In this document: piece after piece, positions 1-64,000 of the stretch | Layout: each line of letters opens with the position of its first letter | How positions within the stretch are numbered: the first letter of the stretch is position 1 | NCBI GenBank assembly: GCA_044892505.1 | Contig: CM097882.1 | Span: 209,870,001-209,934,000, forward strand | Direction of reading: 5' to 3' | Origin: Schmidtea nova | Taxonomy: Eukaryota | Length of the DNA stretch: 64,000 nt | Position numbers and translations under genes: made by a program | The notes under the pieces: generated by a model | The model's input: only the letters and a program-made list of their open reading frames with translations | The model's database searches: none | Told to the model about the DNA's origin: nothing

Positions 1-3000
1 TCATATTTTTGACATACGACTGTCTTAGGTAGCCCCAAATTCTTTTCCTTTTCTATTATGCATATTAGATGCATAGTCCCTCCATCCATTTCTTCTATTC
101 GTACTATATCCTGGTCGGATTTTCTGATTAGGCATTTTAATGGGTTATTTTCCCCAATTGGTTCATCTTCTCTATACCAACATATTTTCTCGGCTTCCTG
201 GACATTTATTACTTTTATCCCTGTCTGTGGGTTTGTTGCTTCTTCCCTATTGATTATTGACAATATTACTGTTAGACCCAACCATTTTGAACTCTGCGGT
301 AGGCTTCTGGTTCGCCTTTCATATTTTTCCTCTTTGCCTTTAATCTCTTTTATTTCCTTGTCTCCGTTGTTTATTCCTAGTTTTCCGCTCTTTGCTTCTT
401 TCCCATTTGGTTCTTCTCGTGCTTTTTCTTCTAGTATTTCTACTCCATGGCTTGTATTATCTATATTTAGCCATTGGGTTGTCGATTTTCTTGGGTTTAT
501 TTTGCGTATCCATATAGCTGATAATGCGATTATTACTGGTATGGTCGCTGTTAATATTCCTAAGCCAATTAATTCTTTAATTTGTTTATTCTCGTCTGTT
601 TGTATAGATTTGCTTTGGTTGAACATTATTCCATATTGTCCCTTTAGTTTTCTCATTAATTGTTCTCGTTCCTCTTGTTTTCTTTTAACTTCTTTGATTA
701 CTTCTTCGGGTGTCCATTTTCCTTGAGGGTCGATTATTATTTTTTCTGCGTCCATTTGTTCATTCGTTTGGCTTAGTTCCTTGAATTCAAGTTTCCTTAC
801 TACTCCTTTTGATGTCGCGTTTGCCGGTGTATAGTAGGTTACGCATCTTTCTTGTTGGTTTCCTAGTGCGTCCGTTTTTTCTATTGCGCATACTTCGTAC
901 TCGCTATTAAATTGTAGTTTTTCGATCTTGATTTCTTTATTTGTTTTTCTGCACTCTCTTGATTGTCTTCTTATATGTTTCTGGACTATTATCCAACATA
1001 TTTCCAATGTTTTATTCTCTATTTTCTATAATGTCAGAGTTGCTGAGGTCTTCTTCTCGGGTTTTGTCGTAACTTCCTGGTTTATCGGTTGTTTATTGTT
1101 TTTAAAGGTAGTGGTATACTTCGGTTTTCCTTTGTTTCGCTGTCTTCTTTTATTTTTCCGTGTTAACGTTTTGGTTCCTGTTCCGGATGAAGTTGTATGT
1201 AACCCGCATTCTAGGTCGTTTATCGTTATCTGATCATTTTTCTTTATCAGACATATTTCGTAGGTTTGCTTACTTTCTAAACCTTTTATTTGTATCGTCG
1301 TTGCTCCTGTGCTTGTTCGACATTGTGGTGTCATTCTTTTATTTGTTTCCTTTTCATACTTCCTCCAACATACTCCTTTCACATTTGGTTCTATCTCTTT
1401 TATTTCTAATGTTATGTTTACTTTCTGCTTGATTTGTTTATTTCTCCTCCTCGTTCTCCTTCTGAACCTTATTATCTCTCCAGGTTGGAATGTTTTACAT
1501 TTTGTGGTACCTTTCTTGTTCCTCTCTTTTTCTAGTAGGCATAGTTTGTACATCTTATCTGCTTTTACTTCGGATACTTTAATTACTTTATTTGTTGTTG
1601 GCTTTCGACTTTTCCTTATTTCGTTTACGCCGACTTCCTCATTATTCCTCGCCCAACATTTTATGTTAGTATTCTGTGTATCTTCTACTTCGGTTATTGT
1701 CATAGTTTCAATTTCCCTTCCTTCTTCTAATCGTTTTATTATTATTAGTATGAGTGCTAAACATAATACTTCCATTTGGTAAGTCACTCTTTCGGTTTCG
1801 TTTGTGGCAATTCTTGCTTCGGGCCTCTCTATTGTAATTCGTATAGTTGGTGTTGTTTGTTTGTTTATTGCCTGGGGTTTTTTGTTTTCTGTTCCCTGTG
1901 TCTCTGCTCTTCCACATTTTCCGACGGTGTAATCTCCTTTGGGTGACTGTTGTACTGTCATGGTTACTTTAGGTGTTTGGTAGTTTGCACATGCGATTGT
2001 GTTGTGTGATCTTGGATGCTTTTGTTTTCTAACGGTGCATATTCTGTACCAGGTATCTAGATCTAAGTCATCGATCTCTATGATCTCTTGCTCGTATTCT
2101 GTGATTCTGCAATCCATCGGACTATTTTGTTCCGTTATTTTGTCCTTTTTCGACCAACATACTCGTTCAATTCCTTTTGCGTTTTTTATTTGTATTATTG
2201 CCCTTTCTTCGCATGTCATTCCCTGACTTGGATTAATTATTGTTAAAATCACTGTTAGTAATAGTAATTCTGGTCTGAAGAATGGTTTTATGGTTGATTT
2301 ATAGCCTGTTCTTTGGGTGTCATTTTTATCTCCTTGGTCGTTTTTTCTTTGTTCTCCCTCTTCATTTCTTGGTCTCTCGTCTTCATTCTTCTTTTCTTCC
2401 TTATCTCGTTTCTTGTCTTTTCCTTCATTGTCCTCTTTATCGGGTGGTTCGTGATCGTTTGAATTATCTGAGCTGTTGTCGTCGTCACTATCTGTATTGT
2501 CATCTCCCCCTGGCTTGTCGAAAATGTCGTCCTCAACATTGATTTCTTCTATCAATTTTGCATATGCTAATGTCGTTAGATTACTTGCCTCAAACTCTTG
2601 TGTTTCTACATGCTCCGGTATGACTTTGTTGGTGGATTTATACTCTAAGATTTCCTTTTTAGCTTTGATCCAATTGTTGATGTATGTCTTCATCAATTCT
2701 TTCCATTTGCCTGTGTATTTTTCTTCTTTCGGGCTGTTTGTGATTCTTAGATCCTTTCTTTCCATAAACAACCTCAATATCTCTGGCCATTTATACGTTA
2801 TTAAGGCGCTTCTTATACACCAGTTTTGGTTATGTTCGTAAACTCGTTAATCCTGAATGCTGGTTCGTTTGTATTCGGGTTGATCCACGTGAGTGTTGAT
2901 TCTGTTAGTTCGACATTGTGCATCATTGTCAATACGCTGGGTTTCTTAATTGTTTTAGTTAGGTATTCTATTTCTTCCTGGTTTGAGATTGTTTTAATGA

Positions 3001-4559
3001 AGTTGACCATTTCCCAATTATGTGTTAATAATGCTACATCCAAAATTGAATTGTCTTTATCTGTTTTTCCTGTAAGTCCTGCACCTGCTTTGTATAGTTC
3101 TTCTAACACCTTTGTTTTCGTTTTAGCCCTTGCTGCAAATACCATAAGTGTATCTCCTTTCTCGTCTATCATATTCATGTCACTTCCGCAGTTGTGAATT
3201 ACTCGCGCTATTTCTATTACCTTCCTATCTTTACCGTTTCGCAAAGCTCTATGTATGGGCATTATTCCGTCCTTTGGTAGTAAAAATGCTACTGGCATCT
3301 CCTTTTTTATAGTCGTTATATCGTTACCATTGTATGTTCCCTTTGCGTATGCGTGTACTTTTTCAACTAATGCACCAAGTATTTCTAGTGCATGTTTACA
3401 ATTTTCGAATTCCGGCAACAATTCTTTTGCTTTTTCTTGTATCGCATCTAGTCTAGCTTGGTATGGTGCTTCTGCTTTGAAGAGTGGTGTGAGTTTCTTG
3501 TTACTTTCTCTTTCTTTTTTCTCCAAAACCTGTTTACATTTCTCGGGGTGGTTTAAGATTTTTACTAATTCATCATATTCACTTACTATCGTCTGGTATT
3601 TCTTGTTAAAATTGTTTATGTCTTTGTATGTTATTAGTTTATCAAGTGGTTTCGCACACCATTTCCTAATCTTGTTGAATAAGGCCTCCTTCTCTTTATC
3701 GAATTTGTGTTCTTCTTCATTCTTTGTGATGTTTATGTTTCCTCTGTCTAATAAGGCTAGTAATGTCTTTTGATCGCAAGTAAATTTCAAAAGGTATCTT
3801 AACAGCGCGTTTTGTCCTTCGCTGTACACTTCATTTATGTCTAAGACCCATGCATCATCTTCTGGTCGTTTCCATTTGATTAACTTACGGATCGTATTAC
3901 ATTTACCAATTTTGATTGCCTCTTTGATAATATCTCATTTTATTAATTCGTCTATTTCCCACGTGGAGTTGGCTATTATGTATTTCAGCATTGGTTGGTG
4001 AGAACTCCATATTACGTGATTCAACACTGTTTTGTCTTCTCTATCTCGTTCTGTCCAACTGAAATGAGCTTTTATCAACAAATCTACCATTTCTTTATCT
4101 GCTTGATGGATTGCTGCTGTCATTAATGGGGTTTCCTGTTCCCGATTCCCAACGTCCAAATGTTGGTTTGTTTCATTGGCGATCTTTAAGAATTCCTTTG
4201 CTCTTTCTATGTTTCCACACCTTATCGCCTGGTGTAAAGCTGGTAGTCCTTCTACATCTTTCAATAAGAGTATCTCGGGGATTCTCTCCAATAACTCAGA
4301 GATAATTGGTTTGGTTGGTAATCCTTGTGCGTAACCGCTAATTATATATCTAATGTCCCTTGATATGCCTGCTTCGTCTCTAACATGCCATCTTCCCATT
4401 ATTTCTCTCGCCTTCAATATGATTTCTTTATTTCTGATTTCCTTTTGCCTTATTTCTGCTTTGTCGTCTTCGGTTGTGTTTGTTCTGAGCATATTTATCC
4501 TGGCTGTTTGTGATCTGGTTATTATTCGATTTTCTGGTGTTGTAGTTATCGTTTTAGGT

Positions 4560-7500
4560 ACTTTCTTACATCTGCAGGTGTTTACATATATGGGTCGTAC
4601 TAACGGTCGATTTATTAGCTTAACTTTGACATTATTGTCTTTTTTGTATATAATCTCATAAGGTCCTCGTCCAGGTCTTTGAAGTTTCTTAACAGTTCCT
4701 GGTATTATTTCGGGAGTTTCTATTATCTCCCAATCTCCTGGTTTTAGATCGTTTGCCTTAACATTTTTCTTCTGGTCGTGCAAGTCCTTATAACTTTCTT
4801 GATAAAATTTAATGTTGAGTTCTGCCGTTTTCCATATTTCCTGCATCCTTTCTTTAAATTTGGTCACATAGTCGTCATCTTCCATATATTGCGATAATGG
4901 TGGTTGATACTCCAAATCTATGGGTATGTTGCATTCTCTTCCATACATAAGTTGAAACGGGCTTAGTTTTGTTGCGGCGTGTATCGACATTCGATATGCC
5001 ATTAAACATAATTTTATGTATTCGTCCCAGTCAGTTTGGTGTCTGCTGACGTAATTTGATAACATTCTAATCAGTGTACCATTGAATCGTTCTGTTTGTC
5101 CATTCGTTTGCGGGTGGTACGGTGAAGTTCTCAATTTTGCTATTCTAAAATAGTTTGTCACCTCGTTCAATAACTCACTCATAAAGTTAGTTCCTTGGTC
5201 TGTGAGTATTTGTTTTGGAGTTCCGTATCTGCAACATATTTCTTCCACCAAAAGTTTTGCTACGGTTTTTGCTTTTTGGTCTTGCATGGCAAATGCTTCC
5301 GGGAATTTCGTCAGATAATCCGTTATCACCAATATATAGATATTTCCGTTAAGACTTTCTGGTAATGGTCCTATTACGTCCATTGCTATGGTTGTCATTG
5401 GCTCTGCTGGTATCGGCATTGGTTGTAGCGGGTTTTTCCATTTCTTCCCACTATCCTTTCTGGTTGCGCAGGTTAGGCAATTTTTAATCCATTCTTTTAT
5501 ATCTTCTTCCATTGTTCGCCAATAATATTTATGTCTCATCCGATTTAATGTCTTTTTCTCTGACATATGACCTCCCAATTTCCCATCATGGTATTGGATC
5601 ATTATCTCTTTCCTTCTGTTTTCCGGTAAACACATCAATCTCTTTTAACCGTCTTGTATTAACAACCATTCCTTTATTTATTATATATCTATGTTGATAT
5701 TTTCCTATATGTTCCTTTAATTCCTTATTATCTTTGAATACTTCCATATTTCGAGATGTTAGGAACTCTATGATCTGTCCTAATTCTTTGTCTTCCTGTT
5801 GATCTTTCTTTAACTCACTAAAATCTAAATCTTCCGCTATTAATACACAAATTCGTTGTACATCCGGATCGGTTAATTCCGGGAATGTCAGTCTTGACAT
5901 ACAGTCTGCATTCGCATTTGCTCGTCCTGATTTAAATTTTATGTCTGGTGAGTACTCCTGTAATTGCATTGCCCATCGCATTAATCTACTGGATGTTTCC
6001 TTGTGCTGTCCTAACCATACAAGCGGTTGGTGATCTGTTGTTATGCAGATGATGTGTCCCCATAATAAATATTTAAAGTGTTTAATTGCTAGTATAATTG
6101 CTAACGCTTCTCGCTCGGTTACTGAGTAATTTTTCTCATGCTTTTTGAATGTCCGGCTATAATATCCGATTACCCGTTCTTTTCCTTCATCGTCGTATTG
6201 TCCTAATACTGCTCCCGCTGCATATCCGCTTGCATCTGTTGCAAGTAAGAATGGCTTCTTGAAGTCTGGGTGTACCAATATAGGTGCGGTTATCAGTTTA
6301 TCTCTCAATGTTTCAAAAGCTGTCTGTTGTTCATCTCCCCATATGAATGATACATCTTTCTTTACCAGCTCCTGTATAGGTTTTGCTATCCCGGCGTAAT
6401 CTTTTATAAACTTTCTATAGTATCCACATAGTCCAAGAAACTCTTGCATCTGGGTTATTGTTTTTGGTACTGGACATTCTTTCACCTTGTTGATATTTCT
6501 AGGATCCGGTTCTTTTCCTTTTGCTGACACTATATGTCCCAGAAATGTTACTTTCTCTTTCGCCCAATCGCATTTTGATGGCTTGAGTTTTAACTTCCAT
6601 TGTCTAAGTCTCACGAATACATCTCGAATATCCTGTATGTGTTGTTCAAATGTACTAGAGTAAATTAATAAATCGTCGATGTAGACCATGCACTGCTTTA
6701 TTCCATGGGTGACGAAATTCATGCATCTCTGAAATGATGCTGGTGCGTTCGTTAGTCCAAATGGCATCTTTCGAAATCGATATAGGTCTCTACCGATGGT
6801 AAAGGCAGTTTTCTCTTTATCTTCTTCCTTCATTTTTATTTGCCAGTATCCGCTTTTCAGATCCAGTGATGTAAAATATGCTGTTCCCTGTAATGTTAAT
6901 AGCATTTCGTTGATGTCCGGTAATGGGTAAGTGTCTCGTTTTGTTACCGTATTCAATCTTCGATAGTCGATGCAGAATCTCTGTGTTCCATCTTTCTTCT
7001 TTACCATTACCACTGGAAATTGCCAAGGTGAACAACTTGGTTCGATTACTTCTGCATCCAACATTTTCTTCACTTCTGCTTCTGCTACTGCTTTCTGTGC
7101 TTCCGCTAATTTGTACGGCCTTAATGCAATTGGTGTTTCATCTGTTAATGGTATTGTATGTAGTGTGACATCACATGTTCCTAGATCCAAATCGGATGCT
7201 GCAAATATATCTTTATACTCTATCAGCAGTTTTTCTAATTGCTTCTTTTGATCCTCATTTAATAATTCACTATCAATATTCCAGGTTGGTTCTTTATCCT
7301 TCTCTGCCCCTTCTATTGGTATTTCGATATCCATCATTGGGGTTAATTTACCTAATTTTTCGTTTTCGTAGATTATTTTGTCCTCTTCATCGAAGTTTAC
7401 TACGTTTATTGGGATTTCTCCATCGTCATTTATGTTGACTAATCCTCTTGCCATTGGCAACGCTTTTCTTTTCTCGAATCTCTTACTTGGTTCGAAAATC

Positions 7501-7970
7501 ATATCCCCTTGGATTGTCGGATCTATTTTTACGTAACATATTTTTTCCCTTCTTGCGGGTATAATCATCTGTTTTGAACTTGTTACTTTGGCTTCTATTG
7601 CGCATATTTGTCCGGTGCGATCTTTTAGTCTCATTGTTCCGGGGTCGATTACAATCTCTTTAAATAATGCTGGCATTAAATCTGTTCCGATAATGCAAGG
7701 TACGCTTAACGCTGGTATAACTGCTACGTACGTATCGATTTCCGTATTTAAGTGGCGTATTTTTACCCACCATCTTCCTGCTACTTCTACGATTTCTTTG
7801 CTACAAGCAATTACGTGGACGTTTGTCCTTTCTATTTCTCGTCTTTGGTCCTGCGGTATCCATTTGATGTCGATGGCGGAAATGTTTGCTCCTGTGTCGA
7901 TCATTGCTTCGATTTCTCTTCCGTTAATTTCTATTGTCGTGGTTAGTACTGGACCTGTGTTTGATGACAT
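4560..7970 (-). other. pol: Pol region of element A: protease, RT, RNase H, integrase
   Basis: MIDTGANIS; SPWQFPVVMVKKKDG, LDLKSGYWQ, MPFGLTNAP, YIDD; LATDAS...EREALA; HHCC zinc finger, MDVIGP/TDQG/ERFN core, GPY motif. Confidence 0.95.
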
Positions 7971-8469
7971 TACGGCGATCGTATGTGCGTCTCCTTGTGG
8001 ATCTACACTTCTACATCTTCTCATTTTATAATCTTCTGGTATCATGGGATATACATTTGTCATTGGCATCATTTGCATCGTGGTAGTTCTTCCTCCTTGT
8101 AGTGGTTCTTGGTACATTGTTGGTGGAGGTGCGTAACATTTCCAGGCGTCGGCTGGATTCTTTTCAATGTATTGGGGTGCTTGGTTCTTATACACTTGTC
8201 CTCCTTTATAGTCGTCATCGTCATCATCGTCGTCACTCGAATCATTTTGGGTTTTATATCCTTTCATCCTTTCCAATATACCTTTTCTTTCTCTCTTGAG
8301 CTGTTGTCTTGCTTGTTCGTCATTCATTATCTTCTTAAATTTGCGTCCTATTTCCTCATCTGTTCCCTTCATTTTTGATAATATCTTTAGGAGTCTTTTT
8401 ATTCGGTGGATATCTTTTGAGTGACCGTGTAATACCATGGTTTTAGCCAGAAATGGTAAGAATCCTACC

Positions 8470-10330
8470 ACTAATTTCCAGTTGACTTTCTTTTCTCTTT
8501 TGTAAATATCAAAACACGCGAGCATTTGCGTTATTATCACTCTGACGATTTGTATTATTAGTATAACCCCCAGTATTCCAGCCATCATTTGTCCGAATAT
8601 CAGGAATCTTCCCCACATTGCTTTCATCATATTTTCTGTGGCTTTCTTGAAATGTGCTGGTGACAACAACAGTTCATAATTCGGTCCTTCTCGATAATCC
8701 GTTCTCCCGTTATCGTTACGATACTTGACAGTAATGCTTCTCTTCTCGCCGGGAATAATATATTCTGCCTTGCTGCTTCTAAATCCTTTGGACTATATAT
8801 TCCGTTGTTTGAGACATCTACGTCGCTGAATTGCCTATCCTTTGACAACTGCATTAGTTCGAATTCTCTTGGTGCTATCACTTCGGCTCTTCCTGGGAAC
8901 ATAACCCATTTACCAACTGGTTTCTGATACAGCGGTCCGTACGCATTACTACAGTTGAATGGATTTGGTTCAAACCCTGGTGGATTGATGATCCTCGTCA
9001 CCGGTTGAACGTATCGTACTTTTCCTTTGTAATCGATTTCTAACTCATTTGAACAGGTTCCAGGTTTCAACTGCGTTGTTGCTGCTAGCGACGCGTGTGT
9101 CTTTTCACAAATGTATACATACATTGTTTCTCCAACCACTCTTCCGAAATGTCCTTCTCTCAGTGGTAATAATGGCATCGCGCTATCTGGGTTCGTAATT
9201 GCTACGGTCAACTTTGTCTTTAATATTTCTCGATTCAGTATACAATCATTGTTTATCAGATCGTAGTACACTTTTTGTAATGAGGCTTGTCCTCTATGGA
9301 ATAAGAAATCCATTTTATTGTTCACATACAAGTGTAGTTTGATATCCATTGTGTCGATTTTGGGTTTCGCATTCGGCACTTCTTGTTTTGACACATATAT
9401 TCCTGGATAATTCGTTTCATATACCGTTGTACTACATTTAAGGGTTGCTTTCCCTTTTATGAATCTCATTCCCACATCCTGATTTGTGGTTATCAACACT
9501 GTTGGTGTGGCTCTCATCTCTATCCGTTTTTCTCTATGATCTGGTTTCAATTGTCTTTTATTCTCTAAAGCTTCCTTGAGATGCTTTGCTCTAGCTTTGT
9601 CGTCGTCGTCTTCTTCCTGAAACGTTTTTCCTTGGATTTCGTCGAACTTTGCTCCTTGTAGCAGTTGTAATTGACATTCGTTCACCTTTGGTTTGTACAC
9701 TAATGTTGACATTCCCGTTTGACACATGCTCCTGTCGATTTTACACATGGATAACGTTTTCATTTCTCCCGTTGTTGGTTCGAAGAATGCTTCGTAGCTT
9801 TTCAGTTCGACTATATACGTATCCATCACCACTAAGTTGGTTGCGAGTACTCCGAATATCGGGTAGGTTTCTCCTTGACAATATCCTTCTCCTCCCGTAA
9901 TCCGTCCTGCTACATAGTACGTCTGTTGCAGCATCATTCCTGGCTTTCCTTTTATCTTGATTTTATCCCTTGTTGTTACTTCTCCATGTTTAAACAATGC
10001 TTCGCAGTCTTCTCCTTGTAACACGATTGGTTCTCTTTCCGTTCCTGGCATGACAATTGCTGAATAATGTCCTCTCCCACAGTAGAATGCGAATCTCGTC
10101 TTCTGCACCTTACATTCATTCACCGTTGTCTTTATGAGTTCCGCTTCTTGATACACGTGGTACCATTGTTCCTTTTTAATCTCCTTTAACTCTACTGGAG
10201 TTGCATCTTTGCATTGCTTCGTACCTCTCAATGAATACTTTTTACCTAATGCCATCCGATCGCAATCAAATACTTCGAATGCTGTTGCGCCATCGGTACT
10301 AATCATCCATATCAACATCATCATTATTAT
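8470..10330 (-). other. Env-like glycoprotein region of element A (chuvirus/gB-type)
   Basis: Hydrophobic signal SSIIMMMLIWMISTDGATA, then FEVFDC...; REKR furin-like site; GIYSPKDLEAARQNILFPARR; TM WGRFLIFGQMMAGILGVILII. Near-identical to B. Confidence 0.8.
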
Positions 10331-13300
10331 AGAACTCAAATTCATTGATGACTTCACGTTTCCTGTTCCTGCTTGTTCTTTTTCTAATTCTTCCAATATT
10401 TTTTCTAATTTCTTTTTCATATTCTTGGCTTGCGTTTTCTTTTGATTAGTTTTGATAAACGTTTCCCATCCTCCTTTGTTAATGACGTAGGGTTCTATTT
10501 CTCTGGCTATAATTTTTGCGGTATTTTTTATATGTCTCTCTAATGCAGTAGGTTTTGGTCGACCTCTACTCAGTGTCAACAGATTGTAGATCGTGTATGC
10601 AATGGCTATTACGTATTTGTTATCCGTTTCCGCTCTTTCTGTTAGTTTCTTTATTAACGTAGTGGTTCCTTGCCAGTCTAAATGATTTGATTTTGTTTTT
10701 TCCTTTATAAATTCTGGTAAGATGGGTGCGATTGCGCTGTGTAATGACTTTGCCTTTTCGCTTATCTCAGTTATGCGCCAGTATTTTCTTAATTCCGGAT
10801 CGATTATTGCCAATATTTCCATTATTATTTTTGATATCCATTCCTCACCTTGACACATTTGCGTTGTTTCTTTTTCTTTTATTTCTGCGATTTTATTTAG
10901 TTTCTTTAAACATAATTCCCATTGATCTTGTCTCTTTTCATCCTTATTTCTGATAACTACAGTTGCTGGATCTGTCTTGGGTCTACCTCGAGGTCGTCTA
11001 TCCATTCCTGTACCTGTTTCTACAAATCTAGTTGCTCGTCCGGTTTCTTCCGTGACATCTCTGGGTTCGTTAGCTCTTTCTTCTAACCATCTTTCCATTT
11101 CTTGGGTTAATTGTACATTTTCGACATTCGCTCTTCTTATTTCGTCTTCTGTCAAATCGTTTACTTCTTCTATTATTATTTCTTGTTCGACTTCTGTTTC
11201 CCCGGTGTTGGTTACTGGTATTGTCGTAGGCAATTCTTGTATTCTTTCGAAAATGTTATCGTCTTTTTCCTTTGTTAATTCGGTTAGCTCTTCTATCATA
11301 TCGTCGCTGTCTGTTAAGATTTCGTCCACGTCATATGGTTGTGGTGGAGTCCTTTCTCTGGTTTCTCTGGGTGTTGTCTCAGATCGTCTCGAACTTGTTC
11401 CTGGCGTTAATACTGATTTCATCGGGCTCGGCGTACTTATACTTCCGTGTGGTTTATGGTTTTCTTCTTTACGTTTCAATGGTTGACCCGCTATTGCTTC
11501 TACTGTCAAGGTATTCATGAGATCTAGTTGTGCTGGCGTTATTCCGATTTCCAAACTGTTATCTAATGATCGTCCTTGGTGTTGTAAATGGAATGGTGTT
11601 TCGTATCTCAATTTCTTTTTAATATCCCGAATTTTTTCTGCTATTCCTACCCAGAATTCTTCCTTATCCTTGTTTGGATATATTATTCTTAAATATACTT
11701 TTTGTGGAATTTCCTGCGAGAATTCTTGATTTCTCCATTTCCTAATTACGTGGTCTAGTTGTTCCGGACACCACTCGTTAACTCTTTTATATTCTGCGAT
11801 TGCTTTTGCTACTTTACGCAAGCATGTTATATCTTCTCCATTAACCACGAAAAAATCTGCGAGACCTTTTATTACTTTTCTCTTACCGTGCGCATTAGTT
11901 TTTAATATTTCGACAAATTCTTCCGTTTTTTGCTTTTCCTTTTCTAACCATATAGCCGCTGTTTCTGGTCCATCTAGGTCTATTGGCGTAGCTTTCCTTG
12001 TTACCATGCAAACCCTTCCCATTTCTGGTTCGCAGTCATCTTTCATTCCTGTTTCATATTCTTCTTCATATTCACCTTCTTTTGGTTCCCAACATTTTCC
12101 TTGCTCGTTCCATTGTTTTTCTACGGGTATTCTTAGTCGTCTGTTGAGATTGAGTTTTTCTAATACATTTTCCCACTCTGGCCAAATTCGCCAATTTCGA
12201 TAGATTTCTACTATTTGTTGTAATTTGTGCACAACTTCTTTTTGTCGTTCCCGTTCTCTTTGCTCATCTTTAGCAGTTTCCCTTGGGTTATCGTCCATTC
12301 TGATAACGTGGATTGTTTGGTAATTATCCCATATGCCAATCTTATATAGTCGTCTCTCATCGTGATCCCATAATACATGTTCGTTATATTTTATGATTAT
12401 GTCGTCTTCCCATTCGTCTTCTGGTTCTCTTTGCACTAGTGTCTCGTTGATGACATTTATTAATTCTTTAATGGTGCAATCCGCTACCACTTCAATTTCT
12501 TTGGTGTCTTCATTAGGCAATTCCACTGAAATCTTTAGGTCTGTTATTTTCCCTTCTCTGAACATTGTTTTTCCCATTTTTGCGATTAATTTATCGTGTG
12601 AAATCTGTGACCATCTCGTGTGACTTGTGTCACGTATGTACTCAATACAGCGTTTCAGTTTCTCGTATTCGCTTCTCATTAACTCCTTTCTATGTTTTTT
12701 GACTTGTGGTATGATTTGTTCGATCAGGGAATTTAGGTTCTTTCGTAAGATTCGTCCTTTCTCGTATTCTAGCCGTGGTTTTATCCTCCTTTCGAAACAC
12801 GTGTTTGCTTCCTTTGCAACTTCTTGTAGGTTCTCTTCTTCCTTTTCACCACATATTGATAACAGGGTTACTTCTCCTGGCCATATACCTGTTTCTACTA
12901 AGTGCGTTCTTTTCTTTACGAGTCTATTCTGCGAATAGATGAATTTGTTTTTATATGAACTCCCTAGCCTGTCCTCTACCCATCTGTAGATATCGTCGGT
13001 AAATGGAGTTTTGATCCAGATTCTTGGTGTAGATGTATTTATTATTATTGAGATGGTGTAATTGAGAAGTGGTTCCTCTATTAATTTCCCTACGTATCGA
13101 TTTAACATGTCTACTTCCCGGTCTTGTAACCATTCTTTGTAGTTCATTTGTAATAATGCTTTCATGAATTTCCGATATTGTTTCTTGTCCATGAATTCTT
13201 CGTTATATATTACTTCTAGCGAATTATCTAGTAATTTCTGGATTTCATCCACTTTTATCTGTATAGGTTCTGGGGTCTTTATTACTTTTATCTCTTTGTT

Positions 13301-16300
13301 TTCGTCTTCGGGTTCGTTTAATATGTCTCCTGCTAGGCTACTGATATCACTATCTTCTTCCTCATCGGAAAACTCTCTGGTGGTATTTCTTAACATATTA
13401 ATATGTGCTATTTGGTTCGTTTCCTCTTGTATATTTTCCGTTGGTTTCGTTTTGTTATTGCTAATTTCTGGTGTTTGTTCACTCTTGTCCTCTATTACTT
13501 CGACTTTTCTCATTTTCTTCTCCAACTCGTCTATTTCTTTCAAACGTCTTCGTATCATCTTTCCTTTGAATATCCGACTGATTCGGGTTTCGTGACGTAT
13601 TGGTGGTGGAATTTTTCCTGGTTCTATTTCTTTGATAACCATCACGTTTCTTTTTGTTTCTACTACTCCCATGTTTTCCCATATATCCGTTAATTTCAAC
13701 TTTACTTCTGGCGCACCGTCTATTTGTAGGAACGCTTCTCTGGGCAGTTTTGTTACTCCTGGAACCATTTGGTTTACTTTGTTAAACAGTATTGCCACCT
13801 CTTCTTTTGCGTTATATTGGAATCGAAACATATGGTTGTTGGGCATGATTACCATCATTCCTTTTTTCCAAATTTTCCTTCTCTCTTCCTGGTTTATCTC
13901 AGTTTCTACTTCCTTTTCTATTTCTTTTCCCACTTCCTCATCTTTTTGTACTATTTCTTTTAGACTTTCGTTGTTGGTTGGATTCGGATTTATTTCTAAT
14001 GTGGTTTCTTTCTCGTGGGTATCTGTTTGATTTGTTGCTCTTAGCATGTTTATTCTTAAAGGTTGTCGCTCTCTTTCTTGCTGTTTTTGTTCATCTTCTC
14101 TTTGTATTCTTGCCCATTCCTGAGCGTGTCGTGCTTGACTTTCTCGATTCAACCGTTCGTTTTCGCTTTCTATCTTTCTCATCATGTTGATTTGCTGTGG
14201 ATTGGTTTGCGGATTTCCTCTCGTCGTGTTGTTTATAAGTTCCGTCAACCTTTGGACTTCTTACATCAAATGTATTTCCTTGGTGGTAGTTTTGTTCTGA
14301 CTATTGTTATTATTGACTTGTTGGTTTCCATAATCTTGTCGGTTTACGGTATTTGTTTGGTTTCCGTAATTTTGCCGGTTTCCATTATTCTGCCAGTTTC
14401 CTCGCTGATTACTTTTTTGTCCGCAATTTCTTGAGTAGTGACCAGGTCGTCCGCAATTAAAACAGGTTATCGTAGAACATCTACTCTCCGAGTGTCCTTT
14501 AACCCCACATTTTCCGCAATTCAAATTTTAATAACATTCCTGCTGCCAATGTCCCAACTTTCCACATGTTTTGCATTGTTTTGTTTGTCCTTGAGGGTTG
14601 TAATTGTTTTGGTTTCCATAGTTCTGCACTTTATTTCCTTCATTCCTTCGTTGAGGGGGTGGTCGGTTTAATTGTTGCGAATTTGGAATGTGATTGTTGA
14701 GATTTACTTCTGGTTCGGTTTGTGCTGTGTCCATGGCTAAATAAATTCTGCCCTCACTTCCTATCATATGCAATTCGAATCTGTTAGCTGTTTCTAACGC
14801 TTGATCTATGGTTTTGCATCCTTGGCATCCAACTTGCGCTCTTATGTCAGGTCTTCTTAATCCTCCTATGAAGATGGCTGCCATTAGTTCCTCGTTTATT
14901 GGACTCCCATCCTTAAATACCGATTTTGCTAATTTTTTCAGTTCGCTTGCGTATACCGCGTTAGACTCATTCATCTTTTGTTTTCTCATCGAAAATTCTA
15001 TGAATGCTTCGCTTAGCACTTTATTTTTTCCAAATGTTTGTTGGAAAAAGTCCTTTATCGCTGGCCAGTTTGCAGGTGGATTGGTACCATTTTTCGCTTC
15101 CAAATATAGGTCCAATGCACTATCTTTCAAATATAGCTGAATTCTGCTTACCGTTGTTTCAGCTTTCCATTTGCATACTTCCACGAATATGCCAAATTCC
15201 TTTAAAAAGGTTTCTAATTTACTTGCATCTCCGTTAAACGGTTCTCCTGAAAATTTATCCTTTATTTCTTCTCTTGGTTCACCCATTTCAATTCCGCTGT
15301 CTTGAGTTATTTTACTTTCGTTTCCTCTTGTTTCTAGTTCGTTGTTATGTTCGTCTTCTGTTTCACTCGAGCTTGAATCGCTTTCTGTTTCTCTTACTAC
15401 TTCGTTATCCGATATTATATTTTCGTTATCACTCTCGTTGGTTTCTACTTCTGGTTCTACCTCGTTTTCTACTTCTTCGATATTATCGTTGTTAGTTTGG
15501 TCGATTTCTCCTTCTTGTTCTATCTCGTGTTCTATTTCTTCGATATTTTCGTTGCTAGTTTCGTCGATTTCTATTTCACTTGTTTGGTTTTCCTTGGGTT
15601 CCGCTTGGGTTTCCTTATTACTTGAGCTGTTGCTTACTACCGACAATTTATCGTTTTCGATAATTGATTTATCTCTTATTATTTTCCTCGCTTTACTCCC
15701 TTGTGGGTTTTTGTGGTTATCTTTGCCGGCTTTCTGCTTTTTCGCTGATTTTGTTATAGTACTAGTTTTGTCTTTTTTGTTAATATCGCTGCTGACTTTC
15801 TTTTCTGTTGCCTTTATTACGACACTCTTTGCTCCTTTTCTCAACGGGATTACTTTTGTATACTCAATTTTCCTGTCCTATCTCTTATCGTTTTCTGATT
15901 CTTCTTGTTTGATTGATTGATTTGATTGATTTGTATATCTAAAATACAAAGGTCCTCAACGATACATTATTGTTATCGTCGCGCTTTTATTCCCTTTCTT
16001 TCGGGATTACTTATTACTGGGTTTTCATTATTTCCCAATTCCCAGATTCCCCTTTATTTTTAGTCTATTTAATTTATCTATAGACTGGTCACAATTATCT
16101 ATTTATGTCGTAATAATTATCTATACTTTATAAATCAATTACTTTTCCCACAGTTTCCCAACTATTGGTCGCTCGAGCGCTCTAATTCCCTGAGTCTTTC
16201 TGACTCGTTTATCATTATTTTATCATCTCTATTCATTACTCATTGCTAGCTATCGTTTTACCTAGTCTGCCGGTTTCTCCGGTCAGCTCCAATTTTTATT

Positions 16301-16455
16301 ATTCTCCTTGCATGCTTTACTTCAGGTTGCATAATCAGCTTTACTCGCATTTCTTAACTATTAGTGCGCACTACTCTAAATCTCGTCGAAGATCACAACT
16401 ATGGGCCTATATTCCCTCTGTTACTAATTATCCGGATATCTCTATAATTCTCTAT

Positions 16456-16810
16456 GGCTCTTTTGGCCTCAATTTTAATATCTCACATGGCTCTATTGGC
16501 CTCAATTTTAATATCTCACATGGCTCTATTGGCCTTAATTTAATATCTCACATGGCTCTATTGGCCCCAATTTAATCCCTCATATGGCTCTATTGGCCTC
16601 AATTTAATATCTCAACTGGCTCTACTGGCCTCAATTTAATCTCTCATATGGCTCTATTGGCCTCAATTTAATATCTCAACTGGCTTTACTGGCCTCAATT
16701 TAATCTCTCATATGGCTCTATTGGCCTCAATTTAATATCTCAACTGGCTTTACTGGCCTCAATTTAATCTCTCATATGGCTCTATTGGCCTCAATTTAAT
16801 ATCTCTCCAT
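16456..16810. repeat. Tandem array, about 11 copies of a 32-33-bp unit in the 5' leader of element A
   Basis: Unit GGCTCTATTGGCCTCAATTTAATCTCTCATAT, read directly, with variants. Confidence 0.95.
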
Positions 16811-16849
16811 AACGCCTAGCTAGGTCATTCTATATGGCTCATTGGCCTC

Positions 16850-16944
16850 AACCCTTTGTTTCAAGGGACAAACCGCTAATAACCCTTTGTTTCAAGGGAC
16901 AAACCTCGTATAACCCTTTGTTTCAAGGGACAAACCTCGTATAA
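16850..16944. repeat. Three 31-bp tandem copies containing a CCCTT/AAGGG hairpin
   Basis: AACCCTTTGTTTCAAGGGACAAACC x3, starting at 16850, 16881 and 16912. Confidence 0.9.
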
Positions 16945-17406
16945 CTTTACTTAACCGGTTAATCGCAATTCCTAACTTCGCTAGCGACTTAAATTTCTCA
17001 GCTGAGTTATAACTACTTCTATGCGAGCTGATTATGCACCTTTTTATACCGTCATTCATTTTCTATTTTTTCGTAACTATTTTCTGATCAGTCTGCTTCA
17101 ATATTTTATTAATTTTTCTATGCGCGCCTTACTCCATCAAGAGTTCCCTATTTCTCTCCCCAACCAAAATATACCAAAAAGATCGCGTTGGTCTATTAAT
17201 GTGGGATGTGGTGATCAGTCACATCACAAAAACTTTCCAACATTTGCGATGGGCCCCTTTCTATATGCTCTGAATGGGTTGATCAATCGGTGCCTCCCAG
17301 TGGATTCTTACCGGACTACTTTGTAGTAGCTCAAAAATTATTTAAATACAATGATTGTTCCCATGATTCACCATTCGACATTTTACTAATCAACTCTAAA
17401 CATTTA

Positions 17407-17868
17407 TTACAAATAAACTATAATTTTTTCATTCACAGTAAAGTTGCACATCGGACACCGGTCACACTTGCTGGCACAGATCTTACAAAAACGGAAATGT
17501 CCGCAAGGTAAAAACATAATTTGTATCTCGTTGTTTTCACATATATAGCACTGTCGGTATTTTTTCGCTGCTTCTACCCCTTACGCCCTCCATCGATTGT
17601 ATGTTGGTGTTAATTGTTGTTCTATTTGTCTGCATCTAATGTTTAGCTCCGCATTCTCTAGTCGTGCTCTGTACCATTTGTAGCGGGTTTTTATGTCGAT
17701 TTTACTTGTTCTTTCCGTTATCTTTATTAATTCATCTGTTTCCTCGGTCTGTGTTGTAGGTTCTTGAAATTCAATTTCTCTAAATCGGTTTATTTTCTTG
17801 CCAATTGTTGCTAATGTTTCGCTTTCTGTGTTGAGAAATTCTTCGATTTCTTTCAGTTTTTCCTCCAT
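17407..17868 (-). pseudogene. IAP-type C3HC4 RING protein of element A, interrupted by an in-frame TAA at 17581-17583
   Basis: Translation past the stop gives GVEAAKKYRQCYICENNEIQIMFLPCGHFRFCKICASKCDRCPMCNFTVNEKIIVYL*, homologous to 36915-37373. Confidence 0.88.
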
Positions 17869-18226
17869 TTGCTGAATAAATAATCGTTTTAACTTTGTTG
17901 TTTTTATCATTTTTAAAGTAGTAATATGTCTCGTTTTGTGTCTTTTAATATTTATTTAAAGTATTAATATGTTTCGTTTTGCATCTTTTAATATTTATTT
18001 ACTCTCCCCGTGTTTCCGAAAATTGTCGTCCCGACAAATTATTTATGCATGCATTTGATTTTTATAACTTTACTTTTATTTGCTGTTGTGTTTGTTGTTT
18101 ATTTTTGTACATAATTTAGATTTAATTACAAATTTTCTGTTTTTATTAAATTTATTCCCACGACACGAGCACTTTAAACTTCTCTGCAGATTTTGCATTC
18201 ACATTTTTCCGATAAAACGAAGCTAA

Positions 18227-18244
18227 ATCCCGGCTGAGCCCCCA
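18227..18244 (-). promoter_or_regulatory. Primer-binding site of element A (tRNA-Pro type)
   Basis: Minus strand TGGGGGCTCAGCCGGGAT, identical to B's PBS; differs at 2 nt from the known tRNA-Pro PBS TGGGGGCTCGTCCGGGAT. Confidence 0.85.
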
Positions 18245-18730
18245 AATTTATGCTGGGTTCATGGACGGTGTAGTAAACATTCAAATGATTGCCAGGGATC
18301 TCCCATCCATGATCATGCATAAATAGTCGTAAGCTACACTCGAGCGCCCTTGATTATTTCCCTTGATAACCAAGTTGGTGATGCGCAGGGTGGTTAAACA
18401 ATGAGGGGCAGGTGAGCACTATTGCTAGGACTACTCCCCCTTTATGTTTACGGGTTCACGCGGCCGTAGAAGGACTTACGCAATTATTGTTCTATTGTGT
18501 GTGTGTGATGTTATGTATTTATCATAAAAAAAAACAAGCAAACCGAAACTACGAATTCGATAATGTTTACATTCTTTATCGCTACTCCTTTCGTTGTGTG
18601 ACGGGTAATTTAAATTTAGTTATATGAATTATGTAATCGAAGGAAATACTTAGGAAATAACAACAACAAAACAAAACGAGCAAAGATTTAATTAGCTCCA
18701 AAATCTGACATCATATTATGATTCTATCTG

Positions 18731-19321
18731 CTACAGAAATTCTTTGAAAATTCCTTCAGGAGGGAATATCTCTGACAACCACTCGGCTTCCGACATTTCC
18801 GCCATAGTGGTTATTTGTGTTTGCAGCTGCTGAGAGAACAGCTTTCTTTGGCGACGGCGCTTGGAACCGATTCGCTTTCGCTTGTTCGTTTTCCCGACGG
18901 GGTTTGGCGTAATAGTGGCTTCCACCCGGCTCTGCACTGTGGTTGCCTCGAGCCCATTGGTATCCGTACTGACCGAGCAGGCCACTTTCTGTTCTCCTAC
19001 CCATTTCTGGTAGGTGATGGGTCGGATTTGTGCTTTCAATTCGGACTCGATAAACGAAGTCGTCACCGAATGGAGACATCGGCGCAACTCAATTTTTGTT
19101 GCTTCCCACTCGGTGCGATAATCGTCAGCTGTCTTTTGGGCCCTTTCCGTCCGACTCATCTGCTCCTTCATACGGGCTGGGGCGAACCAGCTGGTCCGTA
19201 AATACTGAATCTGAGCTTCTGCCTTGGCTCGTAATGCTTTTTCCTGTATTAGCTCTTTTTCTAAGGCTCGGCGGATTCTCCACGCCTTATCCAATTCTCG
19301 CTGTTGGCTAGTTTCCGTCAT
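18731..19321 (-). CDS. LTR-encoded coiled-coil protein with Arg-rich motif (homolog of 35404-35967); likely start MTET at 19321
   Basis: MTETSQQ...WFAPARMK...KRKRIGSKRRRQRK aligns with MTETKDR...WFNPERVK...KRRNRLGAKKRRERR. Confidence 0.7.
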   Translation of the reverse strand: MTETSQQRELDKAWRIRRALEKELIQEKALRAKAEAQIQYLRTSWFAPARMKEQMSRTERAQKTADDYRTEWEATKIELRRCLHSVTTSFIESELKAQIRPITYQKWVGEQKVACSVSTDTNGLEATTVQSRVEATITPNPVGKTNKRKRIGSKRRRQRKLFSQQLQTQITTMAEMSEAEWLSEIFPPEGIFKEFL

Positions 19322-19504
19322 ACTAAATAACAAACCCATTTTATGATGCAGCAATTATGTTACCAACGATTAATATTATCCGTCGAGTGTAAAAATTATA
19401 TGATTAAATAAATAGAAATAAATTTAACTAAGAACAAGCAAAACACAGATCAACACCATTTAATTTATAGAAACATTTAGTTCATAGTAATGTGAATAGA
19501 ATTT

Positions 19505-20005
19505 TTAGTGGAAAACGCTTCGCTTGAGGCCGTGAACGGGGGTAATATGCAACCCGTGATTGACTGGATCTCGTCGGATGTGAGCCATCGAACAGTTTAG
19601 TTTGGGACGTCCATGGTCCGCTTTCGGCAAGTGGTTCGGAATCAAACCGAATTGAAGCAGCATGTGGGGCGAGACGTATCCCCAGTGGATTACGGTCGTT
19701 GGGTTGCCTGCGATGTCCGTCAACACTATGATGAATCGAGCTGTCGTTTCGGGGTCTCTTTTGTCTGAATTTTCCCATCCGGGGCCTCCTCGATATATGA
19801 TGGTATCTAATCCACCGGTCCAAATCGAAAATGGACATTTTTTCCCAAGTTCCCGTCTCCACTTATACATCAACGCATTTAGCGTTCTTAGAAGTTCCTG
19901 TGGAAGCGACTTCAATTTCTTCTGTTGCGTCCAGATTAGAGGATTTTCGACCAGTGCCACATGACGTTGGGTTGTTAGAAATTCGTCCAGTATTGTTGAT
20001 TTCAT
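19505..20005 (-). CDS. LTR-encoded protein of unknown function (probable homolog of 34580-35215)
   Basis: Shared pattern W..C.F.I..G..W....P.T.R.....D...P..I.......L.Q.G and the same position in the LTR. Confidence 0.6.
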   Translation of the reverse strand: MKSTILDEFLTTQRHVALVENPLIWTQQKKLKSLPQELLRTLNALMYKWRRELGKKCPFSIWTGGLDTIIYRGGPGWENSDKRDPETTARFIIVLTDIAGNPTTVIHWGYVSPHMLLQFGLIPNHLPKADHGRPKLNCSMAHIRRDPVNHGLHITPVHGLKRSVFH

Positions 20006-22398
20006 CTGAGAAAATAATAATGCTAATAGAATTTACTGTGACAAATCCGCAAATTTTTTGTGAGACCTGATGAAATGTGTTCCTCTCGTTGATCAACAAA
20101 ACAAAAAAAAATATGAAAAGGAGGAATAAAAAAAATATTTTCTAAACTATTCAATTTACACCGTCGCTATATACAGCGATCGGAATACATTTATTAAAAA
20201 TTTACATATTATCACCTGCGCTATTTACAGCGATCAAGCTACGGTTTTACTTATTCAATCAGTAGTCAATCTGATTATGTTGTTATTTATATCCTAATTA
20301 ACTATCGTTGAAATGTCGAAATCGTCTCGGTGTGTCCGGACATTATTTCGATCAGCTATGTGGATTCGAAAAAATCGTGTGCCTATGCGAAATCGATTTA
20401 GTTGACATGATAATTGATACTGTAGTTTATTCTCTCCTGTCTAATCGACCGTTAATTAACAAAGGTTAAACACTGTCTACTAATTTTACCCGTGTCTTTG
20501 TCCCCGTACAACTTTACCGTAAAGTTAAACCTCTGATAAAAATAAAATTAAATAAAAATATCAATAAAACTCTGCTCACCATCTTGTGGAACGGTGAAAT
20601 CCCACATTTACGGCTTACTCCCTCGCAGCGTGAGCTACTGAGGAAGTATATTTATCATATCATAAACTAATAGCATAAGAAAATAGAGCAATTAATAGTA
20701 ATAAATTATATTAAATGAAATGAATGGGAATCATGTAAAACATATCATAAAATTAGTTCAAATACAATACAACAAAATTTACTCTTTAAATCCAAGATGC
20801 AGCGTTTCCAAAATTTTACACAATATTTGTCGTATCAAAGTTGATGTAACTGACTGTTATAGATCAGGTCGGTAGCTAAGTTTTTAGGTGGTGTCTTTAT
20901 AATTTTTTGGATTGGTATTTATACTGATCCAGTTGGTCAGATTGACCAATCAGGATCCGTCCATCAAAGTAATTTTGTTATTTTATTTTAATATAAACCA
21001 TTTTAAATTTCCGGTTCAGATTTCTCGCTGGGTGGTCCCGATTTTTTCAAGTAATTAACCAATTAATTGTACTTTTATTTGATTTTATTTGTAATTTTCT
21101 TATTTCAGACCCCCATACTGCTCGTTCCCGTGTCAATTTGATTTTCTTACTTTGCTGGAAATTTAGTAATTATTATTCATTATTTTATTTTAATTTTTAA
21201 TTTAGGTTTTTCGAATGTTTTTGTGGTTATTATTTGTATTTATTGTTTAAATTAGTACAATATTTTTGTCTTTTTAGACCAATTGGTGGGCCCAACAGAA
21301 GATACATGATTGACGATATGCGTTACGGGACGAAAATGGAAGATTGATTCAAAAGAATGTAGAGAAGATGAAAAAAATTCTTAAAGAAGGGGGATGTGAG
21401 GATATTTAGACATGGTTATTAGCGAGCATTAAAATTAAAATTAAATAATTATTTGGAGATAGTTAAAATAAGTTTTAAATGTGTTATTAAAAATTTTATA
21501 TTTAATATAATAATATTTTAAGTAAATTTCATAAAATAATTTTATATTAAAATAGTTTAATTTAATTTAAAAAGTTTAATCTTTAAAAAAAAATAATAAA
21601 TATGAATAAAATTTTATGTTTTAAATAAAAATGCTCGTTTTTGAATTTGTTTAAATGTTCTCAAATAGACAAAGATTTTTCTTGAAATAAATATTTTGGA
21701 TGACTTTAGAATTTGAACTAACCGAAGATGTTTTAACAGCATCTAACAATATTATTATGGAAATTTTTGATATAAATAAAACGAGATCAAAGGTAAAACA
21801 AAAGGATAATTATGAGAAAAATTTGTAATTTGGTTATTTCAGCATTTGTTTCTGTTATTCTAAGTACGGATTGAAGACAAATTGTTGCAACATAGGATGT
21901 GGCTAGCCAAGCAAAGCAGCTAATCTTAAAATCATTGATAAGTGCATCTATCGCGCATGATTCGTGGATAAGTGAAATAAATGTATAGTAGGTTGTTAAT
22001 CCTACAATTCCCATCATCATCTCCCAAAAATATTCAAAAAAAATTATAATGCCATTACTCAAAAATTTCAGTTAAGTTCTTTATATTTTATGTTACATCA
22101 AACATTATACAAAACTGGGAGAATTCCCTTATTTTGAAAAATATTTTTCTGAGTTATGTATGTATACATACATGTTTCTACTTTAGTTTTCTAGAAGATA
22201 TAAATGGTGTCGGATGTGCTTCTGTATAATAGGTTAAAGTGTGTAGTTCACTGTAGTGTATAATATATTATTATATGTAAAACTTTGCTGTTATTTAATT
22301 AATTATATTCAGTTAATTTTAATCAATTGGTTAATCAAATTCTCTGAAAATTAAAATTTTTTAAGTTATAAAATTCTTTTTTACAGTTTGTTACTGAA

Positions 22399-23250
22399 AT
22401 GGCCAGAAAATTAGGAACCAAGCGCAAGGGAATTTCACTAGAGCTAAAAATCAAAGTTTTAGACAACCTAGAACAAGGTTTAAGTCCTACAAGAGTTGGT
22501 AAGCAATTTAGCCTCAGAGAATAGACAGTGAAAAAGGAAAATTCTATCAGCCAGTTCGTAATATCTGGTAAAAAAGTAGCTGCATCAACATCGCCGTATT
22601 GTAGAAATACTAGTGTAGAAAAAAATGATATATCTCAGCAATATGGATTGAGGATCTCAATCAAAAAAGGATGCCTGTTTACACAGCGACGAATAAAAAG
22701 CCATTCGTATTTGCAATCAAATTTTCCATCAAGAACCATCAATTTCGTCTTCTGCACAACAGAAGAAAAATGAATTTATGGTAGCGGAAGGTGGTTTTCT
22801 AAATTCCTATTCTGACATGGATTTCATGATTTGATAACCAAAGTAAAAATTTCATCTGCAGACGTAAAAGCTGCAGAAGATTATCTTCCAAAACTGGCAA
22901 AAAATATAGAAGGTGGTTACACACTCGACCAAGTATTCAACGTAGATGAAACCGGGCATTTCTGGAAATGACTGCCAACCCGGACGTGCGTATCTAAAAC
23001 TCTGAAATCTATAGGGATTTTTAAAGTAGCAAAGGAGCGTGTAACATTTTAAGTATGCAGTAATGTTTCCGGAGATCGAATGCTTAAACCTCTTCTCGTA
23101 AACAAAAACCTCAGGCCAAGAGCACTTAAAGGCAAGGATTTAATGAAATTGGGTTGCAAATAAAGAAGTGTTGGTAACTGCAGTTATATTCCAAAATTGG
23201 TTCGAGAAATGTTTTGTACCAAAAGTAAAGTGGTATTCGAATGAAAAGAA
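22399..23250 (+). pseudogene. Tigger/pogo (CENP-B-like) transposase relic
   Basis: MARKLGTKRKGISLELKIKVLDNLEQG (HTH) and GYTLDQVFNVDETGHFWK*LPTRT (DDE start); many stops and frameshifts. Confidence 0.85.
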
Positions 23251-23749
23251 GCAGACCTAAAAAAGAGGTAAAAGAGTCTAATTAACTTACAATTTTTAAT
23301 TTCAAGAAAGAAAAGTCAGTATCACCAACAATAATGTCAATCTTACTATTAAAAGTTCTCTATATTTCTGCAATTCAAGATATTGAAGTTTATACATGCA
23401 TAGTTTAAATAGATCTAGAAGCAATTGACCGGTATAACTAGGCCTATATAAACAAACCAAATCTTTATTCAGATGAACTGCAATCAGATTGTCATCAATT
23501 TTGATTCTTTTTTTCTTTAGACTCCTTCCTTACCTTTGAATTTTCTTTTTTTGCTTAGACCAAACTGGTGATTGTGCCAAATTGCTCCTCTTTTATATAG
23601 TGACTTTGTCACTGAATCCTGTCGCGCCTTAATTTAATTTATAAATTCTGAGCAAAGATAAACGAATTGTTTTGACTCCCTTATCATGTTTGCCACTTAA
23701 TTTTACCTTCTTTTGTTTTGGGAAATTGGATTTGCCGATTTTCCTGAGG

Positions 23750-26700
23750 CATCCTTCAATTATCCAATTTTCTTTATAAATCAAATAATTTTGTTGATGC
23801 CCCGGGTTTCACACGTCGGATTTTCCTTTATACGCACTTGATAAAGGCTATGCCGAAATATTGTGTACTTATTTAAAGAGACTTTGATCTATAGTCTTAC
23901 CATTATGGGAATTATTGATGATCATATAAATATTGTCTAAAATTTACAATAAACTCGTGAAGTGCCAACAACTCTTTTCTAGTAACACAATATCCGATTT
24001 CATGTGTTGTCAAATGTCTTGAACCATACGTTATCACTCATTCAGTACCGTCTTACTTAATTTAAGATAAAACTGCACCCATGGCTCCAATATTAGCATC
24101 CGTATCAAGAATAAATGGTCGATCTGCCCTTGGAAATTCTAATATTGGTGCTTCACACAATAGTTTCTTTAAATTGATAAATCTTGTTCTACATTATTTA
24201 TTCCAAACAATAATTTTATCTTTTCCTGGGCTGCTATCATTGAATAATTCTTTATAAACCGCCTATGATAATTGGTTAAACCTAAGAATGACCTCAATTC
24301 TGTAACTCTTTTTGGTTAAGTTACATTTTTCAATTTCTAAAATCTTTCTTTTATTTGTTTGAATTCCCTTTTCACTCACTGTATGACCAATGAAATTTAA
24401 TACGCTTTTATGGAACACATATTTTTCGGGATTAACTTTCAAACCGACATCTGTAATGCGCGTGAATACTTCAAGTAGAAGTTTACCACGAGTTTCCTGA
24501 TTTTCAGCATATATTAAAATGTCATCAAGATAGACAACTACTCCTTTGAAAATTAATCCTTCCAATATCTTATGCATCAGTTTCTGAAAAGTGGCAGGAG
24601 CTGTTGATAAACAAAAATTGTAACCTGTTAAAACAGAATCGTCCCTTTTTTGTACTAAATGCCGTCTTGGTTTGGAATTTTCATGAAACTCTACCTGATA
24701 ATAGGCCTGGCCTAAATCAATTGATAAAAATATCTTTGACTTACCAAGATAATTCAATAATAATCGCATGCCTGGCATCGGGAATGAAAACTTTTTTATA
24801 ACTGAATATAATAACCTAAAATCTCGACACATTCTTATAGAACCACCGGGCTTTTCGACTATCACTAGTGGTGTGTTCCACGGACTCTGACATTTTCTCA
24901 CAAATCCAGCTTCTAATAAATTCTGCATTTTAACTCTTCAATTTTGACTTCTAAATACATGTGTTATTTTCTGGGATTTTGTAAAATTTGAGGACCCGAA
25001 GTCGTTATTTCATGTGTTATTACTTTTGTATGACCTAAGTCAAATTTGAATACCCAACTTTGAATTCTTATTCAACTTGAGCGTCGATAACGCAAACTCT
25101 GATCTATCAGAATCTATAGATTTCTCGGTAACTAACGAGGCATCTATATTATTGACTTCTTTAAGGTCCATGTCAAATATTATCATGGTTTTTACACCTC
25201 CTATAAAATCTGGATGAATTTTTCTGACAATAATAACATTCAATTCTCAACATTTGTTGTTCCATTTTGCAACGATTTTAACGCTTCCGATAGGTTTCTC
25301 GTCTTCTTTTGAAAATACTCCACTCAACCGTATTCTGCTTTCCATCAATGTTGGACTGCCAATCAATCTCCAACATTTCTCACTCATCTCACTGATTGAA
25401 GCTCCTGAATACCATAACATCTCTAATTCATTTATTTTAATCGTACTCCACTTTCTGTCATCATCCTTCTTAAACATCACATCCTTCTTTACAACATTTC
25501 GTTTTTATACTCATCTACTGACAAAATGTAGACAAAAGGGTCTTCTTCTTTTTGAATCTCAACATTATGTATGACTGGGGCTATCAATTCCTCTTATCTG
25601 TCATCGTCTTCTTCGTGTATACAATATACTCTTCATTCCAGTCTTTTTGTATTGCTTCTTGAGATCGCTAACAAATGGCAACTTCTAAATGAATGACCTT
25701 CTTTACTGCATAATAATCATTTGTCCTTTAAAGACACTCAAATCACATATGGTTACTTTGTCCACAATAAAAGCATTGACCAGGCTTAACCTTTCTTCTG
25801 CTGGCTCAGGTAGACCACAACATCTATTATAAACTTTCCTCGCGATATGTTTCATTGAAAGTAACGGTGGTGGTCTACGTTCCGTAGTTGTCCTCTCATT
25901 ATATTGTTCTACTACAGGTTTCACTCTATCAATTTGCCTTTCGCATTTTTTATTTCTATTTTGATAACTTTGTTGGGTTCTGGGGTTGTTGGTGAAATGG
26001 TATAAGTTAACAATAAAATAACTGACTCCAAAGTGTGCCTTTTAATTGACCACAATAACAATTAACACTGGAAACTTTATTGAATATCACAAATATTTTC
26101 TTTAACACTGAATTGACCCACACTCAGCAGTCTAACAACTGATTATACAGTGCTTATTACGACACGATGGTGAAGAACAGCACCTTTGTATAATCTTGGT
26201 TCGAACAATCACTCACCACTGAGGGATACAACAATTTGTAATTTAACTGGTTGCCTTCTTGGTTTGACTTTGATTTATGCTGAACTTCACTTGATTATTA
26301 ACTGGATCAGCTCATGTTGGTTATCTCTTTGTTTCTCTGTCTCTTCTCAATTCTTCTTTAAGTTTCTTTTTTAAGTTTTGCTTCGGGTTTCTTTACAATT
26401 CTCTTCACTTCTAATTCAACTAATTATTCTCACGCTTTCTGTCTCTCACAACTTCTGTCTACAATTTTGCTCTCTAAAATTCTAACTAAAATATTCTCTC
26501 TAAAATTCTGTCTACAATTGTATCTCCTTCCATTTTTATAGCTCATCAAATTTTATGGCACTTGAGATAATTTTGCCTTTTTCCATTTTGATTCTCGGAC
26601 ATCTCGAATTTTTCTCCCAGTTCCAGTTTTATCTATGACACTGTCTAGATAATTTCAGATTTCCCTTCTTCCTTTTTAAGCCAACTTTTTTCAGCACTTC

Positions 26701-27770
26701 TGTTATCTGACAAGCTGTCAGGATTTTTTTCCTACTTGTTTTTGTTTTCGTTTTGAAAATTTCTTTCACGTTTCTGTACTTATTAATTAGGAATGACCTT
26801 TGTTTTTGCTTTCTTGTTTGATCTCTTTTGTCTGTTTCCAACTTCTCATTTTCCAAGTTTTGACTTTGGTTTTTTCTTCTCCGGACTCCAAAAGATCCAA
26901 TCGATTTTTCCGCCAGGTAATTTTATTAATTATATATTATTTTGTATTTTAGGTATCCTCAACCACTTATTTCTGGTTGACGACTTGTGTAAATTCTGTT
27001 ATTTAAAGATGTTTTTAGTCCATTGCCTCTGTTTATCTTGAGCAACGTTTGCATAGATTGATTTCACTACTGCCTGAACTTCTTCAAATCGTTCTTTTGC
27101 ATCATAACCTTCTCGTGCCTCATATACTTTTGCTAAATTTCTAATTTCTTCCCTCGTGATGTTAGCATTCGTTGATATATTTTCTTTCAAGCGGTTATTA
27201 CGAACTCTGTTGCACAAAATCAGTTCAACAATATTTTCTTTTGAAATTCTACAGTCAAAAACTTCGTCAACAAGTTTCTTTACTTGTATCTCGAATGTAA
27301 TGAATCTTTCATCGTTAATTTGTTTTACTGCTGATAAGTCACAAATCTTATCCATAATGAGCTTCGTTTTGGTAAATGTTTCATTAAACCATGTTAAGCG
27401 ATGTCCTTAAATTCTTTCCAGAGAATAGAAGCCTCTTCAGACAATAAATCAAAAATACTTACTAAATTTAGATCGTTAAGTAGCATCCAATCTTCAATAT
27501 CGTTGAGCCATTTCTCTGCTTCTATCGTGCTATGGCCGTCGAATCTTCTGACATTAAAATTCAAAATGTCTTTTGCCTTTTTATGCAAAGATTCTATAAT
27601 CATCTTTCTATGTCTATTTCCACGAGAATCGGCTTGATTTTCTCTGCGTGGTCACCAGTTATAATTTCTTCATAAGTCATAATAATAATCAAAATATATT
27701 TTTATAAAAAAGTGCCGAATTTCGTAATATTAAAACAACGTTTTAATATAAATTAATTATTGAACATCAC
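23750..27770 (-). mobile_element. Decayed small Ty3/Gypsy element (gag-PR-RT-RNase H), copy 1
   Basis: Gag-like 27000-27680; protease-like WYSGASIS; RT 24263-24928 (SPWNTPLV, YLDD); RNase H-like FILDTDAS near 24110. Homologous to 30736-32810. Confidence 0.85.
25971..26964. mobile_element. 994-bp insertion, probable solo LTR, in the small Gypsy gag
   Basis: Interrupts sequence that is continuous in the 31.5-kb copy (..TTGATAACTT|ATTTCTGG..). ACTT is duplicated at 25967-25970 and 26965-26968. Begins TGTTGGG; ends CTCAACC (imperfect). Confidence 0.65.
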
Positions 27771-29583
27771 CATAACTCATTTGAAATTTTCCTGATTTAG
27801 ATTTATTTTTCAGCAATTAAGTGTTTTATGTTATTTTCGTGTTTTTCACTTGTTTACTAAGTGAAATTTGTTCATTTTAATTTTAAAATGTGCTTTAATT
27901 AAATTGTAATTTTTTTCTGTGGTTATTTTTGTTTACTTGGTGTTATTTGATAATATTGTATGTTCACTTCATGCGCCCCTCTACGTGCTGTTTCACGACT
28001 TCAATCGAACCAAACATAGTTGGTTTAGTTTTTGTCTAACATTTGTTGGGAAGTATGGGTGTTGTTAAAAAATTTATTATTGACTCTAGGGATTGACACA
28101 GCCCATACCGTAACATAAATGTTATCTACCACACCCATGTACCTATTGTTACTACTCAGTAAGCTATGTTGGTAATATACATGGTGGCGAGAATCCAGTG
28201 AGTTCCGTTGCCGAAACTACTCCTCACTGTATCCTTTCTTTCGGGTTCTTGCTGCCGATAGAAGGTCTTACGCATCTAGCTACTCTCTATTTCTAATGGT
28301 TCTTTAAATTTATCCATTCTCGATCTATGATCCTTACACTATCTTATCCATCATCTAGTTGTCCCAAAAATATATCTCAACCAACCTTCTAAATCGTAAT
28401 TTTCCTTCGCCATCCTATATAATTTAATGATACAACGGCCCGGAAGAACCGATTTTTTGGTCCAACAAATTCCGAACCATCGGAGTCATCAGGACTGGTA
28501 AGTCAACCAAGCCTCTCTTAAAATCAATTTTAATCAGGACAAATCAATTGTGCAAGGCAAAACAAAACAAATTTATGGTTAAAATAAAATATTTATTATT
28601 ATTTACAATTTACCAAAATGCAGTTACAAATAAAGCATAATAATTACAACAAACTTTAAAAGAATACATAAAATATAAACATACTTGATACCAATGTACC
28701 CCACATTAGAATATAAAAGCTACTGACCGGTGCTGGCTGGCAGAATTGAAATTTTTCCGTAATTAAAAATGAATAATAATTGAATAATTGAAAATAATAA
28801 TTGAGCTATTTTGTAAATAATTTTAATAGCAAATATTGTAATTGTATTCTTTAATAAACCTTTTTGTTAAAACTATATTCGTTCTTATTTACATACAACA
28901 TCAATTATTATATTTGTAAAGATTATCGTTTGGAGTCCGATTATTAATTGATTAATAAATTATGAGAAATAAACTATTCTCTGTTGATTCGTAACCACTC
29001 ATACAAAACGAGCAGTATTATAGCCGTTACCTGTTACTAAGGCCTCGATCGAAATTTAAAATTTTAGAATAATTTTAGAATAATTTAGATTTAGTGTAAT
29101 TTTATTTAGTAGCACAAATTACTTGTCATATTTCGATGCGAACCAAACTCAAATATATACCCACTTAATTTAAATACATAATAAATCTGAATAATTTTAA
29201 TAATAGAAAAAAGCGACGCGTAGGTTTGGTGATTTCAGGAATCAATTATGTCCGAGTAGTGGATGTCCCTAACGTCAATAAGCGTTTCGAGTTGGGATGT
29301 AACAAAAATGTTTAGAAGCGATTTTGTAAATGAAATGAATGCATAAAAGTTGCTTACGTTGTCGGTTAATGAACAATGAAATAATTAATTTGTTCTCTCA
29401 AGAAATAAATTGAGGGTAATATTTTTTAAGACGCTGCTGATCTATTTATTCGACACCCCATTTGATTGAAGTTGGTGAAACAAAAAGCAGGAGCAACTTT
29501 TGTAACATCCTGAAAATTTCGACATTTTTCGAACAATGATCGTGATAATCTTGTTCTGCCTGTTTTTGGGGTTTATATATATA

Positions 29584-30720
29584 CCGTATTTTTGCGCATA
29601 TAACCCGCTGGTTATACAAGTTTTTACAAACAAACGGTCGCTGTGCGGGGTATACAAGGGTGCGGGGTTTACAAAAATAATTTTACTCATAAAGCTTTCC
29701 TTCAATAGAGGTTCACGCATTTATCCACTGTGTTAAAATCTGTAGTTTCACTGTGAGGTTCTTAAATGTAAAACGAATAACTTTATTAACATCTCATTAG
29801 AAGTAAATTTACAAATAATACACGTTTAGAAAACAAGTAATACGGATGCGGCAGAGAACATTTAATATAATCAATTGCCATAAGTAAGCAAGTAAACCAA
29901 TTCGCCAGTCCACATTTCATGCAATACATCCATAATCAATCACCATTACTGTCACTGTCCTCGCTACAGTTAGTGAAGCCATCGAAACTTGTATCATATT
30001 CACTGTCTTCATCAAGGAAGCGAAGCATGTTGGCAGCAGTAGCTGGGTCATAAATTGACTCTTCATCACTATCATCATAGTCAGCTGAATCGAAACATTC
30101 CTCTGCTGCTGGCTATGCATTAACTTCACTACCGGTCACCGTTAGCAGGCCAGCCTTAATGAAACCGTTGCGAATAGTTTCTGTGCTGATTTGCTGCCAC
30201 GCTGCCAGAACCCATTTGCATACTTCAACGTACGTAGAACGTCTCTGCTTTCCAGCTAGCGTGAATGTGTGTTCGCCTTCACTCATCCATTTTTCCCATT
30301 CATTAAGGACAAAACACTTGAATGGATGATTAACAGCAATATCAAGTGGCTGAAGCTTATATATTAAACCGCCCGGAATGAGAGCAATGTGAGCACCAGT
30401 CTTATTGATCTGTTTGTGAACAGATGTCTCCTTGTTTGCAGCCATTCCATCAAAAATTAACAACGATTTTGGCAAAAAGAATCCACCCTGTCTAGCACGA
30501 TAGCATCTTTCAGTCCACTCTTTCATCACATCAGTGTTCATCCATCCTTTTTTGTTGCACACAACAATCACTCCCTGTGGCAGTTTCTCACGTGGCATTG
30601 TCCCTCGTTTGAATATAACCATTAGTTTCAACTTCTCACCAGCAGCTGAGCATGCCAGGACAACTGTGAAACATGTGCGCTCATGTCCAGTTGTGGTAAT
30701 AGGAACCGTTTTAGAACTAG
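29584..30720 (-). mobile_element. pogo-family DNA transposon, 3' half with terminal inverted repeat
   Basis: DDE fragment 30113-30631 (LLIFDG...LQPLDIAVNHPFK). TA followed by CCGTATTTTTGCGCATATAACCCGC at 29582 resembles pogo-type termini. 5' part is missing. Confidence 0.75.
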
Positions 30721-30735
30721 TATATATATATATAA

Positions 30736-32810
30736 GTGATGTTCAATAATTAACTTTGTTTAAATATTATCAAGTATGGCACTGTTTTAAAAATATATAT
30801 TTTAATTTGTTAAATTGTTATTATGAATTATGAAGAAATTGTAACTGGCGACCATGCCGAAAAAATCGAGCAGATTCGCGTGGTGACAAGAAATCAGCAT
30901 AGAAAGATGATTATGGAATCTTTGCCTAAACAGGCAAAAGACATTTTGAATTTTAATGTTAGAAGATTCGACGGTAGAAGCAGAGAAATAGCTGAAGGAT
31001 ATTGAAGATTGGATACTACTAAATGATCTAAATTTAGTAAGTATTTTTGATTTATTATTGTCTGATGAGGCACCTATTCTTTGGAAAGAATTTAAGGACA
31101 TTGCCACAACGAATGAAAAAGCTCGTGAATGGTTTAATGAAACATTTACCAAAACGAAGCTCATTATGGATAAGATTTGTGACTTATCAGCAGTAAAACA
31201 AATTAACGATGAAAGATTCATTACATTCGAAATAAAAGTAAAAAAACTTGTTGACGAAGTTTTTGACTGTAAAATTTCAAAAGAAAATATTGTTTAACTG
31301 ATTTTGTGCAACAGAGTTCGGAATGACCGTTTGAAAGAAAATATATCAACGAAGGCTAATATCACGAGGGAAGAAATTAGAAATTTAGCAAAAGTATATG
31401 AGGCACGAGAAGGTTATGATGCAAAAGAACGATTTGAAGAAGTTCAGGCAGTAGTGAAATCAACTTATGCAAACATTGCTCAAGATAAACAGAGGCAATG
31501 GACTAAAAGAACATCTTTAAATAATAGAATGTATTCGAGTCGTCAACCAGAAATAAGTTATCAAAATAGAAATAAAAAATGCGAAAGGCAAATTGATAGA
31601 GTGAAACCTGTAGTAGAACAATATAATGAGAGGACAACTACGGAACGTAGACTACCACCGTTACTTTCAATGAAACATATCGCGAGGAAAGTTTATAATA
31701 GATGTTGTGGTCTACCTGAGCCAGCAGAAGAAAGGTTAAGCCTGATCAATGCTTTTGTTGTTGACGAAGTGACCATATGCGATTTGAATGTCCTTTGAAG
31801 GACAAATGCTTAATATGCGGTAAAGAAGGTCAGTCATTTATAAATTGCAATTTGTTAGTGAAATCAAGAAGCAATGCATAAAGACTCGAACAAAGAGTGT
31901 ACTGTATACACGAAGAAAAAGATGACAGATAAGAGGAATTGATAGCTCCAGTCATACATAATGTTGAGACTCAAAAAAATCAAGAAGAACCTGTTGTCTA
32001 CATTTCGCGAGTAGGGTCGAGACAGTAGATGAGTATATAAAACGAAATGTTATAAAGAAAAATGTGATGTTTAAGAAGGATGAGGACAGAAAGTGGAGTA
32101 TGATTGAAATAAATGAATTTTATGTAGAGATGCTATGGGATTCAGGAGCTTCAATCAGTGTGATGAGTGAGAAATGTTGGAGATTGATTGGCAGTCCAAC
32201 ATTGATGTAAAGCAGAATACGGTTGAGTGGAGTTTTTTCAAAAGAACACTAGAAACCTCTCGGAAGCGTTAAAATCGTTGCAAAATGGAACAACAAATGT
32301 CGAGAATTGAATGTTATTATTGTCAGAGAAATTCATCCAGATTTTATAGGAGGTGTAGACACCATGAGAATATTTGACTTGGAGCTTAAAGAAGTCAATA
32401 ATATAGATGCATCGTTAGTTACATAGAGATTACCAGATCCTGATCGGTTAGAGTTTGCGTTATCGACACTCAAGTTGGACAAGAATTCGAAGTTGGGTAC
32501 TTTAATATCTAAGTTTAGCAACATTTTTATGGCATCAAATTTGACTTAGGTCATACAAAAGTAATAACACATGAAATAACGACTTCGGGTCCTCTAATTT
32601 TACAAAATCCAAGAAGGCAACATATGCATTTAGAAGTCAAAATTGAAGAGTTAATAAAAAAATTATTAGAAGATGGAGTTGTGAGAAAATGTCAGAGTCC
32701 GTGGAACACATCACTAGTAATAGTCGGAAAACCGGATGGCTCTATAAGAATGTGTCAAGATTTTATGCTATTAAATTCGGTTACAGAAAAGTTTTCATTC
32801 TGTTTGTATT
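30736..32810 (+). mobile_element. Decayed small Ty3/Gypsy element, copy 2 (gag-PR-start of RT, truncated)
   Basis: Gag fragments 30823-31798 near-identical to copy 1; RT start 32624-32812 (SPWNTSLV). Confidence 0.85.
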
Positions 32811-33039
32811 GATGTGACTAGCAATTTTTGTTTGCTGATAATTTATTAATTAATAAGAAGGTTATTAGATTCGTTTCATCTTAATTTTGTAAAGATCCTA
32901 ATGAATAGTTTTAGAATACTTAATGAGTTTGGGATAAAATGAGCAAAACACCCTTTATCGGTCGCTCTTAAACCCACCTTGACATTTGGTCAATCACAGT
33001 TTCGAATGTCCACTAATTTTTTGCAGTACCAACATTACA

Positions 33040-33043
33040 CTGG
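33040..33043. repeat. Target-site duplication CTGG (left copy; right copy 62515-62518)
   Basis: CTGG directly precedes the TG at 33044 and directly follows the CA at 62514. Confidence 0.9.
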
Positions 33044-34517
33044 TGTTGGGTCAGCCAAATCGAGCAGCATCTGAAAGATAATACATAAATTAAGAAAATA
33101 AAGCTACTTAAAATAACAACAAAATAAATTACCAGCATAAAAAGTAGAAAATAAGCGGCAACATCTAAGAGAAATAAAGTATTAATCAAAACAAAATAAA
33201 ACTCAAGAACTCACTCATGCGAAGCAGATAAAATCTGAATATGACAGCGCGTGGGCGGCTGTCACCGAAGAGCTAAAACAAAATCAAATAAAAATTAAAT
33301 CATACAAAAAATAAACTTACCGCATGATTAACCAAATAAATCATTGAGTTGAGTTAGGCACCAAAAAGCCGACAACATAAAAAAATGAATCAAACATACA
33401 CACATACTCGATGCTGATTGGCTGACCAATAACACCGGTTGAGTAAAAATACTGAAGTCAAATCAGTATTTGACAATGTCATTTTTACTGAAGGTAAATC
33501 AGTACAACAGTTACTTTTACGGAAGATATTGTAAAACCGAGTTGGAAATAAAAGGTAATTTGGAGTTATGTTATTGATGTGTTTAAACCCTCATAATTTT
33601 TTATAATCATATTAAAATCCATAAGGTTTTCCGGAGGCCTAACAGCCTGACGGATTCTTGGGCCTCTCAGCGCAACACAATCTTTCGGTTGTGAGGTGCC
33701 GATGCGGCGGGACCATAGGTGTTCTAAATATTTAACAAGCGGAAGGGGGAAGTGCACATAGGATATCTAATGCCATCGTAACAACGGTATGGGCGATAGA
33801 AATTGAAGGATGCATCATCTGTCACAACGACATCGAGTGAATGAGTGTACCTAAGAAGTTTGTCAATAGACCAGGGGTATCTAACGTTCGTGAAGTCGAG
33901 TAAAGTAGCAACAGCTTTGTACAGAGGATATGTATCAGGATAGACAACATCAAGTCAGCTAAATTAAGTACTGACGAGGGTAGAGATGTACAACGCATGA
34001 GTCATGTGAGTTCAGGAGCTGAGAGGGTTAGCGTCAGAGGTAAACAATGAATCAACAAGGCATCCCAACATATATACACCTCTCGAAGGGTACGAAGGAT
34101 AGACCCCACGGATATGCCATGATAGTACGATCTATACCCAATTAGTCTGAGTAAGGGGTTGATCATGTTCCCCGGATGATGTGATCCTTGATAGTTAAAA
34201 TTGATGGTTGGAGGTAAAACCTGAGGAATGATTGAGCATGATTGCTGTAAATATGAACTGAAAAATGTCTCGTAGATAATAACATCCAAACAAAATGAAC
34301 GGTCAAGTGATCTATGTAGTTGAAAACAAAATATCATAAACAGCACGATGAATTATGCGTGGCCAACTCACATAAGCAAATTGATAGAGTGAATATATTC
34401 ACCCACAATGATAATAAAATATGACCTACATGGTATCGCAAACATCGGACTAGTTCAACATTGAACCACCGACTGAAGCCTACAGAGTTTCACCCTTAAG
34501 TCGAGTAGGTCGACGGG

Positions 34518-34525
34518 TATAAATA
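34518..34525 (+). promoter_or_regulatory. Candidate TATA box in the LTR (copy near 60679)
   Basis: TATAAATA about 30 nt before an Inr-like ATCACTC; position alone, no functional data. Confidence 0.4.
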
Positions 34526-34579
34526 ATCGCGCTTACCCGACAAATCTATCACTCTAACATAATTCTTGTCTTCAGCCAC

Positions 34580-35215
34580 ATGATAAAGACCGAAGGATAC
34601 CAAACGGAGCTGATCGACTCACGACATATGAAAGTGGAGGATTATGTCATCCGGAGAAAACGACGTACCCGTTCCATCATCCGGCCAAAGAGGAACCCCA
34701 CCATCGAGGGAGAAATGGAAGCCCCCCGCCGAATTAGTGCAATTGCACGTCGACACTTATGCCGATGGATAAGACATCATACGAGTGCAGCCGCCGATAT
34801 TCCGGCTTGTGCCTTCACCATACAACTGCGATGGGAGGGAGACACCGATTGGACCTCCACCACGGATCCTGCCGAGCCAAGGACCGATAGATGGTTCTAT
34901 CAATTCCTCGACGAACAGAAACGACCCCGTTGGATATTGAGTAATGAGATGATGACGGGAAGGGCTCTATATCAATTAGGGTACATGCTGCTAGACAGGC
35001 CTCGGTGTCGCTACACTGAGGAAGTCTTCGCCTACTCCAACGCGCCAGGAAGCGTGTCTTTAGCGCAACACCCCGAGGCCAAGGAGCTTCGCCTCTGGGA
35101 GGTGTTTATCTACAAAGATAAGCTGAGTTGGAACCCAGCCCCAGAAATGTATTGGGAGAATGGAATTCGTCGCGACGAGCATCCTGCCGATCAGGAATTG
35201 AGAGCATCCAGTTGA
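34580..35215 (+). CDS. LTR ORF1, 211 aa, unknown function
   Basis: Intact in both LTRs; probable homolog in LTR of element A. Confidence 0.75.
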   Translation: MIKTEGYQTELIDSRHMKVEDYVIRRKRRTRSIIRPKRNPTIEGEMEAPRRISAIARRHLCRWIRHHTSAAADIPACAFTIQLRWEGDTDWTSTTDPAEPRTDRWFYQFLDEQKRPRWILSNEMMTGRALYQLGYMLLDRPRCRYTEEVFAYSNAPGSVSLAQHPEAKELRLWEVFIYKDKLSWNPAPEMYWENGIRRDEHPADQELRASS

Positions 35216-35403
35216 TCGACACCACCCGAGAAAGAATGATTGTCATAGATATAAAAATATATGTATTTGTGTGAGAACGGTCTTGTTTTGTTTTCGAGTG
35301 TATGAGAATAGCATGATGATAAGGTGGAGTTGTTTCATAACGACAGGATGACCGAAAGATCAGACACATAACATATACTACCATTAATGATATATTTACA
35401 GAC

Positions 35404-35967
35404 ATGACTGAAACCAAGGACAGAGATTTCAAGCAAGAGGCGCGAGAACATAAGGCGCGCTCACGAGTTTTGGAGAATCGGTTAAGGCAGCTGAATGAGG
35501 AGCATCAGCGGATTAAGACGACATGGTTTAACCCAGAGCGGGTTAAGTCCATCCTGCAAGCTAGATACAGGGCGGAACGAACAATCAACGAACAGGCGAG
35601 AGAGGTCGCAGCCCTGAAATTAGAGTTGGCCAATTACTTAAAGGTGTCGACCCGAGACTTCATCACCGAGCAGTTGCGTCCTGTGATCCGGGCAAGCACT
35701 TTTAATCGATGGGTAGACACGATAGTGGTGACTACGAGCACCCAAACGGAAAATGCATCGACCGTAACTACAGCTACTGCAGTGACAGCTACAACTCCTC
35801 AAGGATCGCAAAGAACAAAGAGAAGGAATCGCTTAGGAGCGAAAAAGCGGAGAGAGCGACGTGCATATGCGGATCGCCTAGGAATAGAAATAGACTTGCT
35901 CAGCGGTCTATCTGAACAAGAACTTCTGAATGTAATTAGACCATCGGTGTTATTAAATTGTAAATAA
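35404..35967 (+). CDS. LTR ORF2, 187 aa, coiled coil with Arg-rich motif
   Basis: Intact in both LTRs; homolog in element A; followed by an overlapping AATAAA at 35963. Confidence 0.78.
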   Translation: MTETKDRDFKQEAREHKARSRVLENRLRQLNEEHQRIKTTWFNPERVKSILQARYRAERTINEQAREVAALKLELANYLKVSTRDFITEQLRPVIRASTFNRWVDTIVVTTSTQTENASTVTTATAVTATTPQGSQRTKRRNRLGAKKRRERRAYADRLGIEIDLLSGLSEQELLNVIRPSVLLNCK

Positions 35968-35968
35968 A
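35963..35968 (+). terminator. Candidate poly(A) signal in the LTR (copy near 62124)
   Basis: AATAAA overlapping the ORF2 stop, followed by a GT-rich tract (TTGTCTTGTTTGTTTGTGG). Confidence 0.5.
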
Positions 35969-36359
35969 TGTATTGTAAACGAATGATTTGACTTGTCTTG
36001 TTTGTTTGTGGAATGTTTGAGGATTGAATGTAACTAAAACCCGGATTCATTTAAACTGCAGATATCTAAAAAGTAAATTACCCTATGACAAAAGGAAAGA
36101 GCATAAGTGGGACCGAAAGAAATCCACAAACACCTTCTATCGGTAGTGGTGGACCCGTGAATAAACAAGGGAATAGTAGCCGCAAGGTTGCTCACCTGCC
36201 TTGTCATTTCACAACGTTGACACAGCACCAACATGATGAGTAGTTAGGGATACATCATGGGTGTCAGCGGGGGAATGTTTTTATGTTGGCGAGATCACCC
36301 TAACATATAAAATCACAATGATCTCAGTTGTCAATCTAACCAACACACCAGCATAAATT

Positions 36360-36377
36360 TGGGGGCTCAGCCGGGAT
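36360..36377 (+). promoter_or_regulatory. Primer-binding site of element B (tRNA-Pro type)
   Basis: TGGGGGCTCAGCCGGGAT, 6 nt after the LTR end. Confidence 0.88.
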
Positions 36378-36914
36378 TAAATCGATCTTTGTGGGAAAAA
36401 GTGAATTCGATATCTGCGGACAGTTTTAGAGCGCCTGAACCGGGATGAAATTGAATTTAGCGAGGAAAAATAAAGTAAATAATAACGGTGGGTCTGAGGG
36501 TCCTGAAGCAAAAATGAATCGGGTTGAAAAATAATAAATAAAAGTATGAGTGTAAAATAATGAGATTGATGAACGGGATAAAAGTATGCATGAAAATGAA
36601 AGTATGAATGATAATGGAATGGAAGTATGAGGATGAATGAAGCAGGATGAATAGTATGTGGAGTAACAGTATGAAAAGTGATGAAAAGTATGCATGACGT
36701 AAAGTAAAAGTATGCTGAAAAGTGTGTATGAAAATGGTATGAGTGTGAGCAACTAACAATGATCATGTCGGGGCGACATTCAAGAACACGGGGGGATACG
36801 CAAGTAGTGACGCGAAACAGAACAACAAAAACCGAACAGTAGGGCTACCATAGAATAGGAATAATAAATAATAAATAAAAATCGATAAGAAATTAATGGT
36901 AATTCATTCAGGGG

Positions 36915-37373
36915 ATGGAGAACAAAATGAAAGAAATGCAAACGTTTTTCGAAACAAACAACGAGACAGTGGAGACAATAACGAGAAAGTTAAGACGACT
37001 CGAAGTAGGAGGATATCACGAGCCGACAAACAACACAGAAAGAGCCGAAATGATAATGAGCATAAGCGAGAATAAGAACACAGTGGATACAGCAACACGA
37101 TATCAGTGGTATAGAGAGCGATTAAACAACCCTGAGATGAATATCGAGTGTCACAGGCTAGAACAACAGTTAACAACAAAACACGACGAGTGGACGAGAA
37201 TAACAACAGAACATACGAGACAATATTTGACGTGTTATATCTGTGAAATGAACAAAATACAGATAATGTTGTTGCCATGTGGGCATTTTCGATTCTGTAA
37301 TGAATGTGAAATAAATGAACGATGTCCTATGTGCAACCTTCCCGTATCTGAGAAAGTAACAGTGTACTTGTAA
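36915..37373 (+). CDS. 152-aa protein with C-terminal IAP/MDM2-type C3HC4 RING; putative E3 ligase, no BIR seen
   Basis: CYICEMNKIQIMLLPCGHFRFCNECEINERCPMCNLPVSEKVTVYL*. Confidence 0.85.
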   Translation: MENKMKEMQTFFETNNETVETITRKLRRLEVGGYHEPTNNTERAEMIMSISENKNTVDTATRYQWYRERLNNPEMNIECHRLEQQLTTKHDEWTRITTEHTRQYLTCYICEMNKIQIMLLPCGHFRFCNECEINERCPMCNLPVSEKVTVYL

Positions 37374-38084
37374 TAGAAATAAAGTTTTGAACAAGTGCAG
37401 TTGTTGTTGAAATTATGAGGGTTTAAAAATGATTTGGTAAAAATGACCTAAGTAATTATGAGCTACTTACGAGTAGTCCGTTAAGCACCTATTGGGGGGA
37501 ACCAACTGATCAACTCACCCGAGATGTGTAGAAAGGGATCCAATCGCGGATATTGGAAAGCTCTTGTGATGTGACTGATCACCACATCGTGCATCAGTGG
37601 ACCAATGCGATCTTTTTATATATTTTGGTTGGGGTGAAAGGTAGGGACAACTTAATGAGGTGTAGGCGCGCGCAGAAAAAAACTATAAAAATAGGAGGAT
37701 AAACTGATCAGTAAAGAGAGAGAGAAAGCAATGAAATGAGTAAGATGAATAGCGAAACGTGGTATATGATGAAAGGCACGTAATCAGCTCGCATAAGGTA
37801 AAATCAAGTAGAAAGGTTGACGAATCGATAATAGAATAAAGGGGTATAACAGATGAACCGAGTAAATGGTAAACTCGAGGTTAAAGGAAATCCTTGAAAG
37901 AAAGGAAATGATAAAAGGGGTCCTGGAGAGAAAGGATTTGCCCATAGTTCTTGAAAGATAGAACTTAACAAAACGCGACAATAGATTCTCCGAAGAAGCA
38001 TAAGTGACCAATGAGAGGAACATCTCGAAGCAACACATGCAACCACTGAGAGATGATATTTCGAGTTTTCGTTCGTGAGCATAG

Positions 38085-38633
38085 GTCTCATAGTGAGCAT
38101 AGGTCTCGTCATAAAAATAACATCCTAGTGAGCATAGGTCTCGTCATAAAACACAACACCATAGTGAGCATAGTTCTCGTCCGTAAATATAAATCTCGTA
38201 GTGAGCAGAGTTCTCATTAATAAACACAAGACCAGCGAACATAGTCCTCATCAGTGAGCGTAGTTCTCATTAATAAACATAGTCATCGTAGTGAGCGTAG
38301 TTCTCATCAGGAAACATAATTCCTGTAGTCACCATCAGTGAGCATAGTTCTCATCGGGGAACATAGTCCCCGGAGCAAAGAGTTTCCATCAGTAAGCAAA
38401 ACCCTCATAACAACCATGTTTTGCTAGTGAGCATAGTTCTCCTCAGTGAGCATAGTTCTCGTCAGTGAGCATAGTTCTCGTCATTGAGCATAGTTCTCGT
38501 CATTGAGCATAGTTCTCGTCATTGAGCATAGTTCTCGTTAGTGAGCATAGTTCTCGTCATTGAGCATAGTTCTCGTCATTGAGCATAGTTCTCGTTAGTG
38601 AGCATAGTTCTCAGCTATGAGCATAGTTCTCGT
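38085..38633 (+). repeat. Array of the GAGCATAGTTCTC core: 11 tandem 19-bp copies (38427-38633) plus dispersed upstream copies
   Basis: (G/T)TGAGCATAGTTCTCGTCA, read directly. Confidence 0.95.
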
Positions 38634-38959
38634 TTGAAATAAGATAGTGAGTAAAAAGCCCACGAGAAAGACGACGAAGTGAGGCAGATGAGGACTAAAT
38701 TACGTATAAAACTATCCGGATAGTGAAGATCAACAAGCGATAATGGAGATGAATAAATGATAATGAGGATAAATGATGAATAGTGAAAATGAATAGCGAA
38801 CAATGAGGAATAAGGGTTGAAAGAAACCGAATTAATAATGAGAGAGTTGAAGGTGCGCACCTGGGTATGGATAAACGCGAGTAAAGCTGATTATGTGGCC
38901 TAATGACGTCAAAGTATGCATACAGAGGAGTAGTGAAGTAAAGTGAGTAAGTGAAGGGT

Positions 38960-39422
38960 GCTGAGTGGAAAACCCAGCAGACCATGAGATTCGATGGGAA
39001 TAAAATGAAACCGGTTTGTTAAGACAGGTAAAGTGGTAAAGACGCTAGCTGGAAAACCCAGCAGGTCAATGATAACGATCAGGAAAGATCGAGAGAATAA
39101 AAGTGAGTAATAATAAAGTGGTGAAATTGAGGACGCTGACTGGAAAACCCAGCAGGTCAAAAGTGATGATCATCAGAGTAAAGAGCAGTTAAAAGTCGAC
39201 AGTAAAGAGATAAAGGGTGAATAATAAGAGCGCTGACTGGAAAACCCAGCAGGTTAATGAAACGACAGTCGTGGTCGAGAATAACGAGATAACAGTAAAA
39301 GGTGAGATTAAAAGCGCTGACTGGAAAACCCAGCAGGCTAATGAGATAATGAGTGAAATTGAGAGAAACAGAGTTCGAGATAAAAGGTGAGATTAAAGGC
39401 GCTGACTGGACAGCCCAGCAGG
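38960..39422 (+). repeat. Six spaced copies of GCTGACTGGAAAACCCAGCAGG (period 84-97 bp)
   Basis: Copies start near 38960, 39044, 39135, 39232, 39316 and 39401. Confidence 0.9.
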
Positions 39423-40298
39423 CCAACGAGAGATGTCAGTGGAATCAAAGGTGAGTAGAGATGAGAATTGAAATGAAGTAGTAAACGTAGTATGAATAGG
39501 AAATAAAGCGAATAGCCGAGAAACAGAGTAGTCGACAGATAAGGGGAAATTTGAACTCAGAGCCAGAGAAGCCTGAGAAAAGTAAAGGGGATAATAAGAG
39601 CGCTGAGCGACAAAGTAATTGGGGAACTGGGGAAAAGTAATTGGTGTATTTGATAAAGAATAGATAATTGATGCGACTGCATAGATAATTTAAATAGACT
39701 TAAAATCAAGGGAAATGGGAAAAATGGGGATCTTCATGAATTATGACTACACCCGTGAGAGGGACGAGAAACACGATAACGGGGACGTATCGTGTAAGTG
39801 ATTATTTGTTTTAAGGAAACAAATCAATCAAGCAATTCAAAGCAATCTAGCAGTCAGAGCAATCAAAGGAAACAAATCAAAGAAGAAGCAAAGCAAAAGC
39901 GGAGTAGAAAATCAGTTGAGAATATAAGAAGTTGAGGAATAGACAAAATTGAGGGACGAGAAACAAGATCAGGTATAATACCAATCTTAACGGAAGCAGA
40001 AAGAAAAGCAGCAAAAAGGACAAGAACAGGTAACAAGCCTAAGCAACAAAAGAACAAACAAGTAGAGATCAGCGATAATTCGAGTAATAAAGAGAACCAA
40101 GAAGAAACCCCAGAAGATCTAGAAGTACAAAACGAAGTAGAGACGATAGACAGTGAACTAGTCAGGGAAAACAGAACAAGAAGCGAATCAAGAGATAACG
40201 AAACAGAGAGTAGTGAAGAAGAAGAGTCGAATTCAGAAACAAGTGGTGAACTAGAAGCAAAGAAAACTAGTACAGTATTCCAAGACAGTGGAATCGGG

Positions 40299-41170
40299 AT
40301 GAGTGAACACAGAGAGGATCTGAGAGAAAAATTCAAGGGCGAACCATTCAATGGAGACGCCAGTAGATTGGACACGTTTCTAAAGGAATTTGGCATATTC
40401 GTGGATATATGCGGATGGAGTGCAGAAACGTTGGCAAATCGAATCCCGCTATACTTGAAAGATAGCGCATTGGATCTGTATATTGAAAAGAGATCTGGAA
40501 GTAGTCCACCCAGAACGTGGGAAGCAATCAAGGAGTTCTTCCAACAGACGTTTGGGATAAATAAAGTATTAAACGAAGCGTTCGATGAGTTTTCTGCAAG
40601 AAAACAAAGGAGAAACGAGTCAAATGCGGTGTACGCAAGCGAATTAAGAAAGTTGGCGAAACTGGCATTCAACAGAGGAAGCCCAGTAGATGAAGAATTG
40701 ATGACAGCGTTATTCGTACGAGGTCTCAGGAGACCTGACATCAGAGCACAAGTGGGATGCAAAGGATGTAAAACAGTAGATGAAGCGTTGGAAGCAGCCA
40801 ACCTATTCGAATTGCATATGGCAATGAATGACATGAGAATTACGGCGGTAATGGGAAAAATGACAGAAGATGAAGAACAAGGAAAAAGAAACATGAATCA
40901 AAGTATTCCCCATTCGCAGAGATTGTTCAAAGAACCGCCAGCGAGGAAAAATAATGGATATATCACAGTAAACCCGAATGGAGGAAACAGTTACAATGAC
41001 AGGCAGAATAGGCAATGTCAGACGTGTGGAAAAAACGGACATTGGCAACAAGATTGTTTTCAGAATGTAGCCTGCAAACTGTGTGGACAAAAAGGTCACT
41101 CAGAAAATCGATGTTATGGGAAAACGTGTTACACATGTGGAAAAACCGGACACATGTCAAGAGACTGTAA
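40299..41170 (+). other. gag: Gag: capsid-like domain and three CCHC zinc knuckles
   Basis: FNGDASRLDTFLKEF...W..IKEFF...RKQRRNES..YASEL; CQTCGKNGHWQQDC, CKLCGQKGHSENRC, CYTCGKTGHMSRDC. Confidence 0.92.
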
Positions 41171-44100
41171 TCAACAGAGAAGTTGGTCAAACAGTGGAAA
41201 TAGACCGAATTACGGGAATCGACCAAGCTATGGGAATCAGGGTCAGCAACGGAACAACCCAAACAGCAGTGCAAATGAAGTCAGTATGAAAGAAGCCAAG
41301 TTGAGACAGGAGGTATCCAGATTACACGAGATAATCGAAAGCATGGCAAAAGGAAGCCAACAAGCTGCTCAACCAAAGATAAACATGATCCAGTTAATAG
41401 AAGCTGAGGCTGAAAGAGAAAATAGAGAAAGCCAACAGAAACATAATCAAGAATGGGCTAGAATACGACGAGAAGAAGAACAAGTCAGACAACAACGACT
41501 ACAACAGTTAAAAAAGGGAAATCCAAGGATCAACATGATGCGAGCAAGGATGGAAAAGAAGCAGCAGGATGAGTCAGACGAGTTAGAAGTTAAAGAGAAA
41601 AGAAACGAAGAGCAGAAACAAGAAGAAGTGAATCAGGAAGTAGAAGTCGCAGAGCAGAATCAAAAAGCTGAAGAAGTAGAAAAAGAAACGAATCAAGAAG
41701 CGGAAGTAAGAATCAAACAAAGAGGAATGTTGGTGATCATGCCGAATGATCACGTATGGCGATTCAAATATGATGTAAAAGAAGAAGTAGGAAGACTGTT
41801 CAATAAAGTAAATGAGATGATTCCGGGAGTAACGAAACTACCCAGAGAAGCATTCCTACAAACAGAGGATTTACCGGAAGTGAAGTTAAAGATGACTGAT
41901 ATATGGGAAGATATGGGAGTAACGGAGACAAAAATAAACGTGATGATCATCAGAGAGGTGGAACCGGAGAAAATCCCACCACCAGTGAAACATCAAACTC
42001 GGATCAGTCGAATATTCAAAGGAAAAATAAGACGAAGACGGTTGGAAGAAATAGATGAGTTGGAGAAAAGAATGGGAAAAGCTGAAGTAACAGGAAACGA
42101 GAATGAACTAATACAAGAAGTTAGCAAAAACGAAGCGAGACCAACCGCACATATTGGGATGCTGAGACACCCAAGACAAGAGTTGTCAGATGAAGAAGAC
42201 AACAGCGAAGTTAGCAGTCTGGCAGGAGACATGCTAAAGGAACCGGAAAACGAGGACAAAAAGATGGAAGTAGTTGAGACGATGGAAACAGTGTCAGTAA
42301 CGGAAGACGAAATTCAGAAGCTGATGGATAACGCGTTGGAAGTAATCCATAACGAGGAGTTTATCGACAAGAAACGATACCGAAAGTTTATACGAGCAGT
42401 ATGGCAAATGAAGTACAAAGAGTGGTTACAAGAAAGAGAAGTGAGAGTAATACAAGAGTTCATAGAGAAGTTATTGAAAGAACCACTCAACGAATACGTA
42501 ATACAAATATGGATAAACGAGTGTTCACCGAGAATCTGGATAAGGAACCCAATGACAGACGGAATTTACCGATGGGTTGAGGACAGATTGGGAAGCTCGT
42601 ACAAAGACAAATTCATATACTCAGAAAACGGATTGGTGAGAAAAGGAACGCATATGATAGACACGGGCATCTGGCCAGGAGAAATAACAACGTTATCAAT
42701 ACGCAACACCAAAAAGGAAGAGAACTTACAAGGAATCGTCAAAGAAGCGAATACGTGTTATGAGATGAGAATAAAACCTCAGTTGCTAGAGGCAAAGGAA
42801 AGAATCTTGGCGGAGAATTTGAATACGATAATAGAACAGATCATCCAACAAATCAAGAAACATCGAAAGGAATTGACGAAAAGCGAGTATGAGAATTTGA
42901 AACAGTGTATCGAGAACATACGAGATACGAGTCAAACGAGACATTCAAATTTCAAGACGGACAAGCTAATTGCAAAGATGGGAAAAGAAATGTTTAAACG
43001 AGGTGAGGTATCAGATCTGAAGATTACCGTGAGATTACCAAACGAAGAGACAAAACAAATTGAGGTAATACCAGATAGTAAAGTGGGAGAAATAGTAGAT
43101 GTCATCAATGAGACGATATTACAACGAGAACGAGAAGACGAATTCGAGGATTACATTGCGATAAAATACAAAGAACACCTACTAAACGAACGTGACGAAA
43201 GACGAGCGTATAAAATCGGCATATGGGATAATTATCAGACAATACATGTCATCAGAATGGATGATGTGCAAAGAGCAACACCAAAAGATGAGGAAAGGAG
43301 AAAGAAACGACAAGAGGACGTTATGCGTAAGCTGAGGCAGATAGTAGAAATCTATCGGAACTGGCAGATGAAGCCAGAATTGGAGACAATATTGGGAGAA
43401 TTGGATCTTAACAGACGACGAGTGACGCCAGTAGGGAAACAATGGGATAGTAAAGAGAAATGTTGGAAAGTGAAAAGAGGCGTGTATGAAGAAGATCCGG
43501 AAGTGGAAGACAGATACGAACCGAATACGAAACGGATATGTATGGTAACAAGGAGGTTATTACCAACGGACTTAGACGGACCAGAAACTGCAGTAATATG
43601 GGCAGAATTGGAGAAACAGAAAACGAGTGAATTGATCGAGCTGTTGAGAGGAAATACTCGGGGGAAAAGACAAACAATAAAAGGCTTAGCACAATTCATA
43701 ATCTCAAATGGAGAAGACATAACGAACTTGAGAAAAGTAGCTAAAGCGATAGCAGAATACAAGAGAGTTAATGAGTGGTGTCCAGAGCAACTAGACGATG
43801 TAATAAAAAAGTGGAGAAACAGAGAATTCGCGGAGGAAATGCCACAGAAAATACATTTGAGGATAATGTATCCGAATCAAAGAAAAGAAGAGTTTTGGGT
43901 GATGCTAACAGAGAAAGTGAAAAGTATTAAAGAGAAACTGATGTATGAACTACCATTCCACCTGCAACATCAAGGACGATCGTTGGATAATAGTTTGGAA
44001 ATCTGGCTGACACCAGTACAATTGGACCTAATGAACACGCTAACAGTGGCACAAATAGTGGGTCAACCACTGAAGTTTAAAGAGGAAAAGAAACCGAAAG

Positions 44101-47100
44101 GAAGCATGAGTACACCAAGTCCGATGAAGTCAACAATGACCCCAGGAACAAGTTCGGGACAAGCAAGGACAACACCAATAAAAACGAGAGAGAGAACACC
44201 GCCAGAAGCGTATGATGTGGATGAGATACTAACCGACAGTGACGAAGCAATAGAAGAATTAACGAAACTGACTCAAAAACCAACGGCGAACATTTTTGAC
44301 AAAATAATAGAGATGCCAATAACGTCACCAGCAGAAATCGACGATCAAGGAGTGGAACAAGAGGTAGTCATAGAAATGGTAAACGATTCGGAAGACGAGC
44401 AAGAACAACCACAATTTACTCAGGAAATGGAAAGATGGTTGGAACAACGAGCAAACGAAGGAAGAGATGTTACCGAAGAAACCGGAAGAGCAACGAGATT
44501 TGTAGAAACCGGAACTGGAATGGAAAAACGACCAAGAGGAAGACCAAAGATAGATCCAACAACAGCAATCCCAAAGACAAGGGAAGAAAGGAGACAAGAG
44601 CAATGGGAGATTTGCTTAAAGAAATTAGACAAAATCGCAGAAATCAGAGGAAAAGAGGAGAATCAAGTCTGCCAAGGAGAGGAATGGCTCACCAAAACGA
44701 TAATGGATGTGTTAGCAATAATTGACCCAGAATTAAAGAATTTGTGGCGGATAAACGAACCTAGTACAAAGGCAAAGATGCTACACAATGCAATAGCACC
44801 GATTATGCCAGAATTGATAAAAGCGAAAACAAAATCAAATCATCTAGATTGGCAAGGAACCACGAGGTTAATAAAAAGGCTACTTAGCGGAGCAGAGACG
44901 GACAGCAAATATCTGGTAGCAATCTCGTATACGATATACAATCTGTTAACGCTAAGCCGAGGAAGTCCGAAGTCAAGTCCGATGGGAAGACATATCAAGA
45001 ATACGGCGATGATTATCGAGAAGGAAATTGAACCATATATCCTCAGAAAAGGAGGATGGGAAAAGTTCATAAAAGAGAACCAGACAAAAGAGGGTTCAAA
45101 CGTGATGAGAAAGAAACTTGAAGGAGTATTGAGAGAAATGGAGAATAGACAAACAATGCAAGGAAACGGAAGATCGACGTTGAATTTAAACTCGATAATC
45201 ATGATGATGTTAGTATGGTTGTTAAGCACAGAGGGTGTAACAACATTTGAAGTATTTGATTGCGATCAAATGAAGTTAGGAGAAAAGTACTCATTGAGAG
45301 GTACGGAGCAATGCAAAGATGCAACTCCAGTAGAGTTAAAAGAGATTAAAAAAGAACAATGGTACCACGTATATCAAGAGGCAGAACTAATAAAGACAAT
45401 GGTGAATGAATGCAAAGTACAAAAGACGAGATTCGCATTCTATTGTGGTAGAGGACATTATTCAGCAATTGTCATGCCAGGAACCGAAAGAGAACCAATC
45501 GTGTTGCAAGGAGAAGACTGCGAAGCATTGTTTAAACATGGAGAAGTAACAACGAGAGATAAAATCAAGATAAGAGGAAAGCCAGGAATGATGTTGCAGC
45601 AGACGTATTATGTAGCAGGACGGATTACGGGAGGAGAAGGATATTGTCAAGGAGAAACCTACCCAATATTCGGGGTACCTGCAACCAACTTAGTAGTGAT
45701 GGATACGTACATAGTCGAACTGAAAAGCTACGAGGCATTCTTCGAACCAACAACAGGAGAAATGAAAACGTTATCCATGTGTAAAATTGACAGAAGCATG
45801 TGTCAAACGGGAATGTCAACATTGGTGTATAAACCAAAAGTGAACGAATGTCAATTACAACTGCTACAAGGAGCAAAGTTCGACGAAATACAAGGAAAAA
45901 CGTTTCAAGAAGAGGACGATGATGACAAGGCTAGAGCAAAGCATCTCAAAGAAGCTTTAGAGAATAAAAGACAATTGAAACCAGATCATAGAGAAAAACG
46001 AATAGAGATGAGAACAACACCAACAGTGTTGATAACCACAAATCAGGATGTGGGCATGAGATTCATAAAAGGGAAAGCAACCCTTAAGTGCAGTACAACA
46101 GTATACGAAACGAATTATCCAGGAATATACGTGTCGAAACAAGAAGTGCCGAATGCGAAACCCAAGATCGACACAATGGATATCAAGCTACACTTGTATG
46201 TGAATAATAAAATGGATTTCTTATTCCATAGAGGACAAGCCTCATTGCAAAAAGTGTACTATGATCTGATAAACAACGATTGTATACTGAACCGGGAAAT
46301 ATTGAAGACAAAGTTGGCCGTAGCGATTACGAATCCAGATAGCGCGATGCCGTTATTACCACTGAGAGAAGGACATTTCGGAAGAGTGGTTGGAGAGGCA
46401 ATGTATGTATACATTTGCGAAAAGACACACGCATCGTTAGCAGCAACAACGCAGTTGAAGCCTGGACAATGTACAAACGAACTAGAAATCGATTATAAAG
46501 GAAAAGTACGATATGTTCAACCGGTGACGAGAATCATCAATCCACCAGGGTTTGAACCAAATCCATTCAACTGTAGTAATGCGTACGGACCGCTTTATCA
46601 GAAGCCAGATGGCAAATGGGTAATGTTCCCAGGAAGAACCGAAGTATTAGCACCAAGAGAATTTGAGCTAATGCAGTTGTCAAAAGATAGACAGTTCAGC
46701 GACGTAGATGTCTCAAACAACGGAATCTATAGCCCAAAAGATTTAGAAGCAGCCAGACAGAATATACTATTTCCGGCAAGAAGAGAAGCATTACTGTCAA
46801 ATATCGTAACGATAACGGGAGGAACGGATTATCGAGAAGGACCGAATTACGAACTGTTGTTGTCACCGGCACATTTCAAGAAAGCCACAGAAAACATGAT
46901 GAAGGCAATGTGGGGAAGATTCCTGATATTCGGACAAATGATGGCTGGAATACTGGGAGTGATATTGATAATACAAATCGTCAGAGTGATAATAACGCAA
47001 ATGTTAGCGTGCTTCGATATCTACAAGAGAGAAAAGAAAGTGAATTGGAAAATGGTAGTAGGATTTTTACCATTCCTTGCGAAAACGATGGTGTTGCACG

Positions 47101-50100
47101 GACACTCAAAAGACATACATCGAAAAAAGAGGTTATTGAAGATACTTGCAAAAATGAAAGGAACAAACGAAGATGTCGGAAGGAAATTCAAAAAGATAAT
47201 GCAAGACGAGCAAGCAAGGCGACAACTAAAGAAAGAAAGGAAAGGATTATGGGAAAGAGTGAGAGGATATCGAACGCAGGATGACTCAAGCAATGATGAC
47301 GACGATGACGATCAAGGAGGACAAGCGAATATAAACCAGATTCCACAGTATAACGAAAAGAGTGCAGTTGAGAATTGGAGATACAGTGCTCCACCCCAGT
47401 CAATGTATAACGAACCGATATACAAAGCGAAGCCGAATATGATGCAGATGATGCCGATGACAAGTATATACCCGATAATTCCAGAAGGATGTAAAGTAAA
47501 ACGATGCAGAAGTGTAGACCCGTTGGAAGACACGCACACGATAGCGGTTATGTCCACAAATATGGGACCGATTTTAACAACAACCGTAGAAATAAACGGA
47601 AGAGAAATTGAAGCTATGATCGATACAGGCGCGAATATTTCGGCAATCGACATCAATTATATACCAGAGAAAAACCAAGGAGAAATAGAGAAGACGAATG
47701 TTCATGTAATCGCGTGCAGTCAAGAGACAGTAGAAGTAGCCGGAAGATGGTTTGTAAAAATTAAGCATCGAGGTGCAGAAATCAACACGTACATCGCTGT
47801 AATACCATCGCTGAGTGTACCATGTATTATTGGAACTGACCTGATGCCAGACCTGTTCAAGGAAATCGTAATTGATCTAGGAGCAATGAAGCTAAAAGAT
47901 AGAACAGGAAAAATCTGCAGAATGAAAGTTAAAGTGGCAAGTACAGAACAAATAGTAGTGCCAGCGAGACACGAAATGATGTGCTATGTCAAGATCGATT
48001 CAACAATAAAGGGAGATATGATATTCGAACCAAGTAAGAAGTTCGAAGCGAAGAAAGAATTACCAATGGCCAGAGAATTGGTTACGATAAACCAAGAAGG
48101 TGAGATACTGATTAATCTGGTGAACTTCGACGAGGAGGACAAGATAATATACGAGAATGAGAATTTGGGTAAATTGACACCCATGTCCGAAATCGAGATA
48201 CCAGACAAGAACGTGAAAAGCAAAAGCGAATTACCATGGAAAATCGACAGTGTGTTGTTAGACGAACGACAAAAAGAACAGTTACAGAAACTGTTGATGG
48301 AATATCAAGACATATTCGCAGCATCAGATCTGGATTTAGGAACATGTGACGTAACATTACATACGATACCGTTGACAGACGAAACGCCAATCGCATTAAG
48401 ACCATATAAATTGGCAGAAGCTCAAAAAGCAGTGGCAGAAGAAGAGGTACAAAAGATGTTAGATGCAGAGGTCATCGAACCTAGTTGCTCACCCTGGCAA
48501 TTCCCAGTGGTGATGGTGAAAAAGAAGGATGGAACTCAGAGATTCTATATCGATTACAGACGATTGAACGCAGTTACGAAAAGAGATACGTACCCACTGC
48601 CAGATATAAACGAAATGTTGTTGACGTTACAAGGAGCAGCTTATTTCACGTCACTGGATTTAAAAAGTGGATATTGGCAGATCAAAATGAAAGACGAGGA
48701 TAAAGAGAAGACAGCATTTACAATCGGACGAGATCTGTACCAATTCAAGAAAATGCCGTTTGGGTTAACAAACGCGCCAGCATCATTCCAGAGATGCATG
48801 AATTTCGTAACACATGGCATAAAACAATGCATGGTGTATATTGACGATCTATTGATCTACTCCGCAACATTTGAAGATCACTTGCAAGACATCAGAAATG
48901 TGTTCGTGAAATTGAGACAGTGGAAACTGAAATTAAAGCCGTCAAAGTGCGATTGGGCAAAAGAGAAAGTGACATTCTTAGGTCACATTGTATCAGCAAA
49001 AGGAAAAGAACCAGATCCAAGGAATATCGAAAAAGTTAAAGAATGTCCACCACCAAAGACAGTGACTCAAATACAAGAATTTTTGGGATTGTGTGGATAT
49101 TATCGAAAATTTATCAAGGACTATGCAGGACTCTCAAAACCAATGCAAGAATTGGTAAGACAAGATGTATCGTTCGTATGGGGAGGAGAACAACAAGCAG
49201 CATTTGAAACACTACGGGACAAGCTGATTACAGCACCAATATTGGTCCATCCAGATTTTAAGAAGCCATTTTTGTTGGCAACAGATGCAAGTGGATACGC
49301 AGCAGGAGCAGTACTAGGCCAATTTGATGAGGAAGGCAAGGAAAGAGTAATTGGATATTACAGTCGAACATTCAGAAAGCATGAAAAGAATTACTCAGTC
49401 ACGGAAAGAGAAGCCTATGCGATAATATTGGCAATCAAGCATTTCAAGTACCTATTGTGGGGTCATGAAATATATATCACGACGGATCATCAACCATTGG
49501 TATGGTTAGGTCAACATAAAGAATCATCAAGTAGATTGATGCGTTGGGCGATGCAGTTGCAGGAATACTCGCCATTCATAAAGTTTAAAGCAGGAAAAGC
49601 AAATGCGAACGCGGATTGCATGTCAAGGTTTACATTCCCAGAATTGGTGAACCTAAATGCTCTAAAAATATGTGCATTAATAGCGGAGGATTTGGATTTC
49701 AGCGAATTAAGGAAAGATCAACTCGAAGATGAGGAGTTGGGATTGATCAGCAAGTATTTGAAAGAAAGGGAAATAGAAATATTCGGCAAAAACCAAGTGT
49801 TGCGCGAACATATGCAAAAATACCAACATAGATACGTGATGGAAAAAGGATGGTTATTGATACAAGATGGAGAACGAAGATTGATGTGCTTACCTGCGAA
49901 TAGACGAAAGGAAATCATGACTCAATATCATGACGGAAAATTAGGCGGACATATGTCAGCAAAAAAGACAATCGGGAGATTGAGACAAAAGTATTTTTGG
50001 CCAACCATGGAAGATGAAGTGAAAGAATGGATAAAGAACTGCTTAACCTGTGCGACAAGAAAGAACGTCGGAACGAAGTGGAAAACACCACTAAAACCAA

Positions 50101-53100
50101 TGCCAATACCTGCAGAACCTATGGCAACGATAGCAATGGATGTAGTTGGACCATTGCCAGAAAGTTTAAAAGGAAATCAATATATATTAATAGTCACGGA
50201 CTATCTAACAAAGTTCCCAGAAGCATTCGCAATACCGGATCAAAAAGCGAAAACAGTCGCGAGAATATTGGTGGAAGAAATATGCTGCAGATATGGAACA
50301 CCAAAGAAAATCCTAACGGATCAAGGAACGAATTTCATGAGTGAAATATTGGACGAAGTTACGAATTACTTCAGAATTGCGAAATTACGAACATCCCCAT
50401 ACCATCCACAAACGAACGGTCAAACAGAAAGATTCAATGGAACATTGATACGCATGTTGTCAAATTATGTCAGTAAACATCAAACTGACTGGGATGAGTA
50501 TATAAACCTGTGTTTAATGGCATATAGAATGTCAATACATGCGGCAACAAAGCTAAGTCCATTTCAACTGATGTACGGAAGAGATTGCAACTTACCGATC
50601 GATTTAGAATACCAACCACCATTATCACAGTACATGGAGGTTGACGATTACGTTACAAAGTTCAAAGAAAGAATGCAAGAAATCTGGAAAACAGCGGAAC
50701 TGAACATCAAGTTCTATCAAGAGAGTTACAAGGATCTGCATGATCAGAAAAAGAATGTGAAAGCACATGATTTAAAAGTTGGAGATTGGGTGATAATCGA
50801 GACACCAGAGATAATACCCGGTACGGTCAAGAAACTCCAACGACCAGGCAAAGGGCCATATGAAATAACAACAGTAAACGAAAACAATGTGCGGGTACGA
50901 TTGGTGAACAATCCATTGGTAAGACCAATATACGTGAATGCATGTCGATGCAGGAAAATCCCAAAGACAGCAACTCTATCACCAGAAAAACGGGTAATTA
51001 CAAGATCACAGACGGCGAGAATCAGTATGTTACGAGTACAACAAAAGCCGCAAACAAGTCTAGAAGACAACCGAAGAGAAGCAATAGATAGCAAAGAACT
51101 GGCAAAGAGGACCAGAGAAATTATACCAGAATGGAAATGGTGGTTCGATTTCAATATATTGACAGAAGTTCGAAAGAATGTAATGGAGTATTCGAAGGAT
51201 AGAACAGCACATCCAATAACAAGAACGCTGCTAGAGGAAATCCCTCAAACATTGAACCTACAAGACAAAGACGGTAACACAGCGTTGCACAATGCAATCA
51301 AGCACAGTGGGAACGAAAAAGTGAAAGAGATCGTAGAGATGATACTCGAAGGTGGAGGAGAAATTGACAAAGTGAATTGGGAAGGAATCACTCCACTTAT
51401 GATGATGACAATTCACGGAAGAAACGATGAGATAGTCAAGCTATTCGGAAACACCAGATCAAATTGGATGACAAAGGATAAAGAAGGACGAACATTCTTA
51501 AATCATGCAATTGATAGAGCGAATCACCGAATACTAAAGTATATCACGGAAAACGCCACGTGGGAAATCGATGAACTAACTAGAGGATCGATCATGAAAC
51601 AAGCAATCGGAGTAAGAAACAGTAAAACCTGGAGAATACTGCTAAAGTGGAAACGACCAGAAGGAGATTCGTGGGTCATAGATTGTAATGAAGTGTTCAC
51701 AAGAGGAGAAAATGCGTTACTGAAACATCTACTAGAGGTAACATACGATCCAAAAACACTTGCAGTGTTAATAGCGAGAGATACGTTACGGGTTAGCGAA
51801 AACCCAAGAGAATTCAAGTTGGAAGACAGAAAGAAAGAACTATTCGGATTAATCAGGAAATGGTGTGATAAGCAATGGAATGCGCATATGAGCTTCGAAC
51901 ATTTTTATGACATTCAAAAGCAGCACAAAGAAATAAACAAGAGATATAAAGAGCTGATAGAAGCATTGAAATATGGACATTTCTTCAGACAAGCAGTGTA
52001 CCAAGACCAACGGAGGAAACAGATGCAAACACGAATAAGAAGCAAAGCCGTGTTGTTCAATGCAAAAGCCGATGATCAAGAGAGATTAGACGCAATCGTA
52101 GCAAAAGCACAGGAAAAACTATCGGAATTCAAGGAGAATAAAAACTCGTTGGAAATACTAGGAGCAATTACAGAGAAAGTGCACAGATACGCACAAGGAG
52201 ATTATAACGAAAGTGACATAGAAACGATCAAGAATCAAATGCCAGTGGCATTCCTTTTATCAAAGGATGGGAGATTACCGATACACTGGGCATTACGTCG
52301 AAAGAAAGAAAACGAAGTGCTGGAAATAACGAAAGCAATGATAAAGTGCGAAGCAGATATGAATATGGTTGATGATAACGGAGACACAATAATGATAATC
52401 GCAGCAAGAAAGAAGACGAAATTGAAAGTGCTACACGAGTTATACGAAGCAGGAGCCAAAATCGAAGGGAAAAATGGAAAGAAAAATTCCATCATAGATA
52501 TCGCAATACAGTGGAACAACTTCGAGATGATCAAGTTCATAAAGTCCATCAAGAGACAAGAGGACATAGAATACCTGGCAAATAACGTAAAGAAGTTCAG
52601 TCTGACAGTAATGATACACGACATAGAGAAAACGAGAGCATTACTAACATGGGTGAATCCGATCACCAAAGAACCAGCGCTCAAGATCAATGACCATATG
52701 GAACAGAATCAGAATTGGTGTATCAGAAGCGCGTTATTAAGACACAAAAAGCCAGAGATAGTAGAAGAATTCTTAAAGAGAAGAGATTTGAAGTTCACGA
52801 ACAATCCAAAGGAACCCGAACGAACGGGAAGATGGAAAGACTTGTTCAGAAAATATGTGAATGAATGGGCAAATGCCAAAGAAACGATCAAACAAAGTAG
52901 ACTAAAAGACATAGAACCATCCAAAGATATGGAAATACGGGAATTCGAGTCTAGCACACTCACAGTTCAAGCGTATGAAAGATTGATTGAAGAAATCAAT
53001 GTCGAGGACGACATTTTCAAAGGACCAGGGGGTGGTTACAGAGATTTCGACGACAAAAGCAACAACGAAGAGAACAACGAAGACAATGACAACAAAAGAA

Positions 53101-55175
53101 CGGAGGATAATGAAAAAGAAAGACAAGAAGAACCGAAGCCAACGAGAAACGACAAGAAAGGAGAAGCAGAAGAACGAGAAAACAGTGGAACAAAAGACGA
53201 ACATGCGAACTATGGAAAACGAACAGGAAGTCTACTTTTGAGACCAGAAATGTTGTGTATTGCGATATTGATAACAATCATCGGACAAGGAGAAGCCAAG
53301 AAACAATACGTCACGCTAGAGATAATCAGAGGAAATGAAGTATATGAAAGAATATGCTGGAAAGAAAACCTGAAGAAAAACGATACGCTGAAGTGTATAT
53401 TGTCAGATCTGAAGCGAGACGTCATCCAAATCAAAGGATTGGAGAAAGAAAAATCATACATAATATGCGCAATAAAGCAGAGAGGAGAACCAAAAGCACC
53501 TCAAGTAACTGCATGTCAATTATATAAAGCAACAGAAGCGCTGAAAATACAGAAATGGATTGGAAAAAGAAGCGAAGAGACAACGAGAAGAACAGAAGTG
53601 GAACCAGAGAAAGGGAAGAATCAAACCGAAACAGAAGAAGGAATCGGAAACCAAACAGAGAAAGAAAGAATAACCAAAAATCCAGCGGGAAAATTAACAT
53701 TCCAACCAGAATTGATATGTGTAGCATTAATATTAATCCTCATTAAGAGAATCATGGAGGACATAGATATCAGCGTGATGACGTTAGTAAATATCCAAGA
53801 CCAACGAACAACGAACGGAAGATGTTGGGGACGAAACAATGAAGTAATTGGAATCAGCGAAACAAGAGAAAGCCGAGAAGTAGAGACAAATGAAGAAATC
53901 GAAATAACCAAAATACACACAGATAGAAAATGTGAACTATGTCTCATGGAAAAAGCAGCAAACGGAAACAGACCAGGAACAAGCGAGTGTAAAGTGTTCC
54001 AAGCAAAGGAGATAATTGAGTTCCCAAAAAGAAGGAAACAAGATCAAGAAACGATTACAAATAAAGTAGTAACTGTGGAGATAAAAAACATTGGTCGGAG
54101 AACAATTGGGATGTGTTGGAGAAAATACATCGGAGTAACGACCAGTCACGTACTACCGCAATGCAGAACGAGAGAACGAGGAATCCCGTTTCAATTAAAT
54201 GGATTCGAAGTCGGACAAGCATATGAAATTTGCGTAATCCGAAGAATAAGAGAAATAATACAAAGAAGCCTGGAATGTAAACTATACAAGACGCCAGAGC
54301 AAATTAACGGAACAAGAACGATCGAAATGGGAGGAAGTCGACAGAGGAAAAGAAAGTCAAGAAAAACCACGACAACCAACAGTCAAGGAGTTCAACAGGC
54401 AACAATAGAAAAGACGACAATAGAAAACGAACCGGAATCAACAACGTTGATAATATGGAAGATCCATAAAAAGGTCCTAGAAATCTGTTGGACGTTGATG
54501 CCAAACAGTATGGGAAAGTCCCCACGAAACTGTCAAAAGACATCAAATGACAAAAGGGAAACAATCGAGGTAGAAATGAGAAAGTTGAAAACAAACGCAG
54601 AATACGAAGTGTGTGCAATCGAAGAAGTAGATGCACAAGGAAACCCACAAGAAAGGTGCGAAACCTATTACACGCCAAGGAACATAACGATAAAGGGGAG
54701 AACCCGCAAGTTAGAATTCCGAGAATTGAGTCAGAAGAGAAAACAAAACGAGAAGGAGGAGACAATACCAAGTCGACAAGAAAAATGGGAACCAGAGAAA
54801 GTGATCGAAGAAGTCAGACGGAGACAACAACAATACGAACAATGGGAAGCAGAATGGAAAGGTCAATATGGCGTGATGATAAACCAAAGTGAGACTCCAA
54901 GAAGGAGCATTGGGAAAACAATAATGGGATTAATCAGCATGGGAGTATTCATAGCGTGTATTCCACTGATAACGATCATGATAGTATGTTGGAGATATGG
55001 CATGAGAAATAAGACCATAGCAGTAAAATGGCCGGACGTAAAAGTCACGAATTACAACATAAAACTACCAAAAGAAGTACGAGAAGAGCTGAAAAGACGA
55101 TCAAAACACGAAGAAATGTGGGTACAGATCGAGGACGAGGAACTGTACGAAGGAAAACCAGTGATAGTTGTATAG
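40299..55175 (+). CDS. 4,958-aa Gag-(UBL/Bcl-2-like)-Env-PR-RT-RH-IN-Ank-FN3-like-TM polyprotein
   Basis: Single uninterrupted ORF carrying all canonical retroelement motifs plus extra domains. Confidence 0.97.
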   Translation: MSEHREDLREKFKGEPFNGDASRLDTFLKEFGIFVDICGWSAETLANRIPLYLKDSALDLYIEKRSGSSPPRTWEAIKEFFQQTFGINKVLNEAFDEFSARKQRRNESNAVYASELRKLAKLAFNRGSPVDEELMTALFVRGLRRPDIRAQVGCKGCKTVDEALEAANLFELHMAMNDMRITAVMGKMTEDEEQGKRNMNQSIPHSQRLFKEPPARKNNGYITVNPNGGNSYNDRQNRQCQTCGKNGHWQQDCFQNVACKLCGQKGHSENRCYGKTCYTCGKTGHMSRDCNQQRSWSNSGNRPNYGNRPSYGNQGQQRNNPNSSANEVSMKEAKLRQEVSRLHEIIESMAKGSQQAAQPKINMIQLIEAEAERENRESQQKHNQEWARIRREEEQVRQQRLQQLKKGNPRINMMRARMEKKQQDESDELEVKEKRNEEQKQEEVNQEVEVAEQNQKAEEVEKETNQEAEVRIKQRGMLVIMPNDHVWRFKYDVKEEVGRLFNKVNEMIPGVTKLPREAFLQTEDLPEVKLKMTDIWEDMGVTETKINVMIIREVEPEKIPPPVKHQTRISRIFKGKIRRRRLEEIDELEKRMGKAEVTGNENELIQEVSKNEARPTAHIGMLRHPRQELSDEEDNSEVSSLAGDMLKEPENEDKKMEVVETMETVSVTEDEIQKLMDNALEVIHNEEFIDKKRYRKFIRAVWQMKYKEWLQEREVRVIQEFIEKLLKEPLNEYVIQIWINECSPRIWIRNPMTDGIYRWVEDRLGSSYKDKFIYSENGLVRKGTHMIDTGIWPGEITTLSIRNTKKEENLQGIVKEANTCYEMRIKPQLLEAKERILAENLNTIIEQIIQQIKKHRKELTKSEYENLKQCIENIRDTSQTRHSNFKTDKLIAKMGKEMFKRGEVSDLKITVRLPNEETKQIEVIPDSKVGEIVDVINETILQREREDEFEDYIAIKYKEHLLNERDERRAYKIGIWDNYQTIHVIRMDDVQRATPKDEERRKKRQEDVMRKLRQIVEIYRNWQMKPELETILGELDLNRRRVTPVGKQWDSKEKCWKVKRGVYEEDPEVEDRYEPNTKRICMVTRRLLPTDLDGPETAVIWAELEKQKTSELIELLRGNTRGKRQTIKGLAQFIISNGEDITNLRKVAKAIAEYKRVNEWCPEQLDDVIKKWRNREFAEEMPQKIHLRIMYPNQRKEEFWVMLTEKVKSIKEKLMYELPFHLQHQGRSLDNSLEIWLTPVQLDLMNTLTVAQIVGQPLKFKEEKKPKGSMSTPSPMKSTMTPGTSSGQARTTPIKTRERTPPEAYDVDEILTDSDEAIEELTKLTQKPTANIFDKIIEMPITSPAEIDDQGVEQEVVIEMVNDSEDEQEQPQFTQEMERWLEQRANEGRDVTEETGRATRFVETGTGMEKRPRGRPKIDPTTAIPKTREERRQEQWEICLKKLDKIAEIRGKEENQVCQGEEWLTKTIMDVLAIIDPELKNLWRINEPSTKAKMLHNAIAPIMPELIKAKTKSNHLDWQGTTRLIKRLLSGAETDSKYLVAISYTIYNLLTLSRGSPKSSPMGRHIKNTAMIIEKEIEPYILRKGGWEKFIKENQTKEGSNVMRKKLEGVLREMENRQTMQGNGRSTLNLNSIIMMMLVWLLSTEGVTTFEVFDCDQMKLGEKYSLRGTEQCKDATPVELKEIKKEQWYHVYQEAELIKTMVNECKVQKTRFAFYCGRGHYSAIVMPGTEREPIVLQGEDCEALFKHGEVTTRDKIKIRGKPGMMLQQTYYVAGRITGGEGYCQGETYPIFGVPATNLVVMDTYIVELKSYEAFFEPTTGEMKTLSMCKIDRSMCQTGMSTLVYKPKVNECQLQLLQGAKFDEIQGKTFQEEDDDDKARAKHLKEALENKRQLKPDHREKRIEMRTTPTVLITTNQDVGMRFIKGKATLKCSTTVYETNYPGIYVSKQEVPNAKPKIDTMDIKLHLYVNNKMDFLFHRGQASLQKVYYDLINNDCILNREILKTKLAVAITNPDSAMPLLPLREGHFGRVVGEAMYVYICEKTHASLAATTQLKPGQCTNELEIDYKGKVRYVQPVTRIINPPGFEPNPFNCSNAYGPLYQKPDGKWVMFPGRTEVLAPREFELMQLSKDRQFSDVDVSNNGIYSPKDLEAARQNILFPARREALLSNIVTITGGTDYREGPNYELLLSPAHFKKATENMMKAMWGRFLIFGQMMAGILGVILIIQIVRVIITQMLACFDIYKREKKVNWKMVVGFLPFLAKTMVLHGHSKDIHRKKRLLKILAKMKGTNEDVGRKFKKIMQDEQARRQLKKERKGLWERVRGYRTQDDSSNDDDDDDQGGQANINQIPQYNEKSAVENWRYSAPPQSMYNEPIYKAKPNMMQMMPMTSIYPIIPEGCKVKRCRSVDPLEDTHTIAVMSTNMGPILTTTVEINGREIEAMIDTGANISAIDINYIPEKNQGEIEKTNVHVIACSQETVEVAGRWFVKIKHRGAEINTYIAVIPSLSVPCIIGTDLMPDLFKEIVIDLGAMKLKDRTGKICRMKVKVASTEQIVVPARHEMMCYVKIDSTIKGDMIFEPSKKFEAKKELPMARELVTINQEGEILINLVNFDEEDKIIYENENLGKLTPMSEIEIPDKNVKSKSELPWKIDSVLLDERQKEQLQKLLMEYQDIFAASDLDLGTCDVTLHTIPLTDETPIALRPYKLAEAQKAVAEEEVQKMLDAEVIEPSCSPWQFPVVMVKKKDGTQRFYIDYRRLNAVTKRDTYPLPDINEMLLTLQGAAYFTSLDLKSGYWQIKMKDEDKEKTAFTIGRDLYQFKKMPFGLTNAPASFQRCMNFVTHGIKQCMVYIDDLLIYSATFEDHLQDIRNVFVKLRQWKLKLKPSKCDWAKEKVTFLGHIVSAKGKEPDPRNIEKVKECPPPKTVTQIQEFLGLCGYYRKFIKDYAGLSKPMQELVRQDVSFVWGGEQQAAFETLRDKLITAPILVHPDFKKPFLLATDASGYAAGAVLGQFDEEGKERVIGYYSRTFRKHEKNYSVTEREAYAIILAIKHFKYLLWGHEIYITTDHQPLVWLGQHKESSSRLMRWAMQLQEYSPFIKFKAGKANANADCMSRFTFPELVNLNALKICALIAEDLDFSELRKDQLEDEELGLISKYLKEREIEIFGKNQVLREHMQKYQHRYVMEKGWLLIQDGERRLMCLPANRRKEIMTQYHDGKLGGHMSAKKTIGRLRQKYFWPTMEDEVKEWIKNCLTCATRKNVGTKWKTPLKPMPIPAEPMATIAMDVVGPLPESLKGNQYILIVTDYLTKFPEAFAIPDQKAKTVARILVEEICCRYGTPKKILTDQGTNFMSEILDEVTNYFRIAKLRTSPYHPQTNGQTERFNGTLIRMLSNYVSKHQTDWDEYINLCLMAYRMSIHAATKLSPFQLMYGRDCNLPIDLEYQPPLSQYMEVDDYVTKFKERMQEIWKTAELNIKFYQESYKDLHDQKKNVKAHDLKVGDWVIIETPEIIPGTVKKLQRPGKGPYEITTVNENNVRVRLVNNPLVRPIYVNACRCRKIPKTATLSPEKRVITRSQTARISMLRVQQKPQTSLEDNRREAIDSKELAKRTREIIPEWKWWFDFNILTEVRKNVMEYSKDRTAHPITRTLLEEIPQTLNLQDKDGNTALHNAIKHSGNEKVKEIVEMILEGGGEIDKVNWEGITPLMMMTIHGRNDEIVKLFGNTRSNWMTKDKEGRTFLNHAIDRANHRILKYITENATWEIDELTRGSIMKQAIGVRNSKTWRILLKWKRPEGDSWVIDCNEVFTRGENALLKHLLEVTYDPKTLAVLIARDTLRVSENPREFKLEDRKKELFGLIRKWCDKQWNAHMSFEHFYDIQKQHKEINKRYKELIEALKYGHFFRQAVYQDQRRKQMQTRIRSKAVLFNAKADDQERLDAIVAKAQEKLSEFKENKNSLEILGAITEKVHRYAQGDYNESDIETIKNQMPVAFLLSKDGRLPIHWALRRKKENEVLEITKAMIKCEADMNMVDDNGDTIMIIAARKKTKLKVLHELYEAGAKIEGKNGKKNSIIDIAIQWNNFEMIKFIKSIKRQEDIEYLANNVKKFSLTVMIHDIEKTRALLTWVNPITKEPALKINDHMEQNQNWCIRSALLRHKKPEIVEEFLKRRDLKFTNNPKEPERTGRWKDLFRKYVNEWANAKETIKQSRLKDIEPSKDMEIREFESSTLTVQAYERLIEEINVEDDIFKGPGGGYRDFDDKSNNEENNEDNDNKRTEDNEKERQEEPKPTRNDKKGEAEERENSGTKDEHANYGKRTGSLLLRPEMLCIAILITIIGQGEAKKQYVTLEIIRGNEVYERICWKENLKKNDTLKCILSDLKRDVIQIKGLEKEKSYIICAIKQRGEPKAPQVTACQLYKATEALKIQKWIGKRSEETTRRTEVEPEKGKNQTETEEGIGNQTEKERITKNPAGKLTFQPELICVALILILIKRIMEDIDISVMTLVNIQDQRTTNGRCWGRNNEVIGISETRESREVETNEEIEITKIHTDRKCELCLMEKAANGNRPGTSECKVFQAKEIIEFPKRRKQDQETITNKVVTVEIKNIGRRTIGMCWRKYIGVTTSHVLPQCRTRERGIPFQLNGFEVGQAYEICVIRRIREIIQRSLECKLYKTPEQINGTRTIEMGGSRQRKRKSRKTTTTNSQGVQQATIEKTTIENEPESTTLIIWKIHKKVLEICWTLMPNSMGKSPRNCQKTSNDKRETIEVEMRKLKTNAEYEVCAIEEVDAQGNPQERCETYYTPRNITIKGRTRKLEFRELSQKRKQNEKEETIPSRQEKWEPEKVIEEVRRRQQQYEQWEAEWKGQYGVMINQSETPRRSIGKTIMGLISMGVFIACIPLITIMIVCWRYGMRNKTIAVKWPDVKVTNYNIKLPKEVREELKRRSKHEEMWVQIEDEELYEGKPVIVV
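41720..44055 (+). other. Region with up to four ubiquitin-like (beta-grasp) domains
   Basis: For example LKITVRLPNEETKQIEVIPDSKVGEIVDVI..IAIKYKEHLL..IGIWDNYQTIHVI and IHLRIMYPNQRKEEFWV..VKSIKEKL..FHLQHQGRSLDN; pattern match by eye. Confidence 0.55.
44590..45090 (+). other. Bcl-2-like domain
   Basis: BH1-like LDWQGTTRLI and BH2-like IEPYILRKGGWEKF, conserved in element A. Confidence 0.6.
45180..47100 (+). other. env: Env-like glycoprotein (chuvirus/herpes gB-type) with signal peptide, furin-like REKR site (45990-46001) and TM
   Basis: FEVFDC..YSL..C, FYCG..HYS, GE.MYVYIC, C.NEL...Y.G..RYVQPVTRII, GIYSPKDLEAARQNILFPARR match the chuvirus glycoprotein pattern as I recall it. Confidence 0.8.
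47553..47910 (+). other. Retropepsin-type aspartic protease
   Basis: VEINGREIEAMIDTGANISAI ... IIGTDL. Confidence 0.95.
47920..48185 (+). other. Degenerate dUTPase-fold-like spacer common in animal Gypsy pol
   Basis: IVVPARHEMMC..MAR.LV..I.INLVNF....IIYENENLG; catalytic motifs not evident. Confidence 0.4.
48309..49630 (+). other. pol: Reverse transcriptase and RNase H
   Basis: SPWQFPVVMVKKKDG, LDLKSGYWQI, MPFGLTNAPASFQ, YIDD, FLGH; LATDASGY, EREAYA, TDHQPL. Confidence 0.98.
49880..50960 (+). other. Integrase (HHCC, DDE core, GPY/F)
   Basis: YHDGKLGGH..CLTC; MDVVGP, TDQGTNF, GQTERFN; KKLQRPGKGPYEI. Confidence 0.97.
51240..52760 (+). other. Two ankyrin-repeat clusters fused after integrase
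   Basis: DKDGNTALHNAI, NWEGITPLMM, DKEGRTFLNHAI; KDGRLPIHWAL, DDNGDTIMIIAA, LYEAGAKI. Confidence 0.85.
53230..55000 (+). other. Hydrophobic signal-like segments, four FN3-like Cys modules and a C-terminal TM helix
   Basis: Repeated CW....C....L....Y.(I/V)C....C..Y.T; TM IMGLISMGVFIACIPLITIMIVCW (about 54918-54993). Confidence 0.55.
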
Positions 55176-55298
55176 AGGGTGGAATATGAGTGTAAATAAT
55201 AGTGTAAAAACCAATGCATAACCGTATACGTATGGGTATAAATATTATAAAACATAAAAACAGAAAAAAGAGAATGATGTATATAATCTAGAAAAACG

Positions 55299-55649
55299 AT
55301 GAATCAAGAAACCACAGAGATGTCAATGATGACAAGATGGAAAGTGCAATGTGACCTGCTAGCCAGAACAATAAACGAATTACAGAGCCAGTTGACGGCC
55401 AAAACGCAATTATTAACCGAAAGTTATAACTGTAATTTCGAAGCAATGAACAAAATCGAGATTCAACAACTACAGATAAACGAATTACAGAACGAGAATC
55501 GAACATTAAATGAAGTAAACAATTGGCAAGCAGAGGAAATTGACCGATTAACGAGACATGAAGAGGAAGAGATACCGGATAGTTGGACGAGCTGGATTGT
55601 AAATGAGATAGACGTGTATCCAGAGCCGGATTCAACTGAGGATGTATAG
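55299..55649 (+). CDS. 116-aa coiled-coil protein with acidic tail
   Basis: Intact ORF with the same strand and A-rich codon style as the polyprotein; YAG acceptor upstream. Confidence 0.65.
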   Translation: MNQETTEMSMMTRWKVQCDLLARTINELQSQLTAKTQLLTESYNCNFEAMNKIEIQQLQINELQNENRTLNEVNNWQAEEIDRLTRHEEEEIPDSWTSWIVNEIDVYPEPDSTEDV

Positions 55650-55741
55650 TGAATAAGCGGAAAATTGTGTAAATACGTGTAAATAAAGAACCAGAAAAAA
55701 AATCAAAAATATGGGGAAATTGATGTAAATATTGTTGTAGA

Positions 55742-57154
55742 ATGAGAGCAGAAAGTGAAGCAGATTACCAAACGATCGAGATTCTAAGAAGAGAAAATCG
55801 GCAATGGGGAGTAAATGTGACGTGTGTAAAGTGTAAAAATCTACTGTTAAAACCGAGGCAAACGGAATGTGGATGCAGGATGTGCACTAAGTGTATATTG
55901 CAAATAATCAGTGAAAGTGAGACAAGAAAGTGTCCAGAGTGTGACGATAAACTACTAATCAACGAGACTAAACCAGACAAAGCAATACAAAAGGAGATCT
56001 GGAAGATAAAAAAAGAGTGTGTAAACCAACCATGTGAATGGAAAGGACAAATAATCGAGCTAAGACAACATCTGGAGAAATGCGAAAACAAGAAAGCGAT
56101 ATGTGAAAAGTGTCAACAGACGACAACCATCAAGCAGTCGAAAAATCACAAGGATGAGTGCAAAGCAGAGATAATAGAGTGTCAATACTGCGAACAAAGA
56201 GAGACGAGAGAAGTAATCGAAACAGAGCATCTCAACGTAGCAGAAGAGAAAGTGTGCGGAAAATTCCGAGGAATTTGTCCAAGTAATTGCGAAACCGGAG
56301 AAGAGGTGATGTTGAGAGAACATTGGGAACAATGCGAGTCAAGACCAAGAAAGTGCGTATGGAGTAAACAAGGATGTGCAGTAAAGAAAACGAGCAAAGA
56401 GATGAAAGAGCATTTGGAAACAGAAACGGTACAACACGCCGAGATGTTAACAGAAAATTTGAACGGAATGGAACAAGCCATACAGAAACTGGGAAAAGAA
56501 GTTGAATCTCAGAGGATAATGACGGAGTTATTACTGGAAACGAGAGAGCAATTCGAGCTCACCAGAGAGAAAATGATGGAGAAAATCAAAGTCATAGAGA
56601 CGCTAGTAAAGGAGGTAAATGTACGACATCAAATATGGGTGCGAGATGCGGAGGATATCGAGAGTTTACCTGTTGCACCATATATATGGAAAATCAAGAA
56701 TTTCAACGAAAAGTTCGCAGCAGCAAGAGCAGGAAGTCAAGTGTCGGTAACAAGTCCACCATTTTATCTGTGGAAAAATGGATACAAAGTTCGAATGAGA
56801 ATTTATCCAAATGGAGATGGATCAGGAAAGGAAACGCATGTGTCATTATTCTTTGCGTTGTGTAAAGGTGGTTACGACGACATATTAGAATGGCCGCTAG
56901 AGACAAAGGCTATAATGAGAGTGAAAAACTCGAAAGAAACAATAGCGAGAGTATTCAAAATTGATGGTAAGCACGAAGCTTACAAAAGACCAACCACAGA
57001 ATGTTCATTAGCGACTGGAGAACCAAAATTCATACCACACCAAACAATGTGGGAGATGTTGTACGACGACAAGTTATATGTAGAGTTGGAGATCGAAAAG
57101 AAAGCAAGTACAACAGTGATGAACACGAAGTCAACGAAAGGATGGTTAGAGTAG
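55742..57154 (+). CDS. TRAF-like protein (RING - TRAF zinc fingers - coiled coil - MATH), intronless
   Basis: CVKCKNLLLKPRQTECGCRMC..CPEC; CEWKG..L..HLEKC; YIWKIKNF..SPPFY..GYK..RIYPNGDGSGKETHVSLFF..KGGYDDILEWP. Confidence 0.92.
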   Translation: MRAESEADYQTIEILRRENRQWGVNVTCVKCKNLLLKPRQTECGCRMCTKCILQIISESETRKCPECDDKLLINETKPDKAIQKEIWKIKKECVNQPCEWKGQIIELRQHLEKCENKKAICEKCQQTTTIKQSKNHKDECKAEIIECQYCEQRETREVIETEHLNVAEEKVCGKFRGICPSNCETGEEVMLREHWEQCESRPRKCVWSKQGCAVKKTSKEMKEHLETETVQHAEMLTENLNGMEQAIQKLGKEVESQRIMTELLLETREQFELTREKMMEKIKVIETLVKEVNVRHQIWVRDAEDIESLPVAPYIWKIKNFNEKFAAARAGSQVSVTSPPFYLWKNGYKVRMRIYPNGDGSGKETHVSLFFALCKGGYDDILEWPLETKAIMRVKNSKETIARVFKIDGKHEAYKRPTTECSLATGEPKFIPHQTMWEMLYDDKLYVELEIEKKASTTVMNTKSTKGWLE

Positions 57155-57243
57155 TCAGAGTGAACGACCCTGTAAATAAAGTGTAAAAATTGACAACAAC
57201 AATAAACGTATAGCATAACTAGTGTAAATTTGTAAATTACAGA

Positions 57244-58404
57244 ATGGAAAACGCAAATGAACATGTAATCGAAGAGGAAACGAGAAGCGGGATGTCGAAC
57301 GAACGAGAAGCACTAGAAAGAGAAATCGAAAGGAGATGTAAAGTGGAAGTGGAACAAAGAACCAGAGAGTTACACGAAGCGATGACAAACAATTTCTACG
57401 AGAAACTAAAATGCGAAAGACGAATGGAGTTATATCAACTAGAACTCGAGGAAGTGACTAAAGAGATACTACAACTGACCACACAAATAGAGAAGCTAAA
57501 AGGAACGAATTCACGAAGTCGACAGAAGATAGAAGAGACCTATCAGTTGATGAGAAAACAAGCTGAACATTACAAAAATGTGATGAAAACGCGAAGAGAA
57601 GAGAGGGAGAAACAAGAGGAAAAGATGGAGGTAAAAATACTAGCAATCAAGGCTCAAGCGAGACATTGGAAGATGGAGTCGAAACGAGTGTATAAAGAAG
57701 CCAAAGAGATAATCAGAAGGACAGCACACAGCGAAGATTGGAAACTGTATCAAGAGATAGACGAATTGAAAGAGGAATTGGAACAGAGAAAACGACAAGA
57801 ACAGACAAACAAAGAATGGAGTCGAAAACGACAGCGATTTATTCGAGAACAGGCAAAGGAACTAAAGAAAACGCAATGGCAAATACAGATGATAAATGGA
57901 GAAATGCGAGGCATTAGACAGAAAGAGGAAGCGGAAAGACAAAAGTTGATCAGGGAAAAAGAAAGCCTGGAAAGAGATGTAAATGGTTATCAAGGGGTGG
58001 TGACCCAAAAGAAAATGGAGTTGAAAGCAGTGAAGGAAAGACATGCGGAATCAAACCGAGCTTACGAGGAAAACATAACGAATTTGACGAAAGAAAACGA
58101 GGAACTGAAACAGCAGATAATAACCCTGAAAGCAGAGAAAGAAACCATAGAAGTAGAAACCGAACCAACAGAAGTAGAAGCCCTGAAGAGAAAAGTGGAA
58201 GGGATGGAAAGACAAATCGAAACTCTGAACGAACAATCAGACTATATGGAGTATCTGTTAGATGAAGAGATACAAATCTCTCGAACGTATCAAGATGAAA
58301 TTGCAATGTGGAGAAGTAGAGTGGTGTGGTTACCGTTTATACCACCACCACCAATGGAGCTCCAAGATGAAGGGTTCCATGAACCAGAGGAGACGGATGT
58401 GTAA
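57244..58404 (+). CDS. 386-aa long coiled-coil protein ending in ETDV
   Basis: E/K/R/Q-rich heptad pattern; intact ORF. Confidence 0.75.
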   Translation: MENANEHVIEEETRSGMSNEREALEREIERRCKVEVEQRTRELHEAMTNNFYEKLKCERRMELYQLELEEVTKEILQLTTQIEKLKGTNSRSRQKIEETYQLMRKQAEHYKNVMKTRREEREKQEEKMEVKILAIKAQARHWKMESKRVYKEAKEIIRRTAHSEDWKLYQEIDELKEELEQRKRQEQTNKEWSRKRQRFIREQAKELKKTQWQIQMINGEMRGIRQKEEAERQKLIREKESLERDVNGYQGVVTQKKMELKAVKERHAESNRAYEENITNLTKENEELKQQIITLKAEKETIEVETEPTEVEALKRKVEGMERQIETLNEQSDYMEYLLDEEIQISRTYQDEIAMWRSRVVWLPFIPPPPMELQDEGFHEPEETDV

Positions 58405-58477
58405 AAAGAGGCGAAAAATCCGTGTGTAAAAATGTACAAATCGATGTAACCTGTATTAATCAGCAGAATAATCAGAA

Positions 58478-59002
58478 ATGAACTGGCTCAAAACCCTACC
58501 AATCCTAACGATTATGTTAACTGCAATAATCATGAACTATTCAACAACCGAAATCCAAAGAACCCTGTCAAACGAGATATCCCAAGAGATTGAAAAACAA
58601 CTAAACGAAGTCAGAGAAGACCTGAAACAATTAATCCGACAAATGCGAATCAGTCATGATCATCGCAAACCCTTACAAACCCTATTCAATCAAATCGAGA
58701 AGATCCGAGAAATCCATAAAACATTTCAAGATCAACTAAAGCCAATCAAAGGCCAAACCCAAATCGAATCTGAAATCCGAAACAGATGGATCATCGTTGG
58801 AATAGTCACAATGACAATATTGACAATCATCTTGATCATCGTGATCACGTATACCCTACATCGAATCAGAAGCCTCAAACAACAACAAACGATAATGTGT
58901 AGATGTGCCAAAAGAGAAGCAAAAACCCAACAAAGGATGAGAAGCCATCTACGACAAATTCAAGCCCGATACGAAATGCAGTCAACCAGTGAAAGGACCT
59001 GA
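58478..59002 (+). CDS. 174-aa membrane protein (N-terminal hydrophobic segment, coiled coil, TM, coiled coil)
   Basis: LPILTIMLTAIIM and WIIVGIVTMTILTIILIIVITYTL. Confidence 0.7.
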   Translation: MNWLKTLPILTIMLTAIIMNYSTTEIQRTLSNEISQEIEKQLNEVREDLKQLIRQMRISHDHRKPLQTLFNQIEKIREIHKTFQDQLKPIKGQTQIESEIRNRWIIVGIVTMTILTIILIIVITYTLHRIRSLKQQQTIMCRCAKREAKTQQRMRSHLRQIQARYEMQSTSERT

Positions 59003-59185
59003 GAATCGACCCCTATGAGCCAGAAACATTGAACTGTGTAACAATAAAAACATGACAATGACAATGTGTAACTGTGTAAAAATGTGTATAAAAGCTAACA
59101 CCTTATGTGGTTTTGCATGTAAGTTCTGTCACAAACTTTTTATGTATGTTGAAGTAGGTATATGCATGTTATTGCGGGACGCAAT

Positions 59186-59204
59186 TTTAGGGGACCCCGA
59201 GTGA
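59186..59204 (+). promoter_or_regulatory. Atypical polypurine-tract position
   Basis: TTTAGGGGACCCCGAGTGA directly precedes the 3' LTR; not a pure purine run. Confidence 0.35.
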
Positions 59205-60740
59205 TGTTGGGTCAGCCAAATCGAGCAGCATCTGAAAGATAATACATAAATTAAGAAAATAAAGCTACTTAAAATAACAACAAAATAAATTACCAGCATA
59301 AAAAGTAGAAAATAAGCGGCAACATCTAAGAGAAATAAAGTATTAATCAAAACAAAATAAAACTCAAGAACTCACTCATGCGAAGCAGATAAAATCTGAA
59401 TATGACAGCGCGTGGGCGGCTGTCACCGAAGAGCTAAAACAAAATCAAATAAAAATTAAATCATACAAAAAATAAACTTACCGCATGATTAACCAAATAA
59501 ATCATTGAGTTGAGTTAGGCACCAAAAAGCCGACAACATAAAAAAATGAATCAAACATACACACATACTCGATGCTGATTGGCTGACCAACAACACCGGT
59601 TGAGTATAAATACTGAAGTCAAATCAGTATTTGACAATGTCATTTTTACTGAAGGTAAATCAGTACAACAGTTACTTTTACGGAAGATATTGTAAAACCG
59701 AGTTGGAAATAAAAGGTAATTTGGAGTTATGTTATTGATGTGTTTAAACCCTCATAATTGTTTATAATCATATTAAAATCCATAAGGTTTTCCGGAGGCC
59801 TAACAGCCTGACGGATTCTTGGGCCTCTCAGCGCAACACAATCTTTCGGTTGTGAGGTGCCGATGCGGCGGGACCATAGGTGTTCTAAATATTTAACAAG
59901 CGGAAGGGGGAAGTGCACATAGGATATCTAATGCCATCGTAACAACGGTATGGGCGATAGAAATTGAAGGATGCATCATCTGTCACAACGACATCGAGTG
60001 AATGAGTGTACCTAAGAAGTTTGTCAATAGACCAGGGGTATCTAACGTTCGTGAAGTCGAGTAAAGTAGCAACAGCTTTGTACAGAGGATATGTATCAGG
60101 ATAGACAACATCAAGTCAGCTAAATTAAGTACTGACGAGGGTAGAGATGTACAACGCATGAGTCATGTGAGTTCAGGAGCTGAGAGGGTTAGCGTCAGAG
60201 GTAAACAATGAATCAACAAGGCATCCCAACATATATACACCTCTCGAAGGGTACGAAGGATAGACCCCACGGATATGCCATGATAGTACGATCTATACCC
60301 AATTAGTCTGAGTAAGGGGTTGATCATGTTCCCCGGATGATGTGATCCTTGATAGTTAAAATTGATGGTTGGAGGTAAAACCTGAGGAATGATTGAGCAT
60401 GATTGCTGTAAATATGAACTGAAAAATGTCTCGTAGATAATAACATCCAAACAAAATGAACGGTCAAGTGATCTCTGTAGTTGAAAACAAAATATCATAA
60501 ACAGCACGATGAATTATGCGTGGCCAACTCACATAAGCAAATTGATAGAGTGAATATATTCACCCACAATGATAATAAAATATGACCTACATGGTATCGC
60601 AAACATCGGACTAGTTCAACATTGAACCACCGACTGAAGCCTACAGAGTTTCACCCTTAAGTCGAGTAGGTCGACGGGTATAAATAATCGCGCTTACCCG
60701 ACAAATCTATCACTCTACCATAATTCTTGTCTTCAGCCAC

Positions 60741-61376
60741 ATGATAAAGACCGAAGGATACCAAACGGAGCTGATCGACTCACGACATATGAAAGTGGAG
60801 GATTATGTCATCCGGAGAAAACGACGTACCCGTTCCATCATCCGGCCAAAGAGGAACCCCACCATCGAGGGAGAAATGGAAGCCCCCCGCCGAATTAGTG
60901 CAATTGCACGTCGACACTTACGCCGATGGATAAGACATCATACGAGTGCAGCCGCCGATATTCCGGCTTGTGCCTTCACCATACAACTGCGATGGGAGGG
61001 AGACACCGATTGGACCTCCACCACGGATCCTGCCGAGCCAAGGACCGATAGATGGTTCTATCAATTCCTCGACGAACAGAAACGACCCCGTTGGATATTG
61101 AGTAATGAGATGATGACGGGAAGGGCTCTATATCAATTAGGGTACATGCTGCTAGACAGGCCTCGGTGTCGCTACACTGAGGAAGTCTTCGCCTACTCCA
61201 ACGCGCCAGGAAGCGTGTCTTTAGCGCAACACCCCGAGGCCAAGGAGCTTCGCCTCTGGGAGGTGTTTATCTACAAAGATAAGCTGAGTTGGAACCCAGC
61301 CCCAGAAATGTATTGGGAGAATGGAATTCGTCGCGACGAGCATCCTGCCGATCAGGAATTGAGAGCATCCAGTTGA
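60741..61376 (+). CDS. LTR ORF1, 3' LTR copy
   Basis: One aa difference (C/R) from 34580-35215. Confidence 0.75.
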   Translation: MIKTEGYQTELIDSRHMKVEDYVIRRKRRTRSIIRPKRNPTIEGEMEAPRRISAIARRHLRRWIRHHTSAAADIPACAFTIQLRWEGDTDWTSTTDPAEPRTDRWFYQFLDEQKRPRWILSNEMMTGRALYQLGYMLLDRPRCRYTEEVFAYSNAPGSVSLAQHPEAKELRLWEVFIYKDKLSWNPAPEMYWENGIRRDEHPADQELRASS

Positions 61377-61564
61377 TCGACACCACCCGAGAAAGAATGA
61401 TTGTCATAGATATAAAAATATATGTATTTGTGTGAGAACGGTCTTGTTTTGTTTTCGAGTGTATGAGAATAGCATGATGATAAGGTGGAGTTGTTTCATA
61501 ACGACAGGATGACCGAAAGATCAGACACATAACATATACTACCATTAATGATATATTTACAGAC

Positions 61565-62128
61565 ATGACTGAAACCAAGGACAGAGATTTCAAGCAAGAG
61601 GCGCGAGAACATAAGGCGCGCTCACGAGTTTTGGAGAATCGGTTAAGGCAGCTGAATGAGGAGCATCAGCGGATTAAGACGACATGGTTTAACCCAGAGC
61701 GGGTTAAGTCCATCCTGCAAGCTAGATACAGGGCGGAACGAACAATCAACGAACAGGCGAGAGAGGTCGCAGCCCTGAAATTAGAGTTGGCCAATTACTT
61801 AAAGGTGTCGACCCGAGACTTCATCACCGAGCAGTTGCGTCCTGTGATCCGGGCAAGCACTTTTAATCGATGGGTAGACACGATAGCGGTGACTACGAGC
61901 ACCCAAACGGAAAATGCATCGACCGTAACTACAGCTACTGCAGTGACAGCTACAACTCCTCAAGGATCGCAAAGAACAAAGAGAAGGAATCGCTTAGGAG
62001 CGAAAAAGCGGAGAGAGCGACGTGCATATGCGGATCGCCTAGGAATAGAAATAGACTTGCTCAGCGGTCTATCTGAACAAGAACTTCTGAATGTAATTAG
62101 ACCATCGGTGTTATTAAATTGTAAATAA
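61565..62128 (+). CDS. LTR ORF2, 3' LTR copy
   Basis: One aa difference (V/A) from 35404-35967. Confidence 0.78.
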   Translation: MTETKDRDFKQEAREHKARSRVLENRLRQLNEEHQRIKTTWFNPERVKSILQARYRAERTINEQAREVAALKLELANYLKVSTRDFITEQLRPVIRASTFNRWVDTIAVTTSTQTENASTVTTATAVTATTPQGSQRTKRRNRLGAKKRRERRAYADRLGIEIDLLSGLSEQELLNVIRPSVLLNCK

Positions 62129-64000
62129 ATGTATTGTAAACGAATGATTTGACTTGTCTTGTTTGTTTGTGGAATGTTTGAGGATTGAATGTAACTAAAA
62201 CCCGGATTCATTTAAACTGCAGATATCTAAAAAGTAAATTACCCTATGACAAAAGGAAAGAGCATAAGTGGGACCGAAAGAAATCCACAAACACCTTCTA
62301 TCGGTAGTGGTGGACCCGTGAATAAACAAGGGAATAGTAGCCGCAAGGTTGCTCACCTGCCTTGTCATTTCACAACGTTGACACAGCACCAACATGATGA
62401 GTAGTTAGGGATACATCATGGGTGTCAGCGGGGGAATGTTTTTATGTTGGCGAGATCACCCTAACATATAAAATCACAATGATCTCAGTTGTCAATCTAA
62501 CCAACACACCAGCACTGGTCATTGTTATATACGTAATAAACAGTATATTTAATGTAAGTTTTAATATTTATGTTGTACGAATGTATTTGGAAAGAAGATC
62601 TGTTGAGCCAAGCAGAATCTCCGGTAAAAATCTGTCTTGGGGCAGCTGGGGTGAATGTTGTGTGGAGTATGCAATGGTGTGTCTGCGTTTGGGTGTATGT
62701 TAATGTTTTATTATCAACAAATATTAAAAACAAAATTTTAACCAATAACTTTTTAAAATTTTATTTATTGAAACACAACCAAATAGAAGAATGAATACTC
62801 ACGTGTGTGCCAAAACAATGACGGTCGAATAATAATTGTTACATAATTGTCGAATAATTATTAAGTAATAATAGCAGTACTATGATGGTTGGATAATTGT
62901 TGGATAGCAATTGTTGTACAACGATAGAATGATAATTGCAGGATTATAATCAATAGATTATCGAGATCGTCGTGATTCCTCTAGTCCGTGCCAGTTCTAA
63001 GTTGACCGTTTAGTGTACAACGACGATCATCAATCCGAAGACCAACAACCAAAGCAAAATTCGCCCATCAACCAGTTAAAAAAGTACCATCTCAACACCA
63101 TTTCAAGTTGCCTCAAAACAGCATCAAAACAGCTCAATTCTAAACCAACTGACTTCTTAACTAAGCCCATCATACCCGGTCCTTAGAGCCAATCCTTTTA
63201 CCGAAGGTACGGATCTAATTTGCCGACTTCATGAATCGAGATCGTTAAATTATATTTTGGTTTTATCTTTCGTTTTGTTTTCTTCCACTAAGCAATTTTT
63301 TAAATAATTACTGGACAATAGTTGAATCGAGATTTTTAAATTATTTTTTGGTTTTATTCTCTTCTACTTGGCAATTTCCTAAATAATTTCTTTAGTTGTT
63401 TATTTTTTCCAATCTTTCTTAGCTCTTGAATTTGTAGTTTTTTAAATGTTTCGTTTTTTTAAAATTTCTATATTAATTATCAATTTTTTAATTTTTTTGA
63501 ATTCTCTATATTAAGTCGGCAAGTTAATAAACGACTTCGATCACTAGAACTGGGGGCAGGAGGCGGAAATAATTTGTTTAATAAATAATAAAATAACAGC
63601 AATAACAACAAAAATAACTACATAAAAATATTAATTTGATAACATAAGTTATTAATGTTTCATGTTTTGAGTTGTTACTGTGAGCCCTGGTAGCGTCAAT
63701 GTCATATCGACTGTCAACAACCCACCACGAGGATAAAACCACAGTAATTTGTTTTCGTGTATTGACAATAACCCACAAAATTTTTTTTGGTAACAGTGCT
63801 TACTTTTTGCGGATATCCTCCCATTTGCTACAGTACTACACAACTGATAAAATAGGGTTTTATAGTGTTTACTTGGAAATTTCTAGGAAAAACTAGGAAT
63901 TAGATCAACCAGTATTACCAACTCAATTTGTCAAGCACGATAATTATCAATATTCCGTAATCAATTCATTATGAATTTTACAATTTAAAAATAAGAAATC

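Follow-up and report, generated by a model that had tools for sequence, protein, structure and literature searches.

The 64-kb stretch of Schmidtea nova DNA that we analysed (the window) contains an intact and recent Burro-type Ty3/gypsy element. The element spans 29,471 bp between its target site duplications (33044-62514, forward strand, as for all features below unless stated). Its polyprotein combines Gag, a fusion glycoprotein (env), Pol, ankyrin repeats and a predicted FN3-fold surface protein. We propose that enveloped particles probably carry the element between cells, and that its accessory proteins probably dampen signalling for cell death and immunity in the host. We put the probability of this reading at roughly 70%.

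The element is flanked by two copies of the duplicated target site CTGG (33040-33043 and 62515-62518). Its LTRs (33044-36353 and 59205-62514) are 3,310 bp long, begin with TG, end with CA, and differ by 7 mismatches and no gaps. A primer-binding site complementary to the 3' end of host tRNA-Pro(TGG) follows at 36360-36377. The 5' leader contains tandem repeats with units of 19 nt and about 90 nt (38064-39431), and Rfam has no match anywhere in the 64-kb window. A stop-free ORF encodes the polyprotein of 4,958 aa (40299-55175). There are seven accessory ORFs: two in both LTRs (211 and 187 aa), one for a RING protein (152 aa), and four downstream of the polyprotein (116, 470, 386 and 174 aa). 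The first-pass annotation had described a complete 29.5-kb element with a TSD, 3.3-kb LTRs, a 4,958-aa ORF and seven accessory ORFs, and all of these are present. It had also named a chimeric assembly as a way to be wrong. The genome contains 620 exact LTR-primer junctions, and a chimera is excluded because other copies repeat the same layout.

Insertions of this kind are young. In the full pairs examined, paired LTRs are 99.67-100% identical, but the best matches to our element are only 96-97% identical to it. Hence many lineages have been active concurrently.

The TG...CA LTRs, the short TSD, the tRNA primer site, the domain order PR-RT-RH-IN and the type of reverse transcriptase (RT) place the element in Ty3/gypsy (Metaviridae). 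In an RT search all named matches are Ty3/gypsy-type polyproteins (31-50% identity), and env-bearing relatives reach 48-57%. In the RT tree the element groups with 13 Gag-env-pol polyproteins (support 98). An endogenous retrovirus (Retroviridae) would carry a class I env after pol; here env belongs to PF24664 and precedes pol. The element is Ty3/gypsy and not a retrovirus.

Pfam identifies most polyprotein domains (zf-CCHC, the Monjiviricetes_fusion env, protease, RT, RNase H, integrase and ankyrins), as well as the RING and TRAF/MATH domains of the accessory ORFs. Gag (40299-41288) consists of retrotrans_gag and three CCHC knuckles. Env (45186-47108) has a predicted internal signal, a fusion-glycoprotein ectodomain (PF24664, E 6e-71) and a transmembrane segment. 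It is followed by an aspartic protease with a DTG motif (47580-47852), RT (YIDD) with RNase H (48516-49568), an integrase with HHCC and DDE motifs (49893-50978) and two groups of ankyrin repeats (51216-52568), the latter as expected from the first reading.

Two other domains of that reading have weak matches. The two ubiquitin-like domains (43041-44072) have a weak match (E 0.066). The candidate Bcl-2-like helical domain (44661-45134; dN/dS 0.03) weakly matches the BH2 region of Bcl-xL (E about 1). Searches of this region for Bcl-2 with Pfam, with a single sequence against PDB and in the Atlas gave no usable match, and a search of representatives returned two ankyrin proteins and no Bcl-2. A further conserved domain (47916-48218) occupies the position of the published dUTPase-like domain and has no Pfam match, to dUTPase or otherwise. 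Conserved domains thus sit at the Ubl, BCL2-like and dUTPase-like positions of published Burro, with matches that are weak or, for dUTPase, lacking.

The polyprotein closes with a predicted second type I membrane protein (53230-55175), made of a signal-like stretch, four Cys-bridged repeats (53298-53537, 53760-54011, 54060-54299 and 54435-54683), a transmembrane segment near 54918-54998 and a short tail. The repeats are predicted to adopt an FN3 beta-sandwich fold. The repeat model (pLDDT 80.6) has one strand fewer than canonical FN3. Its top matches in a fold search are nearly all FN3 domains, the best with Z 8.3 (rmsd 3.0 over 77 residues), close to what common beta-sandwiches score. One fold match is to walleye virus env (E 0.04). 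Foldseek found nothing below E 0.01 for the repeat model, Pfam fn3 reaches E 0.066 on the repeats, and for the C-terminal region the Atlas gave FN3 leads at 0.84, under the trust level. Single-sequence folding of the C-terminal 581 aa gave no usable model (pLDDT 37). The topology is uncertain because an extra hydrophobic stretch lies at aa 4466, between repeats 1 and 2. Among the 13 distant relatives, 11 have signal-like and transmembrane segments after the integrase and two have a Pfam Ig domain. Alignment of the repeats to the relatives' ectodomain segments with hhalign gave a probability of 1.4% (score 14.4, against 12.6 for the best of 20 shuffles).

The accessory ORFs form a varied cargo. 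LTR ORF1 (34580-35215, again at 60741-61376) encodes 211 aa, has an acceptor-like YAG before its ATG and matches no Pfam family; LTR ORF2 (35404-35967, again at 61565-62128) encodes 187 aa with a coiled coil and a basic stretch. Both are homologous across families (hhalign 88% and 99%; dN/dS 0.22 and 0.08). The 152-aa ORF (36915-37373; dN/dS 0.17) matches cIAP/XIAP RINGs (E 3e-6), and Pfam found no BIR domain in it. A 116-aa coiled-coil ORF (55299-55649; dN/dS 0.07) is followed by a full-length TRAF with RING, zinc fingers, coiled coil and MATH (55742-57154; dN/dS 0.13), which is 25-26% identical to animal TRAF2. The IAP-type RING and the TRAF of the first-pass annotation are thereby confirmed. 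Its "large-DNA-virus-style" arsenal turns out to be an analogy: TRAF and RING match animal proteins best, and the cargo looks host-derived rather than acquired from DNA viruses. A 386-aa coiled-coil protein (57244-58404) ends with a DEGFxE motif and then E-[TS]-x-V before the stop in 16 of 16 rows, a conserved tail that is beta-TrCP-degron-like and PDZ-like. The last ORF (58478-59002) encodes a 174-aa protein with predicted signal and transmembrane segments.

Splice-acceptor-like sites precede all seven accessory ATGs, compared to 151 of 640 other ATGs (p 4e-5). The spacers of the 3' cassette (within 55176-58477) are 73-123 nt long and carry an acceptor-like YAG and UGUAHAUA/UGUA motifs. They are rich in UGUAHAUA; AATAAA is not enriched in them. 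Complex retroviruses also have LTR-encoded or spliced accessory genes, such as HIV nef/Vpu and MMTV sag, and epsilonretrovirus env contains FN3. Our element shares with them the accessory ORFs in the LTR, a degron mimic and FN3 in a surface protein, the last two as predicted here. It differs from them by its Ty3/gypsy pol, its single polyprotein and an env that, judged by family match, is class III-type and not class I.

Every ORF is under purifying selection (dN/dS 0.03-0.32, the highest value being that of the FN3 region within family A). We call the family of our element A; B, D and E are other families, and D is a sister family. Within family A, env is as constrained as RT (dN/dS 0.04 and 0.03).

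Env has moved from family A into family B. A neighbouring family B copy with a broken frame (1-21297, reverse strand, extending beyond the left end of the window) carries a family A env tract. Third-position identity between A and B is 0.79-0.86 in env but 0.41-0.58 in the flanking domains (6/6 B copies). Synonymous divergence is dS 0.32 in env, against pS 0.67-0.81 elsewhere, that is, saturation. In the env tree B is nested inside A, and grouping B with E is rejected (p-AU 9e-8). AU tests on the RT, integrase and Bcl-region trees are not significant, because these trees do not resolve B, D and E. The evidence for the env swap is thus the distances and the nesting. Synonymous constraint does not explain the low divergence: within A, dS is no lower in env (0.20) than in RT (0.16), and between A and D and between A and E env dS is 1.8. 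All seven family B copies have the captured env, and its diversity is reduced (dS 0.12) as in a sweep. The FN3 protein did not accompany env in this capture, evidence against a tight, obligate pairing of the two.

In family D, in-frame env-less and pol-less deletions segregate in all four combinations. Seven of the 11 pol-bearing copies lack env. The env-less copies have young LTRs (99.6-99.96% identical) and a TSD in two of three cases checked; the third lies inside a microsatellite. These copies inserted recently, and therefore env is not needed in cis. Spread without an own env happens, through complementation or intracellularly. The pol-less copies retain the accessory cargo, and their env has a dN/dS of 0.065 (shared variants, 13 rows). 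Since pol-less copies are not a clade, this low value may reflect import by recombination. The 79 sites with a certain junction pattern do not give a count of pol-less copies, because the pattern also matches pol-bearing copies. Defectives mobilised in trans also outnumber competent elements among bovine ERVK[2-1-LTR] C- and D-types (excerpt of PMC10924933). In contrast to the bovine D-type, which has no functional genes, family D keeps the frame, Gag, protease and accessory genes, and divides env and pol among variants.

How might such an element work? The polyprotein would cross the ER membrane twice. Signal peptidase would release two products, the FN3 protein and the ectodomain of env, whereas recurring x-I-x-M/V-type sites between cytosolic domains would be cleaved by the element's own protease. 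Gag and Pol would initially be tethered to the membrane, favouring budding, and the FN3 protein might function in attachment or as a receptor decoy. Accessory ORFs would be translated from subgenomic RNAs spliced to the acceptors before each ATG, either in cis from a leader donor or by spliced-leader trans-splicing as in flatworm operons. Going by homology and motifs, TRAF, the IAP-type RING, the Bcl-2-like domain and the degron/PDZ tail may disturb TNF/NF-kB signalling, the ubiquitin system and apoptosis. RNAs of different copies would enter the same particles, so that copies could recombine (the env swap) and variants without env or pol could be complemented.

Alternatively, this retrotransposon may live entirely inside the cell. 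Env and the FN3 protein would then be membrane anchors for assembly, or modulators of superinfection or immunity, and no particle would leave the cell. The recent transposition of env-less family D copies fits this idea, and a one-ORF design holds env in frame whether it is used or not. Yet the env ectodomain is as constrained as RT, and the sweep-like capture of env by all family B copies also speaks for its use. We regard the intracellular explanation as unlikely.

The element could also behave as a virus that passes horizontally among animals, through wounds or cannibalism for instance, with the genomic copies as an endogenous record. This would agree with the intact class III-type env, the predicted second surface protein and the variety of young insertions, which differ from one another by 3-4%. 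However, the only sequencing runs with element DNA come from one study of one organism, with no RNA run listed among them, and the high copy number and deletion derivatives suit genome-resident spread, so that we find this quite improbable. Size alone might suggest that the giant is an assembly chimera, or that its cargo is host sequence hitch-hiking without benefit. Such an origin is scarcely credible: many insertions with their own TSDs share an identical layout, every accessory ORF has a dN/dS well below 1 both within and between families, and pol-less copies keep the cargo. We prefer cell-to-cell movement of a genome-resident element.

The kind of element is known. The published Burro layout is Gag-Ubl-BCL2-env-PR-RT-RH-IN-ankyrin with TRAF, and an infectious provirus as well as meddling with apoptosis and ubiquitin have been hypothesised for it (PMC6431247 section 7). 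The central idea of the first reading, with BCL2, MATH/TRAF, ankyrin, Ubl and an env between gag and pol, is thus not new. Our element shares with Burro/GYPSM1 the size of about 30 kb, a single ORF for about 4,900-5,100 aa, multi-kb LTRs, tandem repeats, a three-CCHC Gag, the gag-env-pol order, ankyrins and MATH/TRAF (PMC6431247). The Ubl and BCL2-like domains of Burro have weakly matching candidates here. Size, ORF, the in-frame mononegavirus-like env, ankyrins and a MATH/TRAF gene place it in the Burro-like group, and the enveloped, provirus-like reading is compatible with the constraint on env. It is not Burro1/GYPSM1 proper. Pfam finds neither MATH nor BIR inside the polyprotein (up to E 0.05), and TRAF is a full-length separate downstream ORF, whereas MATH lies in the polyprotein of Burro1 and upstream in D. 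tigrina (PMC6431247). Errantiviruses, also in flatworms, likewise have env between gag and pol, of HSV/gB type; Smed entries are 14.5-18 kb long (excerpt of PMC13524379). Our env resembles their six Smed env rows by eye only, number 5 most. The main text of that paper does not treat accessory genes and has no mention of fibronectin, immunoglobulin, accessory or ankyrin.

Section 7 of PMC6431247 lacks the FN3 membrane protein, the splice-acceptor cassette, the tail motifs, the env swap and the complementary deletions. We did not find these, the protein and cassette being predictions, or the purifying selection on all ORFs in the literature searched; earlier Burro descriptions may cover some of them. 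The biology of Burro-type elements is almost unstudied. With selection on env and all cargo, the cross-family env sweep and the complementing deletions, the published provirus hypothesis can be put to the test. A second surface protein, if the prediction holds, would be a new design among LTR retroelements.

A bolder, doubtful extension is that Burro-type elements are two-glycoprotein enveloped genome-resident viruses, with a class III fusogen and, clade-wide, an Ig/FN3 attachment protein from the polyprotein end. They would have a spliced-leader accessory operon under Pumilio-type control and trade fusogens between families. One family would be dividing into genomes with env only and genomes with pol only that complement each other, a natural step to a multipartite retroelement. 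Part of the planarian TRAF expansion, which has been reported (excerpt of PMC6109357), may be element-borne. The elements carry TRAF, IAP-RING and degron-mimic genes by the hundred, which is relevant to studies of apoptosis, immunity and PIWI silencing in flatworms that regenerate; RNAi against smedwi-2 derepresses BURRO1 (excerpt of PMC8532177).

The element is real, intact and, in outline, ordinary for its group. It spans 29,471 bp (window 33044-62514), with 3,310-bp LTRs that have TG...CA termini and differ by seven mismatches, and the target-site duplication CTGG lies on either side. An 18-nt primer site, six bases past the 5' LTR, is complementary to the end of the host tRNA-Pro(TGG) and occurs 2,940 times in the genome. 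The coding content is one 4,958-aa ORF and seven accessory ORFs, which bears out the first-pass annotation of a complete element of about 29.5 kb. The catalytic motifs are intact. According to Pfam, the polyprotein consists of CCHC knuckles, a Monjiviricetes fusion glycoprotein (the env, E 6e-71), protease, RT, RNase H, integrase and ankyrins, in this order. Pfam also identifies the 152-aa ORF as a RING, of IAP type, and the 470-aa ORF as RING-zinc finger-MATH; this TRAF shares 25-26% identity with animal TRAF2 across 91-94% of the TRAF length. From the cargo list of that annotation, the IAP-type RING, the TRAF and the ankyrins thus stand by Pfam or homology. The Ubl and the Bcl-2-like region, the latter with no match in Pfam or in several further searches, are weakly supported. 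Genes for tRNA-Pro(TGG) form a tandem array with a 308-bp period (L115, G000:C1 near 459.6 Mb), and the genome holds 900 matches to their pattern.

The idea of a virus-like agent that manipulates host cell survival is not new. Section 7 of PMC6431247 describes Burro as longer than 30 kb, with a 4,873-aa ORF containing Gag, Ubl, BCL2-like, env between gag and pol, dUTPase-like, ankyrin, MATH and BIR, and puts forward that Burros are proviruses, integrated in the genome, that interfere with apoptosis and ubiquitination. Flatworm GAG-ENV-POL elements carrying a gB-type env are catalogued in PMC13524379. From the likeness to these elements, the host is probably a triclad flatworm. Hence the core idea was already in print. 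Judged against the published description, we assign the element to the Burro-like group and not to Burro1, because MATH and BIR lie within the Burro1 ORF, whereas the polyprotein of our element (a member of family A) has neither. Within the literature searched, the additional anatomy and population signals are undescribed, and they are directly testable.

The first-pass annotation had proposed checking copy number and RT phylogeny. The exact LTR-primer junction occurs 620 times in the genome (control 0), and the RT tree places the element in one clade (support 98) with the 13 polyproteins that share its env family. We examined 21 sites: five family-A and six family-B sites chosen from the best matches, and ten taken in order off the junction list (two A, one B, two E, four D and one other; B, D and E are further families). 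Full LTR pairs are 99.67-100% identical (four sites have no pair inside the examined range, and one partial pair reaches 98.5%). This copy is only 96-97% identical to its best 39 other matches. Some copies are housed in long ATT or AT microsatellites (L111/L112, L055/L056).

Selection among replicating lineages maintains all cargo, because dN/dS within family A is low. The means, which rest on non-independent pairs, are 0.04 for gag, 0.11 for Ubl, 0.03 for the Bcl-2-like region, 0.04 for env, 0.03 each for RT-RH and IN, 0.16 for ankyrin, 0.32 for the C-terminal repeats, 0.17 for RING, 0.07 for the 116-aa ORF, 0.13 each for TRAF and the 386-aa ORF, 0.11 for the 174-aa ORF, and 0.22 and 0.08 for the two LTR ORFs. 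Between family-A copies, the LTR ORFs (window 34580-35967 and copies) have a dS of 0.9-1.2 versus 0.15-0.24 for internal regions. We read this high LTR divergence as LTR swapping.

The polyprotein is predicted to end in a second membrane protein: 3' of the ankyrins follow a signal-like stretch, four repeats and a TM segment. All four repeats share an invariant C-W, C and C. Folded with a 32-row alignment, a single repeat is predicted to form a beta-sandwich (pLDDT 80.6), whose closest structural counterparts are FN3 domains (Z 8.3, rmsd 3.0, 77 aligned; best Foldseek E 0.01). Signal-like and TM segments 3' of the integrase occur in 11 of the 13 clade relatives; one of the others has a signal and an Ig domain and ends early, and one has neither segment. 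With hhalign we found no homology between the relatives' ectodomains and these repeats. The Burro section of PMC6431247 does not mention a C-terminal second membrane protein, nor does the literature searched, outside which lie Grohme 2018 and Repbase. Families A, D and E have one signal-repeats-TM module per polyprotein end; family B (L021, L029, L061) has two in tandem, in an ORF of up to 5,492 aa. Related polyproteins (P0001, P0071-P0088) often have two or three aspartic-protease domains and an x-[ST]-x-V end, and two have an Ig domain 3' of the integrase.

Env was probably exchanged between families. Between the element and the family-B copy at window 1..21297 (minus strand), third-position identity is about 0.84 in env and about 0.5 elsewhere, and the elevation agrees in all six B copies compared. 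The A-B dS is 0.32 for env, with the remaining domains near or at saturation; env dS is 1.8 for A-D and A-E, and within A it is 0.20, not depressed. The env tree nests B within A and rejects holding B with E (p-AU 9e-8). The trees of RT, IN and the Bcl region set A apart by a long branch but do not resolve B, D and E. A putative capture of the family-A env by family B is the best reading.

Family D bears on the mode of spread. Among 34 stretches, sampled by class and not proportionally, four have both env and pol, seven retain pol but have lost Ubl-Bcl-env through a common in-frame deletion, 14 retain env but have a common in-frame deletion from past the protease through the integrase end, five have both deletions, and four are truncated or otherwise deleted. 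All 20 sites without an RT match are pol-less, and 79 sites fit the junction pattern (which pol-bearing copies also fit) versus 17 D-type RT matches; this suggests that pol-less copies are the majority. Copies of either deletion type carry TSDs and young LTRs and are mixed together in the gag and env trees, implying that family-D copies are probably co-packaged and recombine. The element likely spreads from cell to cell in enveloped particles. However, env-less copies with young LTRs show that env is dispensable in cis in family D, which counts against a strict reinfection model.

A splice-acceptor-like YAG lies within 8 nt of the start in all seven accessory ORFs versus 151 of 640 other ATGs (p 4e-5), and the ATG of the polyprotein lacks one. 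In three other families the count is 16 of 20, with the start of two ORFs set at a downstream Met in line with the starts of the remaining ones, and in a variant cassette 3 of 4. The 3' spacers measure 73-123 nt, and UGUAHAUA occurs six times in their 579 nt (mean after shuffling 0.12); those of other families contain 4-8. UGUAHAUA is known as the Pumilio element, UGUA as the CFIm site. Flatworm operon spacing peaks near 100 bp (PMC8629364), and the acceptors of such operons read UUNYAG (PMC12582326). The accessory ORFs may thus be expressed by spliced-leader trans-splicing; cis-splicing would be a rival route, and donor-like sites for it are present in the leader.

In each of 16 rows (five variants), the 386-aa protein has D-E-G-F-x-E and then E-[TS]-x-V-stop at its C-terminus; the chance of the first motif is about 0.002 per ORF. 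The second resembles the class I PDZ consensus. Constitutive beta-TrCP degrons include DDGFVD and DEGYSE, according to PMC9606124. The protein might serve as a degron decoy, or it might be a scaffold that is short-lived. One family-B copy (L025:2192-6492) has a different 3' cassette without TRAF: a coiled coil of 515 aa that ends in this degron/PDZ-like tail, a 191-aa ORF and two signal-plus-TM ORFs. This is either cassette exchange or a further family.

To the left of the window (L001/L002), the family-B copy carries a 14,376-bp Polinton/Maverick-like insertion that interrupts the polyprotein end and has terminal inverted repeats of about 690 bp, large ORFs and an A32-like ATPase; another copy (L069) also contains an ORF for a similar ATPase. 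Between the two Burro-type copies, window 23900-32800 holds inverted fragments of another Ty3/gypsy element (arms 86-97%), and a DDE_1 transposase ORF lies at 30113-30622. Elsewhere, four equal-scoring family-B RT matches about 33 kb apart (G000:C1 590.85-590.95 Mb) possibly form a tandem array.

Follow-up and report, generated by a model that had tools for sequence, protein, structure and literature searches.

How could a retrotransposon that carries accessory genes beside its polyprotein supply each of them with a message? The question is raised by the window, the whole stretch of 64,000 nucleotides from Schmidtea nova analysed here, which contains two Burro-type giant Ty3/Gypsy elements, designated A and B. 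The preliminary description had noticed a YAG acceptor 0-7 nt upstream of the ATG of every accessory ORF and proposed that a polycistronic RNA is resolved by host SL trans-splicing or that one leader is alternatively cis-spliced. Judged from its sequence, a long transcript of element B is likely cut into one-gene messages. The best model, which we hold tentatively, is that one leader is cis-spliced to eight acceptors as alternative last exons. That the gene pair in the LTR and the four-gene 3' cassette are true retrotransposon operons, with accessory proteins dependent on the host SL machinery, is a close rival reading, somewhat less probable.

Element B, element A and their relatives

Element B spans 33044-62514 (29.5 kb), with 3.3-kb LTRs that show seven differences between the 5' and the 3' copy, a primer-binding site (PBS) and the 4-bp target-site duplication CTGG all present. 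Its features are given below; acceptor ranks are among 2,493 AGs scored with a splice model derived from host introns.

33044..36353, + strand: 5' LTR of element B, 3,310 bp, TG...CA, two ORFs inside
34554..35215, + strand: acceptor 1 (G at 34575, rank 5) and LTR ORF1, 211 aa
35380..35967, + strand: acceptor 2 (G at 35401, rank 6) and LTR ORF2, 187 aa
36360..36377, + strand: PBS, identical in A, downstream of the leader donor
36890..37373, + strand: acceptor 3 (G at 36911, rank 15) and RING-finger ORF, 152 aa
39794..40298, + strand: acceptor 4 (G at 39815, rank 2) and an ATG-free stretch of 483 nt
40299..55175, + strand: polyprotein, 4,958 aa (Pfam)
55176..55649, + strand: gap 1, acceptor 5 (G at 55291, rank 18) and ORF4, 116 aa
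55650..57154, + strand: gap 2, acceptor 6 (G at 55740, rank 48) and TRAF-like ORF, 470 aa
57155..58404, + strand: gap 3, acceptor 7 (G at 57242, rank 14) and ORF6, 386 aa
58405..59002, + strand: gap 4, acceptor 8 (G at 58475, rank 124) and ORF7, 174 aa
59205..62514, + strand: 3' LTR of B, in which both LTR ORFs occur a second time

The location of two 'accessory' ORFs inside the LTR had been overlooked in the preliminary description. LTR ORF1 had no match in Pfam, the protein search or the atlas and is assigned to no known family. The PBS is presumably tRNA-Pro-like. Pfam identifies the RING finger (PF13920, E 2.9e-9), the MATH, RING and zf-TRAF domains of the TRAF-like ORF and, in the polyprotein, the order Gag knuckles, Env-like fusion protein, PR, RT, RNase H, IN and ankyrins. 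ORF6 is coiled-coil-like and the translation of ORF7 has two hydrophobic segments; pN/pS is 0.10 for ORF4, 0.14 for the TRAF-like ORF and 0.19 for ORF6.

The second element of the window is a related Burro-type copy with frameshifts, about 77% identical in pol, whose 3' cassette lies outside the window, past an inserted DNA element.

1..21297, - strand: element A

A genome search with PF24664 led to smaller relatives of 16-17 kb, and no further Burro families were among the matches; relative F1 was left out of the scoring of these relatives. Four of 20 B-copy regions were dropped, one from a wrong place, two without a B 5' end and one without an LTR.

Acceptor-like sites upstream of the reading frames

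All ten YAG-ATG motifs quoted in the preliminary description were found. The sites are real, but the three in A occupy the positions of three B sites and are probably not independent; the A starts given as 19321 and 17868 match B starts, but the first in-frame ATGs are at 19339 and 17910. In B, a YAG lies 0-7 nt upstream of 7/7 accessory ATGs, compared with 140 of the 639 remaining ATGs on its sense strand (2.4e-5 for 7/7), and the shuffle test proposed earlier, run on the 60 nt before each start, gave a chance of 8e-6. The 3' cassette of A, which was out of sample, has TAG-A(2-3)-ATG at 4/4 ORFs. These four cassette sites are retained in 7/7, 7/7, 7/7 and 6/7 A-family copies, and those of B in 30/30, 28/30, 30/30 and 29/30 copies; at ORF6 the motif stands in 85/85 matches to a pattern (an exact 20-mer, T at -5 excluded). 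LTR ORF1 has it in 13/13 B LTR variants, the spacer measuring 4-9 nt and exceeding 7 in one of them; in a divergent A-type LTR both ORFs (2/2) carry it. Among LTR variants the motif recurs despite flanks that cannot be aligned.

The AGs of the accessory ORFs belong to the top 0.16-5% of the 2,493 AGs. Their scores of 2.5-7.0 bits, compared with a host median of 6.2, place a suboptimal acceptor before each ORF; the host model comprises 52 introns from one gene family, 47 of 99 candidate introns having been dropped. Acceptor 8 is the weakest of the eight, with an alternative AG at 58463 (rank 60), and the ORF7 acceptor of A also scores poorly. On these sequence features the AGs have the properties of 3' splice sites. 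A start-codon context or chance could also place a YAG there, the ORFs being read from polycistronic RNA by reinitiation, and the short gaps, the A-rich start contexts and the lack of an observed junction agree with such a reading. It is nevertheless very improbable, given a chance of about 1e-5, pyrimidine tracts and branch-like motifs that survive divergence of the variants, and an equally good site 483 nt away from any ATG.

That site is acceptor 4, an eighth acceptor, before the polyprotein, absent from the preliminary description. The exon behind it lacks ATG in 17/17 B and 7/7 A copies, where 7-9 would be expected, and its ATG-free length is 483-652 nt across copies. The N-terminal extension of the polyprotein has pN/pS values of 0.28 and 0.35, and AAA-ATT-G occurs at its predicted start in 24/24 copies. 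These features suggest that a coding extension likely starts at AUU, predicted at 39948; Gag would then have a longer, non-AUG-initiated form missed by annotation. The AUG of an SL was also considered as the start of the extension and was ruled out by an in-frame stop or a wrong phase, TAA taking the place of the TAG in one A copy; placed before the polyprotein exon, such an AUG would be in phase 0 in B and in phase 1 in most A copies. Cis-splicing is favoured here because an SL ending in AUG would set a strong start ahead of an ATG-free exon that likely uses AUU.

Leader, promoters and gaps

The 5' LTR contains the signals with which a message could begin.

33417..33451, + strand: promoter P1, CCAAT boxes and TATA box, common to A and B
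33475..33554, + strand: predicted non-coding leader exon, 5' end placed by TATA spacing
33555..33560, + strand: predicted leader splice donor, AAG/GTAATT, rank 1 of 1,240 GTs in B (host model)
34518..34553, + strand: promoter P2, TATA box and Inr-like motif, directly before LTR ORF1

P1 is present in 16/17 B 5' ends (L113 has no match) and in 7/7 A-type LTRs. From TATA+36 to the donor no ATG occurs in 16/16 B and 7/7 A-type LTRs. The donor at 33555 ranks 1-4 in 16/16 B 5' ends and is the sole donor to reach the host median in 12/12 aligned LTR variants; one LTR variant switches to a different high-scoring donor. Neither the stretch from the PBS to gag nor the cassette contains a donor of that level common to A and B. 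A(A/T)TAAA adjoins the donor in 16/16 cases, and the AATAAA that ends the leader of B is possibly the poly(A) signal for R.

According to the cis-splicing model, a short non-coding leader transcribed from the LTR promoter would be joined to any one of the eight acceptors, the donor pairing with distal acceptors up to 25 kb away. The choice of acceptor would activate the next poly(A) site, so that each mRNA likely ends at the signal behind its gene, and RNA left unspliced would act as the genome. On the mRNA for the polyprotein (leader joined to 39815), scanning would lead to AUU and then to the gag AUG. The model gains from the top-ranked, conserved donor, for which the cassette has no comparable counterpart common to A and B, from a leader free of ATG in 23/23 LTRs, and from RING and polyprotein acceptors that lack operon-like spacing, about 0.95 and 2.4 kb past the preceding stop. 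It is also favoured because the spacers between AG and ATG obey no reading-frame rule and because in the smaller relatives a donor persists 99 nt upstream of gag in 4/4 scored copies, with ranks of 2 and 4 in the two copies for which ranks were computed, and an acceptor precedes the one 3' ORF. It is weakened because the leader donor of A is average (5.3 bits, rank 75 of 769), the ORF7 acceptor of A is poor, no spliced junction was seen and the host model rests on 52 introns from one gene family. In B the donor lies 22-25 kb from the 3' cassette.

The spacing of the genes points in another direction. As described earlier, the 3' genes of B are 73-123 nt apart (gaps of 123, 92, 89 and 73 nt) and AATAAA-like signals accompany them: A(A/T)TAAA stands within 75 nt after the stop of 5/8 ORFs of B and 6/8 of A, against 12-38% of background windows of B, and if TATAAA is counted, a 3'-end signal follows 7/8 ORFs in each element. 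TGTA density after stops is 35/kb in B and 23/kb in A, compared with about 3/kb in the polyprotein. Five co-oriented gaps of 73-188 nt have a poly(A) signal and then an acceptor, which follows the 3'-end signals by about 40-130 nt; the RING and gag acceptors are not so spaced. Signals behind nearly all ORFs and gaps of 73-123 and 184±6 nt weaken cis-splicing because operons need them and cis-splicing does not. It may be, with a probability we place somewhat below that of cis-splicing, that transcripts from P1, P2 or a promoter in gap 1 are cleaved at the poly(A) signals and that the host SL is added at the next AG. The members would be ORF2, the TRAF-like ORF, ORF6 and ORF7, possibly also ORF4, and the leader donor would serve the 5' acceptors only. 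In 16 LTRs the distance from the first stop to the next acceptor is constant (184±6 nt, range 172-194, SD 5.6) while that from the donor to acceptor 1 varies (755-1,028 nt, SD 100), in agreement with SL operons, as are the cassette without a donor common to A and B and the TATA-like boxes found only upstream of the first gene of each tight cluster, which also weaken cis-splicing. One Schmidtea species is reported to have SL genes and trans-spliced transcripts (PMC10899757). The cassette gaps, however, are A-rich instead of U-rich, the AUG at the end of the SL would not be in frame at most of the acceptors (spacers in B of 2, 7, 1, 1 and 2) and no ORF needs it, and an SL-bearing read or a genomic SL-junction copy was not seen in what were weak tests. 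Gap 1 has TGTA motifs and TATAAA boxes at 55237 and 55247, with a TATA-like string in 30/30 copies, but TATAAA is equally readable there as the poly(A) signal of the polyprotein. Of the two mechanisms proposed at the outset, cis-splicing has gained a concrete, top-ranked, conserved donor, and SL trans-splicing keeps the spacing argument.

Transcription might also start anew before each accessory gene, the AG being secondary or the end of a short local 5' UTR intron. For the accessory genes in general this is unlikely. For LTR ORF1 of B, internal initiation, which the preliminary description had named as the finding that would refute it, likely applies: in P2 a TATA-like box lies 57-58 nt before the end of the AG in 13/13 variants, and 12/13 also show an Inr-like motif at +32/33, a clear module that probably provides a second, direct unspliced route in family B. 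A has no TATA-like box at the equivalent distance, and inspection revealed no TATA+Inr module upstream of ORF2, RING, TRAF, ORF6 or ORF7. In the smaller relatives the accessory ORF is preceded by CCAAT (-270), TATA (-215 to -227), a donor (-122 to -124) and then the acceptor in 4/4 scored copies. Internal promoters would also agree with gaps 1 and 2 being less variable than coding sequence (0.013 vs 0.024) and with GTAAAT in the gaps, a common host donor at an intron-like distance. Arguing against them, TGTAAA motifs stand after stops with or without a nearby acceptor and are weak donors (rank 95-379).

Four contig sets of unspecified kind from one study, covering 51000-63000, contained no GT..AG joint among the 15 of 19 joints listed and no loose end at any acceptor among the 24 of 1,095 loose ends listed, which weighs neither for nor against splicing. 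Their depth spikes at the LTR end, but depth in contigs is no basis for ranking places, and in the genome the LTR-end motif occurs 896 times and an internal motif 85 times. Genomic patterns for an altered acceptor gave no match, the control copy differing within the pattern and hence providing no positive control; a leader-to-ORF1 probe gave one two-mismatch match, compared with four control matches. Both splicing models predict few genomic junction copies because the PBS would be missing from spliced RNAs. In two copies with internal deletions the breakpoints lie inside the polyprotein, not at splice sites, three other regions inspected had no deletion joint, and a gap-2 deletion in copy L029 is not GT..AG.

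Comparison with known systems

Burro elements themselves are already known and are abundant in planarian genomes. According to passages of a review (PMC6431247), Burro / GYPSM1 are giant Ty3/Gypsy elements of planarians, the largest over 30 kb. Element B resembles them, as they are portrayed there, in its length of about 29.5 kb, hundreds of copies, tandem repeats, a polyprotein of about 5,000 aa in which Env stands between Gag and Pol, and ankyrin, TRAF and RING domains; its 4,958 aa fall within the 4,900-5,100 aa of Burro polyproteins with in-frame Env and ankyrins, and the Pfam order agrees. B differs in that TRAF is a separate 3' ORF and two ORFs lie within the LTR. Of the TRAF/MATH, RING, BIR and BCL2-like motifs known from Burro elements, B has TRAF and RING, each in an ORF of its own, and BIR and BCL2 had no Pfam match at E<=0.05. 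A Burro accessory protein has been reported, second-hand in part of PMC13465017, to protect stem cells, and PIWI knockdown is reported to raise the level of Burro RNA (PMC8532177). The review passages describe no expression mechanism and leave the expression of the extra genes open (PMC6431247), and no description of the present layout was found in PMC/bioRxiv searches that covered the key Burro papers only in part. What is gained is an exact map, suited to primer design, of one donor, eight acceptors, two promoters and one predicted AUU start.

Complex retroviruses and the adenovirus major late unit use one leader and many weak acceptors; the latter has several poly(A) sites but is not a retroelement, and retroviruses have a single poly(A) site, their donor following the PBS. 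By its sequence, B shares with complex retroviruses a promoter, a non-coding leader and a major donor upstream of all ORFs, and a suboptimal acceptor ahead of each ORF. It differs from retroviruses in its several poly(A) signals and in a donor upstream of the PBS. In gypsy-type elements, as far as the Oikopleura study reports (PMC4402516), an LTR-driven leader is spliced to an acceptor ahead of the 3' ORF to form env mRNA, as in Tor3a, or env is expressed from an internal promoter, as in Tor3b/4b. LTR splicing being the usual route in env-bearing elements, this precedent favours cis-splicing, and Tor3b/4b lend some weight to internal promoters. Gypsy-type elements form one spliced product, unlike B with its eight acceptors, most with their own poly(A) signal, and its donor upstream of the PBS. 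If the cis-splicing model is true, B would be an unusual LTR retrotransposon with eight alternative last exons.

The portions of the flatworm and nematode literature consulted describe SL operons for host genes, in which a poly(A) signal is followed by a gap of roughly 100 nt and by an acceptor close to the ATG, as in B (PMC12582326, PMC8629364, PMC5832876); an SL that ends in AUG is described as well (PMC12582326). In Schistosoma, part of one study indicates, the SL is a competitor for cis acceptors, and the more so where the preceding intron is long (PMC5832876), which weakens cis-splicing. Element B differs from these operons in its strong upstream cis donor, and if the SL model is true, it would be an unusual case of a retroelement operon resolved by SL trans-splicing.

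Structure and variation of the two elements

The two Burro-type giant Ty3/Gypsy elements of the window, A and B, are represented in the genome by at least 144 A-type and at least 90 B-type TRAF matches.

33044-62514, plus strand: element B, with 3,310-bp LTRs, a 4-bp target-site duplication and a PBS at 36360
Minus strand: element A, a copy related to B, with its 3' cassette beyond the window, past an inserted element

The B polyprotein (4,958 aa) contains Gag knuckles, a fusion-glycoprotein domain, PR, RT, RNase H, IN and ankyrins, and among the accessory ORFs one encodes a RING protein and another a full TRAF. Two of the accessory ORFs noted in the preliminary description lie within the LTR and are hence present twice per element. 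The LTRs of B differ at seven positions, among them 33446, in the TATA box of the 5' copy, and 34557, at the branch-like A before the first acceptor in the 3' copy. Among variants the middle of the LTR is a mosaic (77-92% identical) whereas both ends remain alike, and four short LTRs without intact LTR ORFs retain the promoter and the donor. The final 200 nt (36150-36345), strongly conserved among B variants and partially with A, include an additional TATA-like box in B only; this stretch may act as a third promoter or as an RNA signal. B also has a 19-nt tandem array (38064-38633) and five to six spaced units with a short GCTG...CAGC inverted repeat (38929-39431), several of them followed by high-scoring GT sites; the counterpart in A is a 32-nt array with one similar unit. 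Two other copies have lost 10-13 kb of the polyprotein but retain the leader and the cassette, or at least its beginning, and a third lacks the second cassette gap and with it the ORF4 stop and the TRAF acceptor. The 14-kb insertion that splits A lies between about 300 and 14,670 bases outside the left edge of the window and has ~690-bp inverted ends and ORFs that look Polinton/Maverick-like. Between A and B are two inverted, decayed copies (24782-27770 and 30736-32800; 85-87% identical) of another RT-bearing element.

Probable YAG acceptors upstream of the reading frames

The preliminary description placed a YAG 0-7 nt before every accessory ATG, and all ten quoted motifs are present. Seven of seven in B would be expected by chance with a probability of 8e-6 (shuffling) or 2.4e-5 (relative to the other 639 ATGs). 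The rule predicts further cases, and it holds at 4/4 ORFs of the A cassette, at 2/2 ORFs of a divergent A-type LTR and for ORF1 in 13/13 B LTR variants, which vary in tract, spacer and N-terminus. The exceptions are TRAF in 2/30 and ORF7 in 1/30 B copies, ORF7 in 1/7 A copies and a single case in which the spacer has 9 nt. Purifying selection acts on the ORFs tested, with pN/pS of 0.10-0.19. The feature is real.

In a host splice model built from 52 introns with well-aligned flanks, out of 99 candidates in host myosin genes, the seven B sites rank 5, 6, 15, 18, 48, 14 and 124 among 2,493 AGs and score 2.5-5.7 bits, below the host median of 6.2, which makes them plausible but suboptimal by this measure. 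Those of A rank 10-108 of 2,242, except for a poor ORF7 site. An eighth site, at 39815 before the polyprotein, ranks second in B and is common to A. The 483-652 nt downstream of it are free of ATGs in 17/17 B and 7/7 A copies, where 7-9 would be expected, and look like a scanned 5' region. Judged from sequence, it is highly probable that the AGs serve as splice acceptors in some mode.

39936-40298, plus strand (A: about 15287-15877, minus strand): N-terminal extension of the polyprotein, under selection and free of ATG, with a basic part followed by an acidic one

The frame upstream of the first polyprotein ATG is open for 121-149 codons in B and 173-197 in A, and the extension has pN/pS values of 0.28 and 0.35, compared with 0.07-0.08 for Gag. 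Near its start AAA-ATT-G is invariant in 24/24 copies whereas the following codon varies. Initiation of the extension at the AUU at 39948 is likely, and leaky scanning past this AUU would give access to the Gag AUG.

Predicted leader, internal promoters and 3' ends

CCAAT boxes and a TATA box, common to A and B, lie about 400 nt from the start of the LTR and are followed by 63-123 nt without ATG and then by a donor, at 33555 in B. Among the 1,240 GTs of B this donor has the top rank, and no other reaches the host median in all 12 aligned LTR variants; in one variant it is replaced by another strong donor. The A donor is average (rank 75 of 769). Pairwise alignment, a weak test in diverged non-coding DNA, revealed no donor of that level common to A and B, either from the PBS to gag or within the cassette. 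A(A/T)TAAA adjoins the B donor in 16/16 LTRs, a position at which R may end.

Cis-splicing from this leader is our tentative choice of partner for the acceptors, at somewhat less than an even chance. It is favored by the leader donor, by the lack of operon spacing at the RING and gag acceptors, by the purging of upstream AUGs where the SL would contribute one, and by precedent (PMC4402516). Several observations argue against a single leader. In B a separate TATA box serves LTR ORF1, lying 57-58 nt upstream of the AG end in 13/13 variants, with an Inr-like motif at +32/33 in 12/13, from which an additional direct start about 29 nt upstream of the ATG is likely, and a TATA-like string precedes ORF4 in 30/30 copies. 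The ORF1-to-ORF2 gap measures 184±6 nt in 16 LTRs, against a variation of ±100 nt in the intron upstream. Flatworm operon gaps are near 100 nt (PMC12582326, PMC8629364), and in Schistosoma the SL competes at cis acceptors, more strongly where the preceding intron is long (PMC5832876). Finally, in smaller relatives a complete internal promoter with its own intron precedes the single accessory gene, and a donor lies before gag. These relatives are 15-17 kb env-bearing Gypsy families with a polyprotein of about 3,360 aa and ~860-bp LTRs, in which CCAAT, TATA, donor and acceptor precede the one 3' accessory ORF. Spacing of the genes and placement of the promoters fit operons resolved by the SL, to which we assign roughly one chance in three; internal promoters as the general route are improbable. 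A mixture of routes is likely. Weak searches for genomic copies of spliced junctions found none.

Behind stops, TGTA is enriched about 7- to 10-fold, and A(A/T)TAAA is present after 5/8 of them in B and 6/8 in A, compared with 12-38% of background windows. UGUA is a cleavage-factor motif. Since both motifs accompany stops even away from acceptors, they are read as putative 3'-end signals. A short G-rich GCGGAA-like motif also lies behind the stop in several cassette gaps of A and B (in B at 55176-55185, 55656-55664 and 58408-58416).

Comparison with known systems

Neither the structure of Burro transcripts nor a retroelement operon resolved by the SL turned up in the partially covered literature, which may already contain them. 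In S. mansoni six transposon loci bear the SL, their origin being unclear (PMC5832876). The Burro family is already known, and the layout of B agrees with its description in PMC6431247, a match that points to a planarian host. LTR ORF1 and ORF4 of B, preceded by a TATA box and a TATA-like string respectively, are the first genes of the two tight clusters, as in operons.

Follow-up and report, generated by a model that had tools for sequence, protein, structure and literature searches.

We find a Bcl-2-type domain in the polyprotein of a giant LTR element, placed ahead of the envelope glycoprotein (Env), and its sequence context makes it most likely that this domain borrows Env's signal peptide as its tether to the endoplasmic reticulum (ER). 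The case for a borrowed tether is built on the hydrophobic helix between the two, because this helix behaves as Env's own signal: the signal peptidase rule holds at 13/13 junctions, and the same signal is found in a relative, L118, that lacks a Bcl-2 match. For the whole chain, in which a captured Bcl-2 domain is held on the ER by the Env signal and has a pro-survival role, we would put the probability at roughly 45%. The domain and its position before env are already in print for the Burro elements. What is new here is the fold-level support, a corrected register for the motifs, evidence for one old capture, and a testable model of processing and topology.

The window, i.e., the whole 64-kb stretch of DNA analyzed, contains a pair of related giant LTR elements that run in opposite directions. 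The plus-strand copy is a whole Burro-type giant gypsy element (family A; 33044..62514, +) of 29,471 bp, with a 4-bp target-site duplication (CTGG) at its flanks and 3.3-kb LTRs (33044-36353 and 59205-62514) that are 99.76% identical to each other. A single ORF of 5,079 codons (39936..55175, +) encodes Gag zinc knuckles, cargo, the Bcl-2-like domain, the signal, Env, a transmembrane segment, protease, reverse transcriptase (RT), RNase H, integrase, ankyrin repeats, and further hydrophobic segments. On its 3′ side lies an accessory TRAF-like ORF with domain matches to RING, TRAF zinc finger, and MATH (55724..57154, +). In the minus-strand element (family B), the ORF is split into several frames; its Bcl-2-like domain, linker, and signal occupy 10280..10927 (−), with 71% amino-acid identity to the plus copy over the domain. 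Family A has at least 139 copies (among 150 scored matches from 1,803 candidates, 139 are 78-100% identical to the plus copy and 11 are 68-70% identical), and family B has at least 150, with 150/150 scored matches from 1,298 candidates 92-100% identical to the minus copy.

This architecture is that of the planarian Burro/GYPSM1 giant gypsy-like LTR elements, for which the Burro section of PMC6431247 describes a length of ∼30 kb, one ∼5,000-codon ORF, Gag, cargo, a BCL2-like motif, in-frame env, the order PR-RT-RH-IN, ankyrin repeats, and TRAF/MATH domains. The plus-strand element has the corresponding size, LTRs, and ORF1 length, its env lies in frame between the BCL2-like motif and the protease, the PR-RT-RH-IN order is the same, and it carries ankyrin and MATH/TRAF cargo. 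The likeness is one of described architecture, Burro-1 to -4 having been compared by description only, and from the architecture alone the host would be planarian-like. Unlike in Burro, the TRAF-like ORF of the window sits downstream of the long ORF, and the long ORF has no BIR match.

Several other features of these elements were seen in passing. The genome is home to at least seven Burro-like families, among which long open ORFs are numerous, with ORF lengths of about 3,000 codons in families C, D, and E, about 3,350-3,400 in G and H, about 5,085 in A, and about 5,650-5,690 in B. Each LTR of the plus element contains two open frames of more than 200 codons (34523-35215 and 35341-35967, with copies at 60684-61376 and 61502-62128), and the 5′ internal regions of both elements contain tandem repeats (38387-38671 and 16443-16837, with units of 19 and 32 bp). 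A second accessory ORF of 393 codons (57223-58404, +) has weak, coiled-coil-type Pfam matches only. On the 3′ side of the ankyrin repeats, positions 53226-55000 (+) hold two more signal-like hydrophobic segments, Cys-containing repeats that look beta-rich, and a final transmembrane segment; this region has no Pfam assignment, and its segments suggest further luminal cargo domains.

The first-pass annotation had read a Bcl-2-like helical domain from motifs quoted for both elements. These motifs are indeed present on both strands: on the plus copy, DWQGTT starts at 44847, SIIMMMLVWLL at 45192, and the Env start FEVFDC at 45246; on the minus copy, DWQGTT is at 10678, BH2 at 10498, the hydrophobic segment (SIIMMMLIWMI) at 10333, and the Env start at 10279. 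The structural comparisons that it proposed bear out the fold. The core (44676..45086, +; model residues 25-161) was delimited by structural match and profile, using a domain model built from 19 element-only sequences whose confidence is low (pLDDT 53, pTM 0.49). In a search of all structural representatives, the best match of this model is Bcl-xL (Z 12.1, rmsd 3.0, 132 residues aligned), a score to be read with the knowledge that Z below about 13 can arise among helical bundles. The top 36 rows of that search are all Bcl-2-fold proteins, and the first unrelated row has a Z of 5.8. Every row listed by Foldseek against the PDB also belongs to the Bcl-2 family, although the best E value is 5.8e-3 and none reaches 0.001 or lower, and viral Bcl-2s rank first in a viral structure library. 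The low-confidence model shows the bundle of the Bcl-2 superfamily, with helices arranged around a central hydrophobic helix 5. An extra helix ahead of the core (44598..44648, +) is modeled with a pLDDT of about 30 and falls outside the structural match (model residues 22-163).

By sequence, the element profile matches Bcl-xL from helix 4 to BH2 (E 5.9e-8), and 16 of the 19 alignment members match the Pfam Bcl-2 model at E ≤ 1, the best at 2.2e-8. The window domain alone has no match in Pfam, PDB sequences, or the Atlas, a profile restricted to families A and B has no significant PDB match, and a single-sequence model has no Bcl-2 match near the top, the first Bcl-2 protein appearing at rank 50. 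It was the Pfam Bcl-2 model that initially brought families C and D to light, a mode of selection that biases profile A1. Families G and H were reached by a Gag-led rather than a Bcl-2 search, and they also carry the domain. We consider the assignment secure because of the sequence link between the window-type families (A/B) and the others (C-F; E 4e-5), an unchanged position within the polyprotein, and the fact that G and H were found independently. Altogether, relatives and modeled fold make the domain almost certainly of Bcl-2 type.

Relatives were reached by several routes. Searching the genome with the Pfam Bcl-2 model brought up host genes together with element families C and D, some copies scoring above the curated cut-off, and a family D query recovered family E and the deletion derivative F. 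The matches that led to G and H lie in Gag and adjoining cargo, outside the Bcl-2 region, while three metagenome loci were found via an Env alignment. A library-wide profile search gave 12 matches, of which 5 have Gag or Env plus the domain, 3 are fragments placed with these in the tree, and 4 are cellular-looking Bcl-2. Word-indexed homolog searches, with longer proteins and with a family D query, found none, nor were relatives found in the viral contig library. In a tree of 75 columns, with rows partly retrieved with the same profile and with G, H, and L117 left out, a 98/100 branch splits 14 element rows from 14 cellular rows, and the element branch is long. Such a tree fits one old capture of the domain and names no donor; capture once, from a host gene, is likely. 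Between A and B, dN/dS is about 0.06 over the domain, a rough value because dS is near saturation, and 0.11-0.22 in the upstream cargo.

The same searches turned up other loci. Host Bcl-2-family exons occur at L039-L047, L050, L058, L060, L064, and L067, several of them divergent or decayed; by PDB search, one is most like Bcl-xL, one is Bok-like, and one is Bak-like. Many of these exons stop at the BH2 Trp, which would suit an intron that they share, and no BH3 exon was found within 10 kb upstream of the Bak-like genes. Old deletion derivatives of family D type (L105, L106, L109, and L110; for example, L106:931-1716, −) lack Env to integrase, such that the Bcl-2 domain and signal nearly abut the last transmembrane segment; in another, L115, Gag remnants and the downstream accessory ORF are still present. 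The metagenome contig L117:2-10282 carries a Burro-like ORF; between its Env and RT, inspection by eye shows three D[TS]G aspartic-protease-like stretches together with additional hydrophobic segments. An unrelated 863-codon ORF adjoins a family E copy (L099:2-2590); by eye, it resembles a protein-primed family B DNA polymerase of the Polinton type.

The BH motifs show where the element domain departs from the canonical pattern. DWQG, which the first-pass annotation took for the NWGR of BH1, lies at the start of helix 4 in alignment and model (44847..44858, +). This is the wrong register, 17 residues upstream of the NWGR-equivalent position, which reads TDSK at the start of helix 5 (44898..44909, +): the basic residue is kept, the Trp and Gly are lost, and the window thus lacks a canonical BH1 NWGR. 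Across 17 lineages, counted here and below as one row each and related by descent, this position has the Trp in 0/17, the Gly in 1/17, and Arg or Lys in 14/17. BH2 fared better. The motif IEPYILRKGGWEKF (45027..45068, +; alignment and profile) contains PYILRKGGWEKF, which follows the W...GGW..F pattern with Tyr as the first aromatic, and GGW is kept in 16/17 lineages and in 30/30 fetched copies of the window's family, so that the BH2-like reading, which loss of GGW in relatives would have undermined, stands. The earlier spacing of about 35 residues to SIIMMMLVWLL needs correction, as 45 residues separate the BH2 Trp from the hydrophobic segment. In addition, helix 5 has an element-specific conserved Tyr in 15/17 lineages.

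Three further motif candidates were discarded. A seemingly ancestral NWD in family D traces to a single copy, recorded as both L049 and L069, whose TGG corresponds to CGG, CGT, or CAG in the other copies fetched. The helix ahead of the core was considered as a BH3 mimic; its LxxIA is common to A-E but is not conserved in G or H, and the Gly-Asp is missing. The BH1 basic residue at first appeared universal (14/14), which became 14/17 once G, H, and L117 were added.

Cellular pro-survival proteins (Bcl-xL, Bfl-1/A1, and Mcl-1) share with the element domain the predicted fold, the BH2 GGW, a basic residue at the BH1 Arg position, and a C-terminal hydrophobic segment. In contrast, the element domain is 10-16% identical to them, has TDSK for NWGR and no clear BH3 in helix 2, and is part of a polyprotein, with a longer-spaced tail that ends in a predicted signal peptidase site. 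From its sequence, it is not a canonical pro-survival member. According to the part of PMC9027176 that deals with these residues, the BH1 Gly and Arg are important for Bcl-2 family interactions, with the Arg forming a pair with the Asp of BH3; ORFV125, whose BH1 reads SPGR, still binds the Puma BH3, about 250-fold more weakly. Because Arg or Lys is kept in most element lineages and ORFV125 still binds Puma, the element groove may, by analogy, still bind BH3 helices. In the same genome, host Bok- and Bak-like exons are also without the BH1 Gly.

Between BH2 and Env lie a variable linker (45069..45191, +), with 45% identity between A and B, a dN/dS of about 0.3, and a length that differs among lineages, and the h- and c-regions of the predicted internal signal peptide of Env (45192..45245, +), with a predicted cut between 45245 and 45246. 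Env itself (45246..46994, +) is a Monjiviricetes-type fusion glycoprotein (PF24664, E 8e-69) with a C-terminal transmembrane segment at 46938-46994 by hydropathy. By our definition, the cut site lies five residues N-terminal to the first conserved cysteine of Env, a choice made after viewing families A-E. As a rule check, the (−3,−1) rule is satisfied at 13/13 junctions, 8 of them added after the site was defined, against a background of 0.09 per site; the remaining 4 of the 17 lineages have no junction, and in L116, which is among the 13, the linker is interrupted by a stop. In relatives, matches to the Pfam Env model start near the predicted cut, and similar internal signals occur 3′ of integrase in several other families. 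The first-pass claim that the helix serves as an Env signal peptide is therefore supported at the level of prediction.

Is the same helix also the tail of the Bcl-2 domain, as first proposed? L118 (L118:440-8521), a compact metagenome relative of 2,693 codons with internal signals, has Gag, a matching signal that satisfies the (−3,−1) rule, in-frame Env, and Pol, and no Bcl-2 match with Pfam or the element profile. Because the signal is present there without Bcl-2, the helix is best read as Env's own signal rather than as the domain's own C-terminal tail, a reading that depends on this one Bcl-2-less element, whose position in an RT tree of 8 elements is not rooted. L118 also has no ankyrin match, and it has a second hydrophobic stretch just ahead of its Env signal. 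That the helix began as the tail anchor of the captured gene and was recruited as the Env signal afterward seems quite improbable. The helix does follow BH2 as tail anchors do, and its hydrophobicity is not separable from that of host Bcl-2 tails, even though it sits inside an ORF with a signal-peptide pattern. Its spacing overlaps that of cellular proteins in two lineages (27-28 residues to the h-region, compared with 15-30 in cellular tails). However, the median spacing is 41 residues, Gly occurs in the best 11-residue core in 1/13 element rows versus 4/5 cellular tails, and L118 has its in-frame Env and matching signal without the domain.

The Env cassette may have a history of its own. Env at 45260-47000 (+) is about 85-98% identical (mostly 93-95%) to its counterpart at about 8500-10270 (−), compared with 60-83% in the flanks, and dS between A and B is 0.34 in Env and 1-2.8 upstream. 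The high Env identity and low Env dS relative to the flanks suggest that the cassette was exchanged between A and B, with a 5′ border near the predicted signal cleavage site.

These features lead to a model of processing and topology. Gag and cargo would be made in the cytosol, Env would be translocated at the internal signal, and, past the Env transmembrane segment, Pol would again be cytosolic. Signal peptidase very probably cuts ahead of Env, and this cut would leave the helix on the upstream piece. The last candidate site for the element protease on the 5′ side of the Bcl-2 domain, RICMV at residue 1200 (43533..43547, +), comes from a motif scan in which no further candidate motif appears between residues 1204 and 1770, the window linker included; by pattern, the same candidate motif occurs ahead of the protease, between RNase H and integrase, and 3′ of integrase. 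Cleavage at this site, which we think somewhat favored, would free a piece of ∼570 residues ending in the Bcl-2 domain and signal remnant. Persistence of the remnant as a membrane anchor has slightly better than even odds; a persisting remnant would likely keep the Bcl-2 domain at the ER, facing the cytosol, and the predicted piece would be expected there rather than on mitochondria. At about 11-12 residues, the h-region in the window is short and may make an unstable anchor. The earlier proposal of a tail-anchored viral Bcl-2 thus holds in part: dual use of the helix is plausible because a tether after cleavage follows from the topology, but the product would be the end of a ∼570-residue piece, not a free protein of ∼170 residues.

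There is precedent for both fates of such a remnant. As summarized in the relevant portion of PMC8310223, internal signals of pestivirus and hepacivirus polyproteins start envelope translocation and stay as signal or anchor on the C-terminus of the upstream product, as we propose here; the core signals of pestiviruses and HCV are cut again by signal peptide peptidase. By analogy, a second cut by this enzyme could release the Bcl-2 piece. The upstream product in those viruses is a core or a glycoprotein, whereas here it would be a captured host-regulator domain.

It is possible, though we lean against it, that dual use does not last: the remnant would be recut or degraded, the Bcl-2 piece would be soluble or nuclear, and its position would reflect a cargo insertion slot between Gag and Env. 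This bears on the anchor alone and is compatible with either function of the domain. The motif KRPRGRPK directly 5′ of the domain (44526..44549, +), which we take to be AT-hook-like and whose RGRP also occurs in families B, C, P0003, and P0004, lies within the same predicted fragment and suits a nuclear piece. L118 with its signal but no Bcl-2, the similar signals 3′ of integrase, a linker that differs in length and sequence, and the precedent of signal peptide peptidase (PMC8310223, in the same portion) all fit such a slot. Set against this, Bcl-2 is the last recognizable domain ahead of the signal in 13/13 lineages that have a junction, at a distance of 43-77 residues from the cut, two lineages have tail-like spacing, and the window linker has no candidate protease site through which the anchor could be shed. 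A tethered fragment might also serve mainly in assembly, as a matrix-like piece keeping the Gag-side precursor at the Env-bearing membrane. The topology would place uncleaved Gag-cargo on Env's membrane, and Flaviviridae core proteins precede an internal signal (PMC8310223, same portion). Yet L118 manages without the domain, candidate protease sites lie between Gag and the Bcl-2 fragment, and no test result points to a structural role, so that this reading is the most improbable of those considered.

With the borrowed ER tether as our preferred reading, what would the domain do there? Tethered at the ER, it may dampen host cell death; in the part of PMC1560389 concerned, Bcl-xL restricted to the ER still protects against several death stimuli. 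That it acts in a pro-survival manner through a noncanonical BH3 groove is a tentative proposal, at a little under even odds. The fold could instead have been kept and BH3 binding lost, leaving a scaffold against innate-immune, stress, or autophagy signaling that works alongside the TRAF-like ORF and ankyrin repeats. Poxvirus A46, A52, and B14 have such a role in signaling and share the fold at Z 6-7. NWGR is degenerate in 17/17 lineages, the element branch is long and separate with its own conserved helix 5 Tyr (15/17), and TRAF and ankyrin modules reside in the same element. However, cellular pro-survival proteins and BH3-binding viral Bcl-2s head the matches in both structure and sequence, 14/17 lineages retain the basic residue of BH1, and host Bok-/Bak-like genes likewise lack the BH1 Gly; we consider a scaffold role rather unlikely.

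The first-pass annotation had suggested a comparison with anti-apoptotic cargo of Burro, and the comparison holds: the Burro section of PMC6431247, which cites Jurka 2007 and Grohme et al. 2018, already reports a BCL2-like motif, env homology in frame between BCL2 and protease, and a suggested link to apoptosis. That section makes no mention of a signal peptide, topology, BH1 degeneration, or a single origin. As to activity, de-repression of BURRO1 is described for animals under smedwi-2 RNAi (PMC8532177). A mostly title-level search of literature on Burro, retrotransposon Bcl-2, and chuvirus-type glycoproteins found neither the signal nor the topology nor the BH1 state described; Grohme et al. 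2018 and the figure in PMC6431247 may bear on the point.

Viral Bcl-2 proteins of DNA viruses (BHRF1, KsBcl-2, A179L, M11L, and ORFV125, and the signaling-type A46, A52, and B14) share the fold and divergent BH motifs, such as the SPGR of ORFV125 (PMC9027176, in the part cited above). Those named in our viral search are stand-alone DNA-virus genes, whereas here the domain belongs to a reverse-transcribing element and its product would arise by polyprotein cleavage. The most far-reaching reading, that Burro-like elements are enveloped reverse-transcribing viruses with a functional viral Bcl-2, captured once, remodeled at BH1, and tethered to the ER by the cleaved Env signal, is on balance unlikely when all its parts are taken together. 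All Bcl-2 mimics that the viral structure search listed come from DNA viruses, and a conserved domain in a high-copy retroelement would carry this strategy over to elements that replicate by reverse transcription, in a host with high regenerative capacity. If the proposed chain is true, each Env molecule made would also bring one anti-death domain to the membrane at which Env folds.

Follow-up and report, generated by a model that had tools for sequence, protein, structure and literature searches.

The env segment of a giant Ty3/gypsy retrotransposon of the Burro type, here called element 2, encodes what is, by its profile matches and predicted fold, a class III fusogen of the gB/chuvirus G type, and it does so within the single open frame that also specifies Gag and Pol. 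The most likely route for its expression, and one that we consider probable from the sequence and the model, is the co-translational threading of a single Gag-Env-Pol polyprotein through the ER. In addition, the env ectodomain seems to have been exchanged, on its own, with a sister Burro family (element 1) that is present in the same window, that is, the whole stretch of 64,000 nucleotides of Schmidtea nova DNA that was analysed. The env layout is already published, and element 2 adds another family to it, not a new design; compared with the literature that we found, the apparent ectodomain-only exchange between two Burro families is a small addition.

Element 2 is an LTR retrotransposon of 29,471 bp that occupies positions 33044-62514 of the window on the plus strand. 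Its TG...CA LTRs, its 4-bp target-site duplication (CTGG) and the order PR-RT-RH-IN are those of Ty3/gypsy elements (Metaviridae). The main features are the following:

33044..36353 (+): 5′ LTR of element 2, 3,310 bp, TG...CA, with CTGG just before it
39936..55175 (+): single open frame of element 2, 5,079 codons between stops, with the first Met at aa 122
40446..41168 (+): Gag capsid domain (PF03732, E 4e-6) and three CCHC zinc knuckles (PF00098)
44865..45080 (+): BCL-2-like domain, BH1-BH2 region, with GGW at aa 1707-1709
47580..50408 (+): protease, reverse transcriptase, RNase H and integrase, matched in Pfam and in Ty3/gypsy order
59205..62514 (+): 3′ LTR of element 2, with CTGG just after it

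The polyprotein runs from Gag and the CCHC knuckles (three, at aa 361-411) through the BCL-2-like domain, env, PR (PF00077, with DTG at aa 2563), RT, RH and IN to ankyrin repeats. A preliminary description of this DNA had placed env in frame between Gag and the protease. The frame is indeed uninterrupted, but Gag and env are ~1,330 residues apart, a poorly characterised stretch with the BCL-2-like domain at its end. Assignment of the BCL-2-like domain relied on a homologue profile and on the literature rather than on the single-sequence fold. A profile of five homologues matched Bcl-xL with an E of 0.001, all rows listed being BCL-2 family chains, and homologue P0009 matched PF00452 (E 0.001). 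The Pfam scan of the window's own BCL-2-like sequence gave no match, a fold search with its single-sequence fold (pLDDT 45) retrieved nothing but helical bundles of a generic kind (Z up to 5.3), and the Atlas yielded no usable match. By its length and its one polyprotein of 5,079 aa, element 2 is a Burro-type giant Ty3/gypsy retrotransposon. It also has the ankyrin repeats, the MATH/TRAF domain and the env placed between BCL2 and PR that are expected of such elements, along with a BCL2-like domain for which the profile match is weak (E 0.001).

Further open frames and repeats accompany the polyprotein. Three accessory ORFs between its end and the 3′ LTR (55724-57154, 57223-58404 and 58472-59002, all plus strand) encode a TRAF-like RING/zinc-finger/MATH protein (PF22486, E 4e-27), one with a coiled coil and a small one that gave weak matches only. 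Within each LTR of element 2 there are open frames of 230 aa and 208 aa, counted between stops, and none of them gave a match above the Pfam cut-off (34523-35215 and 35341-35967 in the 5′ LTR, 60684-61376 and 61502-62128 in the 3′ LTR, plus strand). The 5′ leader of element 2 holds tandem arrays at 38152-38671 and 38929-39431, with a 19-nt unit and an 84-97-nt spaced repeat, and the leader of element 1 holds a 32-nt tandem unit at 16443-16837. Between Gag and the BCL-2-like domain, the stretches ~43020-43240 and 43850-43930 (+) looked ubiquitin-like by eye; a member of a third Burro family, L044, gave a weak ubiquitin match (E 0.096), and a Ubi2/SUMO-like motif is described for Burro in the available portions of PMC6431247. 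Between elements 1 and 2 lie large inverted repeats, 86-97% complementary (24782-27689 and 30814-32800), along with decayed RT-like sequence (23915-24931 and 32525-32806).

The env segment of element 2 comprises the following parts:

45156..45245 (+): internal signal-peptide-like segment, with in-frame Met 1741, core aa 1754-1763 and a predicted cut after T1770
45246..46925 (+): class III ectodomain, aa 1771 to ~2330, ~560 aa, 14 Cys, central helix aa 2085-2132
45990..46001 (+): REKR, aa 2019-2022, within a charged loop modelled at low confidence (model residues 220-259)
46938..46994 (+): TM helix, aa 2335-2353, hydropathy 2.55, followed by KREKK
47040..47096 (+): weak second hydrophobic segment, aa 2369-2387, with a central Pro and flanking Lys

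The ectodomain matched Pfam PF24664 with an E of 8e-69 and 232.6 bits, which, at a cut-off of 27, is far beyond chance. When 1.84 billion representatives were searched with phmmer, 945 proteins were recovered at E up to 0.001, first polyprotein relatives at 29-46% identity and then many proteins of ~650 aa at 20-29%. A single-sequence search with env against PDB sequences gave nothing significant; with a profile of 109 env homologues, all 33 rows were herpesvirus gB, matched over the central helix at a best E of 0.0035. The AlphaFold (AF2) model of aa 1771-2330, built as a monomer, had a pLDDT of 87.4 and combined a beta-rich fusion domain with a long central helix of 48 residues, as gB-like folds do. 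Foldseek with this model against the PDB listed herpesvirus gB in 37 of 37 rows (best E 3e-14, with moderate TM scores of 0.26-0.44), and the best match in BFVD was the G protein of Tacheng tick virus 4, a member of the chuvirus group (E 6e-35, TM 0.64). These results uphold the earlier proposal of a chuvirus/gB-type glycoprotein with structural similarity to viral fusogens and an ectodomain of about 550 residues; fusion activity is predicted from the fold. The same proposal had called the ectodomain Cys-rich, which is true to a modest degree: 14 Cys in 560 aa (2.5%) compare with 83 in 5,079 (1.6%) for the whole ORF, and 10 of the 14 are conserved in at least 90% of a 109-sequence alignment.

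An assignment to class I, as for baculovirus F or gypsy Env, was rejected because the class III match spans the whole ectodomain. F-type families were absent from the Pfam matches and from the fold matches listed, which were filled by class III proteins, nor did the ectodomain show the conserved furin site, followed by a fusion peptide, that is typical of class I. REKR does lie in a charged loop, as had been described, but as a feature of the design the furin-type site failed: by eye, R-X-K/R-R was present in this loop in 1 of 17 homologues (1/8, 0/6 published rows, 0/2 and 0/1 by set), and a conserved site was therefore rejected. The whole ORF of element 2 contains six R-X-K/R-R motifs, so that one per 560 aa is about chance level, and REKR is followed by IEMRTTPT, not by a hydrophobic peptide. 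REKR appears lineage-specific; cleavage may occur in this lineage, outside the design and as an option at most. In the accessible text of PMC13524379, the furin site of GAG-ENV-POL elements with gB-type ENV is likewise called 'not always conserved'.

Threading through the ER can well be inferred for env from the sequence. The signal-like segment, recognised earlier as a signal peptide, has a core of 10 residues followed by STEGVTT, a 19-residue hydropathy of 1.52 and F1771 (nt 45246) as the probable first residue after the cut; segment and cut site were judged by eye with the (-3,-1) rule. In all eight homologues that reach this region, small residues at -3/-1 were seen by eye after a hydrophobic stretch and just before a (Y/F/W)DC motif. 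The type I pattern of signal, ectodomain and TM is thus conserved in these eight sequences; a weak second hydrophobic segment follows the TM. The TM helix, too, is where it had been placed, and the KREKK that follows it favours a cytosolic C-side.

In the scheme that we favour, the ~1,750 N-terminal residues, from Gag to the BCL-2-like domain, would be made in the cytosol. Aa 1754-1770 would then serve as an internal signal and be cut by signal peptidase, leaving a short membrane tail on the upstream product, while the ectodomain would fold and form disulfides in the ER lumen and trimerise like gB. The TM would stop transfer, and PR-RT-RH-IN would remain cytosolic and joined to the tail of Env, to be released later by the protease of the element. 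Gag, Env and Pol would be present 1:1:1 on one membrane, from which particles could bud with Env, and furin cleavage would be optional at most. Internal signals are used by coronavirus, alphavirus and flavivirus polyproteins. Counting against this scheme are the shortness of the signal core (10 residues) and its position 1,750 residues from the start of the ORF, as well as the single N-X-S/T sequon (N2212) in the ectodomain. The main doubt about the topology concerns aa 2369-2387, since a membrane-spanning segment at this position would make the protease luminal. This segment is conserved, with a 19-residue hydropathy of ~1.3 when calculated by hand, and we read it as amphipathic rather than membrane-spanning.

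The signal-like segment sits ~45 residues after the BH2 motif, which is roughly the distance at which BCL-2 proteins carry their tail anchor. By this analogy, the env signal may also anchor the tail of the BCL-2-like protein. The BH2 motif is absent before the signal in P0005, P0049 and P0022, so the pairing of BCL-2-like domain and signal is not obligatory.

Homologues and genome copies show how widely the junction between env and its neighbours is kept open. Among 22 public proteins scanned, 14 had env and a downstream protease or RT in one protein, and three of the 22 had an upstream Gag or CCHC as well. Two of these are compact, with env within ~530 residues of the start, and the design is thus not limited to giant elements. 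The env query gave 3,799 candidates in the genome; among the best 68, a set biased to intact copies, 67 matched without a stop and 21 lay in frames of more than 5,000 aa. The third Burro family (60 places listed, L044 among them) has the same order of BCL-2, signal, env, TM and PR, with an env that is 36% identical and that, in domain I-II, resembles by eye the published Smed_errantivirus_1. As a separate observation, P0004-P0008 and P0016 carry two or three tandem protease-like domains after the env TM.

Conceivably, functional Env, with Pol behind it, could instead come from an RNA that is spliced or initiated internally and enter the ER through an N-terminal signal peptide, the full-length frame serving mainly for Gag. 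Retroviral and errantiviral env proteins are made from spliced messages, and a start at Met 1741 would give a textbook signal peptide of 30 residues. A Met is found shortly before the core in both elements of the window and in 6/8 homologues, a seventh being borderline; within 25 residues, however, a Met is expected by chance about half the time, and P0022 has none before the core. The third family often shows open frames of ~3,440 aa around env, not 5,000. Against this stands the junction, which is open in those 21 of the 68 best genome copies and also in the distant elements P0006, P0016 and P0018, an openness that this route alone would not require. We consider separate expression unlikely. 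In four sequencing runs of unspecified type from one study, compared with 39900-57200, GT..AG ends were absent from the 15 joints listed out of 20.

Even if Env is translocated, it might act without infectious particles, either within the cell, in anchoring assembly or in budding at the ER or endosome, or in cell-cell fusion. Planarian stem cells would pass elements on, so that infection of the germline need not occur, and the mechanism of transmission outside Drosophila is called unknown in the accessible text of PMC13524379. Yet the full class III fold and the conserved cysteines have been kept, and both families now carry an ectodomain that alone appears to have been exchanged, a pattern more readily understood if selection acts on the part that faces outward. 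A non-infectious role therefore seems to us quite improbable, and threading, after which particles could bud with Env, is preferred. The cell-to-cell infectivity proposed in the preliminary description is putative, being suggested by fold and conservation only.

At the end of the polyprotein we noted a second candidate membrane-threaded module:

53226..54986 (+): aa 4431-5017, with two signal-like stretches, Cys-containing FN3-like repeats and a C-terminal TM

In the Atlas, fn3 clusters were assigned to this region at 0.75-0.79, which is below the reliable range of the tool and serves as a lead only. Homologous repeats lie in element 1 (~3-2846, minus strand), and no mention of such a C-terminal module was found in the accessible parts of the Burro description (PMC6431247).

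The second copy of env in the window provided indirect evidence for the role of the ectodomain:

8215..10420 (-): env of element 1 (sister Burro family), with a frameshift near 8705

Element 1 lies on the minus strand at ~1-18 kb of the window and has several breaks, this one included. The earlier statement that env is seen in both elements thus holds for its presence, but the copy in element 1 is frameshifted. At the DNA level the two elements are 70-78% alike over Gag and Pol and 91% over env. At the protein level 483 of 495 ectodomain residues are identical (98%), as are 397 of 433 in RT-RH. Codons for the same residue were compared by eye. Synonymous differences amounted to 32 of 195 in env (16%, two samples) and 50 of 92 in RT (54%, one sample); for the TM with the tail the figure was 25 of 58 (43%). 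Within 200 codons of the env samples there were 32 synonymous and 5 non-synonymous differences. The contrast between 16% in the ectodomain and 54% in RT suggests that nothing but the ectodomain was exchanged. The drop covers 45246-46900 (plus strand) against ~8705-10280 (minus strand), and the upstream switch lies near 45246-45290, at the predicted mature N-terminus. The shared ectodomain would seem far younger than the split of the window's two Burro families. The simplest reading of these small samples, compared by eye, is that recombination moved the ectodomain alone, which then spread under purifying selection.

A lone recombinant copy was considered for element 1 and rejected, as 17 of the 39 other places with a 97-98% match to its env directly adjoin places among the top-40 matches to its Gag side, which makes the exchange family-wide. 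Alternatively, the near-identity of env could stem from extreme constraint on both protein and RNA rather than from recombination. Within the element-1 family, env is indeed 97-98% alike where the Gag side is 93-95% and RT 95-96%. However, synonymous differences are down to 16% only inside the ectodomain, against 43% in the equally conserved TM and tail and 54% in RT; no overlapping frame of at least 150 aa was found across 45300-46700, and the 36% identity of the third-family env indicates that the protein tolerates much change. Constraint as the explanation is, in our view, highly improbable, and recombination remains the preferred reading. Because the env of the third family is too distant, the direction of the exchange could not be set. 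Read depth over env was two to three times that over the rest in 4/4 runs, as a shared env would lead one to expect, but it was left unused since contig depth cannot rank gene parts and the runs were found with the same stretch.

An ectodomain-only exchange argues indirectly that the part facing outward is functional and selected. The family, being young and present in many copies in a planarian-type host, lends itself to work on polyprotein processing and on the fusogenicity of gB-type env. On a bolder picture, which we regard as doubtful though conceivable, Burro elements would be true enveloped retroviruses of an alpha- or flavivirus-like kind. Their polyprotein would cross the ER several times, the env signal would be the tail anchor of the BCL-2-like protein, Pol would enter particles on the Env tail, and the second luminal module, with its FN3-like repeats and TM, would act in attachment or as an immune decoy, while ectodomain cassettes would be exchanged between families and spread by selection in the manner of serotype switching. 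In the open text of PMC and bioRxiv, neither ER threading or topology nor env exchange was found for Burro, and no tests of Gag-Env-Pol processing or of the fusogenicity of retrotransposon gB-type env were found in open PMC/bioRxiv text. The text of PMC3315495, on Cer1 with its single long ORF, does not contain the word env.

Among known proteins, G of Chuviridae/Jingchuvirales gives the best structural matches to the env of element 2 and shares PF24664 at ~20-27% identity, but it is encoded by a free-standing gene, whereas env of element 2 lies inside a polyprotein. Herpesvirus gB resembles the ectodomain in its class III fold and long central helix at 9-13% identity; gB needs gH/gL, and such partners were not identified with the env of element 2. 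In BEL/Pao elements env follows the integrase, and in P0058 env is preceded by DUF5641. The chuvirus-like comparison, with Anakin, a BEL/Pao element of mosquitoes, comes from Dezordi et al. 2020 (PMC7642597, accessible text). Capture of env by analogy with such elements, as had been suggested earlier, is disputed in the accessible text of PMC13524379, where an ancient origin and association of env is argued rather than recent capture.

Burro annotations do include the env domain, which removes the implied novelty of the layout. In the portions available, Arkhipova and Yushenova 2019 (PMC6431247) place Burro env in frame between BCL2 and the protease, and a GAG-ENV-POL class with gB-type ENV followed in 2026 (PMC13524379). 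According to those portions, Burro/GYPSM1 is like element 2 in its size of ~30 kb, its one polyprotein of ~5,000 aa, a Gag with CCHC knuckles, the BCL2-like domain, env before PR, ankyrin repeats and a TRAF/MATH accessory. Set against that Burro (PMC6431247, same portions), element 2 has LTRs of 3.3 kb, its TRAF-like gene is a downstream accessory ORF, and the parts scanned gave no match to BIR. The same source ties Burro env to gypsy Env and to fusogens of the baculovirus/paramyxovirus type (96.7% in HHpred), whereas the model of element 2 is class III, and no discussion of env topology was found in it. In planarians, RNAi against smedwi-2 raises the level of BURRO1 RNA (PMC8532177).

Also close are the elements of Chary and Hayashi 2026 (PMC13524379), who, in the text available, describe for Nematoda, Bryozoa and Platyhelminthes GAG-ENV-POL elements whose ENV is of the gB type and list six Schmidtea mediterranea elements of 14.5-18 kb. 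Their Platyhelminthes class C1a shares with element 2 the GAG-ENV-POL order, the gB-type fold and an ectodomain between signal and TM, and their six S. mediterranea domain I-II rows match the env of element 2 motif for motif by eye. The words 'Burro', 'polyprotein', 'in-frame' and 'single ORF' do not occur in their main text, and ER threading is not treated there in those words. The accessible text holds that env has seldom recombined and did so mostly long ago, while granting that recombination is likely between elements within a single species. Compared with this, the ectodomain exchange between elements 1 and 2 looks recent, and it qualifies the view of env recombination in these elements as rare and ancient.

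Follow-up and report, generated by a model that had tools for sequence, protein, structure and literature searches.

Burro or GYPSM1 elements are giant Ty3/gypsy retroelements of planarians, approximately 30 kb in length. The retrieved text of a review lists MATH_TRAF, RING, and BIR genes in this group, and already suggests that Burro meddles with apoptosis and ubiquitination (PMC6431247). The TRAF-related part described in that text is only a MATH_TRAF_C domain, which S. mediterranea carries within ORF1, and D. tigrina in an accessory ORF located upstream. Published work thus already documents TRAFs of DNA viruses, as well as MATH_TRAF in Burro, including in the form of an accessory ORF. ISKNV ORF111L, which is pro-apoptotic according to the retrieved text, is the sole characterized viral TRAF that we found (PMC3352826).

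In the present study, we analyzed a window of 64,000 nucleotides of Schmidtea nova (GCA_044892505.1, contig CM097882.1, positions 209,870,001 to 209,934,000, forward strand). It contains an element that shares with Burro, as the retrieved text of PMC6431247 describes it, a length of ~30 kb, a ~5000-aa polyprotein in which env lies in frame between the gag and pol parts, ankyrin repeats, and MATH_TRAF. The architecture matches that of the published Burro type, without assignment to any of the numbered families Burro-1 to Burro-4. The position of a TRAF gene in this element, its copy number, its placement in one clade inside planarian TRAFs, purifying selection on it, and its element-like codon use are observations of which we are virtually certain.

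The element and its TRAF gene

The element is 29.5 kb in length, bounded by LTRs that align with 99.76% identity over 3313 nt, and flanked by a target-site duplication, CTGG. The LTR ends were refined from the flanking sequence; the 4-bp duplication rule was common to copies of three related families. The TRAF gene lies between the LTRs, as the earlier note had claimed. The features of the element, all on the plus strand, are as follows.

33044..36353, plus strand: 5' LTR (TG...CA), 3310 nt, with the CTGG duplication just before it at 33040-33043
36360..36377, plus strand: primer-binding-site-like motif, common to families B, C, and D
36915..37373, plus strand: accessory RING ORF, 152 aa, with an IAP-type RING (zf-C3HC4_3); no BIR found
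40299..55175, plus strand: polyprotein, 4958 aa, with gag/CCHC, a Monjiviricetes-type fusion glycoprotein, PR, RT, RNase H, IN, and ankyrin repeats
55299..55649, plus strand: orf116, directly 5' of TRAF in all five lineages, family unassigned
55650..55741, plus strand: conserved spacer with a splice-acceptor-like TAG at its end, immediately 5' of the TRAF ATG
55742..57154, plus strand: TRAF ORF, 470 aa, one exon; C8 RING at aa 28-67, TRAF zinc fingers to ~235, coiled coil at 229-304, MATH at 314-451
57244..58404, plus strand: orf386, accessory ORF without a Pfam family, under purifying selection
58478..59002, plus strand: orf174, accessory ORF with hydrophobic stretches, under purifying selection
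59205..62514, plus strand: 3' LTR, with CTGG after it at 62515-62518, holding ORFs 60741-61376 and 61565-62128

The polyprotein has the Burro arrangement, namely, a single ORF of ~5000 aa in which env separates gag from PR-RT-RH-IN, together with ankyrin. No MATH domain is present in its 4958 aa; the MATH of this element belongs to the separate downstream gene. The Pfam search of the window element revealed neither a BIR nor a BCL2-like motif; the review had used a profile-profile search (PMC6431247). In orf116, EPDS near the C terminus was invariant in the four lineages aligned, and an ESM Atlas search with this ORF gave no usable lead. The motif at 36360..36377 shows a possible likeness to tRNA-Pro. 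The C terminus of orf386 is ETDV (ETIV in family B), which resembles a PDZ-binding tail. The LTR ORF pair (34580-35967 and 60741-62128; 211 and 187 aa) has no Pfam family and is not A-rich; homologues of the 187-aa ORF are located inside the LTRs of families B and C.

The earlier note had described a full-length, single-exon TRAF with RING, zinc fingers, a coiled coil, and MATH, and Pfam, a TRAF6 alignment, a structural model, and Foldseek all agreed with this description. The MATH domain passed the Pfam cut-offs (MATH_2, E 3.8e-27; TRAF-mep_MATH, 1.9e-25), and the RING and zinc finger matches were sub-threshold (TRAF3_RING, 1.4e-4, residues 28-67; zf-TRAF, 2.9e-4, residues 170-224). The alignment with TRAF6 across the RING and first zinc finger contained a single one-residue gap and placed C45 at the His position of TRAF6; the eight RING zinc ligands are C28, C31, C43, C45, C48, C51, C64, and C67, a C8 variant. 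The zinc-finger Cys/His residues were invariant in the TRAFs, and the zinc ligands remained unchanged across 35% identity. The AlphaFold model (74-row alignment; pLDDT 92.7) comprised a long helix at 229-304 and a MATH sandwich, and placed TRAF3, TRAF1, TRAF2, and TRAF5 on top in Foldseek (MATH fold, E 2e-17). Immediately N-terminal to the second RING cysteine, the element TRAF has Lys (Lys30) and TRAF6 has Ile, an E2 contact. This difference argues against strong E3 activity.

The designation "TRAF3-like" in the earlier note held only as a resemblance of motifs. However, the donor lineage was planarian-specific in the tree: the element TRAF grouped with triclad TRAFs (100/100), apart from the TRAF3-like echinoderm protein P0038 and vertebrate TRAF2-named proteins. 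The A-rich codon style that the TRAF was said to share with the element was confirmed. The A content of four-fold sites was 0.58 in the TRAF ORF, the same as in the polyprotein, versus 0.30-0.35 in the host TRAF ORFs L086-L092, and was 0.55-0.72 in full-length element TRAF copies.

Several other structures were noted in and beside the window. A second Burro-type copy, broken and inverted, occupies 1026-15286 on the minus strand and continues into loci L031-L032, with its 3' cassette (orf116, TRAF with one stop, orf386, and orf174) ~16 kb left of the window edge. The TRAF of this inverted copy at the left end showed 52% identity. The inverted copy is split by an insertion (L031:1901-8259) that contains an integrase fragment and a Pox_A32-like ATPase and that resembles a Polinton-like element. 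Tandem arrays with units of 19 and 32 nt are located at 38387-38671 and 16443-16837, 5' of the gag ORFs of both elements, and a long degenerate inverted repeat (85-97%) lies at 24782-32800 between the two large elements.

Copies, families, and selection

The TRAF gene is present in far more than this copy, and a one-off capture, which would have spoken against the earlier note, is contradicted. When the TRAF protein was used as a query, the best 90 of 3483 candidates were all 94-100% identical and near full length, and 85 were stop-free. The integrase was used as a second query in order to avoid a TRAF-based choice of copies, and its 150 matches comprised 115 of family A (94% or more) and 35 of family B (about 90%). 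TRAF was downstream of the integrase in 110 of the 115 family-A copies. For 81 of these 115 matches, TRAF was among the 90 scored (one TRAF was common to two matches and three were at odd offsets); the remaining 34 loci contained TRAF sequence in 29 and lacked it in 5, and the 470-aa ORF was intact in just 12 of these 34 lower-scoring loci. All of the family-B copies examined (15 of the 35 listed) carried a 52%-identical TRAF in the same position.

A host-like TRAF query revealed families C (45% identity) and D (35%), and the one mapped copy of each was bounded by LTRs with 99.8-99.9% identity. Exact 22-nt probes gave 117 (A), 76 (B), 9 (C), and 1,089 (D) matches, with none for the reversed controls; the total of at least 1,291 refers to sequence matches, not to intact genes. 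Across the four families, element TRAFs were 35-100% identical and in every case came after the polyprotein and a small conserved ORF. RT/IN are missing from families C and D, in which TRAF accompanies gag/env/PR or PR/ankyrin, a make-up that rests on a few loci. PR was fused directly to ankyrin, without RT, RNase H, or IN, in all 150 scored matches of family D and in 5 matches of the same kind in family C, and family D may include an autonomous minority. A BIR+RING IAP follows TRAF in family D. The LTRs were near-identical in families D (L116-L121) and C (L122-L125), and family D has further accessory ORFs without an assigned family.

The TRAF gene has evolved under purifying selection. Its dN/dS was 0.087 in the 30 best-scoring family-A copies, a sample that is biased low, and 0.125 (codon bootstrap 0.101-0.158) in integrase-selected family-A copies outside the top 90, a sample biased towards decay; the value over 59 of 64 family-A loci was 0.112. 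Values of 0.170, 0.191, and 0.141 were obtained for families B, C, and D, respectively; pairwise values are non-independent throughout, and the C and D loci were picked by TRAF similarity. Upper bounds were lower than 0.37 in four families. Neutral evolution, which would likewise have spoken against the earlier note, is contradicted by the range of 0.09-0.19 in every family. The transversion-only ratio was 0.094, and, therefore, hypermutable transitions do not explain the low dN/dS.

Variants common to several copies gave 0.08 and singletons 0.25, indicating more constraint on shared variants. Together with the intact ORF in only 12 of 34 loci, this suggests that selection acts on replicating element lineages, and that inserted copies decay. 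The polyprotein C-terminal part had a dN/dS of 0.22-0.33, and the other accessory ORFs were similarly constrained (0.07-0.28). Since every other accessory ORF shows similar constraint, selection does not single out a signaling role for TRAF.

Donor lineage and the host MATH repertoire

Homologues were collected by a full HMMER search of 1.84 billion proteins; a word-indexed search gave only 5 distant TRAFs. The best full-length homologues included TRAF-4, -2, and -5 of Dendrocoelum lacteum, and also the A-rich proteins P0007, P0035, and P0046, which grouped with element TRAFs. Trees were constructed with 134 rows (FastTree), 38 rows (quick), and 22 rows (careful); the latter two sets were hand-picked, and compositional bias was flagged in all three. 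In the careful tree, element TRAFs formed one clade (100/98), which was in a polytomy with two host clades inside the triclad clade (100/100). The larger trees showed the same grouping with lower support.

The host TRAFs of this genome matched the query in a single open frame, indicating a single exon, and carry CGC in the RING where a RING is present, with Cys for His as in the element TRAF. Among the host loci inspected, four were read in a context of 20-30 kb and two in one of 4.4 kb, and neither strand skew nor bracketing LTRs were detected. As host TRAFs are single-exon and C8, the donor lineage was already so, and the A-rich style was acquired in the element. Accordingly, the idea that the lack of introns marks retroposition at capture was rejected, as was the idea that Cys for His is element-specific: both of these clues in the earlier note are present in the element TRAF; however, host TRAFs share them, and they do not mark capture.

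The best explanation of these sequences is that element TRAFs derive from one old capture, predating the family split, from a planarian lineage of single-exon, C8-RING TRAFs. We infer the direction, from host to element, because one host clade has the more ancestral groove, and not from the branching order. A captured host gene with long residence, as the earlier note had proposed, is supported by the trees and codon composition.

That note had further suggested that element amplification could account for part of an apparent host TRAF expansion. In S. mediterranea, 99 transcripts with 121 MATH domains are given in the retrieved text of PMC6109357, and most MATH transcripts lack RING and zinc fingers in that of PMC7586133. 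In our genomic counts, element TRAF copies (at least 1,291 probe matches) dominate, exceeding the host MATH loci observed in this analysis by approximately one order of magnitude. However, the best 65 of 150 scored MATH matches outranked every family-A copy, and 55 of these 65 fell within C2:405-455 Mb, most of them in frames 135-210 aa in length. This dense cluster, in which few loci were inspected, is likely to be a separate host tandem expansion. The suggestion thus applies to genomic copy counts, whereas the published planarian MATH expansion probably has a host basis and was not created by elements. MATH was also found inside open frames of 4706, 1411, and 1304 aa (C1:97581571, C1:306457280, and C2:167493527), which possibly represent a Burro-1-like arrangement with MATH in the polyprotein. 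Element copies can confound both TRAF counts and RNAi probes in planarians; A-rich codon use and membership of the element clade provide a simple separator of element from host TRAFs.

Receptor groove and candidate role

Across the RING, zinc fingers, and coiled coil, element TRAFs and host paralogues were conserved to a similar degree (50, 42, 39, and 26% identity versus 53, 41, 32, and 21%). The groove segments 405-417 and 418-431 showed 26 and 46% identity among element TRAFs versus 75 and 74% in one host clade and 62 and 62% in the other. Within family A, these were the most constrained segments (dN/dS about 0.04). Divergence of the groove from family to family, together with its constraint inside family A, is consistent with binding that was re-specified rather than lost by decay. 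The element groove retains R353/Y355, and has HEA in place of SSS, the TRAF3/5 serine triad, and ATGEP in place of ASGCP. The serine-triad residues of TRAF3/5 contact receptor peptides. Likeness of the groove to vertebrates was 49% for one host clade versus 27% for element TRAFs; the groove of one host clade is also unlike the vertebrate groove.

The spacer before the TRAF ATG diverged by p 0.013 versus a synonymous pS of 0.145. YAG was present within 8 nt of the accessory ATG in 20 of 27 cases versus a background of 0.21-0.26; the family-D TRAF has no YAG directly 5' of its ATG. The conserved spacer, YAG before the ATGs, and donor-like sites within the family-A LTR suggest a spliced mRNA. Contigs of 4 sequencing runs over the stretch contained no junction from the LTR to the TRAF acceptor among the 15 of 33 listed, which is uninformative either way.

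We propose the following mechanism. A giant Ty3/gypsy element of the Burro type that carried an env-like gene would have taken one full-length TRAF and kept it as an accessory gene, probably expressed from a spliced subgenomic mRNA. The TRAF trimer would retain an intact RING-zinc finger scaffold with a peptide groove re-specified in each family. It may therefore not relay normal receptor input, and may instead bind element-chosen partners or divert host TRAF partners. The predicted outcome is the damping of cell-death or innate-immune signaling in the cell in which the element replicates, and the IAP-type proteins of the element may act in the same pathway. According to the retrieved texts, host TRAF knockdown in S. 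mediterranea increases cell death (PMC7586133), TRAF genes are TBK1-induced (PMC13563047), pathogen signals elicit a response of planarian TRAFs (PMC7958881), and somatic tissue expresses BURRO1 (PMC8532177).

The whole account, capture plus TRAF as an adaptor that damps host survival or immune signaling, appears somewhat probable to us. A signaling modulator, as the earlier note had put forward, is plausible. The BIR+RING IAP beside the family-D TRAF counts in favor of a role in survival signaling. However, the window element lacks a Pfam BIR and the viral TRAF ISKNV ORF111L promotes apoptosis, both of which count against damping. A stronger version is offered only tentatively and is rather doubtful: a self-contained TRAF-IAP cassette with family-specific ligand grooves may rewire host survival and immune signaling, kept by a family of >1,000 copies that shed RT, RNase H, and integrase, and element TRAFs may outnumber host TRAF/MATH genes many times.

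TRAF may instead serve the element's own cycle: as a ubiquitin ligase or a trimeric adaptor, it would bind element proteins (orf116, orf386, or the membrane-anchored tail of the polyprotein) and act in particle assembly, sorting, or release. The groove is specific to each family and constrained inside it, as would be expected from co-evolution with a ligand of the element; TRAF always adjoins orf116; and families C and D retain gag/env/PR or PR/ankyrin plus TRAF without RT/IN. However, the RING, zinc fingers, and N-terminal MATH strands remain host-like, IAP-type genes in the cassette point to host death signaling, and a by-eye scan of orf116 for known TRAF-binding motifs found none. We consider such a role to be unlikely. 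A pro-death or pro-inflammatory activator resembling iridoviral ORF111L, which aids particle release or spread, has a precedent in the retrieved text on ISKNV (PMC3352826); iridovirus TRAFs were among the Foldseek matches, and the element encodes a fusion glycoprotein. We regard this activity as improbable, given an IAP adjoining TRAF in family D and more than 1,000 tolerated germ-line copies.

Selection at the host level on copies that act as extra host TRAFs, or the descent of host single-exon TRAFs from the element by domestication, is compatible with single-exon full-length host TRAFs and with the polytomy of the element clade and two host clades. Inserted copies decay, the groove of one host clade is nearer to vertebrates than that of the elements, and host loci show neither strand skew nor bracketing LTRs; thus, this is very improbable. 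A neutral passenger amplified with the element, in favor of which we found no evidence, is scarcely credible in view of the dN/dS upper bounds and the invariant zinc ligands.

The damping adaptor that we favor may be compared with known systems. The element TRAF shares its domain order, length, C8 RING, and clade with triclad host TRAFs (D. lacteum TRAF-2, -4, and -5; L086-L092, L133, and L134), and its single coding exon with the host TRAFs of this genome. However, it is only 26-32% identical to triclad host TRAFs, which follow host codon use, are few in number and arranged in tandem clusters, and have a better conserved receptor groove. Vertebrate TRAF2/3/5 share the MATH fold and R-x-Y motif, but are about 25-30% identical and differ in the serine triad and the His-to-Cys RING; no single vertebrate TRAF is the orthologue of the element TRAF. 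TRAF2-cIAP is a known vertebrate module, which the family-D TRAF beside a BIR-RING gene resembles in adjacency.

In the top-ranked records of the literature searched, we found no report of a full-length TRAF in an element, of selection on it, of the lineage that donated it, or of TRAF-keeping families that lack RT; the primary 2018 Burro description or Repbase entry may show more. Within that literature, a whole conserved TRAF gene in an element is apparently new. In contrast to Burro in the retrieved text of PMC6431247, a complete RING-zinc finger-coiled coil-MATH gene is located downstream of the polyprotein in five lineages, TRAF is also present in families without RT/RH/IN, and selection, copy number, and donor lineage were measured. 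The published aside that Burro may meddle with apoptosis and ubiquitination thereby becomes a testable case. The viral TRAFs, namely, ISKNV ORF111L, those of other iridoviruses, and giant-virus TRAF-like proteins, are likewise captured TRAFs kept by a mobile genome; however, they belong to DNA viruses, are 10-27% identical to the element TRAF, and are shorter in iridoviruses. Viral and element TRAFs presumably represent separate captures. An animal LTR element, as DNA viruses do, carries a whole signaling adaptor under selection.
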